A stretch of 64,000 bases of DNA, taken from positions 248,001-312,000 of the forward strand of contig JAKMXF010000307.1 of assembly GCA_024704765.1 (NCBI GenBank), given 5' to 3'. Each line of letters starts with the position of its first letter. The stretch's first letter is position 1. The stretch is from Oopsacas minuta (Eukaryota; Animalia; Porifera). Below, in pieces: positions 1-64,000 of the stretch. The position numbers were made by a program, and so were the translations under genes. The notes beneath the pieces are model-generated. The model made no database searches and was not told where the DNA came from. It saw only the letters and a program-made list of their open reading frames with translations.

Positions 1-774
1 ATTGGCTAAATGGATAATGAACCTTGATGCTCATGATAACATCTAAATCATTAAATTTGTAAAGCATATCATTGACCAATCTATGTAGCTGTTAGCTATA
101 GTATTACTCACGAAGTTATTGATTACCAAAACAAATGCACACCACGCAGAAGACCATAAATAAGTCATGGATTGGACGAAACCAGTGTTTTTAATGAGAC
201 TGCGGATCTGAGGACCCATCAAAAATCCCTGCTTTCAGTTTTTGATTGCTCATTCTGGAATGATCTGCAAATGTACTTGAAACTGGGGCCGCCTGTATCT
301 AAAGATTTTACGAACTGCTTCATTAAGCCCAATTTGATGTGGAAGTGAGGAATAATGAGTTTTTCTCTAGAAACCAGTGGCGTCGTGCTCTATGGGCCCG
401 GGGGGGCTCGGGCCCCCCCAAATTTCATGAGCGCCTCCAGATAATTTATTTCCCCCTATAGACTAATGCTTTTTGCTTTTGGTCTTGATGCATACTACTG
501 ATAGTTACATCATGTACATAGGCCAACCCTTAATTTTTTGTTTTATATATCAATTTAGAACATTATTTAATTCTTTTTTCCTAACTTTCGTATTTATAGA
601 GTTAGGCATAAGTTCTGCAACATCTCTGAAAGTGATTGCGCAGTTTGTAAAATATCCATATATCAGCATATTCATGTTCAATTCAGTTTTACTAAAAAAC
701 ATTTCTAGACTAATGAATTTACCATCATCTGCCCAGACGTTTATTGTTTGAAATAACAAGAGAAGTACAGTTAC

Positions 775-976
775 CTGAATTAGTGGTCAATTGCGGTACT
801 ACCAAACGACTTGTTGGAATCCAACCTTCAACAAATTCCTTGTTCTTGAACGTGCGAATAAAGGAAAAGTTAGATAAGGATTGATAGAGTACTCTAACAA
901 TATCTCTAGCCTTCAATGCGATACAATCAATTCCATCATATAAAGCTGAATCAATATCAGAAACAACAACAAATAT
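775..976 (-). CDS. Candidate host exon encoding an SH3-like domain
   Basis: Minus strand has an acceptor (ccttag) at 977 and a donor (GTAACT) at 774. The open frame reads IFVVVSDIDSALYDGIDCIALKARDIVRVLYQSLSNFSFIRTFKNKEFVEGWIPTSRLVVPQ, which fits the SH3 pattern (vv.D...L.l..gDiv.VL....vR....EGwiP...l) by eye. The rest of the gene was not resolved. Confidence 0.45.
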
Positions 977-1060
977 CTAAGGAGTTGTAACGATTATATC
1001 AAACATAATCAAAAAGTGAAGAGTAATTTTACGAAAATAAATTTTCTAAATTTAGGATAG

Positions 1061-1737
1061 GGCACTAAAAAGAAATTAAATAAGAAGACAAGAAAATCAC
1101 TAAAAGAGAACAGTGGGTAAGTTAATCAAAACACAAAAGATTTCAGTGAACCTTCGAGAAAAATATGATACTCAGTTTTATAACAAATGGTAAGCTGTTA
1201 AATTCACTGGAAAATCCAGGAAGTAGATAGATAAATCCCCACCGGAAAAATTTAGATGATATGGAATAATACTGGTAATGAAAAATAATTCCATAAGACT
1301 GAAATAGTAGGTCTACTTGCAAAGAGTAAGTTTAGGATCGAATCATTCCAATCTCAACCTCGAAATCAATCTTTATCAAGTTCTCAAGTATATTCCTTAA
1401 ATTGGTCTATGGACGGATTCTACGTGAGCTATAACAGTGAGTATGTATAAGTAATAATAGCAAGACGGTATACATATTCCTTATGATACTTATGTCACAG
1501 TTGAATTAAAACAAATAAGTAGAGAATTTCTCTGTATTTTACCTTGTGCTGATACATACAAATATTCATCTACACCACAAGACAGTGTAAGTAAACATAC
1601 AATCGACAACTCTCCAAGCCAAATGAGTAGTACTAAATTAAAGAAAAAAATCGAAATTGAAGGGACATGTGAGCAAAAAGGGAAGTAATAGTGGATTCGT
1701 CGAGGCGGTGAAGGATTAATTGTACTCTAGGGGAAGG
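1061..1737 (+). pseudogene. Possible degraded multi-exon host gene fragment, product unknown
   Basis: Five canonical donors (GTAAGT, GTAAGC, GTGAGT) occur within ~630 bp, each preceded by a short open stretch, e.g. EIVGLLAKSKFRIESFQSQPRNQSLSSSQVYSLNWSMDGFYVSYN. The frames do not join cleanly. Confidence 0.2.
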
Positions 1738-1787
1738 TAAGTGTATTAAAGAAGTAAGGAGGGAATATATTATTGATATGGAATATA

Positions 1788-3099
1788 CAGGGTTGGGCAT
1801 AAGTTCTGCCACATTTTTAAATAACTATATTTTCCGATTGATATATTGTATTATGTTGAAATTCGGTATGTACTACTTAAATATAGTATATAGATTCGCA
1901 GATACGTTAATTATTCGATGTATCCTCCTTTTCTTTCAATTACAGCCTTTAGTCTCTTAGGGAAGGCCTCTACAGCGGCACGGAGTATTTCTTGGGGTAT
2001 TCTCTCCCATTCTCGACACAAAGACTTTTTCAGAGAGTCTATATTGGTGTGAGACTTCAAACATGCCCTCGTTTCCAAAATGGACCAGATAGAATAATCC
2101 ATTGGATTTAAATCGGGGCTGTATGGTGGCCATTCTTCCTTTTGAATAAAATATGGATTATTGCTTCGAAGCCAGGCCTGAGTGGCATTCGATGTGTGGG
2201 CTGGAGCACCATCTTGTTGGAACACGAAAGGTTTCCCAGAAAACATAGTTTTAGAGAGATCTTGTATTACAGGTTCTAAAATAAGCTCACGATAGGTTCG
2301 GGTGTAGATTTTTACGCCAGCAGGCACGAATATGAGTGGTGTCCGGCCAATTGATGATATTCCCGCCCAAACCATGACTGAAAGTGGCTTTTGTATACGG
2401 CTGACATATCGAAGTTCTTCTGAGATAGAAGAAATTGAGGATGAGATGATGCGATCATTTTGAGGGTTCGTTGCTTCCTCAATGGTGAATAATTTCTCAT
2501 CTGAGAATAGGAATGAATTGAGACCATGGATCGCGTTCCTCTTAAGAAGTCCCTTGCTTCTCGATGCTCTTTTTGCCTTCACTAGGGTCGTGATGTGATG
2601 GACTCTCTTTCTCTTGAAAGAGCGCATATGCAAGTCATTTTTAACAACTCGTCCGATTGATCTACGTGAAACTCTTAGTTCTTTGGCCATTTTGCTCATT
2701 AACCGGCGGGGATTTCGGCGAATTCGTTGACGTACTACTTTTTTAAGCCTTTGAGTCGTTACAGACCGTGGACGGCCAGATCTTGGTTTATCAGTAATCC
2801 CGCCGGTCACTTCATACCGCTTAATAGTTCGAGTAATGAACTTCCTTCTGCTATTAGGGAACTTCAGAAGATTGAAGATTTCTGAAGGATTTTTCCTGCT
2901 TGAAATAATTCAATGATTTTCGACCTCTCTTGCTTCATGACCAATTATCGCTTCAAAAGGCTAAGATAATATAAAATTTCAGGGAAAGAGTGAAAAATAT
3001 ATATTATAACAAAGTTTGAGCTAAATGACAGATACAAGTAACTAATGGAATAATTTTGGCTGGATTATAATATTGTGGCAGAACTTATGCCCAACCCTG
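1788..3099 (-). mobile_element. Tc1/mariner superfamily, DD37D (maT-like) transposon, full length
   Basis: Perfect 26-bp TIRs CAGGGTTGGGCATAAGTTCTGCCACA (1788-1813 and 3074-3099), TA on both flanks, 1312 bp, internal transposase. Confidence 0.95.
1911..2938 (-). pseudogene. DD37D transposase with one 1-nt frameshift near 2892
   Basis: Motifs FLFSDEKLF, FQQDGAPAH and WPPYSPDLNPMDYS, with 37 residues between the 2nd and 3rd D. ATG at 2938 (MKQERSKIIELFQAG) is out of frame by one missing A in GGAAAAATCC; restoring it gives ~342 aa. Confidence 0.9.
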
Positions 3100-3364
3100 T
3101 ACATGCTTATATTCGCGATGTATTTCCTTTTGAGATTATGAATGCCAAAGTTATAGAAATAAGATGACAAATTCTTCATTACAACTATGTTTAAAGTTAA
3201 AAACCTAATTTCACACCCATATAACTAACCAGAAACCAATTATGTTATTGTCATTAAGATCATGCAACCTCAAGTATCCGCCAAACCAAAACAATATACA
3301 TTGAAAGCACTATATATGTATGTGCATACAGGATGAAACTTTCACTAACTAAAATACTATAGCT

Positions 3365-4234
3365 ATGACATCAAAGAAACGAAAGTATAATAATGATTAC
3401 CTTTAACTGGGATTTACAAGCAATCACAATTGGACGAATACAAAAACCACAATGCGTGATTTGTCACAATGTATTCGCAACTGATCGCATAAGGCTAAAT
3501 ACACTTATGGCACATTGTGAGTGTTCACCCAATATATGACACAAAGTTCTGAAAACTATTGCAAGAGCAAGACATTTTCGATATCATCTTTATCTACATT
3601 CAATCTCCTAATAGTGATTGGAAGAAACTAGTTTTCTGCACTCCAAATAAAGCACCAGTTATGATGGAAAGAAGACAAGAGTCATTATCCTGTCTAAAGA
3701 TATAGCACCAAACATGATTTTAAATCATTGGTGAATCCACAGACAAGTGTTATCATCGCAAACAATGCCAGAGGAACTATCAACAATCTTCAATAAAGTC
3801 CATCCCATTAGCAATATAAATTTTTAGTCCGTGGCCAAAAGAATTGGAACACAAAATCATTAATGACACATGTGGCGTATGGCACAATGCGACCATATAC
3901 GTACTGAATTATCTGAAATATATCAGGAAAGGCGATTGTAATAATATAAGTAATGATCGAAATAAGTCACAGATGTTTGAAATGATCTTCAACTGATGCA
4001 ACTAAAGTAAATACATATTTGTGCTATGTGTTAATTCTGGCAGAGTGTTCCAATACTTTTGGCCAAGGAGTGCGTACATATTATTAATAAACTTCATCAA
4101 TCAACTAAAATATATTAAATATTTATTCAGTTCACAAATTAGAAAATCTATTAGACAATGTCTTTCGAGAAGGGGGGAACACTTGATAAATCTTGCCAAA
4201 GGTGGCATTGTTCTAAAAAGTTTGGGAACCACTG
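3365..4234 (+). mobile_element. Internally deleted hAT (Buster-type) relic
   Basis: Broken N-terminus MTSKKRKYNNDYL*LGFT...KPQCVICHNVF, and a right-end TIR AAGTTTGGGAACCACTG ending at 4234. Left TIR not found. Confidence 0.6.
3825..4072. mobile_element. ~250-bp Tc1-type MITE nested in the Buster relic
   Basis: Degenerate TIRs (GTGGCCAAAAGAATTGGAACAC / GTGTTCCAATACTTTTGGCCAAGGAGTG). Same TIR family and length as the copies at 47040-47289 and 37252/39235. Confidence 0.6.
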
Positions 4235-6445
4235 GGTTAAAGTAAGACTCGGTTGAAATCGTTAGGACTCGATTCAGTTCTGCGGGACCTGATAACTATG
4301 CAATAGAGGGTGCATGAAATATTAGAAGGAGTGACTTTATCGAAGTTAAGGGTTCTGATATGCAATCCGTTGTATGTGCCACTTTTGGACACATTTGAAG
4401 GCGCCAGAATTCAAAATTGCTACATCCCGGGGACATTTATGTGATGGTAGGGAAAAAATAATCCCATTATATCAAGGGACCACTCAAAAGAATTGTAATA
4501 ATTTCCTGATTACCAATATTTACCAACATTTGTTTCGATACTAACTTGATGAGTTATATGAAAGTAAACACCTTCAAACTGTGAACAAAGTGGTACATAT
4601 TAATGGGTGCATCACACAACTGAACCTCGATGATGTGGTTCCCCTTCGAAAAACTACAAGCAGACACTAGTGTAGCTTCGTACAAAATTTGATGCTTTTA
4701 TACGACTTGTTACAGTTTCAGCGCTAACTTTCTTGAATATTACCATTTGGTAATTGTTAATATAGCAATATTTCATCAATAATTGTAGTAATTAATTTTG
4801 ACCTGTTCAATTCAAGACAAGTAACCATCCAAATAATCTAACCATATTTGATAGGAAATCAACGCTCATTTGATGTTGTACACCTATATTAACTCATCCC
4901 TTCGAGCTTGGCTGTGGCATTTGTACTTCTTGTCATGAAACATTTGGTCAAATACAAACTGATTAATGTACATAGTACACAGTTTGAATAATACCATTTA
5001 ACAAATGGTAATATACATGACATCTTGGAGGTGTGAGTATATTCCAATGTATAAGGTGAGGGTCTGTGTATTTTGTTCATAGTTTCTGGTTGATGATGGG
5101 AATTCTGTTGCGATTAATTGATCATGACTCATAATTGTGCTTATGTGATTTTCGAACTATTTTAATGTGGACCTGAGCATATATATCGCTTTCAGTAATT
5201 GTTGATTACTGTGTTTCATTAATATTTTTGTTAAGACCATTATTTTATAGACTGCTGCCCTCGGTTCGATTCCCACCTGCCTTTTTTCTTTTCTTGTAGA
5301 ATACCTGAAACTGACAAACTTCAAAATATCCTTGAAATTCTCCCTGATTTCAATATACACATCTCCAACATTGGCAAAGCTGTAATCTGGTAGAGTTAGG
5401 CTGTACTAGAGCGGAGCTTTGTATATTTTCTCTGACTACAAAGTAGATATTCGTCATAGATAATATATTTCAACATTCAACATCTGGCATCTGCATTAAG
5501 TGTATATACAGATACTATTATGTGTGAACGACTTTGAGTGATCATAAATCTCGCAAAGCTAATCCTAGTCCCCAGAACACAAACGATACATGGACCGGAG
5601 GGGAGAGAAATCGCTAGCGTTATGAACTAGAGGCAGAAATTGCAGGTGTGTTATCGACGCTAGTTTTTGTGGTTCTGAGAAATAGATTTCTAGCGATTCA
5701 GAAAACAAAAGAAATTTGGTTTACAGACGGTACACATGAAACGAAAGTTTTCACGATATTTCGCTAAATAAGCCCCTGGGCTATAGAAGGCTCAAAGAGG
5801 CCAATTGTTGTGGTTAAAATGAATCATCACCCTCTATAAAATCATTTTTCAATGAAATATGAGCATAATTTGAGTATGCAACAAATTAAGATTAGAATTT
5901 CCGATAAATCTTTGTATTCTCAACATAATAATAGACAAATAAACGAATAATGGACAAGAAAATTAAGCACCTGGGCGTATTAGAAACACGACATAAGTTA
6001 TACCGAGTACCAGGAAACAAAAAGGATGAGATAAATTTAGAACTATGGCCTTTCTACTATAGGTGATATTTTGGTGACTATCCTTAGGGGGAGACGAATA
6101 TCATTAGAAAGGTCCCTATATCCCTAGAGTTTTCAGAATGGAGGGTCCTAAATACTTGTCTCCAAACGAGCTTTCATCGTGGGGAAATTCTTTCTTATAT
6201 AACATGCGTTAGCCCAGGGGCGTAGATCCCGGGGGGTGGGGGATGCTCTATGTAATCATCCCCCTACATTTTAACTTTTGAGATACGTCTACAGGGTGTA
6301 ACGTTATTATTGCTCTCAAATCTTTTGAGTTTCAGCAGATTATCCTCTTGTTACATTCAAATTTCACTGTTCTCGAGTATGTTTTCAAAGATATTAATCT
6401 GAGATTTCATTCCCCATCTACTCATTGAAATATATGTTATAAAAT

Positions 6446-6819
6446 CAGGGTTGATAAAATCATGATTTTTAACAATATCAAAAAATCGGATTTTTTGAAT
6501 TTAATTGGATTTTTTGTTTCAATCTGATTGTGTATGACAACTGAATGAACCATCCGGGTTAATATGAACATTTGTTCATTATGAACAACCCCCTCAGGTC
6601 CCAATTCCTCGGCTTACATAAGATTTGTATTAAGCCAAGTCATTATGAAGGGGTTCAGAAAAGCGATCCTGACCGTACAAATAAATAGATTTTCGATAGG
6701 TATACATAATAATATCAGAATGGACATAATCAGCTTGAGAAAAATATACCAACAAAATATTGTATTTTAATAAGATATTCTGATACAACTCGGATTTTGA
6801 TTTAAATCAAACAACCCTG
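6446..6819. mobile_element. hAT-type MITE
   Basis: Ends CAGGGTTG / CAACCCTG with subterminal GATTTTTT-type repeats. Flanks GTTATAAAAT and GTTATAAT fit an 8-bp TSD with a 2-nt slip. Confidence 0.65.
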
Positions 6820-8248
6820 GTTATAATCCAGTTAGATGTATACTTGTAACAATCTCTATCGTGCTTATTAATAATTCGCACTCGTAGAGTCTCTTCGAAA
6901 ATAATTTATACTGTAATCTAGATATATTAATCAATAGGTTCTTTTCACACTACCAAGTATAAAGTATATTATATAGACTATGATCTATGTTCTTAGCTTG
7001 TTTTATTATTGTCTATCTTTTTGTCGAGTTAGGAAGTCTAATGATTACGATTATGGCATATTCATATTTGTCATATGTAGAAAAGGGAATACCGACAATT
7101 CGCACCACGACAATTCGCGCCTGATTTGATTGGTCAATTGATTCCGAATATGATTTTTAGCATTGTATGATCAATTTTGTTGTTATTTATGTACATAAAG
7201 TAAAGAAATTTCAAAAAGTTCGTATATTTTAACGGCTACAGAGATAATCGAGTGTTCGAATAGCATATCGTGAATATTCGCCTTAGAGAGTGACTTTCAA
7301 AGCATACATAGGATACTTAGTAATACACAACACAAATTATCGGTTGATTAGGAGTAACCTAGGCGCCCGAAAGGTGCCTAATGAGGACGCTTCGTGTCCA
7401 CAACCGCGTACCGCAAGGAAGAGTAGCTTGTATATGTTGAATTTTTGAACCATACAAGTAGTAAAGTATGGATTGCACAATCTGTGATCAAAGAATTTAT
7501 CCATACATTTGGAAAAAATATAAATAAAATCATTCCTGATTTATCATAATACAATTTGAAGCTGTTCTTCTATGGAAAATCTTTCTTATATTTCCCTACA
7601 TTGAGCTGGCCTAACTCAAAATTGCTACTTAAATTCCTTTAATAATACGGTGGACTCCGCTTAATAGAGCCACCGGTTAATCTGGCAAACCCCTTTATCC
7701 AATAAATTTAGGTGATAATTCAATCTCTGGATGGGTATTGTTTCGGATAAGTAAACTAGCCATCCACTTTTAAATATTGGCCTTGCTGGGATAGATCGGA
7801 ATGATATTTGTAACAGATATTTTGTTTATTTAACTTATAATCATGATATCACGTACGTCATGATTAAATGAACTTAATACCCCTACACAATTATCCTACA
7901 AAATGGGGACACAAGGATACTGCCAATAGGATATCCAATTCAGGCATTAAGTGTTACGTAAAGTTTGAATCACCGCGTTCGTGCCAGGAAATTAACCCTT
8001 TAGGTTTTTATTCGATAACAAGTCAGATGAATCAAGTCAAGTCATAAATAAACTATATTTAATGTCTAATATGCATGTGTGTACAAACTAATTGAATAAA
8101 AATAATGATAAATATAATAAAAATAAGAAAATAAATAATTATGATAACTTAAAATAATATATATAAAGAGAGTTGTAGGAGAAAGATCAAGTGAGGTGCA
8201 GCCACCACATCATAACCACTGTCCTTCTTCCATAGTAGCTGCACCTCA

Positions 8249-9565
8249 ATGGAGAGGATAGAGGAGAGGAGAGGAGAGGAGAGGAGAGGAGAGGAGAGGA
8301 GTGGAGTGAGAAGAGAAAGAGATGTGACGCATTGGTTGTGTGAGCAAAGAGGGGTGTGCAAAGCAAGAGTTCATACCAAAGGGATGGTGATAGTCAAGCG
8401 CACGAATGAGCACTCCCATGGGCCTGACGAGCAGGCAGCGGACTGTTGTGAAGCGAAGGCAGGCATGAAGAGGAAAGCACGGGAGTCCCAGGATAGCACA
8501 CACCACATAGTGGGCGAGAGTTTGCTAACAGCATCAGAGGGTACTGCTGCTAAACTCCCCAAACTGGACAGCCTGAAGCGGACGATACAACGCCAACGTG
8601 CTAGTGTACTTGCAGCTCCAGCACAGCCTACCACTCTAGCAGAGCTAGCTCTACCAGCAGTCTACCAGCAGACAGCCAAGAGAGAACAGTTCTTACTCTA
8701 CTACTCTGGTGCAGACGATGTACACAGATTCCTCATCTTCGGGACACAACACAACCTCGGGATGCTACGGCGAAGCAAGATCTGGCTAGCTGATGGCACC
8801 TTCAAGACGGCGCCTCCCCTCTTCGCCCAGCTGTATGTGGTGCATGGACTTCGTGGAGGAGATGATCCTATGAAGACCGGCCATCTGTTACCGAGCCTGT
8901 TCGTGCTACTGCCCAACAAGACGGAGGCTGCCTACCTGAGGATGTGGGAACAGATCCGCCTACTGTGTCCACTTGCCCAGCCTCAACAGATGCTCCTGGA
9001 CTTTGAGAAGGGCGCGATTACCAGCTTTGAGCATGTCTGGCCTAACACAGTAGTGAAGTGCTGCCTCTTCCACCTCACACAGAATATCTGGCGACATGTG
9101 CAGTCTGTAGGGATGCAGTCTGCCTACACACATGACGAAGAGTTGGCTATGCGCATCCGGAGGATACCAGCCCTTGCTTTTGCTCGACCAGCAGACGTAC
9201 CCGTTCTGTTTGATCAAGTGGCAATGGACCTCCCCCTTACGCCTGGAATAGGCGAACTAGTCGACTACTTTGAGAGGACGTATATCGGCCGCACAGTTGC
9301 CAGCGGATACCATGTAGCGGCGACGTACCCTATTCACCTGTGGAACAACCACATCGGCACGCCCTTAGGACTCCCCCGTACAACCAACGCCGTAGAGGCA
9401 TGGCACCGCAGCTTCAATGCCACTGTCGGCTGCCATCACCCTACCATATGGAAGTTCATCCTCTCACTCAAGCGTGAGCAGAGCCTAGTGGAGGTGCGGC
9501 ATACTAACTACCTCGTTGGCAAGCCACCATGCACCAACCAAGCGGAGGCGGTCCCAACAGAGTGA
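8249..9565 (+). CDS. MULE transposase, left arm of copy 1 (microsatellite-derived N-terminus, frameshifted C-terminus)
   Basis: 438-aa ORF with a partial FLYWCH (WLCEQRGVCKARVHT...HSH) and MULE DDE motifs WLADGTFKTAP, LLDFEKG, CCLFHLTQ and TTNAVEAWH. A 7-bp insertion gives the ending PCTNQAEAVPTE. Confidence 0.75.
   Translation: MERIEERRGEERRGEERSGVRRERDVTHWLCEQRGVCKARVHTKGMVIVKRTNEHSHGPDEQAADCCEAKAGMKRKARESQDSTHHIVGESLLTASEGTAAKLPKLDSLKRTIQRQRASVLAAPAQPTTLAELALPAVYQQTAKREQFLLYYSGADDVHRFLIFGTQHNLGMLRRSKIWLADGTFKTAPPLFAQLYVVHGLRGGDDPMKTGHLLPSLFVLLPNKTEAAYLRMWEQIRLLCPLAQPQQMLLDFEKGAITSFEHVWPNTVVKCCLFHLTQNIWRHVQSVGMQSAYTHDEELAMRIRRIPALAFARPADVPVLFDQVAMDLPLTPGIGELVDYFERTYIGRTVASGYHVAATYPIHLWNNHIGTPLGLPRTTNAVEAWHRSFNATVGCHHPTIWKFILSLKREQSLVEVRHTNYLVGKPPCTNQAEAVPTE
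8261..8300 (+). repeat. (GAGGA)8 microsatellite at the outer boundary of the left arm
   Basis: Read directly. The equivalent tract in copy 2 (~54859-54878) has 4 units. Confidence 0.9.
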
Positions 9566-11082
9566 GGAAGCGTTGAAGACTCTAGTTCGCGAATATTATT
9601 CTCCAGATCGTTCTAAAATGGAGTTCTTGCAGGGTGTAGCACATCATTTCAGCCTGGGAGCCGATTAACATGTAAATCAAAGTATTATCTAGCCCTCAAT
9701 ACATTGATTAGAGATAATCCTTTAGATTAACATGTTAATCGGCTCCCAGGCTGAAATGATGCGCTACACCCTGCAAGAACTCCATTTTAGAACGATCTGG
9801 AGAATAATATTCGCGAACTAGAGTCTTCAACGCTTCCTCACTCTGTTGGGACCGCCTCCGCTTGGTTGGTGCATGGTGGCTTGCCAACGAGGTAGTTAGT
9901 ATGCCGCACCTCCACTAGGCTCTGCTCACGCTTGAGTGAGAGGATGAACTTCCATATGGTAGGGTGATGGCAGCCGACAGTGGCATTGAAGCTGCGGTGC
10001 CATGCCTCTACGGCGTTGGTTGTACGGGGGAGTCCTAAGGGCGTGCCGATGTGGTTGTTCCACAGGTGAATAGGGTACGTCGCCGCTACATGGTATCCGC
10101 TGGCAACTGTGCGGCCGATATACGTCCTCTCAAAGTAGTCGACTAGTTCGCCTATTTCAGGCGTAAGGGGGAGGTCCATTGCCACTTGATCAAACAGAAC
10201 GGGTACGTCTGCTGGTCGAGCAAAAGCAAGGGCTGGTATCCTCCGGATGCGCATAGCCAACTCTTCGTCATGTGTGTAGGCAGACTGCATCCCTACAGAC
10301 TGCACATGTCGCCAGATATTCTGTGTGAGGTGGAAGAGGCAGCACTTCACTACTGTGTTAGGCCAGACATGCTCAAAGCTGGTAATCGCGCCCTTCTCAA
10401 AGTCCAGGAGCATCTGTTGAGGCTGGGCAAGTGGACACAGTAGGCGGATCTGTTCCCACATCCTCAGGTAGGCAGCCTCCGTCTTGTTGGGCAGTAGCAC
10501 GAACAGGCTCGGTAACAGATGGCCGGTCTTCATAGGATCATCTCCTCCACGAAGTCCATGCACCACATACAGCTGGGCGAAGAGGGGAGGCGCCGTCTTG
10601 AAGGTGCCATCAGCTAGCCAGATCTTGCTTCGCGTAGCATCCCGAGGTTGTGTTGTGTCCCGAAGATGAGGAATCTGTGTACATCGTCTGCACCAGAGTA
10701 GTAGAGTAAGAACTGTCCTCCCTTGGCTGTCTCCTGGTAGACTGCTGGTAGAGCTAGCTCTGCTAGAGTGGTAGGCTGTGCTGGAGCTGTAAGTACACTA
10801 GCACGTTGACGTTGTATCGTCCGCTTCAGGCTGTCCAGTTTGGGGAGTTTAGCAGCAGTACCCTCTGATGCTGTTAGCAAACTCTCGCCCACTATGTGGT
10901 GTGTGCTATCCTGGACTCCCGTGCTTTCCTCTTCATGCCTGCCTTCGCTTCACAACAGTCCGCTGCCTGCTCGTCAGGCCCATGGGAGTGCTCATTCGTG
11001 CGCTTGACTATCACCATCCCTTTGGTATGAACTCTTGCTTTGCACACCCCTCTTTGCTCACACAACCAATGCGTCACATCTC
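8319..11082. repeat. Long inverted repeat (arms ~1.37 kb, 21-nt loop at 9691-9711)
   Basis: 8319-9690 is the near-exact reverse complement of 9712-11082, and the ORF track gives the same protein on both strands. Confidence 0.95.
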
Positions 11083-11188
11083 CAACTCTCCTCTGCACTC
11101 CAAATAAATATCCATCCTCCAACAGCTTGTCTCCTCCTCTTTGTGACTTGATCAGCCTAAAGGTTGGCTGATCAAGAGGTTCCGTCAT
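9838..11188 (-). pseudogene. MULE transposase, right arm of copy 1, native ATG but frameshifted
   Basis: Starts MTEPLDQPTFRLIKSQRGGDKL at 11188. Frameshifts near 10913 and 10630, plus the same 7-bp C-terminal insertion. Confidence 0.88.
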
Positions 11189-13092
11189 TGTGAAGTTATA
11201 ATTTCAAAGATATATTGTGATGATTGTAATGATAGAACGAATCTGAGTTAGAACTAGATCATTTTCTATTTATGTCCGAGGATTGCAAATATCACAGGTG
11301 ATCACACCCTGTTTGCTACATTCCTCTTTACCAAATATAGGCCTAAGAGTATTTACTTCGTGTGTGTTTACTTAATACTTACTATAACAATCTTTGGAAT
11401 TCACATCATTAAATGGATTCATGGAATCATGTCATCTAAAATTAGAATTATCTATCCAATTAAGACTTTCCGTGTGTAGATATAATTATTAGAAAATTGA
11501 TTATTAACGTGTACTTAGATTAAATTAATTAACTAATATCATACTAAATTAGGTGCAAATTGTCGGTGGTGCGAATTGTCGGTATCCGGTAGAAAAGTGC
11601 TAATTTTAAATTCTCCATCCCCCCAGAAAAATCACCGATCTACGCCCCTACGTTAGCCTGATGACGTGGCTTACCTGGTTGCGGAATGATGCAAAGATTT
11701 GTAGCAATCATTGGGGTCGTGCCCCATTTGCACAGATAGCAGTGTTTTCCAACCCCTTTTAACGGCCTACCCCTAGCTAATATAGTTCTTTTCTTAAAAA
11801 TAATATAGATGTGTTCAAAAAAATGGTGTACATATATATACGTATAAGAAACTTTTGCATAGGTAGTACTTACGAAATTGCATTAACTATCGAAATTTGG
11901 GAATGGCTATTGTGCAACCCTGAGATAACTTCCAAATTTGATAGTTTTGATTATGGTTTTCCATCCATTTTTATTAATTTGTCAACTTTTGGTTCTTCTC
12001 GTGGATTTTGGGCTCAATTCGTGCACTACATTTCGTGACAATTCAATTCGTTTTACATGTAATTAGTATTCAAATTTCTGACAGTAGTTTAGAAAGGACA
12101 GCACTGTGCGGCCCTACAAGGGCGTATCTAGTAGTTAATCAAGGTGGATATAGGTAGTGAGCGCCCAAATTCGATTAAATACCAACTACGCCCTTAAAGC
12201 GTCGCACAGGAACAGAGATGTTCTTTCCAAACTCCGTAACGAATTCATTGTATTGCATTTATCTCACAGGTCATGAGTATTACCTACAACATATACAAGT
12301 TATATTGATAATGAATCAACAGAAATATGAATTCGTTAACAAATAAGTAAGTGTAAACAATAAGGTCTTAACAAGTTAAAATATTTAGGGGAGAAATTGA
12401 AGTTAGCACTCTTCAACAGCGATTGGTCGAGAAGATAGTTCTTGAAGATGAACTCTCATTAGCTACCAATAAATTGCACATATTATTTGCCAGTTTCTCA
12501 AATTATATGGAATAAAAACACCTTCCGAGCTCGAAATAATAATAGCTCTAAAGAAATATACAGAAGATTCATACGTGTCTGCTAAAGTGGAACTGCAACA
12601 AAAGATAAACGGTAAGATTTTAAATTATATCGTAATTATGAATGTATTGAATACATATATCATAGCAGTTTAACCGAATACGGACGGGAAAATGCGTGAT
12701 TTAATGGCGTCTGCAAGGTGCAAAAATCTCGTATTTGGTGCAGGAATTGGTCAAATAAATGTGGTAAAACTCGTGTTCAGGTAATTACGAACTTAAAATT
12801 TGGCCTAAATCGTTCAGGGCAGGGGTTCCCAACCTAGGGTAAGCCAGGACTATTCCAGGGTGACGCAAGAAGGTTGAATCATTTAAGAAAATTTCTTAAA
12901 ATTTGTAATTTTGATACCATGTATTTGGAAATGATCTAAAATAATATTTTGACAGAAGAATTGCAATAGCAATATTATATTGCCTAGAAAATGAACCTAG
13001 GGGCAATGATTTAATTACTTTTCCATTACACATAATTAAGTATGAATGTCTGTCAAGCAATAGGCCTGCGAAAATGTAAATGAAATTATATA

Positions 13093-14418
13093 CAGGGTGT
13101 TTCACAATTGATGTCCTATTGATAACTAAGATATTTTTAACAAACCAACAATAAAGTTAGATGAATTCTAGTACCCTCGGTAATTGTAATGTTTGACTAA
13201 TTAAAATTCATTCCCAACTTGAAAATAGCAATATTATAGTGACTTTTAGATTTGATCAAAAGGCTACTATCAACTTGCCTCGTAAATTAAGGCAAAAGAG
13301 TATAGTATTTCGGTCTGCAGTTGTGTTGTGTGAATGCTACAAGGTGGATTAACACAAAAAATTATAGCATCGAAATTCTCAATAAAATTAGAACCATTCG
13401 TCGATGGTAGAAATTATTTCAAAGTGGATATTTGCTCGAGAGCCAGACTCCTCGTTGAAGAAAAGCGTCCGTTCCGGCTGCAAATATAATTATATCCAAA
13501 TCAATCGATAAGAGGCGGCAATCTACTCGTAAACTATCGCGTAATCTGAAGTCTCATGATTATTCGATCTCAGTTACTACTGTATATTGTTATCTGACTA
13601 AACCCAGGGGGCGTGAAATCCTCAAACGACAGAGGGAACCTCTATTGACAGAAAAACAGAGAAATTCTCGACTCTACTTTCTGTCAGGAACGGCTAAATT
13701 GGACAGCTAAGGATTGGCGGAAGGTTTTATTTTCAGACGAGTCCCCATTCGAATAATACCAGCCTTCAAATCGTAAAATAATTGCATTTGGGCTCATAAT
13801 GCATCTGATGTTGAGCCAGTAAAAATGGTGAAACAGCCAATAAAAATTCAGGTCTGGGGAATGATGTCACGTCGTGCTGTCTCTGAGCTACATATCATAA
13901 CGTCTGGTCAAACAATAACGTCAGATAATTACATATGCGAGACCCTGGAGAAAACTCTCAAATCAACACTGGCTAGATAGAGAAAAACCGGCTCCGTTTT
14001 ACAACGGAAAATATTAGAAAACATGTCGGAAGGAATTTTCTAACGATGGCGCACCTGCTCTTCATGCCAAAAAGACACAAGAATGGCTGAAAGTCAACAT
14101 CAAATGTTTTGGGAGAAAGGAATATTGCCTGGAAATTCGCCTGATCTGAATCTCATAGAAAATCTCTGGTCTATGGTTCAAAGAGAACTCGATTTAAAAT
14201 GCAGTCAGGAGACCTGAAAACGCTCGAAAAAATCTCAAATCTGCATGGTAATCTGTCTCACCGAAATATTTGAACAACATGATTGATGGAAGGACAGAAC
14301 GTATTAGAAAATGTATCAAACTTAATGGAGGCTATAATGAAAGTAATTGTATTGATATATGAATTTTTTTCAAATTATTAGTCAATATTTGATAGGTCAT
14401 CAATTGTGAAAGACCCTG
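13093..14418 (+). mobile_element. Tc1-like transposon, probably DD37E, degenerate transposase
   Basis: TIRs CAGGGT(G/C)TTTCACAATTGATG(T/A)CCTAT, TA on both flanks, 1326 bp. Motifs KVLFSDES, QVWGMMS, DGAPA and PGNSPDLNLIENLW. D-to-E spacing is 37 after restoring one missing T. Confidence 0.85.
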
Positions 14419-14648
14419 TAACTTTTACCAAAGAATCCTAAATAGTATATTATCACTCAATATATGATGGTTATTCAAGTTTCAATGAGTACTCTTTTGC
14501 AAAACTCTATCATTGACCGTAGAAAGATGGCATCCAGCACAACAAATAATACTTCACCGAAAAAACGTCATCATTCCAACATGTACATGGCTTATGGTTT
14601 CACATCAATAGTGAAAGGTGGCGTAGAATATCCTCAATGCGCCAATAA

Positions 14649-17250
14649 CACTGATATACAAAATTGTAAAGGTTTTTGATGATTAAACAAAAATAGCTGA
14701 AATTGAATCATTTGAAGGGACTGTTTATGAATGAGTTAAGTATGTATTCACAACAGGTCTATAATTTGTAATTTTCTGGTTGGAAGATTGCACCAATATA
14801 CGATTAAATATATGAAATTATACATACATTCAGGTTTATTACCTACTAAATCACACTAATATTAACTATCACTAGCGCGCTAGCTTACTTGCGCTAGCGT
14901 TCTAACACTTCGTGTCCGTACTCGGCCTTCGGCCCTCGCTTTGACTGTTAGTTTGTGTGATATTCAGAATCAGCGTACCCGATTACCCCACAATAACCGT
15001 TGAAACCACATTTCCAGGATTTTGAAATTTGTTTACCTTTTGTTTCCTATATATCCATATAAACAAGTTAAATTGATATATGACAAATCCATAAGTGTGA
15101 TTCGGATCAGCATATTCGCTAACCTTTAGTCAAGTTTCATGAAATTTGTATATTTTTCTGATTAACACCATAGATATATAGATACAAACATTTTTGCAAA
15201 TACGAATTCCACATTCCATTTCAGCTTCCTTAGCAACGGACAAACGGACAGACAACAATTGAGATTTAATAATATAGATTCATATTTAATCGTCAAAAAA
15301 TTGTTTTTTCCTCGGCTTTCTTTTGTGTAGAACATCAGGCTTGTTGTGTTTCAAACACCAACAGTGGTCCGCCATCATACTGGAATTCCATTTTCTTTGG
15401 TATCTGTGTTCAATCTCACTAATATCCTGATGAAAACGTTCGCCTTGTTCTTCGCTTAGTGCCCCAAGATTTTTTGGAAAATAATTCAGGTGTGAGTGAA
15501 GGAAATGGATTTTTATAGACATTCTCGCACCGAGCATTTTGTAATTCTCTATTAATCTCTCGACAATGTCAGCATAGTTGTCAACTTTGTGATTTCCAAG
15601 GAAACTTTCCACCACATCACGAAAGCTCAGCCAAGCTTTCCTCTCTAGGCTATTTAATTTTTTAAGAAATTCATCATCTCTGAATAGCTCCCTTATTTGT
15701 GGTCCAACAAAGATGTCACCTTTAATCTTCACATCAGAAATTGCAGGGAATTTTTTCCACGAGGTACAAAAAACTTCCACAATCCTTGAGCAATGCCTTC
15801 ACAAAATTTTCCATTAAACCAAGTTTAATGTGAAGAAGTGGTGACAAGACATCGTTAGAATCCACAAGTGGTTCTTGAATAACATTGTGACTACCAGAAA
15901 CTAAATGGTCTCGATGCGACCACACTTTCTGGACGTAATGTCGAGCGTCTGCACGGCTATCCCACAAAGACAGAAAACATGGATATTTGGTGTAACCACC
16001 TTGTTGTCCAAGAAGTAATGATATGACCTTAAGATCTCCACAAATTAACCATCGATGCATGGTGTAATTTAGTGCATCTAGGAAGACTTTCATGCTGTCG
16101 TAAGTCTCCTTAATTTGAAAAGAATGTGCAACTGGAATACACGCAAGCTTGTTACCATCATGGAGTAACACTACCTCTAAACTTCTTTTAGAGGAATCAA
16201 TAAATAATCGCCATTCTTCAGAATCATATTTCACTCCAAGCTTTTCTACCAGACCAGGAATATTTCCACAATATACAAATGATGACTGTACGTGAAAATA
16301 TTTAAGGAAATCTTGTTCTCTAGTTCAATATTTTGAAATATTCGCCCCCGGAAGTAGTAAATTCTTCTCTTTTAGACGTGAAGCAAGAATTTCTGAAGAC
16401 GATTTTGGTAAATTGAGATCTCTTATTAGGTCATCAAGATCATCTTGATCAAAAAGCTGAGGAGAATTATCATCTGATGGGAGTATGTACTCATCAGAAT
16501 CTCTACTACTATCATTGTCACTGCTAATGTCCAATATTTCCAATGGAACTGGTACAGGTAGGTCCTCTGAATGTGGAACTGGCCTAATGGCGGACGGTAC
16601 GTCTGGGTACGCAATACTGGATTTATTCTTTTTTGTGATACGATCAATTTTCGTCATGCAGAAATAACAATCCGAAAGATGACACATTGGTTCTCTCCAT
16701 ATCATTGGAACCGCAAACGGCAATTTCTTTCTCCTCCCAGCATACCACAAGCGTAAGTTCTCAACACATGTCTTACAGGCATTGTGTGGAGCCCACGGCT
16801 TATCTTGATCCCCAAGATGGCATCCAAAATATGCGAAACAACAGCGTTCTACAGCCTTTGTGATATTTTTCCGTTGGTCAGTTGTAGTATACCTCCCACG
16901 GATATAACAAAACTTTTCAGAGAATTTTTACAAACCCGAGAAGCCACAAACAATAAAATGAACAAGATAAACTAACTGTCGAGTGGAATAAAACAGATTA
17001 TAACTACTATTAGAGGAAATTTACATTACATAAGCAATTCAAACCAAATAAATGCGATAAGGGTGATGTGTAGAAAGGAATTTAGAAATATTTTGACCAC
17101 GTAGTCAATAAAGACCAACATAGCTAAAATAGAGATTTCTTACTTTTAGTACCCTTGAGAATGAAAAAATACATAATAATTCCCAATATATATCTACACT
17201 TTGTAAAAATAATAGAGAAAGAAGATCATCAAAAATGTTGTATATCAGTG
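14649..17250 (-). mobile_element. Chapaev3-like (CMC) DNA transposon, copy A
   Basis: TIRs CACTGATATACAA, flanks TAA and TTA (3-bp TWA-type target, one mismatch). It splits the Buster codons QC/LKVLS. Confidence 0.8.
15286..16947 (-). pseudogene. Chapaev3-like transposase, several frameshifts
   Basis: Motifs GDQDKPWAPHNACKTC, PFAVPMIWREP..HLSDCYFC, WRLFIDSSKRSL, CFLSLWDSRA, LHIKLGLM and SEEQGERFHQDI. The family name is from recall of the motif set and the CAC...GTG ends. Confidence 0.75.
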
Positions 17251-18215
17251 TTATCTGAAGGTTCTGAGTGACAGCAGCTTGAAACTAACCCTATTGAAGC
17301 GACTTTCTTTAGTAATCATCCCTATTTGAAAGATGATGATATAACGGTTTACAAAAGGAAAGATGAAAGTCTGAAATGAATACTCCTAGAGAACGAAGGC
17401 CATTTCTACAAACAAAATGAGTCTGCAGTTCATGCTTCATACTTAGTTTCCTATAAAGTTGCTAAAGCAAAGAGGCCACATACTAATGCTGAAGATTTGA
17501 TTATCCCATCCTGCATAGATATTCTCCGCACAGTGCTTAGAGAAGAGCCTGTAAAAAAGCTAACCTTTATATCTCATTCAAACAAGACAGTAGAAAGAAG
17601 AATTAAAGAGATATCTACAGGTATTAAATAACAAGTTATTTTAGAGATAAAAGAAGCACCCACTGAATCTTTTTTCAATACAAATTGATGAATCGACAGG
17701 TGTATCCAATTGTGCACAATTGCTAGTTTTTGTCAAGTACATTAAAGGAGGCTTAAAGAAGAAGAATTCATATTTGGTGAACCTCTGGGAACCACAGCTA
17801 AAGGTGAATATATACTTGAGAAAGTTCAAACATTTTCCAAACTGAAGGTATAATATGGAATATTGTTTGTGGAAGTACAAGTGATGGTGCACCTGCTATG
17901 TTAGGTAGTCAATAGGGGATCCAAACTAGATTAAAACAACTAAATCACGATATCAAGATTTTACATTGTATGATACATCGACATCCACTTGCTTCAAGGA
18001 CGATGCCTCAGGAACTTAGGCATATAGTCTGAGATGTTGTGAAAATGGTGAACTTGATAAAGAGTAGTGCATTAAATTCACGAATAATCAAACTATTGTG
18101 TCAAGAATTTGATTCTGAATATGAAAAGTCTTATTCTACACTGAAGTAAGGTAGTTGTCAAAAGGAAATGTCATATCAAGATTTTGTAGGTTACAAATAG
18201 AGCTCAAGGTATTTA

Positions 18216-18565
18216 TTCTAAGTTGTAAAAACGTCTTTCAATGAACACGCATTACGTACAATGCGTATTTATAATACGTATTATACGTTCAATCTACAAT
18301 AATTGATGACGCAATATCTATTATACTAATTTCTGCGTTCAATATTTTCTTCATAACAGTAATTCTCGAATTGTTAATGAGAAATCTCAGCATAGTTAAC
18401 CAAATTATATAATACTTGATAATAGTGTGACTTATACAAGTCTAACAATGTCAAAATCATATTTTTCGAGGTTAACCTATACGTATAATATTTCAAATAG
18501 ATCACGTATAACGTATTATATGTTTAATATGCATTATACATTATCGCGTATTATACAACTTAGAA
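18216..18565. mobile_element. ~350-bp MITE-like insertion in the Buster ORF
   Basis: Inverted ends TTCTAAGTTGTA / TACAACTTAGAA. Buster codons (ELKVF/LVE) resume on both sides. No clear TSD. Confidence 0.5.
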
Positions 18566-20915
18566 CTTTTTAGTCGAGATCATAGAGCTATTTCAAAAGA
18601 TTTCTTGGAATATTATCAATGAGAGATGGTTGCGTAAACTAGCCTACTTGGAGGATATTTTACTCGAATATACATACTGAATAAATCTCTTCAAGGTCAT
18701 GACGTTAGCGTAATTAACCTTTTGGTAAAAGTTCGAGCTTTCCTAATGAGAGACCAAGGTTAAAGATGGTAATATGGATATTTTGAAAACTGAGTGAAGT
18801 TTACATTAATACTACTGCCGTTAATGAAAAGAAATTATATTTGTCAGAAGTCAATGACTTGGATACGAAGTATATCAGAAATCCATCCAATACTCATGTG
18901 TCATCTCTTCCAGATTCTTTGCACGAAGAATTTCTAGATTTTTGAATGACTCCACAGCTAGTGAAATATTTGATTGAAATTCCCTGATATTTTTCTGGTG
19001 CAAAATTGCTGACTCTTAAAATGATTACTGCAAGTGCTGTGAAAATTCTTTTGCTCTTTCCTCCAACATATTTATGTGAATCGGGATTTTCTTCTATGTT
19101 CAACATTAAAACTAAATATAGGTCTCGTCTAAATGCTGAAGATGACCTAAGATGCACAATCTCTACAAAAACAAGTGGAGAACGATTGAAATAAGCTTGA
19201 ATACATGACAAGTGAGTACCTTTAGATAAATATGTGAAAATAGGTGTAAGTATTAGCAAATACTGATTAAATACAATACATGTTTGAATACAAATACAAG
19301 TACACAGAGAAGTTTATGTTAATATCAAATACAAATAATCGACAAAATTGCATATCAAATACAAATATAAATACGTATTTGCCTCAAGCCTGAGTAAGTA
19401 GAAACTAGAATACGAATTATTTCTAGACATCAAGGGTTGATTTTACGAAATGTGCCTGCGGAGATCCTTGAAGAAGATACAAACTCGATATTTGTAATAG
19501 TAATCGTAGTAGTAATTTTGCATATAAACCTTAGAAAAATAATGCTTGAACTGTCGATTGGTTAACGAGAAACGCAAATACTCGAATTAATATGTCACGG
19601 TTAATAAAAATGAAATAAACTATTATCCGCGAGTAGTTAAACCGCGAACGGCAAGGGCTGACTGTAATCTCTAGATGGGCGAAAAGAATGTGAAACACAT
19701 GAAGGTACTATCCCAATGGAATGAGAGTCACAAAGATTGAAATAATGATTGGAATACGACCCAAACAAGCGTGTATGTTAATCTCTGCGATTTGGTTCTC
19801 GAAGCAGCAATGTAGTAAGTCGGCCATAGTTCTGAATTATATAAATTTAATATGCTACTAGGGCGTGCCGTAAGCCTCGGGGGTGATATCATAGAATATG
19901 ATACAAACACTATACACACTAATTCACTATATTATATATTCAAAGTAATCCCCTCCTGCAGATACACAAAGTTTTCCAAATAAAATGGGTTAAGACTGGT
20001 GAAGGCCTTGCAGAAATTATTCTGGATTTTCCCAAATCTCATGGAATTGACATTAGTTGCTGCCGAGGTCAAAGCTATGATATCTCCTGTAGTATGTCTG
20101 GGAAATATTCCAGCATGCAGAGTATAGTACTCAATGCCAATTCACTAGCATTTTGTATTAAATGTGCCGCACAATTATTTAATCTAATCGGAGTATCAGC
20201 TGTGAATTGTTGTATTGATGCTGACAGATTTTCAGCATCTGCAACATCTCTACAACTTCTTTTCTGAGTCTACACATAGATAAAAAGCGATGGTGGATAC
20301 AATTCATGTAAGTTGCTCTGTAGTTAAACATCCTTCGGATACACGTGGGTCTGAAAAGTGGATGTAACGCATTCATGCCTTCTAGGAAATTCGTATTTTG
20401 AAGCTGCTTGTTGTCACTTAGCATCAGATCCTGATCGAAACCCAGAGACCAAACTCGAGGCAAAAATCTAAGAGAGCAAATGAAATTTATTGAGACTGCA
20501 TTACTATCAGATTAATGGAATCATAATAGATCCTGTCTCAATCCATTGAATCCAAACAGTAAATCGCTTCAAATTCAAAAGATATACTTATCAAGTGCTG
20601 CTAAGTAATTACTGTCAAAGTTTCTTAATAAACTCCATGGACTGTTGTAAGAATTTGAAAGAGAGACATTGAATGGTGGGGAAACGAAAACTATTAACGA
20701 CAAACAAGTCGTAAACAATTGCGGAATGCAAGAGATGTTACTATATTTGTGAGCAATATTCAAATGATAGTCAGAGTTAGGATAACATGACACCACATAG
20801 TGGTTCAAAGAAGTAGTTAGTAACGAAAGGCTATTTGGCGTGAGGTAGACACATGAAATGCATAAATTGAATATAGCTTATCATTTACAAGGGATCGATA
20901 AACATGGCCCTAAGT

Positions 20916-23204
20916 AGATAGATCAACAAAATTTAACTTCATTTTCTCATCAAGTATTAGAATGACATTTTCTAACCTATTTTTCTATGCTGAATTCAAA
21001 TCTACTTTCTGATTCTTTCCAGCACGTCCAGTTTTCTTCCATCTACAAGTCAACGATTTTTAGGTATTTCCTAAATTTTTCCTGTTATTTTATGGTAGTG
21101 GCTGTCTTTTTGCCTTCTTACATGATAGCCATCTGAAATAAATCAAACTTTCGATGTTTTAGATTAATGCCAAGATAATATCAGTTATTATCCTAGCTCT
21201 TACATATAATTATTCACATTCATGCATGTATCAACTACTCAAAAACTAAGGGAAAACACATATCCATCTAGAAGTAAAAGGTAGCTAACTAAATTAAAAG
21301 TGTTGAGAGTATGATTTCTTTGTATATATCTTGTTGGGATTATCTCTGAAGAGCCTCCACCAGTAATCGGACATCATGCCCTCATTCCAGAAACCTTGGT
21401 ATCGGGTTTCCATCTCCTGTATGTCTTGGTGGAATCTCTCACCTTGTTCATCACTTACAGCACCAAGGTTCTCAGGGAAAAATCAAGATAAGAGTGCAAG
21501 AAGTGAAGTTTTAGCGACATGAGAAAGCCCAACTTCTCGTATACGTTGAGCAAGGTTTCCAATCCTTCTCTGTAGTTGGACGACTTCTTGTTGCCCAAAA
21601 AGTTCTCACAAACCCATTTGAAAGAATTCCAAGCACTCATTTCTAATTCGGATAATGTCTTCTCGAAATCTGGATTCCTGAATACTTGTCTGGTTTGTGG
21701 TCCTACAAATACTCCCCCTTCTAACTTTGCCTCGCTTAATTTCGGGAATTTGCCTACCCAAGGCAGAAATCCTGCTGAATTTGTGTTACCCATTGTTTTA
21801 ACGAATGTTTTCATTAATCCAAGTTTAATATGACGTGGGGGTAAGAAAACTTTGTTTGGATCTACCAATGGCGAATGCTGTAAATTGGTTTTCCCACTTC
21901 ATAGGTTCTCTTCGGCCAATCACATTTTTTATAATGTTTACCAGTTGCTCGGCTGTCCCATAGATATAGGAAACAACAATACTTTATAAAACCAAGTTGC
22001 AAGCCCATCAATAGCCCGATTATCTTAAGATCATCGCAGATATTCCATATATGTGTTCTATACTGTATTGCCTCCAAAACTTCCTGCAAATTAACGAAGG
22101 TTTCTTTCAGATAGACGGAGTGAGCAATTGGAACGCCAGGCTTTAGATTTCCGTTATGCAACAGAACAGCTTTCAAACTGCGTTTTGACGAGTCGATGAA
22201 AAGGCGCCAATCAGAGGAAGAATGTTCTTGTAATAGGTTTGCATTGAGTCCTTCGATATCATTACAATAGCACAGTGGACCATCAGTGGTGTAGTATTGT
22301 GTGAGATCGAAATTTCGCTTGCGATAGTGGGATACTAGGACATCTTTGTCGAGTAGGTTTTTCTGTTTGAGCCTGGATGCAAGGAGTTCAGCTTTGTCTT
22401 TAGATAAGTCTAGATCCCTGACCAGGTCATTCAATTCTCCCTGTGTAAATGTTTGTGGCTCTAGTAATTCATCTTCCGGGACATTATTAGCATCTGTAGA
22501 ATCTGCATGAACATCTTCCACCATATCACACCAGATTTTAATTTGCTGTGGCTTGGGAGTTGGGATTGGTAATGAGATGTCGTGTGGAATTGGCCTGCGA
22601 GCAGGATCCAAATCTGGGTAAACAAGAGCGTGCTTATTCTTGGCTGAGAATCCTGTAATATCGATAAGGCAAAAGTAACAATCATTAAGGTGATTTTTCT
22701 GTTCCCTCCAGGCCATGGGTATTGCAAATGGCATTGAAACTTTCCTTTTATTCAACCAATCACGTAGTCCACTTGAACAAGAAGTGCATATAACATGTGG
22801 TGTCCACGACTTATCTTGGTCACCATGTGGACATTCGAAGTACAATTTGTATATGTTCTTTAATTGATTTGTGATTGGTTATCTTGGTGATTTTACGCAA
22901 AAAAGATCACAAACGTAACAGAAATTGTCGAGATGAGTTCTACAATTACGATGCATGTTTGTAATTTGATTTGCTTGAATTCAAATAAGCAAAGTCATTT
23001 ATATTCCAGATAATTGAATCAAAATAGGCATGCTCATATAGCAATTTAGTAACTAGGTAATACTATACTATTGAAAAAATGGATATTGGATTTCAGAATA
23101 ACTAGACGTGCTAGAGAAATTCTGATTGCAAATTCGAGTTCAGCATTCAAAAGTATGCTAAGATAAATGTATGTGATCTCTGATGAGAAATCTTGTTGAG
23201 TTGT
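20916..23204 (-). mobile_element. Chapaev3-like transposon, copy B (transposase pseudogene 21294-22956)
   Basis: N-terminus MHRNCRTHLDNFCYVC, then GDQDKSWTPHVICTSC, WRLFIDSSKRSL, HIKLGLMK and SDEQGERFHQDI. Degenerate TCAACAA ends. Near-identical to copy C. Confidence 0.8.
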
Positions 23205-23519
23205 CTTATTATATGGATTCATATTTCTGATTTATGAAGTTATTAAAAATTTTAATTTTTCATTTTTCCACCTTGTTGCCAGGAAATTTATCAGTATTTT
23301 GCATAACAATCACTTTGAACTCTAAATCTCGTTGTAGAGCTTACATTTATAGGTTTCTGACGTTATGAAATTTGGATTCCACACTTAATGTATTAGATAG
23401 AATATATCTATATCAATATATAACTCAGAAATTCACATATTAGAGATATTATAGTGATAAAGTCAAAAGTTCGGGATAGACATGTGTAATGATGCTTAAA
23501 TTCATGAATAAATCTGAAA

Positions 23520-25500
23520 AATACTCTCCTTCGTTGCAGTATTGAAGCATTTTGATCAGGATGTATGCCCAGATTGGCCACATCGTTCGCAAGTCAAATT
23601 TCTTCGATAGTTTACTAAAGCTAGGTCACTTTGAGAGGTTAATCTGCTGAAAATATCCATAATATTGGTCTCGAAACTAAGTTTAAGAGCCAAACTTTCT
23701 CGATATTTCCTAACTAATTTGTTGTACAATTCTGTGCCTTCTTTGGATGATGCTTTTAAGCAATAGCTAGAATTTTTTTCGCGGAAGAATTCCTCGGAAT
23801 TGGCCAAGAGCTTGTGTAGGGTGGAGTAATACTTGTCAATGGTAATGAATCCAAGTTGAAAAGGTAGATGTAATTGCACAATTTTTTCATAATCCCGAAA
23901 TATTAAACTTTTGACTTGAATTGTAAACACTACGAAATCCAGATTCATCCGAAAAGGCTCTTCTAACAACATTCCCTGTTGAGGTGATCCCACCACTAGA
24001 ATCAAGCTGGTCAACTTTTAATCCGGTCTTTTCCTGGGTCAGTACTTGAAGGAAATTCATTGACTGCTTGATGAATTGAGAAATTTGGACTACTGAACTT
24101 TTCGATCGCGAGATGATATATCAAAAGATTGAAAGACCTAAAAATGGTATGATTACATGAATACCAATTCTGAATGGTTAAGGAGTAATAGTATTACTTA
24201 CCAAACAATACATGTGCATGAATGAAGTGGAGATGCTGGATGCATACCAATCTCTGAAATTGTTTAATGAGTTAAGTTAAAGCGTTGATGAGTAGAAAGA
24301 GCAAAGAACTACTCAAGGTCATCAACGTGACAAATAACTCAATTGCATCAGTGATAGTTCTGTTGATGGAGAACCCATTAAAGACTAAATCACGGTCGTT
24401 CAATCTCTATGTGTGGCAGTGCACTTCTGACAACTGGCTGCTCCAGTTCCTGAGAGAATGGCAGCCATCTTCCTATCCAATATTGAGCGGGCAACATCGA
24501 CATTAACAACACCATTTTCTGTAGTAATCACATTTTGCAACTTCGCTGTATCATATTTTCCATGAAGGAAGGAATAGCTTCGAATTATGTCGCAGCGCAG
24601 AGAAAAATGGGTCTTAGACAGAAGGGAAAATTGGGAGATAAATTTTGCCAAACAATTCTGTTTGTTACAGTGTGGATGAAGATCGGCTTGAAACAAAATT
24701 GATTGAAGTTTTTGGTGAAGGTGTTAGTTGTCTGTTGGTTATAGATAGAATGAGAAGCAGAACCATCAAAACCATCTGCGTTTTTAAAAACGCTATGGGG
24801 CGATCAACAATTGACAATACTCTTTAACGTTGTTTTGAACTTGAAGAAAGTTATTGTGTGATACCTAATGATCTATCTGGAATGGGATATATAGTTATAC
24901 TGGATCGTGAAATCATGACATCCCTCAGATTATCTAACTTGTAGTTAGTGGGAAAAAGTATATTGTCTTGCAGAAGTGTTTGACATATTTGAGTGTATTT
25001 TCGTCTACCCACTTCAAGTACATCCAAATGGAAGAAAGCTTTGTCAACTGGAACATGCTTGTCACTGAAGTTACAGATTCCAACCATTACGAATAACCTA
25101 AAGTCAGAGAAGTTACAGATTCCAACCGTTACCATAGCAACTTGACAATTATCTTCTGCATTGGCCTATAGTTGAAGTGAAAGTGTGGCTACTACTACGG
25201 ATGAAGGATCTTCCAAATTGGCTGTTTCAATCAGTTTCTCTACAATTGGAGTTAATCTGGCCCGCTGTTACTCCAGGGAAAGAATTAATAAGCTCTTTTT
25301 CTATCTAAACAATTCTGTAGAGGGCATTGATGATACTGCTGAAGAAGAGAGATGCAGTATTTTTCTTTTGTTCCCCAAGCATTTCGTAATTCTACCATCC
25401 AGATGTTATATTTCACAAGATTTCTTGAACTTTATTCTGATAAGCGCAAACAATGTTCAAGAATGATACATAGAGTCATGTTTTTCCTCAGCAATACTTA
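23520..25500 (-). pseudogene. RAG1-core-like/Transib transposase, degraded
   Basis: Motifs LDRKMAAILSGTGAASCQKC, STLHKLLANS, SKEGTELYNKLVRKYRE and DIFSRLTSQSD, with C-terminal CERCGQSGHTS*SKC. The 5' limit is approximate. Confidence 0.75.
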
Positions 25501-27776
25501 ACAAACTGTATATTTCACAACAGTATCAAGAATGTTGGAATCTTTTTGTTCAAAAATTCCAGCATATCGCGAAGAGTTCGTGGAATTTAGCGATTAGAAA
25601 TGGGGATAAATGCTGTAAATCACAAAAAATAGGACAAAGTACTTGCTTCAATGAGGATACAATTTTTTTGAGTGAAAAGATATTCTAAATTATTGATAAG
25701 TACTGGACTTTTGCATATCAAAAATATTACTCAGCTAAAAAGAACTGAGAATAGAATTCACATATAAAATCCATGTTGATCCAAGCGGGTGATATTCATT
25801 TACTATGTGGTATATGATATTTATGTACTTAAACACACTTGAATCAAATCTACCTTCAGCTATCCATATTTCCCAGCCACCATTCACTTTTGATATTTTT
25901 ATAATTCCTAGCCCTTAGGGAACCTACTTCAAAATGGAAAAATTGGGATAGTGCAATAATCATCAACAACTTTTGCAGTTGGAATTGTATAATTACATCT
26001 TGATTAGAAATACTTGTAACAGAATATACATTGGGATTGAAATTATTTGAAATATACTCTGCTGCAATTTCACGAATCCTCAGAAACTCCAAATCTCGAA
26101 TTTGCAACCTGAAATTGCTGAATCAAAGATGCAATGATATGCTTAAATGCTCTCGTTTCACTTAATCTTTCGAACACTCAATATTTAGATTTTGAGGAAC
26201 TGTCTACAAATATTAGCAATTTTGGAAACTTCAATTTTTAGCTCTAATCGATGCCCCTAACCAATGTGCACCCATGGATAAATTCAGACTCTCAATACAA
26301 AGTTATCATTGAGAAACTTCAAGTGTCACTACAATAACATATAGTCCTCACAAACAGTTTACGTCTCATTGTTTGAATGGACACTGAGACAGATGGCCTA
26401 AACTTTCAAAAGGCAGCTGACGTTTTGTGTTGTAGTTATCAAACTGACCCCTGTGACAGCAAAGAGTTTTTAAATGAGTTTATACACTTCCTTGAATTCA
26501 GAGAAGCCAGAATAATACTTTAGGAAAGTGAAATAGATCTCCTATGTGCGTAAAGATGGAGAAGGAGGGGGTACTCACTTTGAAAATGTTGAAACTCCAC
26601 TCACAACATGCTTGTGTATCATGACAAGGAACCTCAATGGAGATAGAGCTTTATACTAACTCAAATTAATTAAGTCAGATCTCCGATCAACAATGAGACA
26701 AGATCGTTTACATATTCTTGCGTTGTTTTAATAGAAAGTGAATCGGTTCGAGATGTGAACATAAACCACGGTATAGAACAGTTTGCTTCAGCTAAAACCA
26801 GAAAATGTGAAGGCAAACTTTAGCTAAACTAGATAAATTATTACTTTTCCCTTTATTTGCAATATGTATATGTTATTCATGCCAATAATAATTTTTAACA
26901 GCAATAAGTTAGGAAATGTGTTATGTACATTGTTTCTCTAGAATATCTACAAATAGGGCCTAGAACAGTGATGTCCAACTGGCGGACAGCGAGCTTCGGA
27001 TTGGATTAATCCAAACTCCTTCCAAAATTCTGACTATCTACCATATATATTCTATGTATTTACCCTTCGACATAATATCTACCAATCTTATTTTTTTACA
27101 ATTTCATTGAATTAGAGACTTAAGTTAAACATATTAATACATTAGGTATTATTCCAAGTAAGTAGTAATTGAATATTATGTACTTTTGAGCATTAGATTC
27201 ATAGTAGGAAATTTAGTAGCATACTGCAGTTTCAGAGAAGCAATCAATATTTTCTGATCCTTTTTGTATAAATATATGGACCATGACTGAAATCCTTTGG
27301 GCATCTATGGTCTAGAATAACATCAGAAAAATTGTAGGATAATGGAATATTAGATCAAATATTCACTTAGCCTTGGGCTCAGAAAGCCCTTAGTCCTGCA
27401 CCGGGTATGGGTATAACCTACTATACATTAGAATAACAGTAACTTGTGAACCTTGGAAAGGGATAGGTTAACTGATAGAACAACCCGTATGAGAATTCGA
27501 TTTTGAAGAAACGTAGATTTTGAGAAATTATCAGTATTAAAATAGTCTAATAAAGACTAGTCCTGGTCACTACTTTGGACCAGGGATAAGTGGATCTGAA
27601 TATATTCGAGAAACTCGATAGTGGTCGATAATGAGAAACTGGTACATTTTCGCCAGAATTAATGTACGATTGATATGTAACAATTCATAAAAGCAATTTT
27701 TATGCTTCAGATGGAGGTGAAGTCATTCGTTAACGTAACTGGCAAATATGCATTAAAACCTGGTCAATCTCTAAAA

Positions 27777-30079
27777 CAGTGGTTCTCAAACTGGGGTACG
27801 CCAGCACTTTTCCTAGGGGTACGTCGGTGTTTCACCTAATCATATCAATTCTGTAATAATCATATACAAATATTTCGAGTTACACACTATCATGTCAACA
27901 GACTCAGCACATAGATAGTAATTTCATGCCAAATAATTAATATGTATCAGTTACAATGGTTTCATCACTAATTATTATCACCCTTGAATATTTATTGTTT
28001 GAGGTTATGCTAATTAAGGATTCCATTGTTCGTACATATGTGTCAACTCATATTGATTATCATATTGTTCTTATAAAATGGAAATTAGAAGAGTATTTCT
28101 TTGAGACCTTGACTTTATCGCCAAATTCATATGGAATCTGCTAAGAAACGGAAGTATAATGAAGACTATATCAAATATGGATTTACATCCATACTTAAAG
28201 AGGGACGGGAACTACCACAATGTGTAATATGTTATAAGGTGCTATCTGAGGGCTCGATGAAGCCAAGTTTCCTAAAACGCCATTTAAGCGGGTGCCACCC
28301 AAATCTTGCAGATAAGGATATAGATTTCTTCAAGCACCAAGAGGTAGGAGTAAAGCGAATCCGTATAGATCACAGAGGACAATTAAGTCAACTGACTCAA
28401 GCAGGTCTTCGTGCCTCGTACATGGTGGCTTTGCGAATCGCTCAAGAAAAGAAACCACATACGATTGCAGAAAATCTTATACTACCCAGTTGTAAGGACA
28501 TCGTGCACTGCATTTTGGGAGATAGCGCCGAAAAGAAACTCGCCTCTCTGCCTCTCTCGAATGACACAATCAAGCGCCGAATTACAGATATGGCAGATGA
28601 CATTGAGCAGCAGGTAGTTGCTGAGATTTTGAGAGCCCCGGTGAACACATTTTTAATTCAACTTGATGAGTCAACGGATGTTTCTAGTTGTGCACAACTA
28701 CTGGTATGAGCGCGGTACATCAAAGACGGGGACTTCAAGGAAGAGTTCCTATTTTGCGATTGTTTGGAAATAACTACAAAAGGAGATGTCTTCCAGCAGG
28801 TACTTTGAAAGAATGGGACTATCCTAGAAGTATGTTTCTGCTTGCACAACAGATGGTGCTCCTGCTATGCATGGAATTCATTCGGGATTTCGAGCTCGGG
28901 AAAAGACAGTGAATCCCGTTTCGAAACACAATCACTGTATGATACACCGATACGCTCTTGCGTCTAAAACACTTCCATCCGATCTAAAACTTGTTCTTGA
29001 TGATGTTGTCACCATGGTCAATTTTATCAAGTCCAGTGCTCTTAATACACTTGTGTTCCGCCTAGTGTGCCAAGAATTAGATATTGACCATCAGAATTTG
29101 CTGTTCTATACTGAAGTTCGTTGACTCTCATGAGGGAACATGCTCTCTCGAGTATATTCACTGAAAACCAATTGCTTGAATTCTTTGAACGAGATGGGAA
29201 AGAGAAGTCAAAAGTATTCTTCGGCAAACTCACAGACAAAGAATGGCTGAAAAACCTCACCTACTTAAATGATATCTTCTCGCGAATCAACTTGCTCGAC
29301 AAGTCCCTCCAAGGACGGTTTACTACCGTGATTGATTGTGTGGACAAGATTCGGGCATTTATTATGAAGTTAGAACTCTGGGAAGCAAAGTTAACCGCGG
29401 GAAAGTTCGATTTTTTTGAAAGCCTCTCAGCAACTCTTGGAGAAGAGGGTACTACAGATCAAAGTATAGGTGCTCTAGTAAAGGCTCACCTCTCAGCAAT
29501 GCGAAATGAATTTAAACTTACTTCCCAGACTTAAGCGACCTGGACATGAAAATGATTCGAAATCCATTCAGATGCGATGTAAGTTCTATACCAGACAGAG
29601 TCCAAGAGGAATTTGTTGAATTAGTCAATGATTCTATTGCCCGAGATCAATTTGAAACACTCGCACTCACAAAGTTCTGGTGCGAAATGAGCTTGATATA
29701 TCCCAACGTAGCAGATAGAGCAGTAAAAACTTTGTTGATGTTTCCCAGTACTTACCTTTGTTAACAAGGATTTTCAGCGCTATTACTAATTAAAAACAAA
29801 TTTCGAGCGCGGTTGTCTGTGGAAGCTGATCTCCGTCTGGCCCTTTCAAAAACTGTGCCACGAATTGATAGCCTGATACACAACATGCAAGCACATCCTT
29901 CCCACTAATTAATTATCTACTTTATTTATATTGCTAGAATAAAAAACACTTTTATTTTTCACAACTGGGTAAAAGGGATTGTAAACCTAATATTTACAAT
30001 GCAGGCCATTTTAAGGGGTACATCACACACAAGATCCAGCTTGAGGGGTACGCAAAGAGAAAAAGTTTGAAAACCACTG
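27777..30079 (+). mobile_element. hAT Buster-type transposon, full length
   Basis: TIRs CAGTGGTT(C/T)TCAAACT. Perfect 8-bp TSD CTCTAAAA (27769-27776, 30080-30087) with TA at positions 4-5, the Buster target consensus. 2303 bp. Confidence 0.95.
28131..29908 (+). pseudogene. Buster-type hAT transposase with stops and frameshifts
   Basis: Motifs KRKYNEDYIKYGFT, PQCVICYKVL, QLDESTDVSSCAQLLV, HCMIHRYALAS and FPSTYLC, fragmented across several ORFs. Confidence 0.9.
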
Positions 30080-32285
30080 CTCTAAAACTATGTTAAATGT
30101 TAACAATGAATCAACGTTAAAATGTTGAAATTCCAAATAATCTAATACAGTCTGAGCGATAATTAAGAATTTGCGAATAATATCATAAAAAATTATACTA
30201 TTTGGTATTTCAACAATGTGAACATAGATGAATAATTAACGTTCAATATAGTTTCAAAGATTGAGCAGTTTTAAATACATATTTTCCAATTAGGCTACCA
30301 TATGACATCACTTCGATCTGAAACACAAATGTTGCTTCTTTTGAATGGTCACACATCAATAATATATTTATTCGATTGAAAATGTACCAGTTTCTTATTA
30401 TCTGCGATTTTAGATTTTCGCATCAAAATATATCCGCTTCCTTTTATCCCTGGTCCTGTGAAATTTGCCTCAATGATCAGGCCTTATCTTTAGTAGGCTA
30501 TAGTATTAAATATTTACTGAACAATAAGTCCTTAACAAATTTACGCTATAATATTTCAGGTATTGACAAAATAAATGTGTAGTAGGGAGATATTTGCTAA
30601 AACATACCTAGTAGACCGTGAAATATTGTATTTTACATTTTATGTGAAAGGTTGAAATGATCTAGAGAAACAATTATACAAAATTTCAAAAATTTAGAAA
30701 CAATTATGTTAGCTGACTTGTGAATCTTGTACCATCATGGTAACATAATCATTTCTTAATAAGTTGACAATTATTCAAAAGGATGACTTCGTGAAATTTG
30801 GCATATTGTTGGGTACTAGTGATTCAAATTTCAACCATCTATCAAGTAGATTGGTTGAGTTGTGGAAAATCTTTGGAATATCTAAAAATGTGACAATGAC
30901 CTCATAGTTACGTCGTAGGGGTGAATTTTCGTCCAAAACTCAAATTATCTGGGCCAAGATACACCTGTATGCAGAATATCAGCATTGAGGGTCTTCCAAT
31001 TTCTTCTATGTTCAGCTATCTTTAGAAAATATATATTCACAACTATGTAAAATAATTCAGTATTTACAGTGTTTCTCCAAACAATTCATTGAATAAGATG
31101 ATAAGTACGGGACTTCAATTCATGCAATTTAAATAATCAATTCATAAAACAACCTTGCATAAATATACATACAGTCTTCATTATACAAAATAATCACATG
31201 ACAATAAAAATCTTTTATTGTTCATCATTTGCTTTCATTATATCCTTATCATTATGACATATAGTAATAAACCGCAATAATTAAAAACAATCTAAAGAAT
31301 CACAAATGGTGAATTTTGCCAGACCCAAGAACATTACATGCAACGCATGTAATTCAATACGCATTGGTGCTAACACAAGAGCCAAACATTTGACATTATG
31401 ACAAGACTATATACGATCAGAAAATTCCACACTCGGAAACGTTCCGTAAGATATAGTAAGTGAGGGATATTTGATAGTAAATATATACAGACAGCCTTGT
31501 TGTATCAATATCGAATACATCGTAATAGTAATAGTCTTAGTGTCTACTAGCGTACTAGATTTCAAGACCGCTGCCCAACAGCTTACTGCTCCAGGCTAGC
31601 TTAAGAATTTGAGAGCTAAATTAAAACACAGTGTTGCTGGTCGCTATGAGCCATAATATAATCGATTCTAAGTGTCTTGAATTCACAGAATAGTTTAAAT
31701 CTGGGATTAAATTATTCATGGCCAATCAAAATGACATGAAATGGCCTTCTATGGTAATACTGCAGACCCTACGTGGCTTTGGGTTATTATCTGGGCACGT
31801 CGTGTAACAGATAAAAGGACAAAAAATGAACATAAAATTCTTTCGTATATATAAAATTCTGTGCCTTTGAAATAATAGGAATTATTGCAAAGTTAGACTT
31901 TTGGAAATCTCAACAAAATCAGAATCCTGTGATTTTGGCGAATAGAACGAATATCTTAGGTTCGCAACTATCGGAGTTGGTCAAAACCTTTGCTAATCCA
32001 AGATACCACTAGATATAGCAATTGATGGCATCCAAATATTAGTGTATTTCGAGTGCATATAATATTCTATACTTATATACATAGTCTGAAATATGATCAC
32101 GCGACACTACAAAAAATAAGCAATTAATGTGAAAGGCGATAAAATTAGCATTTGAAATTTATTAAGTGCCAAGTGGACACACACCAGCTGATATGGAAGA
32201 ATGTTTATACTAGCTAACGAAACACTTGGTGTTAACCATTTTCATCAACCTTCCACAAGTGTTAATCGTGGACTACAGAATATGA

Positions 32286-32750
32286 ATGAAATGTTATTGG
32301 CACAAAGTTCAAGTAAATACAAGGTTAAAGTCACACCATGAGGAATGTCTGTTAAGGAATGAATATAGTTCCTCAAAAGGGAGGCTTGCTATCGAAAATA
32401 ATAGTTGGAAATTTCAGTGGAATTATGGGTTAAAATGGATTATAAGCATGAGAAACCAACATACGTCAGATGATGATAAACCTGATAGATTAGGATTCAT
32501 CAAATTGGATTTGTTTGGTGACAATACTCCAGATTGTAGAATGGAATCATGGCGTGTTGTACAGGAAGCAGAGGGCAAATTACCTTCATCTGAAGGAATG
32601 GAAAATCGAAATTCATCTTCCAAGACAATTGTATTAGTCTCATCCAGGTATTCATCAATACTAAGGGTTCCAATTAATGAGCTAGAGAAAGGATTAACTA
32701 CCGAAGAGGAAAATTCTTTATGGTGGAGTGAAAGATTGTATAGAATCTAA
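32286..32750 (+). CDS. Orphan 154-aa ORF, possible host terminal exon
   Basis: Longest open frame outside recognisable transposons, preceded by a possible acceptor (ACTACAG at 32272-32278). No motif recognised. Confidence 0.25.
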   Translation: MKCYWHKVQVNTRLKSHHEECLLRNEYSSSKGRLAIENNSWKFQWNYGLKWIISMRNQHTSDDDKPDRLGFIKLDLFGDNTPDCRMESWRVVQEAEGKLPSSEGMENRNSSSKTIVLVSSRYSSILRVPINELEKGLTTEEENSLWWSERLYRI

Positions 32751-35700
32751 AGAGAAGAGCCAGAAATGATAAATCTTAATATACAAAATATAGAAGTAAG
32801 GCTTAATATTCATAACGCCTCAACATACTAAGAATATTGAACACGTATACATTCGGAGATTAGGGGAAAGATAAGAAGTGTTAAATATCTCAGAATGTGA
32901 GCACATATGCTACAATAAATGCATAGATAACCCTTGAATAATATATATGTTGTATAACAATAACAATCTTACGAATTTGACTACCAAAATATGTACAAAC
33001 AACGAAACAAATATCAAATTCGTTCAAAAAATACACAAAGAGAGAGAAATACATTTCTAATCACTAATCTTAATGTAAATTCAAACACGCGAATGTAAAA
33101 GCACCCAATGGGTATTCAGAAAATAAGGTATTGAGTCGTTATAATTTTACTGTGCGATACACCCATAGGCACTGATCTATGTAGGAATCAGCATCATGTT
33201 GGGGGGGCAATATTTATTGTGGCCAACTTTTTGCAAATAAGTAACATCATGTGGCCTAGGAATTTAAAGATAATGAAGTACATATAATATACTGAAAGAA
33301 AATTAAGCATGGAAAAGATATTGTATGCAACTTGGTTGCACCAAGTAAAAATTCATTCTTGGTACAGATCATAATATTATTAGTTTGTATAAATACGCAA
33401 ATGTGTGTTGGTGAAAAAATATTAGTTATGAAACTACAAATATATTTTAGAGATATACTGAATATATCGCAAACTTAACTAGGAAAGTGCCGCCCAAGGC
33501 GACAGCCCCTCTGGCCGACCCTTCCGTACGCTACTGCTTGAAAGTTGTTATTTGATAATAGAGTATTATGGTCCTGACACATCTGTTTGTTTGTCAATTA
33601 TCTAAACCTAGCGTTCTCTTTGAGCGTTATCTAAAAGATAAATGTTATTTGGAATATGCAAAGATTATTTACATAAATAATATTGGTCTAAATTGTGGCT
33701 CCATTAATTATGCAGGTATGCTATGGGAAGTGCTACCTCTTGGATATTAATTATATTTTAATTATCATGAACATGCGAGCTAAGTTTACTCTTGATTGCA
33801 AATATTTATGGTGCTAACCAACAATTATTTAAGAAGCTGGAATGGCTTCAAATAATCTCCTGATATGTTATCGTAGATGCTGTTGAAGTATCAGAATCCC
33901 AACAAATTTGTGCAGAATTAGGTTTATAAGAAATACTCAGTAATCTACTGACATTACTTCCCACTCGATGGTCCCTAAATTGCCACTACCTACTCTCCCT
34001 AGACCTAAGATCTCTTCATTGAAATTTTCTGAGCCAGCACAACATCCAGGGGGGTCAAATAAAAATGAGCGAGGATACGAGGTACCTAGATGGGGTCTTG
34101 GGAATTACACAATCGACTACAAAAATTATTAAGCGTTTGCAGTGTAAACGAAGTTTTTATTATGTTGACTTTCCCGGAAACGTGTGCACAGCAGGGTGGA
34201 CCATGGGAAGTGGCGGATCCAGGAATTGCTGTTCGGGGATAATAATTCAGCTGGGAATCTGGAGGGATGAAGCCTCACATTTTGGTCTAGGGGCGAAGTC
34301 CATCCAGACCCAGCCCTATATGCCATGAGGTTAGTTGTGTTTCTATTGTCAGGCAACTCTGAAACTCGATAAAACCTTTCTAATTGTGGATTATTCATTT
34401 GGATAGTAAGTCTTCAATTCACTATGAAGTCCATTACTTCATTGTGTAAAAGGCAATAGATTTCATGGTAAATCGATGTTGTATAAATTAGCACATAATA
34501 ATATTCAAATAATCTGCTTCACATAAGTTTGTTTAACCATGGACAAAAGTATCACAAGCTAATTATGTTTGTCTTGACTATAATACTTGTAGATAGCTAC
34601 AATTACAGCTCAAATATATTCCGCCTGTATGTAGATCAGTACAAGTATAGACCTGTATACGGGCTGATACTAGAATATGATACCAGTGTTAAGATTCCAG
34701 AAAAGCGAATTAAAGATTTAGTATTTGCAATTCGAGCCAATGTTTCAGTGAATGACATATTTTTTCAATACCATTATGATGCCATATTCTTTATAATTTT
34801 CCAATTGGGTGGATGTTTTCACCCTGAAATGGTGAAATAATGACAATATTCATACTGTACTAATGGTAGACTTTATGCAGGTGGTGGAGCTGAAATAATA
34901 TTTCAAATATACTGGGCTTATCTACATTATACGAATATATTTGAATAGTAGTATTAGCAAAGCAGCAGAAATATCAATAATAGCTTGGATATTGTTCCAG
35001 GAAAGTAGAATATTCCTACTTCTCGCATATCCCAACTTTGCATTGATCAATATTCATATTACATATAAATCTTAGGACAATTTAGGATGGGATGTAATAC
35101 TCAGGTAGGAATAATTTAATTTATAGGGGTTTTAGGGATATATACACAAGAACTATCGAATGTAAAATAATAGAGCTGGTCGAAACAGGGGTGAGATTCC
35201 CATGGCCCCTTGCATACGCATATGGAGCTTCCTTACCCAGATTCAGCCAATCATGATACAAAAAGTAGGTGCATTTAGTTGTATATTAATGGCCTCATAC
35301 TTTCCACAATCTGATATGTAGTAAATGATTAGGAACTGATATTTTTGTTTTGTTTTGATTTTTTCATTATGGTATATACTTATTGTATTCAAAAGTTCGG
35401 ACACTACATTATATATTTTGTATAACAAATGTTTAAGATTTATCTGTTATTCTAAAATCTGTACAAACTTGGTGGATTCCATTCATGGGCGGCGCGTAAT
35501 GGAGGCTTGATGAGGCTCAGCATCCTCAATTTTTAGCATATTTTCCACTAACTGATGGGATTTGAAGAATGGTGATCGATGTAGGGCGATAAAAGCAATA
35601 AACCAATATACTAGACTGGTTATCCCTAATGAAATTGTTATTCTCTCTAATTATACATTAAATTTATACTATTATCACATATTGAAGGATCTCTCCCATA

Positions 35701-37251
35701 TTATTCATGTACGTAATGTAGTTTTGAAAACTACATTAAACCACAATCATCCAATAAATGTAAATATAATATGTGAAAGCTACAGCCTAAATTCTGATGA
35801 TGTGATATATAATTACATGTCCTTAACTCCCATGGATCGGCAACTGGTCTTGGGTATTTGAGTTTATATATCTATTTGCGGTTGGGGCGCCTATAAAAAT
35901 GAATTTTGAAGGAGGATGAGATTTATCGAATTTTTATAATAAAGAAACTCTGGGATTCTATCGTTATGCTTTGTAAATTGAAATTATATATTCCAATATA
36001 ATCTAGTTATAATCTACAAAAACGGATTCATCTATCCTTTTTCATATAAAATTTCATTACAAAATTTGAAGTTGTAATAGAAAACACCAAGAAATTGTCA
36101 TTATAGCTCACAATCATTCTTTTATTATAGTAAATTTAGTCGCAAATATAATGCTATTAGTATACATAGTCAATTCAACACATCCACTAACTATTCCCTA
36201 GGTTATCAACCAAAGTAATCAAAAATTGATATAGTTGGTAGAATATTGATATAATTTACCAAACGATTTGGGGAGATCAAAATATTCAAGAAAGTGCCCA
36301 ACATCCTCCTGGCAACGGGCATTGGGTATATCCACTGTAATTATTACATAGCGACCCCATACGGAAATCTTACGCGCGGGCTATGCTTCCATTAATCCAA
36401 AGGAAAAATGTGATAACTTGCTATGCCCGGACATTATGGTAGCTTGTCTAACACGACAGCGTCCTGCAGCTTTTCCCCCAATGCGAGTCAAGTGCGTTTA
36501 TTCGCGAGTTTACCGCTGAATTACGTGCTTAGATTAATTTTCTGCGTTAAATGAAGACTTTATACATAAGCTTAATAAGTGTATAAGCGGTGAGGCCCCA
36601 CATAATTAAAAAAAATAAGCGCTTTCCAAACATTAAGTTGGAAACACTGGAGTAAAATAATGCAAATTTCTGTCAGCATGTCGCGCTATGTGCGATGATA
36701 TTTTTAGCCATTAATACCCATATTCTGGCTCCACCACAAGATCTGTCTATAAAAGCTATATTAAAGAATTGTAGAAAGTGAAAGCTGTTATTGTAAATAG
36801 CAAATTATACTTCAATGAAAAAAGTGGACGCAACTGTATTTGTGGATCAGATATCATTCTAGAAACAACATAGTGACACTATTACTCTAGAGAAAAATTA
36901 GCTGGAGGACCACACCATATAATACATAGGACTACACCAATAACCGTAGATGCCACTTCACATTTTGTCTTTATCTTACAAAATGCTGGATCTCTTGAAG
37001 TTGTATATAAAATCACTTAAAATTTCTAACACTTCATGCACATAACATGCAAAATTTCTCCGTATTTGAATATACCAAAATAACTATCTCGACAACAAAG
37101 AATTTCCCTTGCCATTGCTTACTATATTATACGGCAATCTAAGAGGCGGAGAAGGCTAATAAAATAGAAGGTCGATTGTTTACAAATAACATAGTTTCAC
37201 TGTATGTAGAAATAAGAAGATAATACATTTGGTGGTCTATGATTATTAATA

Positions 37252-37440
37252 CACTGCCTGACCAAAAGTATTGGAACACTCTACCACAAATAATACCTGA
37301 AACAAAGGGTATGCTACTATAGTTGTATCAGCTAAAGAAAATTTCAAATAATGTTGAACATAAATATATCGTAAACGAATGATAACAAGCTATTGTTCTA
37401 CATTCTGCAATATCCATAGAATCTTTCAACATATTCTCAT
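37252..37440. mobile_element. Left 189 bp of a Tc1-type MITE broken by an inversion
   Basis: TA followed by CACTGCCTGACCAAAAGTATTGGAACAC. The interior (TTCTGCAATA..AACATATTCTC) matches the intact copy at 47040-47289 and stops abruptly at 37440. Confidence 0.8.
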
Positions 37441-38930
37441 CTAGTGCAAGAGACGAATTATTTATTGTTCCCTGGGTGTAAAACTTGGTATGATATTTTT
37501 GAGGCTTTTTTAGGTGAGCATTCAAGTTCATATCCTTTTCGCGTAGGCGATGAAAGGTGACCAGGAGACAGTTCCAGGTGGAATATTAATGTTCAATTTT
37601 GTTTGAAAATTAAATTCAGGAATTTATATTATTTTGAAGAGAGTACATTGTTGAGAATGGTTTTTATGATATGAACACTATCGAATAGTAGATAAATGGT
37701 TTCTCTATGTTAGAAGGATTCAATATGCATTCTGAATTTATCGTGGTTGGATATTGTTTTGATAACTTACCATAGCAACTAACATTGGTTGGATGGTTCT
37801 CAAATGTAATTCCTCGAAGATAAGTATTATTTTGGATAAGAATTTGAATGCAGCTAATTATTACAGAGCAAACGATATCACTTGGAATTTTGGTCGAGGG
37901 AATTGCTTTTATCATGAATGGAACAGAAGAAGTTAGGACATGACCATGTAGTAGAGAATACTTCAGTACGGCTGAAAGTTGCTATTACCACCTTAAGTGC
38001 CTGGTCATCATACTGAACTTGTTATACATATACATTTCGTCCAAAAAAATGTAAAATAATATCATTACCAACGTGTATACTATTTCGCAGAGTAATTAAA
38101 GCTTTGATAGTGTCGATATCTTGGCTACTTAACTTGCATAAACGAGAATAGCCAGGTAAAGGCAGAAAATGTCGAAGGTAACGATAAGCAGCATTTGAGG
38201 TATAGTGCATCATTAATGCAAATCTCAAGGTTTCGTAGAATAGGCGTCTTCCTTTAGGATGATAGTAACTTATATCAGGTAGCTCTTTTATTATGTTAGT
38301 CTCAGTTAAAGGGCTTTGTTTTTTGCTGTAATTAGGTAGATTCACAAGCATGTGGAGAGAAGTACTTGGGACTTTCGGGATTTGCAATAAAATTAGGCAG
38401 GGTGAGAAGCATGCTTTCTTAACTATGTTTTACTTCAAATGAATCCTTTACGTTTATGCCTTCCTTAATGTAAGTGATTCCGTGAAGTATTTCGATATAA
38501 TAAGTAGTCACACATTCTTTAGAATTCTCGAAATTGAAACTTTTAAATTCTGCGACATCATTCAAAGATTTTAATTCAAATAGTGATTTGAACAATGGAA
38601 TTTGGTCTGTTTGATAGATTCGAACTTTGGGATCTTTACTTGGTCTTTTGGGAACGGCTCCTAGGCTCTTTGGGATCGTTTTAGGGTGAATAGTTGGAAT
38701 GGGGTGAGAGCAAAATTTAATCGAATTCGTAGTGGATCGTTCGAAATATTTCTCAGGGAAATGGTCTGCTCAGATAGTTGAGTATTTCGTAGCAGAAAAA
38801 TTGATTCAACTTGTGAACTCTCTCCACTTCGCTCATCATTCAATATTATCAGGAAACTTGAAAACCTGTTTACTAGTTTCTGAAGTTAAATAATTTGGCT
38901 TGCAACAAATAACAACACACTTTTGGGCAA
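37441..38930 (-). pseudogene. P-element/THAP9-like transposase, N-terminal half (inverted)
   Basis: THAP-like start PK.CVVICCKPNY...VFKFPD...KW and ADHFPEKYF. Then TLRFALMMHYTSNAAYRYLRHFLPLP, IKAIPSTKI, NHPTNVS and HLKK..ISYQVLHPGNNK..SLAL, ending at 37441. Confidence 0.8.
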
Positions 38931-39234
38931 CTAGGAATGTGAATAATCTATGTATAATGAGATAAAGATGGTGTCGAGTCGAATTCGCCCTATTTGGACA
39001 CATATCCCAATGTTTGTTTTAAGGAAATAATCGAAAGTCATACTTGAGTATAGATTATGTGTATAACTATGGCTATTTGTTCCTGTAAACCTCTCTCAAT
39101 GAGCTCTCGTGGGTATCCAATTGAGAGGGAGTCAACAATGAAGGGTAATAAAAAATTATAATTGAGTTGAGCATTTTACTAATTACTTTCGATGGAGAAT
39201 GGCTGATATCATGGTTGATTGCTAAAATATTCTA

Positions 39235-39293
39235 CACTGCCTGGCCAAAAGTATTGGAACACTGTTTACAACTTGTGCATAAGTGGCATCACG
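39235..39293. mobile_element. Right 59 bp of the same MITE, inverted
   Basis: Its reverse complement (CGTGATGCCACTTATGCACAAG...CCAATACTTTTGGCCAGGCAGTG) continues the MITE exactly where 37440 stops. The pieces total 248 bp. Confidence 0.8.
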
Positions 39294-40132
39294 CTATTGT
39301 TGACAGAACAACGTTTTCAGCAATTCGGAATTATGTTCCAGAAGATATAACTACATCTTTTCTCGAATATGTTCATAATTGGTGGCTAATTGTTAATTCC
39401 AAAGAATACTATCACTCAGTTACTGTAGGCTCAGCACTCGTTGTAAATGACGGAAAATTGGAATTCTTAAGATATTCAAACGATTGGTTGGAAAGATGGG
39501 TGACGTCTACTACATTGGATTACTAAAGAGACGTTTAAGGCATTAATTCAAAGCAATCAAGCAGTGCTCAGATCTCTTATTAGATGGGTATTATTATATT
39601 GTAACTGGTCGTTTACAAAATAATCCTTTAGAGAGGTGCTTCTCTCAATATCGTCAGGTGTCTGGTGGCAGATTTCTAGTAAGCCTGAGACAAGTTTATA
39701 AAAGTGAATAAATTATCAAACTCAAAAGCTTATTAAAATATGAACTTGAGGCTCCCATTAGATCTTTTCGGGGAGAGTCAACTATCCAAAATTTTCTAAA
39801 CGAGATTCACACTTTGAATTTTGAACTTGTTTCACTCTCGGATGACACACACGAAGTCATTCTTTTGTTGGCTGGATATATTTCCCGATCCCTGAAAAGA
39901 AATTTGAAATGTGGTGACCATATCATGTTGCTAAAGCGTGATGCAGTTTCCAGCAATAATTCGAAACTGTAAATCGACGCAAACTGACATAACCACCTTC
40001 TGCTTTCAATTTTTACACCCAATCTGCCTTTGCTGCTCTGGAGTTAACTGAAACAATGACATTAGCTAGCAGTACTCCTGAAAAGGTACTTACCAAACTT
40101 GTTCTTGATGAAGTATGCACACGATTGGGGCA

Positions 40133-42904
40133 CAGGGCCGTAGCCAGAGCGTAGTGTTAGGAGGGGCTAAGTAAACTTTAGGGGGGCTTGGTTACTTAAG
40201 ATTTTTATATTAAATTTGGGGAGGCCAATGAACTAATGACTACAATTCTATATTAATCTCATAAATTTATATAATATCTAAAATAAACGGAGTCTTCTGT
40301 CCTTCTTCCTAGAAAATTTCAAGAGGAACTTTCAACTTCCATTTTTTCATATATCTAGATTCAAACGCAAAAAACACTAAATTGGAACATCTGATTTCCG
40401 ACATATTTCTCTGTGGCCTACTAAATCTAGTGAGAACTGAGAACGAAGACTCACACATAGAAGTGCTACAACCAAACGTTGCTACAGTAGCAAACAAATT
40501 ATATGTGTTATTAAACGGCTGTCGATACTTGTACAATTCTTCGAGTATATTCGTTTTATCTTTCATGAATTCCTTTACTACTGACAATTCTTCAATTGAG
40601 GGAAGCGAAATTCCAAGCTCTGATAAAGGGTACAACTTATCAATGTCAAATTCTTCGATCGAATCAACTGCTTGTAATAACATGTTATTCTCGAAAAATC
40701 TCCTCTCGAATTCACGGCATGTTATATGAATTGTGTCTATGAATAATGATTCTAACCTATCATGTTCTTTTGTTGTAGATTCGGTAAGAATCCAATAGTT
40801 ATATAAACAGCTAGGTTTTTTGCGCCTAATTGGACGAGATATATCACTTCATCATGCAGTAGTATACTTTTGGCCTCGCTAACTCTCCCACTAAATGCAT
40901 CTGGATTTTGAAGCTTATTAATGTTTTTAAATACAGAATTGATAATTTCCATGGCGTTTTTTAAGCCTGCATCACGGGATTGTAAGATCTTATCTGCTGG
41001 TTCTATTGTAAGTAGGAGCTTTTTCATAAATATCAAACAAAAATGGAACTCTAACTTAATTAGTGTGGCCAACAAACCAGTACTCTGTACAACTTGCTCT
41101 CCACTAAATTCTGTGGAGCATTGGACTGTTCTAAGCAATTCAATTATAGTTTGATAGTTAGAATAAATAGCCTCAGTGATTTTCAAATGTCCTGACCATC
41201 TTTGTTCTAAAAGACGATCAATACGAGTTCCTGTATAAATTGATATAACTTTGACATGATTCAGAAATAAGTGTAACATTCTACATTGGTCAAAAAATAT
41301 CTTGAGTTCTGGAACTTCAGATATTAATTTCATAATTACCAAATGAAGTCGATGGTTGAAACAATGAACATACGGAACCTTTCGATGTAATTCCTCTTGA
41401 ATGAGGGTTTGAACACCTCTTTTTCTACCACTCATTACACTAGCGCCATCATAGCACTGTGAAAGTAATCGTTTAGAATCCAATCCATTATTTCTCAAGA
41501 TCTCCAATGTTAAATTAGCCATGGTTTTGGCATCTGAAGAGAGAGTTGTTGCTACATTAACTAAAGATTCAAAAACTTTACCTTTCCTAACATAGCGAAT
41601 TCCAATTGATACGTGTTCTATATTGTTACGATCTCTAGTGCCATCTTCTAGTAAAGTAAACCACGGGACATCAGCATCTAAAATTTCAAAAATAATTTCT
41701 TCCCTAACTACTTCCGACATATTATCTATCACATCATTTTGAATATCTGGAGAAAGGTAATGAGCATTTTTAGGAATTTGTGTATAAATTTCAGCGAGTT
41801 TCGGGTTCTTTGTAAGTGTATATTCAAACAAGTTCCTGAATAATCCATGCTCCGTATTTTCATCAATATCATAATTTCCACGCAGAGCTAATTCATTGAC
41901 AGCTAAAAATAGAACAATTTCAGCAATGGACCGTATGTAATATCTATTTTTTTCAAAAGCATTAGCACAAACTAATGTGGATATTTCTAGTTGGGATGAT
42001 TCGCGAAGATCTTTTTCACGCCAATTCGCCATTGCAGTAAGATGAACACGAGAATCAGCATGTTTACAAAGTCCTTTGCTTTTTTCTATTGCCGATTTCC
42101 AATTTTTAAATTCAATGTTTGTGAAGAAATTTTCTTTAGTCCCGTGTGAGAGAAATTGACGGCAGGGATGGCAAAATACAGCATCAAGGGATGGTGAATA
42201 TTCCAACCAGGGAAATCTAATAAACCAATCTTGTTGAAAACTACGGCCAATAGAATCCTTCGGATAAATCAATCCTTTAATTTGTATAATGTTTCTTCAT
42301 AGGGTAGATATATCTGGTATTTCTTTGTTGATCGGATTATATAATTCAATACTATTCAAGGGATCAGAAAGAGAGCTATCAAAGGAAATAAAATTATCCA
42401 TACTAATATAATCACTAACTAAATTGAATAGAAAATCAAAATAATTAGCAATTTGACAGAACTAAAATCAAAAGGAGAAAGAACAGGAACAAAATTATTT
42501 GCATTATAAGAAAATATCAAAGGAGGATTCTTGATCATTTTAAAAAATCAAGAGACTACGTATTTCTATGTATGGTAATTATAGCCATGAGGAATGATTT
42601 CACAATTCGCACATCAAATGTAATAAACTGGAAGGAATATATGTTGTGGTCATGTAAAAACAAAAATATAATTTCAATGGTCGCTGTAAGAGCATCCAAT
42701 GAGTTAAGTATATTAACTAGCAATAGGAATTAGATAACTAGAATGTATAGTCAATTTGACATAATCACAAACATTTCCTTGATTTAACTATTATTCAAGA
42801 TCTAAGATAGTAAAGATCAATATAGCCTAGCAAAATTTACAGGGTGGTTAAATTTGGTAGGGGGGGGGCTCAGCCCTCCCTAGCCCTCCCTAGCTACGGC
42901 ACTG
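40133..42904 (-). mobile_element. hAT Tip100/ZMYM1-type transposon, full length
   Basis: TIRs CAG(G/T)GCCGTAGC(C/T)AG. Flanks TTGGGGCA and TAGGGACA (8-bp TSD, 6/8 match). 2772 bp. Confidence 0.9.
40309..42272 (-). pseudogene. hAT transposase (TTF-type Zn finger, DUF4371-like region, dimerisation domain), frameshifted near 40780
   Basis: Motifs WFIRFPWLEYSPSLDAVFCHPCRQF, LLEDGTRD, SQCYDGASVMSG, HCFNHRLHLV, EQRW and TSMCESSFSVL. Confidence 0.88.
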
Positions 42905-43455
42905 TAGGGACACAATTATATATGTGATCTACATGAAAAATCTGGATTGGACATAACTAATTTAGTTGTTTCTAACGTATTTTCAAAGAACTCCCGAAAG
43001 TAATCAGCGCGATGAGGAGGAAAGAACAGATTTTTAAATTTAAGTCTAGACAATTGAATTCCATAGGTAGTAGTAATAATTTAGTTATCTAACATTATTA
43101 TATCATTTTATGATTATTTGATCGTAAATGACGTTATAATACACGTACAACTAGCATAATTTAAAACTAATCAAAAAACCATAATGAAGGTTACTCGAAA
43201 CATATTCCATCGGCATTCTATTTTATTAGCCTTCTCGGCCTCTTAGATTGCCGTTAAATATGGTAAAGCATGCTCTATCCAAACATTGGAGATCAATTAA
43301 AGAAAAAGCCAATCAAAATACACACATTTTACGCCTTCCTTTGTTCCTGATGATGTACATGACTTTGGAGAACTTCTAATAGTTCCTACCCAACGGATTT
43401 GTATAAAATACATTTCACTCAATTTTGCCAATCTAGTGATTTAATGAGTTAATTC

Positions 43456-46397
43456 CACAGTGGCACGAAATGGCTATTAACTAGAAAATTGTATGTAGAG
43501 TGCAGATACACCCATAAAAAGTGTTATTAACAAACTGGTTTTCTAACCCGATCAAGAGATTGGCATATTCAGTTTCGTTGTACGGCTTCATTAGTTATGA
43601 TGTCATAGTCAATTTATTATCACCAAGAATAATACCCATCCTAGTTCTCATCATCGAGAATAATGGAATTCACTAAACGACATTGAATACTCTTCAACTC
43701 ACTTGTTGAGTTCTTTGGCTGCTTTTCTGGGATTTTTATGTTCAGCAGTAATATGGGATCACTCTGAAAAATAAGCCTGATGAAGGTGCCATGAATATTC
43801 TATTCATAACTAAATTTTCATGAGAGACGTTCCTCATATCAGCGAAATTGTTTATTAAAAGCCTCAATACCTTCTTCAGATAGAGCCTCTATTCCACGAC
43901 CTTCATTGAAATCTGCAATTATACCTGAAGCATGGCTAGCGGCTTATGTAGTGTTGGACAAATTTTGGCCCACGGGAAATTTACTACAATCGATTGATAA
44001 ACTGCTTTATAAGCAATCTCTAGTTCTTCTGGGTCAATTCTCCTACTGCAATTGAAGACTCGTAATATAGTACCAAGGTTGTTACAAATATCAATGACTG
44101 ACGTATGATATTCAAATGGAAGGATTGTTAAAATCCAATAAAGAAAATCTTTGTCACTATCGTCTAGTGTCTTCAAACAAATCCGTGCTACATTTCCTGT
44201 AGCTGATGTGCCCCCTTGTGTAGATGGAACATCAATAAACATGTACAGCTTGTCTTTTATTAGACTGACTACTAGCTTCTTGGACTCTGAAAGAGTGGTT
44301 GAAGAAGGGGAACATTAACTAGTCTCTCCTGCGACCAAGTGGGTGACTAGATTTAAAAACCATGCGAAACATCTAAGACAAGCATGTAGAAGAGACCCTG
44401 AAATAATATCTCTATCCGAAGTTGGTTTGTGGGTGATTTTAAATCTTAGCTCGGGTTTACGTGCAAGAAATTCTTCCTCTTCTACTTCTTTCGAACAAGA
44501 TTCTAGCATCATGTATAGTTTTGCTAATTGGAAATCCTGCCTAGGCCAATGTCAAGTCATGAATTTGCTTGAAGTTGACAGTACATAACTGGCAATTAGC
44601 AGCTCCTTGCTCCACTAAACATGAGAGCCATTTTAGTGTCAATATTAGATCTAAAATTCGAACATTCTCATAACCATTACTCAACTTCAGACTATTTTGT
44701 TCTATAAGCGCTGTCTATTCATTAATCATAGAATCCATGAGATATTTAACGTTGTCTAGATTTTCAGGAAGAGTGAGAATTATGACTGGACGCGAAGAAA
44801 AGGGTGAATTTGGGACTAGATTCGTCCAAACTGAAACTCCATCCTCTGAATTAATTTGTAATACCTTAAAACCAAACAGGAGAATGTTTTTAGTGGTAAG
44901 ATCAGGATGAGCCATAACTTGTTGATCTATTCGGTGACATCCTGGGCCATCAAGTCGTCTGATATTCGTATATCTATAGGATAGCGGACTTGATTTATGT
45001 TAGAAAGAATTCTATCTACTGTAGAAGTAAGGAGTTTTTGATGAGATATCCCAACACCTATTGGATAATCTAGTTTAACTAAGTGAACCTCGGCTGTGAG
45101 ACATATTTTTGCACGGTGAATGGTGAGATGATTGTGCCCTGGAAGTTTAAACCCCTCAGTTAATAATATACGACGCAATTCCATATATTTAATTTTACCA
45201 ATCTCTAATGAATCCATCAAATACGGTGCTTTATCACAATAGAGTGTACTACATGTGGGTTGTTTCCTTTGGCAATAATCTTCTTACATACCTTTGAAAT
45301 TGAGAATTCGCGTTCTTTTTTGCGAAATCAACATTAACAAGTAAGAAACGATAGTTTAGGAGCAACATGTTCTTTTTCAGCAACGGCTCTAAGGTGTGAG
45401 ATTAATGAATCTAAACCCATACTTCCGCCTTTGGTTGACAGTTTATCAATATGCCTATATGGCACACGATTGACATCTTCTTCGAACGTAAGTGTACTCT
45501 GAATAGATGGAGTCACGCTCACTTCGTGCTCTCGTGGATATACAATCGTTATTGATATGTTTGCAAGTTGGCAAAAGAGTGATTCATTCCAAATCTCCAA
45601 GCTCTTGTCTCTTGCGAAATCTCTTCCCTCGAGGCTCAAGTTAGAAAATTTAGGCGTATTTCATCATACAGAGAATCAATGAGAGCAAATTCTGCAACAA
45701 ATTCCTTAGATATTGAACTAAAACTATTGTTTTTGTTGCTCTTAAAATAACGAAAAGCTTTACGTTGTTCATTTTGTACTGATTAGTAAAGTTGAATAGG
45801 TTATAATGAAGACATATAAATACAACTATAAGAAAACAAAAGTTTTTGAAGAGTGAATTATGTCAAAATACTCGGAGTACTTAAGTCTATAGAAGAAATT
45901 GACTACTTTCGTCAAATTTCAACAGCTTTGAGATGGCATAAATATTTATGATAAAATAATGTGCTTTCATAAAATATATACAACATGATTGTCAACTGTT
46001 TTCAATTTTAGTTCTGCAATCTTAATGTTTCAAGAAATTTTGATAATCGCAAAAATATAACCAAGTTAGATATCAGAATATTTCGAGAATGTAACTGTGT
46101 ATTTGATTAGAAAAAGCCATAAATAAGCTATAAATTATAATGCATCGAAAGGATGTAGCGTATGTAATAATGATTATCATTAAATTGATTAGCAATGTCA
46201 CTGTTAGGAAATTTCTAATTGTCAAGGAATTTTTGAGCATGTGAAACGTATAAGGAGTTCTAGCAGCATCATTAAAGCTTATATAAATCGAGTTAATGTG
46301 ATTCCTGGTTAAATTAGGTATGGCGAAGTCGAAAATATTCTTTACGAGGCAATTCAACTAATGGACTTTTTCAAATTCCACTTACCGTGCCACTGTG
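43456..46397 (-). mobile_element. RAG1/Transib-like transposon, copy 2
   Basis: 12-bp TIRs CACAGTGGCACG at both ends (43456-43467, 46386-46397). 2942 bp. 5-bp flanks AATTC and GATTA match at 3/5. Confidence 0.85.
43620..45700 (-). pseudogene. RAG1-core-like transposase, multiple stops and frameshifts
   Basis: Motifs ISDGLDG (after a 1-nt fix), PNSPFSSRP, IDTKM, CQLC, LLHAC, PTLHKPLAH and LSEEGIEAFNK lie in the same order as RAG1 D600, D708, C727/C730, H937/H942 and E962. Limits approximate. Confidence 0.8.
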
Positions 46398-46798
46398 GAT
46401 TATCCATGTTGATTTCAATAATACTATTCCTATGAATATATCCATCGTCCAGAACTTTTACTATGTACAATTATGATTGACATTTCAAACATCTAGTAAG
46501 TATATAGAAAATTCAGAAGTGAATAATGTCATTTTCATGGATATTTCAACAAATATCTCCTTTGTTCTACCTCTCATTTGAAAAATATATTGCAAAAAAT
46601 TGGTTTATTAATTGAACATTTAGATGAAGTCATTTTAAGCATGCCAAACCAAATTTGACATTATTCCTAAGATTGGAAGTATGATTTTACTTTGGGGACA
46701 GTGTCTCACTTATGCGGTCTACGATTTAATAACTATTGTCATAATATGTATACACTAACCGATCGAAGTATTTCAACACAACTCAATGTACAATATAT

Positions 46799-47358
46799 CA
46801 GAGATGGAACCGGTCGACTGGTCGGGTCGGATTGGGTCGGGTCGGATACCGGTCGAAGACCTCGACCGGCCGGTCATAATTTCTGAATATGGTAAATCTG
46901 AATTTGATCTAGTTGTGCTAAAGGAGGCAGCGTTAAACGGACTTTGGCCGTAAAATTTCGTACATTTTCTACATTTCAATAGTTCTATCTTTTACATTTC
47001 TGTATTAAATAAATTTTATGTGCATAATCATCCATTATATACTGCCTGGCCAAAAGTACTCGAACGCCAGGGCTACAATTAGTACATGGCACCAATATAA
47101 ATACCACATTAGTTATAGACAAATTATTGAAAATTATTTAATACATTTTTTGAATATATATTAATTCATCAACCATGAGCAAAAGAGATTTCTACTTTCT
47201 GCAATACCCACAGAATATTCAACATATTCTCGCCGTGTGCCACTTGTGTCACAAGTGCAGGGTTTTCCAATACTTTTGGTCAGGTAGTGTATAGTCAAAG
47301 TCACCAGTCGACCGGCCGGTCGGGTCGAGTCATGAAAAACTGACCGGTTCCATCTCTA
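46799..47358. mobile_element. hAT MITE containing a nested Tc1-type MITE
   Basis: TIR (C/T)AGAGATGGAACCGGTC, perfect 8-bp TSD CAATATAT (46791-46798, 47359-47366), subterminal GTCGG repeats. Confidence 0.9.
47040..47289. mobile_element. 250-bp Tc1-type MITE
   Basis: TIRs (T)ACTGCCTGGCCAAAAGTA / TACTTTTGGTCAGGTAGTG, TA on both flanks. Confidence 0.85.
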
Positions 47359-47410
47359 CAATATATATCCTGGCCATACATCGATTCTAAACATCCATAA
47401 GAAAATAGAC

Positions 47411-48120
47411 CTGAAAGAACGATATGACTGTGTTAGTTAATGTTATACCGACTAAATCCCTGAAAACTCTATATTTCATTATTTAATAGCCACATTTTGC
47501 CTATTGAAAATACTAAACTAATTGTAAATCAATTAATATTGCACAAAGCTCAAATTTGACGAACAAATCTGATAGCATATTTGAATTCTACCGGTTTGTG
47601 TTACCCCAGCATGAACATTTCGAATTTTTACAACAAATAATATAGACTTATGACATTTTCATATTTGTTCAACTTGGCAAAATTGGCATATATCAAATAT
47701 GTATGGGCCACTCATATATTAACATAAATATTGCAATAATCGACATATTTGCACTATACAAATATTTGCAATTCGGTTTAGAGAATCTCAAGTGATTTTC
47801 ATAAACTATTCCATTCTGGTGCCAATAGTCTAGTAAAGTGCCACTTCTGACACAAAATATTAAAATGCAAAAAAGTCAACGAGATATGCTCTACACATTT
47901 CGAAAAATACATAATGGAGTTAATACAGATCTGTAGAATTCAAGTAAGCTATCAGAATTGTTCCATCTCATTTGAGTTTTGGTTAAATATGAATTTGAAT
48001 ATGTAATTAGCTCATTATCTATTTAATGAGCAAAGTGTGGCTATTAAATATCAAATTACTAATATTTCAAGGATTTATCCTGGACAATCTTAACTAACCC
48101 AGTTATATAGCTATTTCAGG
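47411..48120. mobile_element. Old foldback/MITE with ~170-bp degenerate TIRs
   Basis: CCTGAAA...TTAGTTAA...AAATCC.TGAAA...TTTAATAGCCACA.TTTGC...TCTGATAGC is present as an inverted pair at 47411-47577 and 47947-48120. Confidence 0.65.
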
Positions 48121-48125
48121 TATAT

Positions 48126-48584
48126 CAGCGGTACCCAACCTTTTAGAACCAAGTGTCAGTTCCTAGTAATATGTGAGTCAGGCGGGCCAAACTTCTCTTT
48201 TATACCCTATGTCCTATGTCCTAAGAGTAAGCAATTAGGACTACTTCACACATTTCTTAGTAACTAACATTGAACTAATACTACACTTTACTAACATGTT
48301 AATGAGAAACTACATATATATGTAGGCATTCGTTAAACAAACTAGACAGTAAACAAGAGATTACACAATATATGAATAGTATTAGAGAATACATATAGGC
48401 GAGCCAAAATTGTATATTCACTGTTGCAGTAATCAAAAAAATGTGTTAATTAATACGCTTCATGAGTTGGCAAAGTGGCACTAATTTGTTAGTAGTAAGC
48501 GAATACATAAGAGTAGGCAAATTGGAGATAGGGTTTGGCGGGCCAGAACTTTTGTGAACGCGGGCCGTAGGTTGGGGACCTCTG
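48126..48584. mobile_element. Buster-type hAT MITE
   Basis: TIRs CAG(C/A)GGT(A/C)CCCAACC, perfect 8-bp TSD AGGTATAT. Confidence 0.9.
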
Positions 48585-49412
48585 AGGTATATCATCGTAT
48601 GGAATTTCAACTATTCGTAGTATAGCAAGGATATGTAATTGTACATTTAATTATGTTGAAAGACTTATTCCCGGTATTATAGCGTATTCATTAAAGAGCG
48701 TATAGATATACATTATCCTTCGACAACTCAAATATTCTCTACTATTCACCCAGTCTATATATTTTGGCAGTTTTTAGCGAATTGTTGGAGATTATGATAG
48801 TACTTTTGCATGATGTTTTGAGACGCCTAGTAGATTGAGACAATAGTATGAGACAACCATGGATGGGCCATTAGAAATTATACAGGTGAAATTCTGATAC
48901 GCTGTGTTAGATTGAGACACTATATAAAGCAATAACAATTTATTTTGTCTCCATGTGTAAATTGATGATTAAAATATAAGGAAGCTGTACCCAACTTCTT
49001 AAGTCTTACTTCATATCCATTAAGATTGACAACTACGGTCCGATACTGTATATTTCAAGGGCGGACGACAGTAAAGTACTGGTTATTACAACTCTCAGGA
49101 TACCACAATATAGGACTGGGATCAAACTCATTGTGGACCAGTTAGTACACATACTGGCTACCAGTATGTTGAAAATCACTGAGGTACATTTGTGGCCAAC
49201 TCGCACATCGAACTATAGGTTTATGCAATGCCCCATAGGAATTATTCATAGTAAGCTGTCATGGCAGGGACAAATTTCTCAATTAAACATACACATGCTA
49301 ATACAAAAAGTGGTAAGTGCAACAATTGGGCCAGTATCTATATAATTTATATGAATTAATATAAGTAGCTGATGATATACTCGTTGTATAACAATTGAAT
49401 AATAACATAGAG

Positions 49413-50037
49413 CAGGGTGCTCAAACTTTTAAATCTTCGGGCCACTTTAAAATTAGGCTCCGACCCACGACCACCAATCATAGATCGCTATGACATTAGT
49501 TTAATCAATTTCCAAGCTATACTATTTGACCTCATATTCCATTAACAATGGATTCTACTTATAAATTCAGGTTATTGACTTAAATATAATCTTGCAAATG
49601 GATTCGAATAATTTGATGTCTCTTTTTGAACGCAACTTGTTGCTAGCAAGTGGATAAAAGTACTAAAACCAGATTCGGGATATACTATGTACTGTTCGTA
49701 GTAGAATAACATTGAAGAAAACCTACCTACACTAAGAAATTTATTTAATGGGAGTGATGATATTGCTTGGATTAAACTAATAAATCAATATCCTACGACC
49801 TACGTTATACTTGTGAAACTCGAATAATTGATAGAATTGGTAAATGCAAACAATAGTTACCAAATACTGTATTCATACTAGGAACATTGATGCATATGTA
49901 GAGTATCTATAATAATTTCAATATTATGTTTAGAAAAACAATTATTATGTGACTTTCGAAGTACATCAATCTACTGTGATATATATGAACAATGAAACCA
50001 AGAAAATTTCCGCGGTGTCACCGTTTGACCAGCCTTG
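49413..50037. mobile_element. Buster-type hAT MITE
   Basis: Imperfect TIRs CAGGGTGCTCAAAC / GTTTGACCAGCCTTG, perfect 8-bp TSD ACATAGAG. Confidence 0.85.
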
Positions 50038-52012
50038 ACATAGAGTGTATATGCTTCTTGTTTTTGGTAGCTCATTTACAATAATCTCTAAGGCTCGAAC
50101 ACATTCATAGAATTTTTGAAAAGTTGACAAATTGGATGGAATCTTATCACAATAAGGACAAAAGTAAAATAAAATCAATCAATCAAGTAGCCAATCAAAT
50201 ATTTCTATCGAATTTGGAAATGAATTCCATAGAATACAAATAAATTGTCATTACATTTTTGGAGAAAAGTATCCTGAGGACATCAGGGATAAATTCTACT
50301 CTTAATTCAGTTCAACAAAGATTCACATCGTCTGGCATTAATCAATATATTCGTGAATACATAGGAATTTCATAATGATAGATAAATTGAAAATTTATGA
50401 CTAGTCATAATTATTCGCATTCTTTCGTTTTAGTTGTTGATTCGCAACGTCCTCATTATATTAAGAATAGTTCGACTGTTCTTAAGGCAGATGTCAGATA
50501 TTAAAGTTGCTATTAATGAAAGTCTCGAATTCATCTAAGTAACTTTATCGAATTCGTCATAAAAAATTGTGTGAGTTCAATTATGCTTGGAGAATTAGGG
50601 CCTTGAATGGTTACCATGTTGCAGAGATCCGATGGATTCCTATAAAGCACAAAGTGCTTAGCTTTCTTGCCCTGTGGGCTCACGAACACTCCGGATCCTC
50701 TTGTATTCTTGTTGTTAAAAGTTCAATAGAAAATAGGAGGACAACTTGACAAGCATAAATTTATTTCCTCTTCAACTGTTTGCAGTCTTTCAATTTTTAT
50801 ATTCAGAATATTTTTGAGTGCGAAGAAGCCGAGTTCACAAAATAATTAGTCCAAAAATGCTGTAGATTTTAAGAGCCTAAGTTATTATCAGAGGGCAATG
50901 TGTTTTAACATATATTTAGAATATATCAAGGTCTATTTCTTTATACATTAATTTCAAGATGTGATCATTCCTAATATCATCCAACTCTTCTTCCTCCTCG
51001 ATATCTAATAGAAGATCGTTTAATCCACCCCGAATAATGGATTTCTCACCCAGTCATAATCTTCATTAGGCAAATTTGGAATGCAACGCTGAATTTTATC
51101 TTGTAATGTGTTAAGGTATTCAGTGATATGCGAAATAATCCATATGCATTGCTCAAAGCGGGATGAAGAAAAATATCTAAATTCACTTTTGTAACTCGGA
51201 TTTTATAGAAGTATTTTTTCATTCAGATACTACATCTTATGTGTAGAAATGCGGATAGAAGTGGAAATACAACATATCTGTAGCATTAGCTAACTTTGCA
51301 CACCAAGTTGTATCAGCAAATAAATTCACAAAACTTCTTTGATATCTTCAATAGTGAAAAACTTAACCAGATATTTTTTCAGTTCATAGATGCGAGACAA
51401 TCTTTTACTCTCGATAGTAATTTGACCTCTCTGCGGCTTGACATGTTGATATCCCATTTCTTCACAAAGCGTAGTAAATTAAGTAAGATTTCGGCGGCAT
51501 TTGATCAAATTCACGTTTTACAAAGTCGTCAAGTGCAGCTTTTGTTGAAATCCCATCATCTAATGCTTCGCGGTGAAAAAGTAGTGTATGGTTACGATCT
51601 CCTTGTTTGCTGTTTTGTCAAAGTTACAAATCTCTTCATTGACCCAAACATTGTTGGAGCAATCTGTACAATGGAATACCGACAATTCGCACCTAATTTG
51701 ATTGGTCAATTAATTCCGAATATGATTTTTAGCATTGTATGATCAATTTTTGTTGTTATTTATGTATATAAAGTAAAGAAATTTCCAAAAGTTCGTATAC
51801 TTCTAATGGCTACAGAGGTAATTGAGTGTTCGAATAGCATATCGTGAATATTCGACTTAGAGAGTGACTTTCAAAGCATACATAAGATACTTAGTAATAC
51901 ATAACACAAATTATCAGTTGATTAGGAGTAACCTAGGCGCCCGAAAGGTGCCTATTGAGGACGCTTCGTGTCCGCAACCGCGTACCGCAAGGAAGAGTAG
52001 CTTACTTGTATA

Positions 52013-54026
52013 CTGTATTTCCCTGAATAAGCGCCCCGGCGCTTATTTTTTCGTGCACATGAAACTCCAGGCCCTTATTTTGAGGAAGATGATAGAAATT
52101 AGTTTTCCCTAATTAAATAGGTAGTATCTAAAAATACATTGATGAAGTTAGTACTATATAAAAGCTACGTAACTATGCAGTGCATTTATAAGGATCATCC
52201 TGGACCTCCTCACACAAATTTTCGTCATCTAGGATAACAATTTGATTTAGTTCATCTTGTTCAAAGTCTAGTTCGTGCGGGTTTTCAGACTTGTCATCCA
52301 TACCGTTGTTTATGGTCAGTTCTTCTAATTTCTGAACTAGCTCATCACGCTTGTTGAAAAGTATCCTATTCTCTTTAATAACTGTGATCTTATCATTTTC
52401 GGAATTGTCAATACTATTTGAAATTGCGCACGACTTGAAAGATTCTGTAATGATTTCTGTGGATAAGGGTTCCCAGGCTTTTTTGACCCACGAGGCTACT
52501 AAAAGTTTAGTAGGAGCTTTCATGTTACCACCACGTGTGTACTCTTTCTCACCTTCACTCATCCACTGCTCATACTGCTCACGATAAGCAGCTTTAAAGG
52601 ACTTATTCCAGGACACATCAGGCGCTTGGATCAGACCGGTGCATCCTCCAGGAATAACTGCATGTCAGTTTTCAGCCTTGCAACCTCTTTTTTGACACTA
52701 TCTTGGATATGACATCTAAAACTGTTCCAAACAAGTAGTCTCCGCCCGAATGATAATCCTCCCCATACAGTTTGTAACCATTCATGGGTCAACTTTTCAT
52801 CCATCCATCCATTACTACTCATAACACAAACAACACCACTGAGTTCATTAAGATCACGATCACGTCTTTTACCTTTGAAAACAATAAATGGGGGTAGTTT
52901 AATGCCATTTGCTTTAGCAGCGAGACACACAGTAATGCGGGACTTTTCGTGGCCGGTTGTCCTAATTGGGATAGATTTCTGTCCCACGAAATCGACAGTT
53001 GTATCGACAGGCATGTCAAACCATATTGGAGTCTCATCCATGGCTCCGATATGGGAAAGCTGGTATCGATTACGTAGAATTTGCGAGCGTACGAAGATGA
53101 TGTAATTCATCAACTTTGGAATGACTGTTTCAGGAATCTTTTGTCCAACTGTAGTACGACGCCTGAGAGTAATATTGTGTCTACCAAAAAAGTTCCGTAG
53201 CCAACCGCGACTTGCTACGAAGGATTCTTCTTCTCCAGCATAGAGTTCTAGAGCCTTTCCCTGTACCATTTTACGTGTAACTCTCAGCCTCTGGCTTCTC
53301 AGTTCCTCAATCCATGAATACAAACTTTCCTCCAACGTCTCGAATGAAGGCGGCCGACCACCGCCATCTAGCCTACGACGCTTTGCATTATGAGCAGCTT
53401 CACAACTATCTTTTAGCTTGTCTTTATTTTTGCACCATTCTCGGATACGCTTGCAGTCGACACCATACTTTCGAGCTGCTTCTTCCTTTGAATTTCCAGA
53501 AGTTACAAAACAAACAGCTTCTAATTTAAATTCAAGTGTGTAGCTATGAAACTTTCGTTTTATTTGTCCTTTTTCCATATTTACTATTGCTAATATGAAA
53601 GGGAAGACAATATTATGTAGCTAATAATGGCTAGTACCGGTACACAAATTACTATTTGTACAATTTGAAAAATCTAACATATAAACTCAACACAATACAA
53701 TTTGTAATCCAACATCTATTAATCGAGCTTTATACTAATCAGAATGTTTTTCACATCACGTAATCAGTTCACACTAACACGTTTATTACGCCTACTTTCA
53801 GTTTTTTAATCGATAGAATCATAATGTAAACATTATTCATTCATTCAAACTTGTGATATACCATATACATATACCTTTACTGATCAATGAATTTCAATCC
53901 CTAGCGTTTATTTAAACGGGCACTTATAATAGACCGGCGCTTATTCTTTTCGTTCATATGAAACCCTCGGCGCTTATTCAAACCGACGCTTATTCAAACT
54001 CCCGGCGCTTATTCGGGGAAATACGG
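52013..54026 (-). mobile_element. pogo-superfamily transposon (DD35D, Passer/POGK-like)
   Basis: TIRs C(T/C)GTATTTCCC(T/C)GAATAAGCGCC with TA duplication. The empty site is visible in MULE copy 1 near 7430-7436. Confidence 0.93.
52173..53578 (-). pseudogene. pogo transposase (Brk-type DBD, CENP-B HTH, DDE_1) with a 1-nt frameshift near 52660 and second D changed to N
   Basis: Motifs SYTLEFKLEAV, FVASRGWLRNF, GAMDETPIWFD, LLVWNSFRCH and (AVIPGGCTGLIQ)APDVSWNK, with 35 residues between N and the last D. Confidence 0.88.
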
Positions 54027-54905
54027 TATGTTGAATTTTTGAACTATACAAGTAGTAAAGTATAGATTGCACAATCTGTGATCAAAGAATTATCCATACA
54101 TTTGGGAAAATATAAATAAAATCATTCCGGATTTATTATAATACAATTTGAAGCTGTTCTTCTATGGAAAATCTTTCTTATATTTCCCCACATTGAGCTG
54201 GGCTAACTCAAAATTGCTACTTAAATTCCTTTAATAATACGGTAGACTCCGCTTAATAGAGCCACCGGTTAATCTGGCCAACACCTTTATCCAGTAAATA
54301 TAGGTGATAATTTAATAACTGGATGGGTACTGTTTCGGTTAAGTAAACTAGCCATCCACTTTTAAATATTGGCCTTGCTGAGATAGAACGGAATGATATC
54401 TGTAACAGATATTTTGTTCATTTAACTTATAATCATGATATCACTTAGGTCATGATTAAATGAACTTCATACCCCTACACAATTATCCTACAAAATGGGG
54501 ACATGAGAATACTTGCCAGTAGGATATCCAATTCAAGCATTAAGTGTTACGTAAAGTTTGAACCACCCCGTTCGTGCCAGGAAATTAACCCTTTAGGTTT
54601 CTATTCGATAACAAGTCAGATGAATCAAGTCAAGTCATAAATAAACTATATTTAATGTCTAATATGCATGTGTCAACAAACTAATTGAATAAAAATAATG
54701 ATAAATATAATAAAAATAAGAGAATAAACAATTATGATAAATTAAAATACATATATATAAGAGAATAGTGTTGTAGGAGAAAGATCAAGAGAGGTGCAGC
54801 TACCGCATCATAACCATTGTTCTTCTTCCATGGTAGCTGCACCTCAATGGAGAGGATAGAGGAGAGGAGAGGAGAGGAGTGGAGTGAGAAGAGGAGATAT
54901 GGCGG

Positions 54906-56235
54906 ATTGGTTGTGTGAGCAAAGAGGGGTCTGCAAAGCTAGAGTTCATACCAAAGGGATGGTGGTAGTCAAGCGCACGAATGAGCACTCCCATGGGCCT
55001 GACGAGCAGGCAGCAGACTGTTATGAAGCGAAGGCAGGCATGAAGAGAAAAGCACGGAGTCCCAGGATAGCACACACCACATAGTGGGCGAGAGTTTGCA
55101 AACAGCATCAGAGGGTACTGCTGCTAAACTCCCCAAACTGGACAGCCTGAAGCGGACGATACAACGCCAATGTGCTAGTGTACTTGCAGCTCCAGCACAG
55201 CCTACCACTCTAGCAGAGCTAGCTCTACCAGCAGCCTACCAGCAGACAGCCAAGGGAGAACAGTTCTTACTCTACGACTCTGGTGCAGACGATGTACACA
55301 GATTCCTCATCTTTGCGACACAACACAACCTCGGGATGCTGCAGCGAAGCAAGATCTGGCTTGCTGATGGCACCTTCAAGACGGCACCTCCCCTCTTCGC
55401 CCAAGTGTATGTGGTGCATGGACTCCGTGGAGGAGATGATCCTATGAAGACCGGTCATCTGTTACCGAGCCTGTTCGTGCTACTGCCCAACAAGACGGAG
55501 GCTGCCTACCTGAGGATGTGGGAACAGATCCGCCTACTGTGTTCACTTGCCCAGCCTCAACAGATGCTCCTGGACTTTGAGAAGGGCGCGATTACCAGCT
55601 TTGAGCATGTCTGGCCTAACACAGTAGTGAAGTGCTGCTTCTTCCACCTCACACAGAATATCTGGCGCCATGTGCAGTCTGTAGGGCTGCAGTCTGCCTA
55701 CACACATGACGAAGAGTTGGCTATGCGCATCCGGAGGATACCAGCCCTTGCTTTTGCCCGACCAGCAGACGTACCCGATCTGTTTGATCAAGTGGCAATG
55801 GACCTCCCCCTTACGCCTGAGATAGGCGAACTAGTCGACTACTTTGAGAGGACGTATATCGGCCGCACAGTTACCAGCGGATACCATGTAGCGGCGACGT
55901 ACCCTATTCACCTGTGGAACAACCACATCAGCACGCCCTTAGGACTCCCCCGTACAACCAACGCCGTAGAGGCATGGCACCGCAGCTTCAATGCCACTGT
56001 CGGCTGCCATCACCCTACCATATGGAAGTTCATCCTCTCCCTCAAGCGTGAGCAGGGCCTAGTGGAGGTGCGGCATACTAACTACCTCGTTGGCAAGCCA
56101 CTAACCAAGCGGAGGTGGTCCCAACAGAGTGAGGAAGCGTTGAAGACTCTAGTTCGTGAATATTATTCTCCAGATCGTTCTAAAATGGAGTTCTTGCAGG
56201 GTGTAGCACATCATTTCAGTCTGGGAGCCGATTAA
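54906..56235 (+). pseudogene. MULE transposase, left arm of copy 2: no native start, frameshift near 55060, but intact C-terminus
   Basis: ORF 55084-56235 ends GKPLTKRRWSQQSEEALKTLVREYYSPDRSKMEFLQGVAHHFSLGAD and lacks the 7-bp insertion. Confidence 0.85.
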
Positions 56236-57639
56236 CATGTTAATCTAAAGGATTATCTCTAATCAATGTATTGAGGGCTAGATAATACTTCGATTAACAT
56301 ATTAATCGGCTCCCGGACTGAAATGATGTGCTACACCCTGCAAGAACTCCATTTTAGAACGATCTGGAGAATAATATTCACGAACTAGAGTCTTCAACGC
56401 TTCCTCACTCTGTTGGGACCACCTCCGCTTGGTTGGTGCATGGTGGCTTGCCAACGAGGTAGTTAGTATGCCGCACCTCCACTAGGCCCTGCTCACGCTT
56501 GAGGGAGAGGATGAACTTCCATATGGTAGGGTGATGGTAGCCGACAGTGGCATTGAAGCTGCGGTGCCATGCCTCTACGGCGTTGGTTGTACGGGGGAGT
56601 CCTAAGGGCGTGCTGATGTGGTTGTTCCACAGGTGAATAGGGTACGTCGCCGCTACATGGTATCCGCTGGTAACTGTGCGGCCGATATACGTCCTCTCAA
56701 AGTAGTCGACTAGTTCGCCTATCTCAGGCGTAAGGGGGAGGTCCATTGCCACTTGATCAAACAGATCGGGTACGTCTGCTGGTCGGGCAAAAGCAAGGGC
56801 TGGTATCCTCCGGATGCGCATAGCCAACTCTTCGTCATGTGTGTAGGCAGACTGCAGCCCTACAGACTGCACATGGCGCCAGATATTCTGTGTGAGGTGG
56901 AAGAAGCAGCACTTCACTACTGTGTTAGGCCAGACATGCTCAAAGCTGGTAATCGCGCCCTTCTCAAAGTCCAGGAGCATCTGTTGAGGCTGGGCAAGTG
57001 AACACAGTAGGCGGATCTGTTCCCACATCCTCAGGTAGGCAGCCTCCGTCTTGTTGGGCAGTAGCACGAACAGGCTCGGTAACAGATGACCGGTCTTCAT
57101 AGGATCATCTCCTCCACGGAGTCCATGCACCACATACACTTGGGCGAAGAGGGGAGGTGCCGTCTTGAAGGTGCCATCAGCAAGCCAGATCTTGCTTCGC
57201 TGCAGCATCCCGAGGTTGTGTTGTGTCGCAAAGATGAGGAATCTGTGTACATCGTCTGCACCAGAGTCGTAGAGTAAGAACTGTTCTCCCTTGGCTGTCT
57301 GCTGGTAGGCTGCTGGTAGAGCTAGCTCTGCTAGAGTGGTAGGCTGTGCTGGAGCTGCAAGTATACTAGCACATTGGCGTTGTATCGTCCGCTTCAGGCT
57401 GTCCAGTTTGGGGAGTTTAGCAGCAGTACCCTCTGATGCTGTTTGCAAACTCTCGCCCACTATGTGGTGTGTGCTATCCTGGGACTCCCGTGCTTTCCTC
57501 TTCATGCCTGCCTTCGCTTCATAACAGTCTGCTGCCTGCTCGTCAGGCCCATGGGAGTGCTCATTCGTGCGCTTGACTACCACCATCCCTTTGGTATGAA
57601 CTCTAGCTTTGCAGACCCCTCTTTGCTCACACAACCAAT
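54906..57639. repeat. Long inverted repeat (arms ~1.35 kb, 21-nt loop at 56259-56279)
   Basis: 54906-56258 is the near-exact reverse complement of 56280-57639. Confidence 0.95.
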
Positions 57640-57757
57640 GCGTCACATCTCCAACTCTCCCCTGCACTCCAAATAAAAATCCACTCTCCGACAGCTTATC
57701 TCCTCCTCTTTGTGACTTGATCAGCCTAAAGGTCGGCTGATCAAGCGGTTCCGCCAT
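56405..57757 (-). CDS. FLYWCH-MULE transposase, right arm of copy 2, 450 aa, catalytic core intact, last 44 aa replaced by 12
   Basis: ATG at 57757. Motifs WLCEQRGVCKARVHT..HSH, LADGTFK, LLDFEKG, CFFH and TNAVEAWH. The 7-bp insertion near 56440 shifts the end to PCTNQAEVVPTE. Confidence 0.85.
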   Translation of the reverse strand: MAEPLDQPTFRLIKSQRGGDKLSESGFLFGVQGRVGDVTHWLCEQRGVCKARVHTKGMVVVKRTNEHSHGPDEQAADCYEAKAGMKRKARESQDSTHHIVGESLQTASEGTAAKLPKLDSLKRTIQRQCASILAAPAQPTTLAELALPAAYQQTAKGEQFLLYDSGADDVHRFLIFATQHNLGMLQRSKIWLADGTFKTAPPLFAQVYVVHGLRGGDDPMKTGHLLPSLFVLLPNKTEAAYLRMWEQIRLLCSLAQPQQMLLDFEKGAITSFEHVWPNTVVKCCFFHLTQNIWRHVQSVGLQSAYTHDEELAMRIRRIPALAFARPADVPDLFDQVAMDLPLTPEIGELVDYFERTYIGRTVTSGYHVAATYPIHLWNNHISTPLGLPRTTNAVEAWHRSFNATVGYHHPTIWKFILSLKREQGLVEVRHTNYLVGKPPCTNQAEVVPTE

Positions 57758-59601
57758 TAAGGATTGTTAAATTTCAAAGACACAATGCATAAGTAATAAT
57801 GAGAAAACGAATCTGAGTTAGAACTAGATCATTTTCTATTTATGTCCGAGGATTGCAAATACCACAGGTGATCACATCCTGTTTACTACATTCCTCTTTA
57901 CCAAGTATAGCCCTAAGAGTATTTACTTCGTGCGTGTTTACTTAATACTTACTATAGCAATCTTTGTAATTCATATCATTAAATGGATTCATGGAATCAT
58001 GTCATCTAAAATTAGAATTATCTATCCAATTAAGACTTTCCGTGTGTAGATATAATTATTAGAAAATTGATTATTAACATGTACTTGGATTAAATTAATT
58101 AACTAATATCATATCAAATTGACCAATCAAATTAGGTGCGAATTGTCGTGGTGCGAATTGTCGGTATCCGCTGTACAATTATTAACGCAGCATTCCCACT
58201 TCAAGCCTCAGAATACCGATACTGACAAAATGTTTGAAATATATCTTGATATGTTGTAGAGTTCTTTACCATATAGAAATTGATCTAGATTTGGTCATCA
58301 CCAATATAACGAATGAAAGTTAGCAGTTGAACTTTTCCTCCAATATCTATTGATACCTAAACTTGGAGGGGCTACATATTATTAAACATTACAAACAGTT
58401 TTTACGATGTCAACAGACATGTCATGAATGCGTCTGCTAATGGTACAATGGGAGAGATGAAGATTCATAATTCTTATTCAGCACCCCATCAATCATTGTT
58501 TATAGGATAATCTTGAAAGCAGGAGGTAGCAATTGTGTGGGATTTCATCTGGATTGCTAAAGGTTCTGCTATTAAATAGCCTGCTTCTTGAACTTTATTA
58601 GAATTGTTACATTTTAAAACAGTCGAAATCTATTGTTGGTGGTGAAATAAGAGTCACTTGAAGAATTCCAAAGGTTTATCCATGAGCTGACGAGGTTTTG
58701 AAAGAAAACATCTCTTTAGATTGATTGGAACCATAGCTTTATTTGAAGGTTTATCACCAAAAACCAGGCATTCTTGAATTGGGTAGTTACCAGACGAAGT
58801 GAATCCTATCGAGATATAACTATCAGAATACAATCAAAGTTTGTTTACTTTTGTAAGTGCTATTAAACAATTGACTGAGGCACCATTAGAGTAGTACTTT
58901 TCAACAACCAATTCAGGATCGAGAATCATTTCTTCATTCTGATTATGGAATAGGAAATGTCTTTTTCCAAAGACATCTCCACTAACAATATTCTAGGAAT
59001 GTTATTATATCTAGTTAAAAGATAAAAGTAGTAGTAAAATTGAGAATATTGTACAATATAATACTCCAGAGGAACGTCAGAGGACAATAAAATGCACATT
59101 GGTATGGTATCAATACGAGATAAAGCAATAAGTAATTGTTGTAAGGCCTGCGGCACCCGTAGAGGAGGCCAAAGGTACAACTGGTTAAGATCCACTGGTC
59201 TAAGGTAACACCAATATAACAACAATGTACTAAATACACTCATATTATTTTAACTCTGTTGTATATAGAGAGTTGCCATACATTTCAGATTACTGCTGCA
59301 TTACCATCTCAGCAACATAAGAAGTTTTAACCAATTCCACCTCCTTCTAAAATGTGGAAATATATAGGAATGGACGTCGTATGTGAATTGTTTGAGAGTG
59401 AATACGGTTATAAATATATATTAGCGACTTTGTTATCTGGGCAAGTATGTTGTCGTACACCCTCTTAAGTCTAAGACATGAGAAGAAGTCAATCAAAATC
59501 TGCAAGATATCTACCTGGATATGGGATAAATCGATACCACCAATCATGGCCAAAGCAAGGAGTTCACAAGTAAAGTGACTAAAGTGTATTTTACTGGTTA
59601 C

Positions 59602-62121
59602 CAGTATGAATCCACCGGGGGGGTTCAGGGGGGTGCGCACCCCCCAAATTGGCTTATTAATTAAATTTAATTATATATGTATAAATGCCCATGATTAATG
59701 AATGTACACTGTAATTAACATAATTATATAAATATAATTATTAACTTTATGGCCTAATATTAAATATCTTGCAGGTCAACGTGTTAAGTATTTATATGAA
59801 ACGACAAGTGGAAAACCAACTTACACTGGATTATTTTCAATCCAAACGAGACAACAACAGACCAGATGGTTGCGAAGATGAATATCCATGCTACATGCAT
59901 TCTGAACAACAGGCAGTAGATAACACTGTGCTTGAGATTAACAGCTCTGCTGGGATGATACAGGGTAGGTTTATGATTTCAAACGCAGAGCTAAATTTAC
60001 CTACTAAATTTTCTAGATATAAACACCGACTGGTCTCTGCCTCAAGACAATGGTTATAAGAAAGATGGACCTGCCCATCCACTAACCCTCTTCCCTACTA
60101 AACCTGATTGTAACAAACGAAAAACAAACCGACTCCAGGCATCGTGGTATAGTAAACACCCCTGGATCACTTACAGCGAATCGCAAGACAAAGCATTTTG
60201 TTCTCCATGTATACACTTCAGCATCACAACGTTACAGGACAGGTTTACAAAAAAGGGATTTCATAATTGGCAAGTTGCAGTTGGAGACAAAAACAAGGGG
60301 CTAGGCAAGCATGCTAGGTATGAATCCCACATTATAGCTATGATGAAATGGAAAAACTATAAGTCTAACCCTTGTCGAGATCCAGGAAAGACTTAATCCT
60401 AATCGTCACATGCAGGTTGAGCAAAATAGAATCTATTTCGGTAAACTTGTCAGCTATATCAGGTGGTTTTGTCTTCAGGAAGTCGCTTTTCGAGGTGAGG
60501 AGGAACACGATGTCGGATCAGTCTGTAGAGGAAACTTCAGAGAACTTCTTGAATAGAATTCGAGCTGCATCCCGAATTCCTAGCCCAGAAGAAGTCTATT
60601 ATGGAGCAGTACTCATTTTACACAGATTACCTCAGTAAGACCGTCTACGAAGAATTTATCTCAATCATAGCTGGCGAGATTAGGAAAATTATTGCAAGAG
60701 AGATTGCTCAAACAAGTTCTACACATTAGTGTTGACGAAGCTAAGGATGTCAGCAGCTATGAGCAGCTTTGTTTATGTGTAAGATATTGCTCAGGATCTG
60801 TTCCAGCTGAAAGATTAATGAGGCTCATACGTCTTTCAGAGGGTCTATTTGATGCATGTGCTATAGTCCGTGAAGCTAAAGTTCTTATTCAATTGCTGTC
60901 TGGTTTTGGGTGTACACTAGTGGGATTAGCAGTTAATGGTGCTTCTGTTATGTCCGCTAAATTGGCTGGAGTGCAAGCACTACTTAAGGAAGAACATCCG
61001 TGGCTTATCTAAGACACTGTGCGGCACATAGACTTAATTTGGTTTTAGTAAAGGCTCTCAAAAATTTGTGTCCAGCTATGAACAATATAGTGGACAAACT
61101 CCACTCGCTATTCAATTCAGCTAAAACGAATGACAGTTTTGAAACAGAGCAAAAGATACTCAAGATCAGGGTGCTAAAGATTCCATTACGATCAGAAACA
61201 TGGTGGTCATCCATGTTCCACGTACTAGGTGTTATATGCTCTCGCTTTAAACCGATCATGCTCACTCTTATGAAAAGGGTAGGGGATGACGACAACGCAG
61301 CACTAACTGCTGGCGGTCTTTACCACAAGATGGCATGTGATGAGTTCATAATTAATTGCGTCGTTCTGAGGAAAGCCCTTGCAACTATTCACAGCCTGAG
61401 TGAATATTTACAGGGAGCATCAATTGAGTGGCATCACGTTGCACACGATATTAGAGCCTGTAAGTCAATGATTAGTCAGTTTGGAAACGAAATGTCTGTT
61501 GCTGAAATGTTGGAACATGCAGAAGAAATCAGTACTGATTGCTGTATACTCCTAAATGTGACCTCACCAGTTAACATGACAAGAAATTCAACAGAACATG
61601 TTGATTACTTGAGCCATATACAATCATTTTCAACAAAGGTTTGCCACAAAGTCTTAGCTGAATTAAGATTACGATTTCTTGACACTGGTATGGAGCTGCT
61701 CAAAGGCATAGATGGCCTGAATAGCACTTCACAAAAGTACTTAAAAAGGAAAACACTTAGCAAATTAATTGCTCATTATGATGACGTGTTAGACGTTAAT
61801 GAGACGTTGCTTAATGCAGAATTAGCAAAGTATCACATGTTTGCTAATTCTGGATCAGGTATAGCAACCATGGATCCGGCTTTCTATCCCAATCTGATGA
61901 AACTCTTTAATTTAAAGAGAAGCTTGCCTGAATCATCAGCAGAAGCAGAGAGAACTTTCTCAACGATAAAACGGGTAAAAACACAACAAAGAAACCGTCT
62001 TGATGACACACGTTTATCAGAACTCTGCCTCCTAGCTTGTGAAAAAGAATTGACCAAAGCTCTCAGCATAAATAGCACAATAGAAATCTTCAATCTGTCA
62101 AAAAGAAGAGGGCCTCTATAA
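59602..62121 (+). mobile_element. hAT Tip100/ZMYM1-type element with broken transposase; 3' end interrupted by Chapaev3 copy C
   Basis: GC-rich hAT-like left end near 59602. Motifs WYSKHPWITYSESQDKAFCSPC, VDEAKDVSSYEQLCLCVRY, HCAAHRLNLVL and SSAEAERTFSTIKRVKT..RNRL. Confidence 0.8.
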
Positions 62122-62149
62122 TTTTAAATTATCTATTAATTTAAAATAA

Positions 62150-64000
62150 CACAGGTCAACAAAAATTTAACTTCATTATCTCATCAAGTATTAGATTGAC
62201 ATCTTCTAAGCTAGTTTTTAACGCTGAATTCAAATCTACTTTCAGATTCTTTCCAGCACGCCCAGTTTGTTTTCCATCTACAAATCAATGATTTTCATGT
62301 ATTTCCTAAATTTTTCCTGTTATTTTATGGTAGTGGCTGTCTTTTTGTCTTCTTACATGATAGCCATCTGAAATAAATCAAAGTTTGATGTTTTAGATTA
62401 ATGCCAAGATAATATCAGTTATTATCCTAGCTCTTACATATAATTATTCACATTCATGCATGTATCAACTACTCACAAACTAAGGGAAAACACATATCCA
62501 TCTAGAAGTATAAAGGTAGCTAACTAAATTAAAGTGTTGAGAGTATGACTTCTTTTTATATATCTTGTTGGAATTATCTCTGAAGAGCCTCCAACAGTAA
62601 TCGGACATCATGCCCTCATTCCAGAAACCTTGGTATCGGGTTTCCATCTCCTGTATGTCTTGGTGGAATCTCTCACCCTGTTCATCACTTACAGCACCAA
62701 AGTTCTCAGGGAATAATCAAGGTAAGAGTGCAAGAAGTGAAGTTTTAGCGACATGAGAAAGCCCATCTTCTCGTATGCGTTAAGCAAGGTTTTCACTCCT
62801 TCTCTGTAGTTGGACGACTTTCTGTTGCCCAAAAAGTTTTCACAAACCCATTTGAAAGAATCCCAAGCACTCATTTCTAATTCGGATAATGTCTTCTCGA
62901 AATCTGGATCTCTGAATACTTGTCTGATTTGTGCTCCTACAAATACTCCCTCTTTTATCTTTACCTCGCATAGTTTCGGAAATTTGCCTACCAAATGCAG
63001 AAATCCTGCTGAATTTGTGTTACCCATTGTTTTAACGAATGTTTTCATTAATCCAAGTTTAATATGAAGTGGGGGTAAGAAAACTTTGTTTGGATCTACC
63101 AATGGCGAATGCTGTAAATTGGTTTTCCCACTTCATAGGTTCTCTTCGGCCAATCACATTTTTTATAATGTTCACCAGTTGCTCGGCTGTCCCATAGACA
63201 TAGGAAACAACAATACTTTATAAAACCAAGTTGCAAGCCCATCAATAGCCCGATTATCTTAAGATCATCGCAGATATTCCATATATGTGTTCTATACTGC
63301 ATTGCCTCCAAAACTTCCTGCAAATTAACGAAGGTTTCTTTGAGATAGACGGAGTGAGCAATTGGAACGCCAGGCTTCAGATTTCCGTTATGCAACAGAA
63401 CAGCTTTCAAACTGCGTTTTGATGAGTCGATGAAAAGGCGCCAATCAGAGGAAGAATGTTCTTGTATTAGGTTTGCATTGAGTCCTTCGATATCATTACA
63501 ATAGCACAGTGGACCATCAGTGGTGTAGTATTGTGTGAGATCGAAATTACGCTTGCGATAGTGGGATACTAGGACATCTTTGTCGAGTAGGTTTTTCTGT
63601 TTGAGCCTGGATGCAAGGAGTTCAGCTTTGTCTTTAGATAAGTCTAGATCCCTGACCAGGTCATTCAATTCTCCCAGTGTAAATGTTTGTGGCTCTAGTA
63701 ATTCATCTTCCGGGACATTATTAGCATCTGTAGAATCTGCATGAACATCTTCCACCATATCACACCCGATTTTAATTTGCTGTGGCTTGGGAGTTGGGAT
63801 TGGTAATGAGATGTCGTGTGGAATTGGCCTGCGAGCAGGATCCAAATCTGGGTAAACAAGAGCGTGCTTATTCTTGGCTGAGAATCCTGTAATATCGATA
63901 AGGCAAAAGTAACAATCATTAAGGTGATTTTTCTGTTCCCTCCAGGCCATGGGTATTGCAAATGGCATTGAAACTTCCTTTTATTCAACCAATCACGTAG
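62150..64000 (-). mobile_element. Chapaev3-like transposon, copy C (runs off the window)
   Basis: TAA followed by the end CACAGGTCAACAAAAATTT at 62150. Transposase pseudogene from 62529 is near-identical to copy B. Confidence 0.8.

Follow-up and report, generated by a model that had tools for sequence, protein, structure and literature searches.

Two insertions with an internal transposase palindrome

The window, the whole 64,000-nt stretch of Oopsacas minuta DNA analysed here, contains two insertions of one transposable element. Copy 1 (W1) spans 7086-11588 and is flanked by a perfect 9-bp target-site duplication (TSD), GTAGAAAAG; copy 2 (W2) spans 51673-58170 and is flanked by a different perfect 9-bp TSD, CTGTACAAT. 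The termini GGAATACCGACAATTCGCACC ... GGTGCGAATTGTCGGTATCCG are common to both copies, and the 18-mer ATACCGACAATTCGCACC occurs 6 times against 0.05 expected. At the core of the element, the transposase gene is duplicated in inverted orientation over 2.75 kb, with the arms arranged tail to tail around a 21-nt loop. One arm (N) is the full gene with its own ATG, while the other (T) is a 5'-truncated copy. Between the arms and the element ends lie 1.2 kb (left) and 0.4 kb (right) of unique sequence. The features of both copies are as follows.

Copy 1
7077-7085 (no strand): left TSD GTAGAAAAG; present as a single TSD in the empty-site allele from reads
7086-7121 (+): left end, terminus GGAATACCGAC and two 15-nt subrepeats (CGACAATTCGCNCC)
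7122-8186 (+): left region, non-coding; 93.5-94.8% identity to copy 2
8187-8253 (+): hairpin module just 5' of the T arm, stem GGTGCAGCYACC / GGTAGCTGCACC, loop of ~26-28 nt
8254-8307 (+): (GGAGA)n purine tract, outer junction
8308-9681 (+): T arm, 5'-truncated transposase gene with a 7-nt frameshift insertion near 9528
9691-9711 (no strand): 21-nt loop AGCCCTCAATACATTGATTAG, 'flip' orientation
9722-11188 (-): N arm, native ATG at 11188, split into three reading frames
11189-11551 (-): right region, 5' of the native ATG
11552-11588 (-): right end, two 15-nt subrepeats and terminus ...GTCGGTATCCG
11589-11597 (no strand): right TSD GTAGAAAAG

Copy 2
51664-51672 (no strand): left TSD CTGTACAAT
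51673-51711 (+): left end
52013-54026 (-): nested pogo/Tigger-like element in the left region, not part of the MULE
54793-54843 (+): hairpin module, conserved
54886-56248 (+): T arm, truncated gene with canonical C-terminus, without the 7-nt insertion
56259-56279 (no strand): 21-nt loop, reverse complement of that in copy 1 ('flop')
56289-57757 (-): N arm, native ATG at 57757; the 7-nt insertion frameshifts the C-terminus
58117-58170 (-): right end
58171-58179 (no strand): right TSD CTGTACAAT

The palindrome arms of copy 1 (8308-9681 and 9722-11093) are 98.3% identical over 2.8 kb, with 912 nt identical; those of copy 2 lie at 54886-56248 and 56289-57659. The T arm of copy 1 lacks ~32 codons and retains half of the FLYWCH domain, while the N arm of copy 2 carries a 450-aa open reading frame (ORF; 56405-57757) that starts at the native ATG and encodes FLYWCH and MULE domains. 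The (GGAGA)n tract is an expansion of the native coding stretch AGAGGAGAG, and its number of repeats varies among copies. The right region of copy 1 presumably supplies the promoter and 5' untranslated region. The extra 2 kb of copy 2 corresponds to the nested pogo/Tigger-like element, which has 26-nt inverted ends, a TA duplication and a broken HTH_Tc5/DDE_1 gene. An earlier note on this DNA had described two insertions of a MULE with the same termini, different perfect 9-bp TSDs and the same layout; we reproduced the coordinates and TSDs, together with the purine tract, the 5' truncation of the + arm, the 21-nt loop and the native ATG on the - arm in both copies.

The element is a Phantom/Tm1-like FLYWCH-MULE

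The element is a Phantom/Tm1-like FLYWCH-MULE, a cut-and-paste DNA transposon of the Mutator superfamily. Its transposase, ~480 aa when complete, contains a FLYWCH zinc finger at its N terminus and a MULE domain (PF10551), the latter scoring above the curated cut-off on both arms (E-values of 1.3e-9 to 1.9e-9). An intact 480-aa ORF is present in locus L001, which belongs to a different TIR subfamily. Perfect 9-bp TSDs flank W1, W2, L003 and the single-gene relative L002, and TSDs of 8-11 bp, typically 9, define the Mutator superfamily. These domains and TSDs bear out the assignment to the MULEs made in the earlier note. The translations show the motifs ADGTF, LLDFE, CCxFH and NAVEAWH, which may correspond to the catalytic DDE triad and C/DxxH residues. 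Among named proteins, the relatives are arthropod and tunicate FLYWCH-MULE proteins with 35-38% identity. Because both window copies are defective through frameshifts, they would have to be mobilised in trans by intact relatives.

The ends are composite, with 15-nt tandem units numbering 1-2 in the window copies, ~9 in L001 and 7 in L008; those of L002 are 196 nt long. The 'short TIRs' of the earlier note stand as common termini of the two window copies, but in relatives the ends are not simple short TIRs; they are arrays of 15-nt repeats of the Foldback/Tm1 type. The element is not a Foldback in the classical sense of long terminal inverted repeats making up most of the sequence, as its 1.37-kb arms are internal.

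Tm1 of root-knot nematodes is a Mutator/Foldback element of the Phantom subclass (PMC3169594). Like the sponge element, it encodes a transposase of ~480-500 aa in which a FLYWCH domain at the N terminus is combined with a MULE domain, and it makes 9-bp TSDs. Its ends likewise consist of a variable number of 13-15-bp tandem repeats, the outermost nucleotides being slightly asymmetric, and deletion or MITE-like derivatives are numerous (PMC3169594). In contrast, Tm1-A has one transposase gene, and an internal inverted duplication, a hairpin module and arm conversion are undescribed there (PMC3169594).

The palindrome moves as part of the element

We compared 2 kb of flanking sequence on each side of the two copies and found no similarity. 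Contigs assembled from reads of the same sample, which are shorter than one arm and do not phase the loop, run from the left flank of copy 1 through a single TSD straight into the right flank. The presence of its empty site in the reads makes copy 1 an insertion polymorphism. Further same-sample contigs join the left end of the element to differing flanks. A segmental duplication, which the earlier note had named as a possible, though unlikely, source of the two copies, is excluded because the flanks are unrelated on either side, the TSDs differ and an empty-site allele exists. Together, the 9-bp TSDs and the polymorphic insertion demonstrate that the palindrome is transmitted whole by transposition.

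Structural comparison points to a single origin

The palindromic layout was found in 8 of the 9 Oopsacas loci examined, which represent at least four subfamilies with 83-97% identity, and none of the nine is a full-length single-gene copy. The outer junction, the purine tract, the upstream hairpin and a homologous loop are common to W1, W2, L001, L004, L005, L010 and L011. The outer junction is also kept in L003, whose sole difference, the absence of the hairpin module, is a secondary deletion. Two sequences from other assemblies, L009 and L012 (~70% identity), carry the T-arm module and match the Oopsacas copies in outer junction, purine tract and upstream hairpin; both arms are visible in L009, while the HiFi contig of L012 stops just past the T arm. 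The ENA assemblies involved, ERZ25766962, ERZ25071281, ERZ25072730 and ERZ25072740, appear to derive from organisms other than O. minuta, because their proteins reach at most 71% identity to this high-copy family.

The hairpin (12-bp stem, ~50 nt) is kept 5' of the T arm where the rest of the left region cannot be aligned, as between copy 1 (7122-8186) and the L001-type subfamily. Its fold stability corresponds to z = -1.8, a value too modest to decide for a stable RNA fold, and its stem sequence is invariant, with one compensatory and one disruptive change in L005. It is a putative cis element. Searching the element and the hairpin against known RNA families returned only sub-threshold miRNA-like matches at the palindrome centre, which merely mirror the hairpin shape of that centre.

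The common outer junction and upstream hairpin, the latter absent from L003, show that the palindrome has a single origin, predating the split of at least four Oopsacas subfamilies and of the lineage in other hosts. The proposal in the earlier note that the palindrome arose once and was mobilised afterwards thus gains support from the junction, hairpin and loop in six more Oopsacas loci and two other assemblies. In the phylogenetic tree, the single-gene relatives L007 and L008 fall between palindromic lineages with moderate support, a position that requires either losses of the T arm or a misplaced branch.

Arms of one element resemble each other more than those of other elements

Arms within one element are 97.0-99.7% alike, compared with 96-97, 93, 86-88 and 70% between elements. 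In the tree, each arm groups with its partner from the same element without exception; this pairing has 100% support in 7 of 9 elements. Between W1 and W2, 45 differences are fixed on both arms and none is arm-specific. The 7-nt frameshift insertion is found on both arms of W1 and on the N arm of W2, and is absent from the T arm of W2 and from L003. Near the loop, two types of C-terminal sequence occur in the combinations a|b (L001 and L005), b|b (window copies) and a|a (L004). The spread of the insertion and of the C-terminal types among arms is as arm-to-arm conversion predicts; with both W1 arms frameshifted, damage spreads by the same route. Loop orientation varies within a single subfamily, being reverse-complemented between W1 and W2.

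These patterns indicate that gene conversion between the arms makes them evolve together, and that crossing-over between them inverts the centre (flip/flop). Both conclusions carry an assembly caveat: the Oopsacas genome was assembled with SPAdes from a combination of PacBio and Illumina reads and then polished with Pilon (PMC10280926), a procedure that may have collapsed or homogenised the arms and so inflated their identity, and the orientation of the centre needs spanning long reads.

Possible roles of the palindrome

The palindrome may be a source of self-directed hairpin RNA, encode a truncated inhibitor protein or be a neutral passenger. As the two genes meet at a very short loop, transcripts reading through from the promoter of the N gene would be expected to form a hairpin RNA with a ~1.37-kb stem against the family's own transposase. 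Such an RNA could act as a built-in, mobile self-limiter, by analogy with Mu killer. Self-silencing sits paradoxically with the high copy number of the family and its persistence across hosts.

It is also possible, if somewhat unlikely, that the palindrome has no effect on the element, having arisen in a master copy through a single accident of repair or alternative transposition, and that it persists only because the transposase needs just the ends and conversion keeps the arms alike. Consistent with this, both arms are defective in most copies, conversion propagates damage as well as intact sequence, and deletion derivatives without parts of the arms or the hairpin have still multiplied, the L003-type joint (8035>8405) occurring at ~5 times unique depth alongside further joints. 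However, long palindromes with short spacers are generally prone to deletion and usually unstable in eukaryotic genomes, whereas this layout has been kept to ~30% nucleotide divergence and in other hosts. The conservation of ~50 nt beside the T arm within an otherwise unalignable left region, and the lack of full-length single-gene copies among the nine loci, likewise speak against a passenger.

Alternatively, the T arm may function as a second gene, with expression driven by the left region and the hairpin module. Its product, in which the FLYWCH DNA-binding domain is incomplete, would then serve as an inhibitor or partner, much as the Tn5 inhibitor or the KP proteins of the P element do. In W1, L001 and L009 the T-arm reading frame stays open for 436-449 codons, an ATG just past the W1 hairpin reads in frame through the purine tract, the hairpin 5' of the T arm is conserved and the depositors' annotation places genes on both arms. 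Nevertheless, conversion from an intact N arm would by itself leave a T arm open, and in L001, L005 and L012 the post-hairpin ATG is either missing or followed by stops. We therefore regard a second gene as unlikely.

A bolder and distinctly doubtful reading is that the palindrome is a selected feature that regulates the element and acts as a recombinational switch. An arm-to-arm crossover would invert the centre and swap the arm that holds the intact C-terminal coding end, so that the promoter-bearing gene would toggle between full-length and truncated transposase; hairpin RNA from the convergent arms would also keep copy number in check, and the second arm would be available as a template for conversion. 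The canonical C-terminal end lies on the T arm in W2 and L009 and on the N arm in L001, and the loop of L001 is oriented opposite to that of W2. If true, this would be a transposon architecture that regulates itself, which has not been described before.

Recurrent formation at each locus, for example by template switching in gap repair after excision, would make arm identity a sign of youth. The arms are near-identical in every copy, and aberrant transposition does give DNA transposons inverted duplications (Ac/Ds, bioRxiv 10.1101/2020.01.07.897926). However, all subfamilies and the other assemblies have in common the junction and the adjoining, non-duplicated hairpin module, the loop is homologous, and the a|b mosaic and shared 7-nt insertion need exchange between pre-existing arms, making recurrence very improbable. 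An assembly artefact, through fold-back PacBio reads with a missed adapter or an error in traversing the de Bruijn graph, might be suspected from the mix of PacBio continuous long reads and Illumina reads in SPAdes (PMC10280926) and from the one HiFi contig that ends right after the T arm (L012). This is scarcely credible, as the palindrome recurs at eight Oopsacas loci whose sequence is specific to the subfamily, whose arms are imperfect and contain indels, and whose conserved loop is not an adapter. Short-read contigs contain the loop and the outer junction, and the palindrome is present in an independent long-read assembly of another organism (L009).

Overall, we consider it likely that this is a mobile Phantom/Tm1-like MULE with a once-formed, inherited palindrome, arm conversion and a predicted hairpin RNA.

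Comparison with other inverted duplications

Maize MuDR carries two convergent genes between its ends, each beginning near one end, and mudrA and mudrB are unrelated. The sponge element also has convergent genes, but one of them is a truncated copy of the other, and together they form a palindrome. In primate Y-chromosome palindromes and plastid inverted repeats, intramolecular gene conversion keeps the arms near-identical, and inversion isomers of the spacer or single-copy region occur. Those structures are chromosomal or organellar and span tens of kb to Mb, while the sponge palindrome is the cargo of a mobile element.

Double-Ds is a comparable inverted transposon duplication. Inverted duplications of Ac formed by alternative transposition trigger siRNA silencing (bioRxiv 10.1101/2020.01.07.897926), and this is a plausible origin route for the palindrome. 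Ac/Ds duplications are, however, sporadic locus-level rearrangements in the hAT superfamily, whereas the sponge palindrome is the inherited architecture of a whole family.

A further parallel is Mu killer (Muk) of maize, reportedly described by Slotkin et al. in 2005. Muk is an inverted duplication of mudrA and a proposed source of hairpin RNA (PMC3440606). Muk and the sponge palindrome are both natural inverted duplications of Mutator transposase sequence, and the predicted product of Muk is a long hairpin RNA against the transposase. In contrast, Muk is a single rearranged plant MuDR locus in which TIRA is included and whose transcription comes from a flanking gene, and it is not known to transpose or be conserved, while the sponge duplication is tail to tail, internal with both ends flanking it, multicopy, mobile and old, and silencing is only predicted.

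Significance

The literature that we searched, with many subscription papers, Repbase and Dfam outside its coverage, contained no description of an internal palindrome in a MULE, in keeping with the statement in the earlier note that no animal MULE of this architecture was known to it. Inverted transposase duplications are known as accidents that kill a transposon family, as with Mu killer; here, one is the standard inherited form. The family that carries it is active, belongs to an early-branching animal whose genome is compact, and has kept the palindrome through the divergence of subfamilies and hosts, with conversion homogenising it. In practical terms, gene predictors mistake both arms for host genes, and such sites may cause breaks or collapses in assemblies. 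The family offers a natural system for studying how palindromes are tolerated and maintained, whether transposons can limit their copy number through an RNAi trigger or inhibitor that they carry themselves, and whether arm-to-arm conversion may serve as a repair or switching device on a mobile element.

Two palindromic insertions in the window

Two MULE insertions, W1 and W2, occupy the positions proposed in the earlier note, each lying between perfect 9-bp target-site duplications (TSDs) that, as claimed there, differ between the copies.

Features of the two copies in the window
7086-11588: W1, with TSD GTAGAAAAG on both sides
8302-11102: W1 palindrome
9691-9711: W1 central loop
51673-58170: W2, with TSD CTGTACAAT on both sides
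52013-54026, gene on minus strand: nested pogo/Tigger-like DNA transposon in the left region of W2
54893-57652: W2 palindrome
56259-56279: W2 central loop

Both copies have the short common ends described previously (GGAATACCGACAATTCGCACC and GGTGCGAATTGTCGGTATCCG), with one or two 15-nt subrepeats and an 18-mer core with six occurrences in the window (expected, 0.05). The remaining layout was also confirmed: the centre is an asymmetric 21-nt loop, a GGAGA-type tract, (GGAGA)n, is joined to the 5′ end of the truncated transposase gene on the plus strand (T arm), and the tail-to-tail gene on the minus strand (N arm) extends to its native ATG in both copies. W2 is ~2 kb longer than W1 because of the nested element, which has a TA duplication, 26-nt inverted ends (CTGTATTTCCC...) and a disrupted gene encoding CENP-B_N, HTH_Tc5 and DDE_1 domains. 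Segmental duplication of W1 and W2 was checked through the flanks and rejected, with no similarity across 2 kb on either side.

Upstream of the T arm lies a conserved 12-bp-stem sequence (hairpin module). Directly 3′ of it in W1, an ATG opens a 438-aa ORF (8249-9565) that runs in frame through (GGAGA)n (MERIEERRGEERRGEE...) into the truncated transposase; the corresponding ATG in W2 is out of frame owing to the repeat number of the tract.

Family identity

The element is a member of a known superfamily and subclass. Its protein carries a FLYWCH finger and a MULE domain, and a related 2.0-kb single-gene element from another assembly (L002) represents the plain form of the family, with one 482-aa gene, 196-nt ends made of 15-nt repeats (termini GGGATACCGAC) and a 9-bp TSD. 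The combination of FLYWCH and MULE domains, 15-nt-repeat ends and 9-bp TSD is the one known from Tm1, a Phantom-type Mutator/Foldback element of root-knot nematodes (PMC3169594).

Mobility and copy number

The whole unit moves by cut-and-paste. Transposition as a unit, claimed in the earlier note, is borne out by the differing TSDs, the unrelated 2-kb flanks and an empty site of W1 in same-sample read contigs, where the left flank and a single GTAGAAAAG lead straight to the right flank (7085 / 11598). This empty-site allele, which differs from the window by two substitutions and a homopolymer difference, makes the W1 insertion polymorphic. Other read contigs join the left end of the element to different flanks, and therefore further copies exist. 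Compared with unique flank contigs, read-contig depth summed over the arms is higher by two orders of magnitude, which indicates high copy number only roughly.

Read contigs also contain internal-deletion derivatives with joints 7612>10259, 8035>8405 with CA filler, and 10445>right end. The second, at ~5× the depth of unique sequence, is the structure of L003, a further Oopsacas locus. The right end of L003 (11098-11118) stops 16 nt before the usual outer end, with a perfect 9-bp TSD (CTTTTCCAA) directly after it; the cut that released this element may have been at the inner 15-nt repeat.

Both arms of W1 are frameshifted, and in W2 there is an ORF of 450 aa whose C-terminus is frameshifted. 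With both copies defective, mobilization must be in trans; the N arm of the Oopsacas locus L001 has an intact 480-aa ORF.

A single origin of the palindrome

Further loci, nine from Oopsacas and six from ENA assemblies, were retrieved through contigs encoding homologues. Counting the window copies, eight of the nine Oopsacas loci examined are palindromic (W1, W2, L001, L003, L004, L005, L010 and L011), and the ninth, L006, is a single-arm fragment. The palindromic loci form at least four subfamilies, namely W1/W2/L003 (96-97% alike), L004 (93% to the window copies), L001/L005 (86-88%), and L010 and L011 (83-85%), which differ in their 15-nt end repeats and left regions. In all eight, the truncated arm starts at the identical point of the coding sequence, preceded by a shared purine tract, and the loops are homologous. 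The hairpin module before it (stem GGTGCAGCTACC / GGTAGCTGCACC, ~26 nt between) is kept in all except L003, where a secondary deletion, with a joint that is multicopy in reads, removed it.

L009 (ERZ25766962) and L012 (ERZ25071281) have the same hairpin module, junction and truncated arm. The arms of L009 are 98.2% alike, separated by a 1.78-kb spacer and ~70% identical to the Oopsacas arms; the L012 contig stops before any second arm. The homologous loops of the Oopsacas subfamilies, and the junction, purine tract and hairpin module that these have in common with L009 and L012, show that the palindrome had one origin and was then passed on by transposition, in line with the single origin and later mobilization proposed earlier.

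The L012 copy has an end repeat and the hairpin module, and its long-read contig ends 270 nt past the T arm (8145-8416), which may reflect a break in assembly at a palindrome. Other repeats lie near these relatives. Downstream of the MULE in L001, a second, unrelated palindrome (14821-16179; ~1.37 kb, 87% identity) overlaps ankyrin-repeat genes. A 369-nt repeat is scattered around the MULE of L009 (1053-1421, 2795-3163, 5207-5575 and 13669-14037; 91-92% identity); a palindromic relative occupies 4536-5575.

Concerted arms and loop orientation

In a maximum-likelihood tree, seven of nine elements have both arms grouped as sisters at 100% support, the pairing of the L001 and L005 arms not being settled. 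Comparison of W1 with W2 gives 45 differences that the two arms of a copy share; no difference marks one arm across copies. A 7-nt insertion causing the C-terminal frameshift is present on both arms of W1, only the N arm of W2 and neither arm of L003. For the final ~100 nt of the arms next to the loop there are two diverged types, arranged (T|N) as a|b in L001 and L005, b|b in W1 and W2, and a|a in L004. All four patterns are as predicted by arm-to-arm gene conversion in both directions. At the sequence level the arms evolve in concert, with the caveat that their identity may be inflated by assembly.

The loop and adjoining asymmetries are reverse-complemented between W1 and W2 as assembled, with one orientation (flip) in W1, L001 and L005 and the other (flop) in W2, L003 and L004. 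Such inversion is what crossing-over between arms would produce.

The Oopsacas assembly is a Pilon-polished SPAdes hybrid of PacBio and Illumina reads (PMC10280926). Because a de Bruijn graph merges both arms of a palindrome and ambiguous short-read polishing can homogenize them, the exact arm identity (in W1, 98.3% over 2.8 kb, with 912 nt identical) may be inflated. Only spanning long reads can set the orientation of a centre flanked by ~1 kb of identical arms. Our main conclusions do not rest on arm identity and loop phasing alone: the arms keep indels and substitutions, the a/b mosaic and common junctions are independent of loop phasing, and the assembly behind L009 is a separate one built from long reads.

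Novelty and possible function

The animal MULE overview by Dupeyron et al. has neither a sponge host nor an internal palindrome among its entries (PMC6446971). Our literature search found no description of a heritable internal MULE palindrome with a conserved adjoining module, arm conversion and inversion isomers; as far as such searches reach, this combination is undescribed, in agreement with the earlier note on animal MULEs.

Several functions can be considered. One possibility is an inhibitor, a transposase with an incomplete FLYWCH domain that the T arm would encode. T arms open for >430 codons in W1, L001 and L009, and the conserved module upstream, would suit this reading. Alternatively, the palindrome may be a neutral passenger. 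More speculatively, inversion could toggle the C-terminus of the promoter-bearing gene, which would fit the placement of the intact C-terminal end: W2 and L009 have it on the T arm, and L001, with its loop opposite to that of W2, has it on the N arm. Ranked first among the functional readings is a possible built-in self-limiter acting via hairpin RNA: transcription from the N-gene side passing the 21-nt loop would fold into a ~1.37 kb duplex against the family's own transposase. An analogous hairpin RNA has been proposed for maize Mu killer (PMC3440606).

Follow-up and report, generated by a model that had tools for sequence, protein, structure and literature searches.

Concerted evolution of palindrome arms inside a Phantom-type Mutator-like transposon of the glass sponge Oopsacas minuta

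Two insertions of a transposon with an internal palindrome

The window analysed here is a stretch of 64,000 nucleotides from contig JAKMXF010000307.1 of Oopsacas minuta, a glass sponge, and all positions are counted from its first letter. It holds two copies of a Phantom-type Mutator-like transposon (the Phantom subclass as defined in PMC3169594), and these are separate insertions of one element. Copy 1 spans 7087..11587 (4.5 kb); its terminal inverted repeats and target duplication were read directly, and it aligns over its full length with copy 2. The left terminal repeat (7087..7141, + strand) begins GAATACCGACAATTCGCACC and has 15-bp sub-repeats inside, the right one lies at 11533..11587 on the - strand, and the 9-bp target-site duplication, again read directly, is GTAGAAAAG (7077-7085 and 11589-11597). 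Copy 2 (51674..58169) is flanked by a different 9-bp duplication, CTGTACAAT (51664-51672 and 58171-58179), and is interrupted in its left flank by a pogo/Tigger-like DNA transposon (52004..54026, - strand; HTH_Tnp_Tc5, CENP-B_N and DDE_1) that has inverted repeat ends and sits at a TA. This nested element lies outside the palindrome proper. Its presence shows that copy 2 is not very young.

An earlier note on this DNA had spoken of a 4.5-kb transposon, and the ends bear this out, with terminal repeats of about 55 bp and 9-bp duplications (8-10 bp is the range for the Phantom subclass) that differ from copy to copy, including a third, CCTTTTCCA, at locus L003. At locus L002 no target-site duplication could be recognised. 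At least three independent insertions have both terminal repeats and their duplications intact, and in the copies whose ends are readable (copies 1, 2 and c3) the palindrome sits between terminal repeats and distinct 9-bp duplications. A segmental duplication of about 46 kb, with shared flanks and a block downstream of each copy (20920-22767 versus 62153-64000), was rejected because each copy has its own terminal repeats and duplications and there is no homology between the blocks.

The palindrome is internal, starting 1.2 kb from the left end of the element and finishing 0.5 kb from the right end. In each window copy it presents the transposase gene as a tail-to-tail structure of 2.7-2.8 kb, in which a 5'-truncated copy is joined to a complete gene. 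The truncated arm of copy 1 (T1, the left arm; 8319..9679, + strand) is without the native first ~37 codons, so that it carries the MULE domain and only part of the FLYWCH finger, and its ORF (8249-9565, + strand) starts in the GA-rich flank. A 45-nt loop (9680..9724), itself a degenerate palindrome with halves that we call A and B, separates it from the complete arm (C1, the right arm; 9725..11188, - strand), of which 9725-11083 is palindromic and 11084-11188 holds the native 5' end and ATG. The C1 gene is split by two 1-bp frameshifts into ORFs at 10892-11188, 10614-10892 and 9838-10566. The truncated arm of copy 2 (T2; 54893..56245, + strand) has a 1-bp deletion near 55055, and the complete arm (C2; 56291..57757, - strand; palindromic part 56291-57652) has an unbroken ORF of 450 aa with FLYWCH and MULE domains (56405-57757). 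One arm of each window copy keeps a long ORF, and another copy in the genome, c4, has an intact gene of 480 aa.

The MULE domain (PF10551) was found in three arm ORFs with E = 1.3e-9 to 1.9e-9, and the FLYWCH zinc finger (PF04500, of the WRKY-GCM1 type) in the complete arm of copy 2 with E = 4.7e-10, the truncated arm giving a partial match only. In an alignment of 14 homologues the D, D, E and C-x2-H columns do not vary, and these are probably the catalytic residues. A canonical relative, L006, is not palindromic and has 196-bp repeats around a single gene.

Two features that the earlier note had taken to be common to both copies are so only in part. The loop of copy 2 (56246..56290) is identical in sequence to that of copy 1 over all 45 nt, but as its exact reverse complement. 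A frameshifting insertion of 7 bp occurs in both arms of copy 1 (9525-9531 in T1, + strand; 9872-9878 in C1) and in the complete arm of copy 2 (56439-56445), where it ends the C2 ORF early, but it is absent from T2, where its place is between 56101 and 56102. T2 consequently reads the conserved C-terminus (ORF 55084-56235). We rejected the insertion as the ancestral state and regard it as a derived frameshift, because homologues conserve the C-terminus that is read without it.

Site patterns, junctions and arm edges

The same palindromic structure was found at nine loci on eight contigs, one of which holds both window copies. Loci beyond copy 1 were reached through annotated proteins of the O. 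minuta genome only, so that all copy counts are lower bounds. Among ten fetched loci seven are palindromic, two are one-arm fragments and one is copy 2 of the window. In all, 12 O. minuta copies were examined (11 fetched loci and copy 1 of the window), and the palindrome is the only form of its clade found among them. Locus L004 was tried as an ancestral single-gene form and rejected: the one-arm fragment f6 nests within the palindromic clade (97/94), which makes it a broken palindromic copy. All of the data come from a single assembly of one individual or pool, built from Illumina reads and error-corrected PacBio reads and polished with Pilon.

A MAFFT alignment of the four window arms has 32 substitution sites at which the two arms of copy 1 agree with each other and differ from both arms of copy 2, 17 substitutions confined to a single arm, and none that group left with left and right with right or that group the arms crosswise. 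This is what the earlier note had asserted for the arms, and all of its 17 listed coding differences (16 amino-acid pairs and GAGGCGG/GAGGTGG) are seen in the ORF translations and the alignment. The pattern extends beyond the window, as 14 of the 15 pairs that can be formed from six elements have no by-side sites and 29-177 by-element sites. Maximum-likelihood trees pair the arms by element with support of 100/99 for copies 1, 2 and 3, and in three further elements the arms are identical or pair at 100/98; none of these trees placed the left arms together. AU tests reject left-with-left and left-with-right clades with p = 3e-47 to 3e-120.

The arms are 99.3-100% identical within elements, with a divergence of 0.59% in copy 1 and 0.74% in copy 2 against about 3.0% between elements. 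Between copies 1 and 2 the synonymous divergence of the arms is 5.1-5.5%, equal to the overall divergence of the left flank (5.5%), and is to be set against 0.6-0.75% for arms within an element. The coding sequence has stayed under purifying selection. Comparison of subfamilies, at a dS of 0.35, gives a dN/dS of 0.22, and that of copy 1 with copy 2 about 0.4. GC-biased conversion was considered, and the polarised changes have no clear signal of it: in the arms 26 are strong-to-weak and 15 weak-to-strong, in the flanks 52 and 40, and per site the arms are less AT-biased than the flanks, all on small counts that are confounded by coding constraint.

The palindrome has a single origin. Its outer junction adjoins a GA-rich microsatellite, and left and right flanks lose alignability at the same column in both window copies, as the earlier note had supposed. 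The junction is identical in copies 1, 2, c4, c5, c7 and c8, the copies in which the outer end of the truncated arm is preserved and was examined, and these include subfamilies that are 12-13% diverged; in c3 a deletion has removed it. Differing junctions were sought and none was found among these copies. The same junction across diverged copies excludes independent formation. The centre, with its A and B halves, is likewise the same in seven of seven elements with an intact centre. In four elements (copy 1, c4, c5 and c8) half A is next to the truncated arm and in the others (copy 2, c3 and c7) next to the complete arm, so that three of the seven have a loop that is inverted with respect to the flanks, which requires a crossover between the arms.

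The ends of the arms behave differently from their interiors. In the c4/c8 pair there are 26 by-side sites, all within ~50 alignment columns of the outer end or ~60 of the inner end, and 20 by-element sites, all in the 1.1-kb interior. A tree of these edges groups the T arms at 100/100, and by-element pairing is rejected there (p = 0.0004). The edges are 20-30% diverged between sides, and this divergence is common to c4 and c8. Within c4 the arms have no differences in ~1,136 interior columns (1,127 once the columns had been filtered), and all 46 columns at which they differ are at the edges. Such an edge effect is expected of conversion that is limited to tracts. The tract end points vary between elements; in L009 the junction has shifted ~25 bp outward and the decayed inner segment is now on both arms. 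Taken together this points to tract-limited gene conversion between the arms, with at least one crossover, on a palindrome that is older than the deepest split of the family (dS 0.35).

How the palindrome may have arisen and stayed homogeneous

The explanation that we favour, and to which we give a probability of about 0.8, combines one fold-back origin, mobile spread, arm-to-arm conversion, rare crossovers and edges that escape. The ancestor would have been an intron-less Mutator-like element of the canonical form, ~2 kb long, with a single FLYWCH+MULE transposase gene between inverted repeats. One internal fold-back duplication within the O. minuta family lineage would have copied the gene backwards, from ~45 bp past the stop codon to about codon 37, and rejoined it to the element at GA-rich microhomology. 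The 4.5-kb product would consist of a terminal repeat, the 1.2-kb flank, the truncated gene, the loop, the complete gene on the other strand, the 0.5-kb flank and the other terminal repeat, and it would have stayed mobile and given rise to subfamilies. Homologous recombination between the arms of one element would repeatedly copy stretches from arm to arm, either while the element rests in situ or when the gap left by its excision is repaired, so that mutations are either lost or become common to both arms. Occasional crossovers would invert the centre. Since tracts need homology on both sides, the loop and the two extremes of each arm, outer and inner, would escape and keep old side-specific differences. 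This is the repeated arm-to-arm conversion inside a transposon that the earlier note had suggested, and the trees, AU tests, junction, edge pattern and loop flips all support it.

Several points count against this explanation. It rests on the one Pilon-polished assembly, and GC bias among the fixed changes was not detectable on the small counts. In copy 2 the 7-bp insertion is on one arm only, yet variants 14 and 43 bp away are common to both arms. This needs a special cause, which could be an unrepaired loop, reversion by slippage or an ectopic exchange. The pace of conversion is also of concern. Young-looking c3, c4, c7 and c8 have 0-2 interior arm differences, and in copies 1 and 2, which look older, the arms have come to differ at 8-10 sites and there are frameshifts besides (counted as differing columns, 8 in copy 1 and 12 in copy 2, the latter being five substitutions and the 7-bp indel). 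The differences in copies 1 and 2 imply that conversion in situ is not fast relative to mutation, and homogenisation may have taken place largely in transposing ancestors rather than at the loci of these two copies.

There is a possibility that we hold to be the less probable form of events but take seriously, in which homogenisation is coupled to transposition; it would give a part to the hairpin-templated repair that the earlier note named beside conversion. The gap left by excision would be refilled by synthesis-dependent strand annealing, the nascent palindrome strand would fold on itself as a hairpin, and the arms would be equalised by mismatch repair or by template switching between them. 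They would thus be reset at each copying event, as LTRs are, and diverge afterwards. The contrast between young-looking copies (among them c4 with its intact 480-aa gene) and the decayed copies 1 and 2 fits such a reset, and the dN/dS of ~0.4 implies that copies 1 and 2 diverged mostly while their lineages were active, ahead of these insertions. A heteroduplex would also fit the 7-bp asymmetry, as a 7-nt loop could escape mismatch repair even where the base mismatches on either side of it are corrected. However, a reset of whole arms is excluded by the side-specific edges that survived the c4/c8 split, the arm differences in copies 1 and 2 cluster towards the edges instead of being uniform, which suggests later partial tracts, and inversion of the loop needs a crossover and not hairpin repair. 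Timing coupled to transposition is in any case a variant of our preferred explanation and not its opposite.

Explanations that dispense with exchange between the arms fare worse. It is very unlikely that the structure is an artefact of assembly, either from palindromic chimeric long reads or from short-read polishing that copied variants between arms. Error-corrected PacBio reads and Pilon polishing were indeed used, but the structure recurs at nine loci on eight contigs, within terminal repeats and duplications where ends are readable. Moreover, the arms are imperfectly identical and have arm-specific indels, element-specific variants seen in both arms must be real in at least one of them, and the sharp mosaic of interior and edge is unlike a product of polishing. 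We give still less credence to the idea that each copy formed its own palindrome recently, for instance by recurrent fold-back at a hotspot, with arms that are alike through youth. Fold-back derivatives of DNA transposons are a common outcome of abortive gap repair, and arms that are 99.3-100% identical could be read in this way. Against it stand the same junction wherever it is preserved and the same centre with diverged A and B halves, despite terminal sub-repeats that differ between subfamilies, as well as the 20-30% edge divergence that c4 and c8 have in common. Finally, purifying selection on the protein of both arms, with no exchange, is hardly credible. The dN/dS below 1 and the long ORF in one arm of each window copy agree with selection, but selection cannot account for 14-15 synonymous changes that recur in both arms of an element. 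The truncated arm, besides, has neither the native start nor the whole FLYWCH finger, and single arms tolerate frameshifts.

Whether the palindrome also benefits the transposon is a separate matter. The truncated arm might serve as a spare template in cis with which an autonomous element could repair or purge mutations of its sole transposase gene by conversion, making the palindrome an adaptation, though we think this unlikely. Arm-to-arm conversion as a means of gene repair has already been proposed for Y-chromosome genes. If true here, it would explain how the palindromic lineage lasted through a dS of 0.35 under purifying selection and why the palindrome is the only form of its clade among the 12 copies. 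A related possibility is that hairpin RNA from read-through could make the family self-limiting.

Comparison with known systems

The mechanism of arm-to-arm conversion is already known from sex-chromosome palindromes, and here it appears in another setting, inside a mobile element. We searched the literature for a DNA transposon that bears a transposase and is palindromic internally and found no match, and MULEs are not mentioned in the O. minuta genome paper. Conversion between arms has so far been studied mostly in a few giant palindromes of sex chromosomes that exist as single loci. In O. minuta a small palindrome is dispersed through a genome of 61 Mb as many copies of different ages. These are independent replicates, each with tract end points, a loop orientation and a degree of decay that are its own. 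The reach of conversion towards the edges, the resistance of indels and the frequency of crossovers can thus be measured from sequence alone. The element also shows that an inverted repeat of ~2.7 kb of a transposase gene is compatible with cut-and-paste transposition and continued selection, and it bears on the recognition of such structures by the host (e.g. as hairpin RNA) and on the origin of transposons with long inverted repeats.

The closest parallels are the palindromes of sex chromosomes (human Y P1-P8; primate and mouse X), for which arm-to-arm gene conversion has been described (PMC3723533, PMC8600007, PMC8327919). Both have inverted arms around a short unique spacer, arm identity that far exceeds the divergence of orthologous or paralogous copies, an unconverted spacer with rare inversions through crossover between the arms, and gene copies in the arms under purifying selection. 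They differ in that the O. minuta arms measure 1.36 kb, against 10 kb to 1.5 Mb on the sex chromosomes, the palindrome lies inside a mobile element and is scattered through the genome in many paralogous copies, the gene is truncated in one of the arms, and no GC bias is detectable on the small counts in the arms. The arm divergence (0-0.75%) is also higher than in Y palindromes.

Among transposons, the two inverted repeats of one copy of Galileo are 98-100% identical, for which recombination and conversion were proposed (PMC3573991), and Tm1 combines a Phantom-type FLYWCH+MULE transposase with composite repeats and 9-bp duplications (PMC3169594). The O. minuta element resembles Tm1 in its FLYWCH+MULE gene, its 9-bp duplications and its terminal repeats made of sub-repeats. 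However, unlike in Foldback and other long-repeat transposons (Galileo, FB, Tm1), its long repeat is not terminal but lies within separate repeats of ~55 bp, and it is transposase coding sequence and not an array of non-coding binding sites.

Mu killer of maize, a natural inverted duplication of part of MuDR (PMC3440606), is also an inverted duplication of a transposase gene of the Mutator superfamily, and read-through of the O. minuta palindrome could likewise give a long hairpin RNA. Mu killer includes a terminal repeat and the 5' part of mudrA, is driven from a flanking gene and is an immobile silencer. The O. minuta duplication is instead tail-to-tail, excludes the 5' end and keeps both terminal repeats, and its element went on to transpose repeatedly and, under purifying selection, to diversify (dS 0.35).

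The two orientations of the 45-nt centre recall the flip-flop inversion of the plastid inverted repeat and of insertion sequences in Wolbachia, where recombination between the inverted repeats of one unit inverts the enclosed segment (PMC3004938, on insertion sequences). Unlike in those systems, the segment inverted in O. minuta is only the loop plus the inner part of the arms, and no site-specific recombinase is implied.

The element, its palindrome and its copies

Self-comparison gave two direct-repeat regions in the window, 7108-11588 and 51680-58170, each with a near-perfect palindrome within it, and the palindromes have about 50% G+C as against about 34% in the surrounding DNA. The second region is split by about 2 kb of extra DNA: in the left flank of copy 2, a pogo/Tigger-like DNA transposon (52004-54026) has inserted at a TA. 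It has inverted ends of about 23 bp, C[T/C]GTATTTCCC[T/C]GAATAAGCGCC, and a transposase broken into two ORFs, 52631-53578 and 52173-52616 (HTH_Tnp_Tc5, CENP-B_N, DDE_1). The sequence common to copies 1 and 2 terminates in inverted repeats of about 55 bp, whose first bases are G(A)ATACCGACAATTCGCACC and which contain 15-bp sub-repeats. Each copy also has a 9-bp direct duplication particular to it (GTAGAAAAG in copy 1, CTGTACAAT in copy 2), and together with the inverted-repeat ends these set the limits of the element at 7087-11587 and 51674-58169. The copies are independent insertions of one transposon.

With its FLYWCH and MULE domains, its composite terminal repeats and its duplications of 9 bp, this transposon fits the description of Mutator-like elements of the Phantom subclass (PMC3169594). 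The 450-aa product of 56405-57757 (minus strand) is itself on record for O. minuta in exactly this form, and its nearest relatives are O. minuta proteins named as 'MULE transposase domain-containing'. A locus with 65% protein identity (L006, ENA assembly ERZ25072740) has the ordinary, non-palindromic architecture; it is a compact 2.0-kb element at L006:5681-7699, with 196-bp terminal repeats directly around a single 482-aa gene. Another non-palindromic relative, L005:5930-7353 (ENA assembly ERZ25072730), has a 450-aa gene and no inverted repeat, and the terminal motif of the window copies is found upstream of that gene.

In each palindrome the gene is complete in the right arm (C, the complete arm), where it runs on the minus strand from a native ATG at 11188 (copy 1) or 57757 (copy 2). 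The left, truncated arm (T) is an inverted gene copy which starts inside the FLYWCH finger, at about codon 37, and adjoins a GA-rich microsatellite, the two gene copies being tail-to-tail. The 16-bp self-complementary sequence GATTAACATGTTAATC forms the loop end of each arm (9664-9679, 9725-9740, 56230-56245 and 56291-56306; some arms differ from it by 1 nt), where it overlaps the ancestral stop codon. The loop is thereby bordered by a repeat that is direct and inverted at once. The loop between the arms is 45 nt long and is itself a decayed palindrome, whose unlike halves we call A and B. Symmetry extends almost to the centre and there is microhomology at the outer junction, two features which suggest that the palindrome originated in a single fold-back (snap-back) copying error. 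In the truncated arm of copy 1 (T1) a frame is open from an ATG in the flanking GA microsatellite (8249-8318), and this puts a new N-terminus, MERIEERRGEERRGEER..., in front of the transposase sequence. The resulting 438-aa ORF has no interruption, in contrast to the frameshifted complete arm of copy 1 (C1).

Further copies were reached via annotated proteins, which led to eleven loci from the same genome, ten of them new and one (L001) being the copy 2 region. Seven of the ten have the tail-to-tail palindrome seen in the window: c3 (L003), c4 (L002), c7 (L009), c8 (L010), c5 (L007, with a deletion in one arm), L011 (with a central deletion) and L008 (whose second arm is truncated). L004 and L012 are fragments with a single arm. 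A target duplication of its own, CCTTTTCCA, is found at c3, while c4 and c8 represent subfamilies with other terminal sub-repeats (CGACATTTCGTTCCA and CGACAAAATGTTCCA) that are 12-13% diverged from the window copies; the c4 gene is intact (480 aa). Different junctions were sought across all copies in which the outer end of the truncated arm is preserved, that of c3 having been lost by deletion, and the outer junction, GGTAGCTGCAC...(GGAGAG)n adjoining GGAGATGTGAC, is the same in copies 1 and 2, c4, c5, c7 and c8. The same centre with its A and B halves is present in all seven elements with an intact centre. Judged from this common junction and centre, the palindrome arose once, before the deepest split sampled.

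Probable exchange between the arms

The earlier note had claimed that the arms evolve in concert by element, and had inferred arm-to-arm gene conversion or hairpin-templated repair inside the transposon. All 17 coding differences that it listed between the copies were recovered in the ORF translations and in an alignment of the four arms, which has 32 sites grouping the arms by element, 17 single-arm substitutions and, as the note had it, no sites by side; crosswise sites are also absent. Beyond about column 100, in the flanks, left groups with left and right with right, and the switch is at the same place in copies 1 and 2, in keeping with the common outer junction that had been described. 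Two further features said to be shared by the copies are so only in part. The loop is identical in sequence but reverse-complemented between them, and the 7-bp insertion is present in three arms but absent from the left arm of copy 2 (T2). Without it, T2 reads through a C-terminus kept in homologues that range from sponges to ticks and tunicates; the insertion is therefore a derived frameshift, at the cost of about 45 conserved residues.

The pairing by element that the note had expected of a tree is seen in maximum-likelihood trees of the arm interiors, where the two arms join in each of six elements with 100/98-100 support or are identical. Groupings of T1 with T2, of T1 with C2, and of T1 and T2 with T3 (the c3 arm) are rejected by AU tests, at p = 3e-47 to 3e-120, and 14 of the 15 element pairs have no by-side sites and 29-177 by-element sites. 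The proposed comparison of arms with flanks gave a synonymous divergence between copies 1 and 2 of 5.1-5.5%, as against 5.5% in the left flank and 8.5% in the right, while the arms inside one element differ by only 0.59% and 0.74%. Of the differences shared by the arms, 14-15 are synonymous, which rules out selection on the protein as the cause of the by-element pattern.

The comparison of c4 with c8 bears on how such likeness could come about. Here 26 by-side and 20 by-element sites occur without interleaving: the former are confined to the edges (about 50 outer and 60 inner alignment columns) and the latter to the 1.1-kb interior. When the edges alone are used, the tree places the T arms together (100/100) and by-element pairing is rejected (p = 0.0004). 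The two arms of c4 have no differences in about 1,136 interior columns and differ in 46 edge columns; for c8 the numbers are 1 and 51. The inner edge of these T arms is a decayed form of the conserved C-terminal coding sequence. This pattern excludes a recent independent formation of the palindromes, and also that one arm was regenerated wholesale from its partner; it is the edge effect expected of tract exchange that needs homology on both sides.

The ends of the tracts vary between elements. In c7 (L009:6895-6930 and 9655-9690) the palindrome boundary is about 25 bp further out and T-flank sequence is now on both sides, in that GGAGTGGAGTGAGAAGAGAAAGAG, which elsewhere flanks the truncated arm only, is also on the complete arm, in place of some FLYWCH coding sequence. 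The decayed inner segment has been copied so that both arms of c7 carry it, while the window copies and c3 have the canonical version on both; c7 mixes an interior like that of copies 1-3 with an inner edge like that of c4 and c8. The A and B halves of the loop are recognisable in all elements, so the centre was never homogenised. Half A adjoins the truncated arm in copy 1, c4, c5 and c8 and the complete arm in copy 2, c3 and c7, which means that the centre has been inverted at least once; a single flip would be enough, on the branch that unites copy 2, c3 and c7 with weak support. The known route to such an inversion is recombination of an element's own inverted repeats, as in insertion sequences (PMC3004938) and in a Y palindrome (PMC3723533).

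Selection, decay and when exchange may occur

Between subfamilies dN/dS is 0.22 at a dS of 0.35, and among copies 1, 2 and c3 it is 0.40-0.45 (p = 0.017 against neutrality in a crude binomial test). From these ratios, the palindromic lineage diversified with its transposase under selection, a signal that is found together with the 7-bp frameshift. The divergence between copies 1 and 2 is mostly older than these two insertions.

Within the sample, decay is greatest in the window copies: C1 has two frameshifts and T2 has one, the 7-bp frameshift is present, and copy 2 contains the nested transposon. The arms of these copies differ in 8 and 12 interior columns, compared with 0-2 in c3, c4, c7 and c8, and exchange at rest is therefore not fast compared with mutation. 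Arm exchange may be tied to copying, for example to gap repair after excision. The 7-bp insertion is on one arm only in copy 2, and variants 14 and 43 bp from it are common to both arms. No GC bias was shown in the changes. The assembly was made from PacBio reads with Illumina correction and Pilon polishing, and an artefact could in principle have made the palindrome or the likeness of its arms. This is unlikely, because the palindrome is found at nine loci on eight contigs, the arms have private indels, and interior and edge form a mosaic.

Surrounding repeats and known systems

The window is a transposon-rich stretch, and the O. minuta genome has been reported as 15% DNA transposons (PMC10280926). 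A second repeat family, at 20920-22767 and 62153-64000, has 96.4% identity over 1.85 kb, extends to the window end and has one copy downstream of each MULE copy, with the same orientation both times but unequal distances; its ORFs (21862-22845 and 63096-63968, minus strand) had no Pfam match. Transposase remnants are found at 1911-2810 (Tc1/mariner-like; DDE_3, HTH_32), 40752-42272 (hAT-like; DUF4371) and 59796-62121 (a second hAT-like one; Dimer_Tnp_hAT). Two weak inverted-repeat pairs with no relation to the MULE (27627-27777 with 30251-30402, and 47405-47624 with 47899-48125; 75-78% identity over 150-230 bp) are perhaps the termini of further old transposons.

A literature search found no description of a transposon with an internal palindrome of its transposase gene. 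In Galileo-type transposons the long terminal repeats are nearly identical within a copy, and a role for conversion has already been proposed (PMC3573991); the O. minuta inverted repeat differs in being internal and made of the transposase gene itself. Maize Mu killer (PMC3440606) is a dead-end rearrangement, whereas the O. minuta element is without its defining immobility and 5' content, and its palindrome has been kept through repeated transposition and subfamily divergence. The probable mechanism is the one known from sex-chromosome palindromes (PMC3723533, PMC8600007, PMC8327919).

Follow-up and report, generated by a model that had tools for sequence, protein, structure and literature searches.

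We found that two insertions of the same Mutator-like DNA transposon in the glass sponge Oopsacas minuta carry a long internal palindrome built from the element's own transposase gene, and that, as assembled, the asymmetric centre of this palindrome is turned around in one insertion relative to the other. The loops of the two copies (9691-9711 and 56259-56279) proved to be exact reverse complements in a scripted comparison (21/21 bases), and both elements have the same overall orientation, with their unique left and right parts matching on the + strand; a first-pass annotation of this DNA had proposed both points. An exact reverse-complement match of 21 nt, at homologous positions of copies that are 94-97% identical, is not chance. 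From the assembled sequences, we conclude that both orientations truly exist in the wider family.

Inversion across inverted repeats is already well known, and what is unusual here is the setting. It is less usual for the mobile form of a transposon family to carry a long inverted duplication of its own gene, each insertion being a small palindrome with conversion, flipping and loss of the centre.

The analysed stretch, referred to below as the window, comprises 64,000 nucleotides of contig JAKMXF010000307.1 in assembly GCA_024704765.1 of O. minuta, a hexactinellid. Coordinates are window positions unless they carry the prefix L, which denotes loci fetched from the same assembly. Eleven such loci were reached through annotated proteins of two 90% clusters, which gives 13 copies in total; in ten of the 13, loop orientation could be scored against the unique left and right ends of the element. 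All family sequences that we compared come from one hybrid SPAdes assembly, with a single assembled sequence per locus.

A palindromic transposon and its two insertions in the window

The two insertions and their parts are listed here by position.

7086-11588, + strand: copy 1 of a FLYWCH+MULE DNA transposon; homology to copy 2 stops at these ends
7077-7085 and 11589-11597: target-site duplication of copy 1, GTAGAAAAG, the same 9 nt directly outside the two ends
About 7086-7139 and 11535-11588: terminal inverted repeats of copy 1
7086-8297 and 11102-11588: unique left part and unique right part of copy 1
8298-11101: internal palindrome of copy 1 (left arm 8298-9690, loop 9691-9711, right arm 9712-11101)
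8298-9668, + strand: left-arm transposase gene of copy 1, 5'-truncated inside the FLYWCH domain (from ORFs and a Pfam MULE match of 38.8 bits)
9735-11188, - strand: right-arm transposase gene of copy 1, full-length (from ORFs)
9678-9724: minimal inverted segment of copy 1, orientation A, made of the 21-nt loop and asymmetric inner stems
51673-58170, + strand: copy 2 of the transposon, oriented like copy 1 and carrying a nested insertion
51664-51672 and 58171-58179: target-site duplication of copy 2, CTGTACAAT, the same 9 nt on both sides
52004-54026, - strand: nested pogo/Tc5-like DNA transposon in the unique left part of copy 2, with a TA duplication on its flanks
54876-57670: internal palindrome of copy 2 (left arm 54876-56258, loop 56259-56279, right arm 56280-57670)
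54876-56235, + strand: left-arm transposase gene of copy 2, 5'-truncated (from ORFs and a Pfam MULE match)
56302-57757, - strand: right-arm transposase gene of copy 2, full-length, with a 450-aa ORF holding FLYWCH and MULE
56246-56292: minimal inverted segment of copy 2, orientation B

The hallmarks of MULEs are a MULE-domain transposase, terminal inverted repeats and a target duplication of about 8-11 bp. The present element, about 4.5 kb long, is a Mutator-like (FLYWCH+MULE) DNA transposon, whose transposase combines a FLYWCH zinc finger with the MULE domain. The MULE domain (PF10551) scored 38.3-38.8 bits in three ORFs of the window, where the cut-off is 27.6, and 33.0 bits in a 481-aa ORF at locus L005. 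The right-arm ORF of copy 2 exceeds the cut-off for both FLYWCH (39.9 bits) and MULE (38.3 bits), and the left arm of copy 1 has a partial FLYWCH match under the Pfam cut-off. The ends common to the copies are inverted repeats starting GGAATACCGACAATTCG / CGGATACCGACAATTCG, and the left end recurs over its first ~46-54 nt, inverted, at right ends of other copies.

Perfect 9-bp target duplications, all of them different, were found at copy 1, copy 2, L008 and L011. The duplication at L007 matches at 7/9 positions, and at L009 no recognisable target duplication was found at the element ends. Since the target duplications of copies 1 and 2 differ, the two are independent insertions; the shared termini, together with the differing 9-bp duplications of the four copies, indicate that the palindromic element moves as a unit. 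A segmental duplication as the source of copies 1 and 2 is ruled out by the same differing duplications and by homology that ends at the element ends. A separate origin of the palindrome in each copy is ruled out as well, as the outer junction and the asymmetric centre are common to both subfamilies described below. Nor is the element a foldback transposon: its palindrome is internal, and the long repeats do not reach the element ends, as the left side has 1.2 kb and the right side 0.49 kb of unique sequence between the palindrome and the short terminal repeats.

The nested pogo/Tc5-like element of copy 2 is about 2 kb long, has inverted ends and is missing from copy 1 at 7429/7433. Its transposase frame is split into two ORFs, with Pfam matches to CENP-B_N, HTH_Tnp_Tc5 and DDE_1.

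The palindrome itself consists of two convergent transposase genes placed tail to tail, with stop codons about 33 nt either side of the centre. In self-BLAST, the inverted self-match is 98.2% identical in copy 1 and 97.7% identical in copy 2. The two arms of copy 1 are 14 substitutions and 5 gap columns apart, with longest identical runs of 476 and 394 nt, and those of copy 2 are 11 substitutions and 27 gap columns apart, with a longest identical run of 825 nt. The arms (8298-11101 and 54876-57670) also stand out in composition, with 54% G+C as compared to ~33-35% elsewhere in the element and in the genome around it.

None of the four transposase genes in the window is intact. Damage was judged against the 481-aa ORF of L005, the sole uninterrupted one found in the family, and none of the four genes has an in-frame stop relative to it. 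The left-arm gene of copy 1 has up to 3 frameshifting indels, some of which may be alignment effects near the truncated edge, and the right-arm gene of copy 1 has 3 frameshifting indels and 1 in-frame indel. For copy 2, the corresponding numbers are 2 frameshifting indels on the left, and 1 frameshifting and 1 in-frame indel on the right. Copy 1, in both its arms, and copy 2, in its right arm, have one frameshifting indel in common, which is missing from the 15 other arms examined, including those of the nearest relatives of copy 1. Either a short exchange between these two neighbours, which lie 46 kb from each other, or a mutation that recurred may lie behind this distribution.

Orientation of the palindrome centre

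The part of the inversion that can be demonstrated is a short segment around the loop. In BLAST, 7433-11588 and 54027-58170 align as one + strand match, which fixes the outer parts of the two elements in the same direction. Within this frame, the four-arm alignment bears out the earlier claim that the asymmetric variants of the inner arms change sides when the loop does: at all informative sites up to 28 nt from the centre, the left arm of copy 1 reads like the right arm of copy 2, and the right arm of copy 1 like the left arm of copy 2. No cross-side site was found beyond 28 nt from the centre in the alignment of copies 1 and 2. The demonstrably inverted segment is therefore at least 47 nt long. 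As single-stranded DNA, the centre of copy 1 (9641-9762) is predicted to fold into an imperfect hairpin of -48.1 kcal/mol (z -15.4), and that of copy 2 (56208-56329) into a hairpin of -44.5 kcal/mol (z -14.6).

Farther out, no same-side or cross-side sites between copies 1 and 2 were found from about 54 to 1351 nt from the centre, and no side-specific arm markers shared between copies were found from about 30 to 1350 nt. Because such markers are absent from the middle of the arms, the reach of each inversion is not marked. One apparent cross-side marker, seven alignment columns between copy 2 and L011, turned out to be an artefact of unequal extract ends. It is worth mentioning that a 16-nt self-palindromic motif, GATTAACATGTTAATC, ends each arm where the gene has its stop codon, some arms showing single changes in it; its positions are 9664-9679, 9725-9740, 56231-56246 and 56293-56308, and the minimal flipped segment lies exactly between the two motifs.

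The first-pass annotation had called for loop orientation to be scored in all copies relative to the unique left end. Both orientations are present, in a ratio of 3 A to 7 B, and they are distributed as follows.

Orientation A: copy 1, L009 and L006
Orientation B: copy 2, L002, L008, L011, L010, L005 and L003
Unscorable: L007 (1500 Ns from the centre), L013 (scaffold ends at the centre) and L012 (deletion across the centre)

Orientation B is the majority form and probably the ancestral one. By their flanks, the copies fall into two subfamilies, the first with copy 1, copy 2, L002, L007-L011 and L013, and the second with L003, L005, L006 and L012. Orientation A occurs in both subfamilies, which implies at least two flips. 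In the first subfamily, 13 derived flank sites group copy 1 (A) with L002 (B) and L009 (A) as a clade, and no flank sites were found that unite the two A copies against L002. This pattern hints at a third flip event; the trio is star-like, and a single flip inside subfamily 1 may account for it. In the assembly, the two orientations appear at different insertion sites, each known from one assembled sequence.

The scoring depends on the assembler having placed each centre correctly. A de Bruijn graph may represent both arms of a palindrome by one shared edge, and the direction of the centre is then ambiguous unless reads or read pairs bridge the identical stretches. For copy 1, identical arm runs of 394 and 476 nt separate the centre from the next side-specific markers, so only mate pairs or long reads could orient it. 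The assembly broke exactly at the palindrome centre in two copies, L007 (1500-N gap) and L013 (scaffold end). For this assembly, Illumina and Canu-corrected PacBio reads were combined in SPAdes 3.9, followed by scaffolding with SSPACE, Pilon polishing and gap-filling (PMC10280926). Its de Bruijn graph was built with k up to 99, and the long reads served just for threading the graph (PMC10280926).

These properties are what an assembly artefact would draw on, in which the true orientation of the window pair is equal and the centre of copy 1 was placed arbitrarily between indistinguishable arm stretches. We consider this explanation of the window pair unlikely. Mate-pair and PacBio reads existed that could bridge about 1 kb (PMC10280926), and the observed ratio is 7:3, not 5:5. 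Moreover, copies that leave little room for ambiguity show both forms. L010 (B) has its left arm and loop and nothing of the right arm, and L003 (B) has a right arm interrupted ~330 nt from the centre. On the A side, L006 has a left arm reduced to ~350 nt, and the arms of L009 differ by 48 substitutions, with no identical run longer than 227 nt. Since A and B both occur among these anchored copies, the family would hold both orientations even if copy 1 were mis-oriented. Orientation A of copy 1 itself is probable, not certain. For annotators, such elements carry a warning that hybrid assemblies break or guess at palindrome centres of this kind.

Proposed arm exchange and competing explanations

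Besides the flipped centre, the palindromes carry a mark of arm-to-arm exchange, namely the similarity of the arms within each copy. In six of the seven two-armed copies, the arms are nearest neighbours of each other, diverging by 0.3-1.0% within a copy as compared to 1.8-9% between copies. The exception is L009, in which the arms are 3.1% apart; at the other end of the range, no difference was detected between the arms of L002 over 1353 nt. A comparison of copies 1 and 2 revealed 32 arm sites fixed within each copy, where both arms of one differ from both arms of the other. Across the family, 107 copy-specific derived changes are carried by both arms and 50 by one arm only. Since every copy inherited the palindrome, a change that the two arms of a single copy share must have passed from one arm to the other. 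In L008 and L005, the inner arms have lost their asymmetry, each in the opposite direction to the other.

The arms of individual copies thus show concerted evolution, the degree of which may be inflated by graph collapse. Arm differences are patchy, with clusters near the centre and at the outer edges. They cluster where short reads can phase them, which fits collapse as well as conversion tracts, and the perfect identity in the middle of the arms (runs of 825-1353 nt) may be due partly to graph construction. The low arm divergence is real in order of magnitude, since the assembler kept arms as diverged as those of L009 apart. GC-biased conversion was not found among the both-arm fixed changes, which comprise 32 W>S and 61 S>W and resemble the single-arm changes. 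The S>W excess in the arms looks as if a G+C-rich coding sequence decays toward host composition.

We propose a joint reading of the flip and the arm similarity, to which we give about an even chance of being correct: the copies are independent MULE insertions in which repeated exchange between the arms homogenises them and a rare crossover inverts the centre, copy 2 having kept orientation B and copy 1 having been flipped. The standard form of the family contains the 2.8-kb palindrome, in which a full minus-strand transposase gene faces a 5'-truncated copy, the two being split by an imperfect hairpin tip of ~50 nt. With long, near-identical inverted arms on one DNA molecule, the arms could pair and exchange. 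Most exchanges would be non-reciprocal (gene conversion), by which the arms of a copy would stay alike and the copies would drift apart. An occasional crossover would invert the sequence between exchange points, and the direction of the asymmetric centre would be its only visible trace. Copy 2 would then retain the commoner orientation B, and copy 1 would bear the flipped centre A. The structure, the inversion as assembled, the presence of both orientations in other copies and the pattern of arm similarity are seen in the sequences; from these we infer that the exchange is homologous recombination between the arms, in place after insertion. Both components have precedents. In human Y palindrome P6, 56 conversions were counted against 3 inversions (PMC3723533), and IS elements have been inverted via recombination between their terminal repeats (PMC3004938).

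The earlier claim of at least one crossover between the arms stands only in part. The centre is inverted and arm exchange is the simplest cause, but a short template switch gives the same product. By that route, a short-range inter-strand template switch at the hairpin tip during replication would turn ~50-100 bp in place, with the long arms uninvolved. The polymerase would cross to the other strand and return, so that loop and inner stems are copied as their reverse complement. The demonstrably inverted segment is just 47 nt and coincides with the imperfect hairpin tip, and template switching also "corrects" imperfect stems, which would explain the symmetric inner arms of L008 and L005. Loop inversions of this origin have been documented in hairpins; those documented are mostly 4-8 nt long, whereas the segment here is at least 47 nt (PMC8794818). 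A template switch would also leave the homogenisation of 1.3-kb arms over, for which a second process is required, and its product is indistinguishable from that of a crossover near the centre. On balance, we regard a template switch as an improbable source of the flip.

A third possibility places both homogenisation and flipping in the copying of the element, for example in gap-repair synthesis after excision, with the nascent strand folding back or re-invading the other arm. The range of arm divergence, from none over 1353 nt in L002 to 3.1% in L009, could be taken in its favour, as L009 has the most diverged arms and is without a matching target duplication, as for an old insertion; this age correlation rests on one copy, though. 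Truncations at or near the centre (L010, L012 and L006) resemble aborted copying across a hairpin. However, those MULEs whose transposition has been studied move by cut-and-paste, and the hairpins arise on the flanking DNA and not on the element (PMC5499845). The inner-arm asymmetry is kept in most copies, which means that the arms are not simply recopied up to the loop, and the arm differences are patchy instead of evenly spread. We give this explanation very little credence.

Its strongest version, in which arm matching and the flip arise at every copying of the element through nascent-strand fold-back or arm-switching, so that copies are born with matched arms and either centre, is likewise highly unlikely in our view. 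If it were true, a cut-and-paste transposon would gain an internal clock like the paired LTRs of retrotransposons, and the standard mobile form of the whole family would be a self-complementary gene pair of the Mu killer type.

The centre is also a weak spot of the element, as seen at five loci.

L007:7439-8938: 1500-N gap beginning exactly at the centre
L013:6784-6786: scaffold end at the centre
L010, at about 6950: everything right of the loop missing
L012, at about 6786: asymmetric deletion across the centre
L006:7246-7591: left arm with ~350 nt remaining

The centre truncations and deletions of L010, L012 and L006, together with the strong hairpin (z about -15), fit the known fragility of palindromes.

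Related systems and genomic neighbourhood

In plastid inverted repeats, the yeast 2-micron plasmid and herpesviruses, exchange between inverted repeats reverses the segment between them, and both isomers coexist about equally in one cell or virus stock. In the 2-micron plasmid, the exchange is driven by a dedicated recombinase. The sponge element has the layout of such flip-flop systems, with inverted arms of ~1.39 kb on one molecule flanking a centre that has an asymmetric stretch of 47 nt or more; both centre orientations are found relative to outside markers (3 A and 7 B, as placed by a hybrid assembly). In contrast to plastids and herpesviruses, the sponge forms are observed at different chromosomal insertions, with one sequence per locus.

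The palindromes of sex chromosomes (human Y P1-P8 and primate X) share with the sponge element inverted arms around a unique spacer on one molecule, and arms that are far more alike than orthologous or paralogous copies are. In Y palindromes, as in our reading of the sponge element, inversion is the rarer crossover outcome of the same exchange (PMC3723533). The scales are different, with arms of 1.4 kb and a spacer of ~20-50 nt here as compared to arms of 9 kb-1.45 Mb and kilobase spacers on the sex chromosomes, and no GC bias is seen in the sponge element when it is set against the Y palindromes. Unlike the Y palindromes, the sponge palindrome lies inside a multicopy mobile element, so each insertion is an independent replicate. 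If long reads confirm the orientations, the family would supply at least a dozen small and independent instances of the process known from giant sex-chromosome palindromes. Arm conversion, spacer inversion and centre deletion could then be followed in an early-branching animal at the size of a single read, and rates and tract lengths would be readable directly from sequence.

Within transposons, a close parallel to the flip comes from IS elements of Wolbachia (Ling and Cordaux 2010), where exchange between inverted repeats of one DNA transposon turns its interior around without moving the element; such events were recognised as copies with the inside reversed relative to the ends (PMC3004938). 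There, the repeats are the short terminal ones, the whole interior flips with its gene, and the host is a bacterium; in the sponge element, the repeats are an internal gene duplication, the visible flipped part is non-coding, and the host is an animal. The hairpins with template switches described by Mönttinen and Löytynoja (2022) resemble the sponge centre in that the tip is reverse-complemented and the stem unchanged (PMC8794818). Those cases concern loops of a few nucleotides in RNA genes, whereas the segment here is at least 47 nt and includes imperfect inner stems. The flip/flop of parvovirus-type terminal hairpins was weighed as an analogy alone and set aside, since the palindrome is internal and the hairpins of MULEs form on flanking DNA (PMC5499845).

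With respect to gene structure, a close counterpart is Mu killer of maize, which also belongs to the Mutator superfamily and carries an inverted partial duplication of its own transposase (MuDR) gene (PMC3440606). The sponge element has an inverted duplication of MULE transposase sequence, in the form of two convergent gene copies, and a long hairpin RNA is possible in principle from both. Mu killer is a single rearranged locus that silences its family, whereas the sponge family carries its inverted duplication as a standard feature and has inserted many times in this form, its ends intact and target duplications present. These observations mean that a DNA transposon can keep spreading despite a long inverted duplication of its own gene, while a similar structure silences a family in maize. 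No description of a MULE family with such an inverted gene duplication was found in the open-access full-text literature.

The window holds further repeats. A second pair, 20920-22767 and 62153-64000, consists of direct repeats with 96.4% identity, the second of which is cut off by the end of the window; its members lie downstream of the two MULE copies, one after each, at differing distances. The ORFs of this pair (327 and 137 aa) have no Pfam match. Other transposon genes abound nearby according to the precomputed annotations (59796-62121 on the + strand, L002:10848-12867 and L012:210-2993), and the types represented are hAT dimerisation/DUF4371, a gene with a RAG1-like RNase H fold, and THAP9-like. 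Two further inverted repeat pairs, 27577-27777 with 30251-30456 and 47405-47624 with 47899-48125, are 72-75% identical and are possibly the ends of other old elements.
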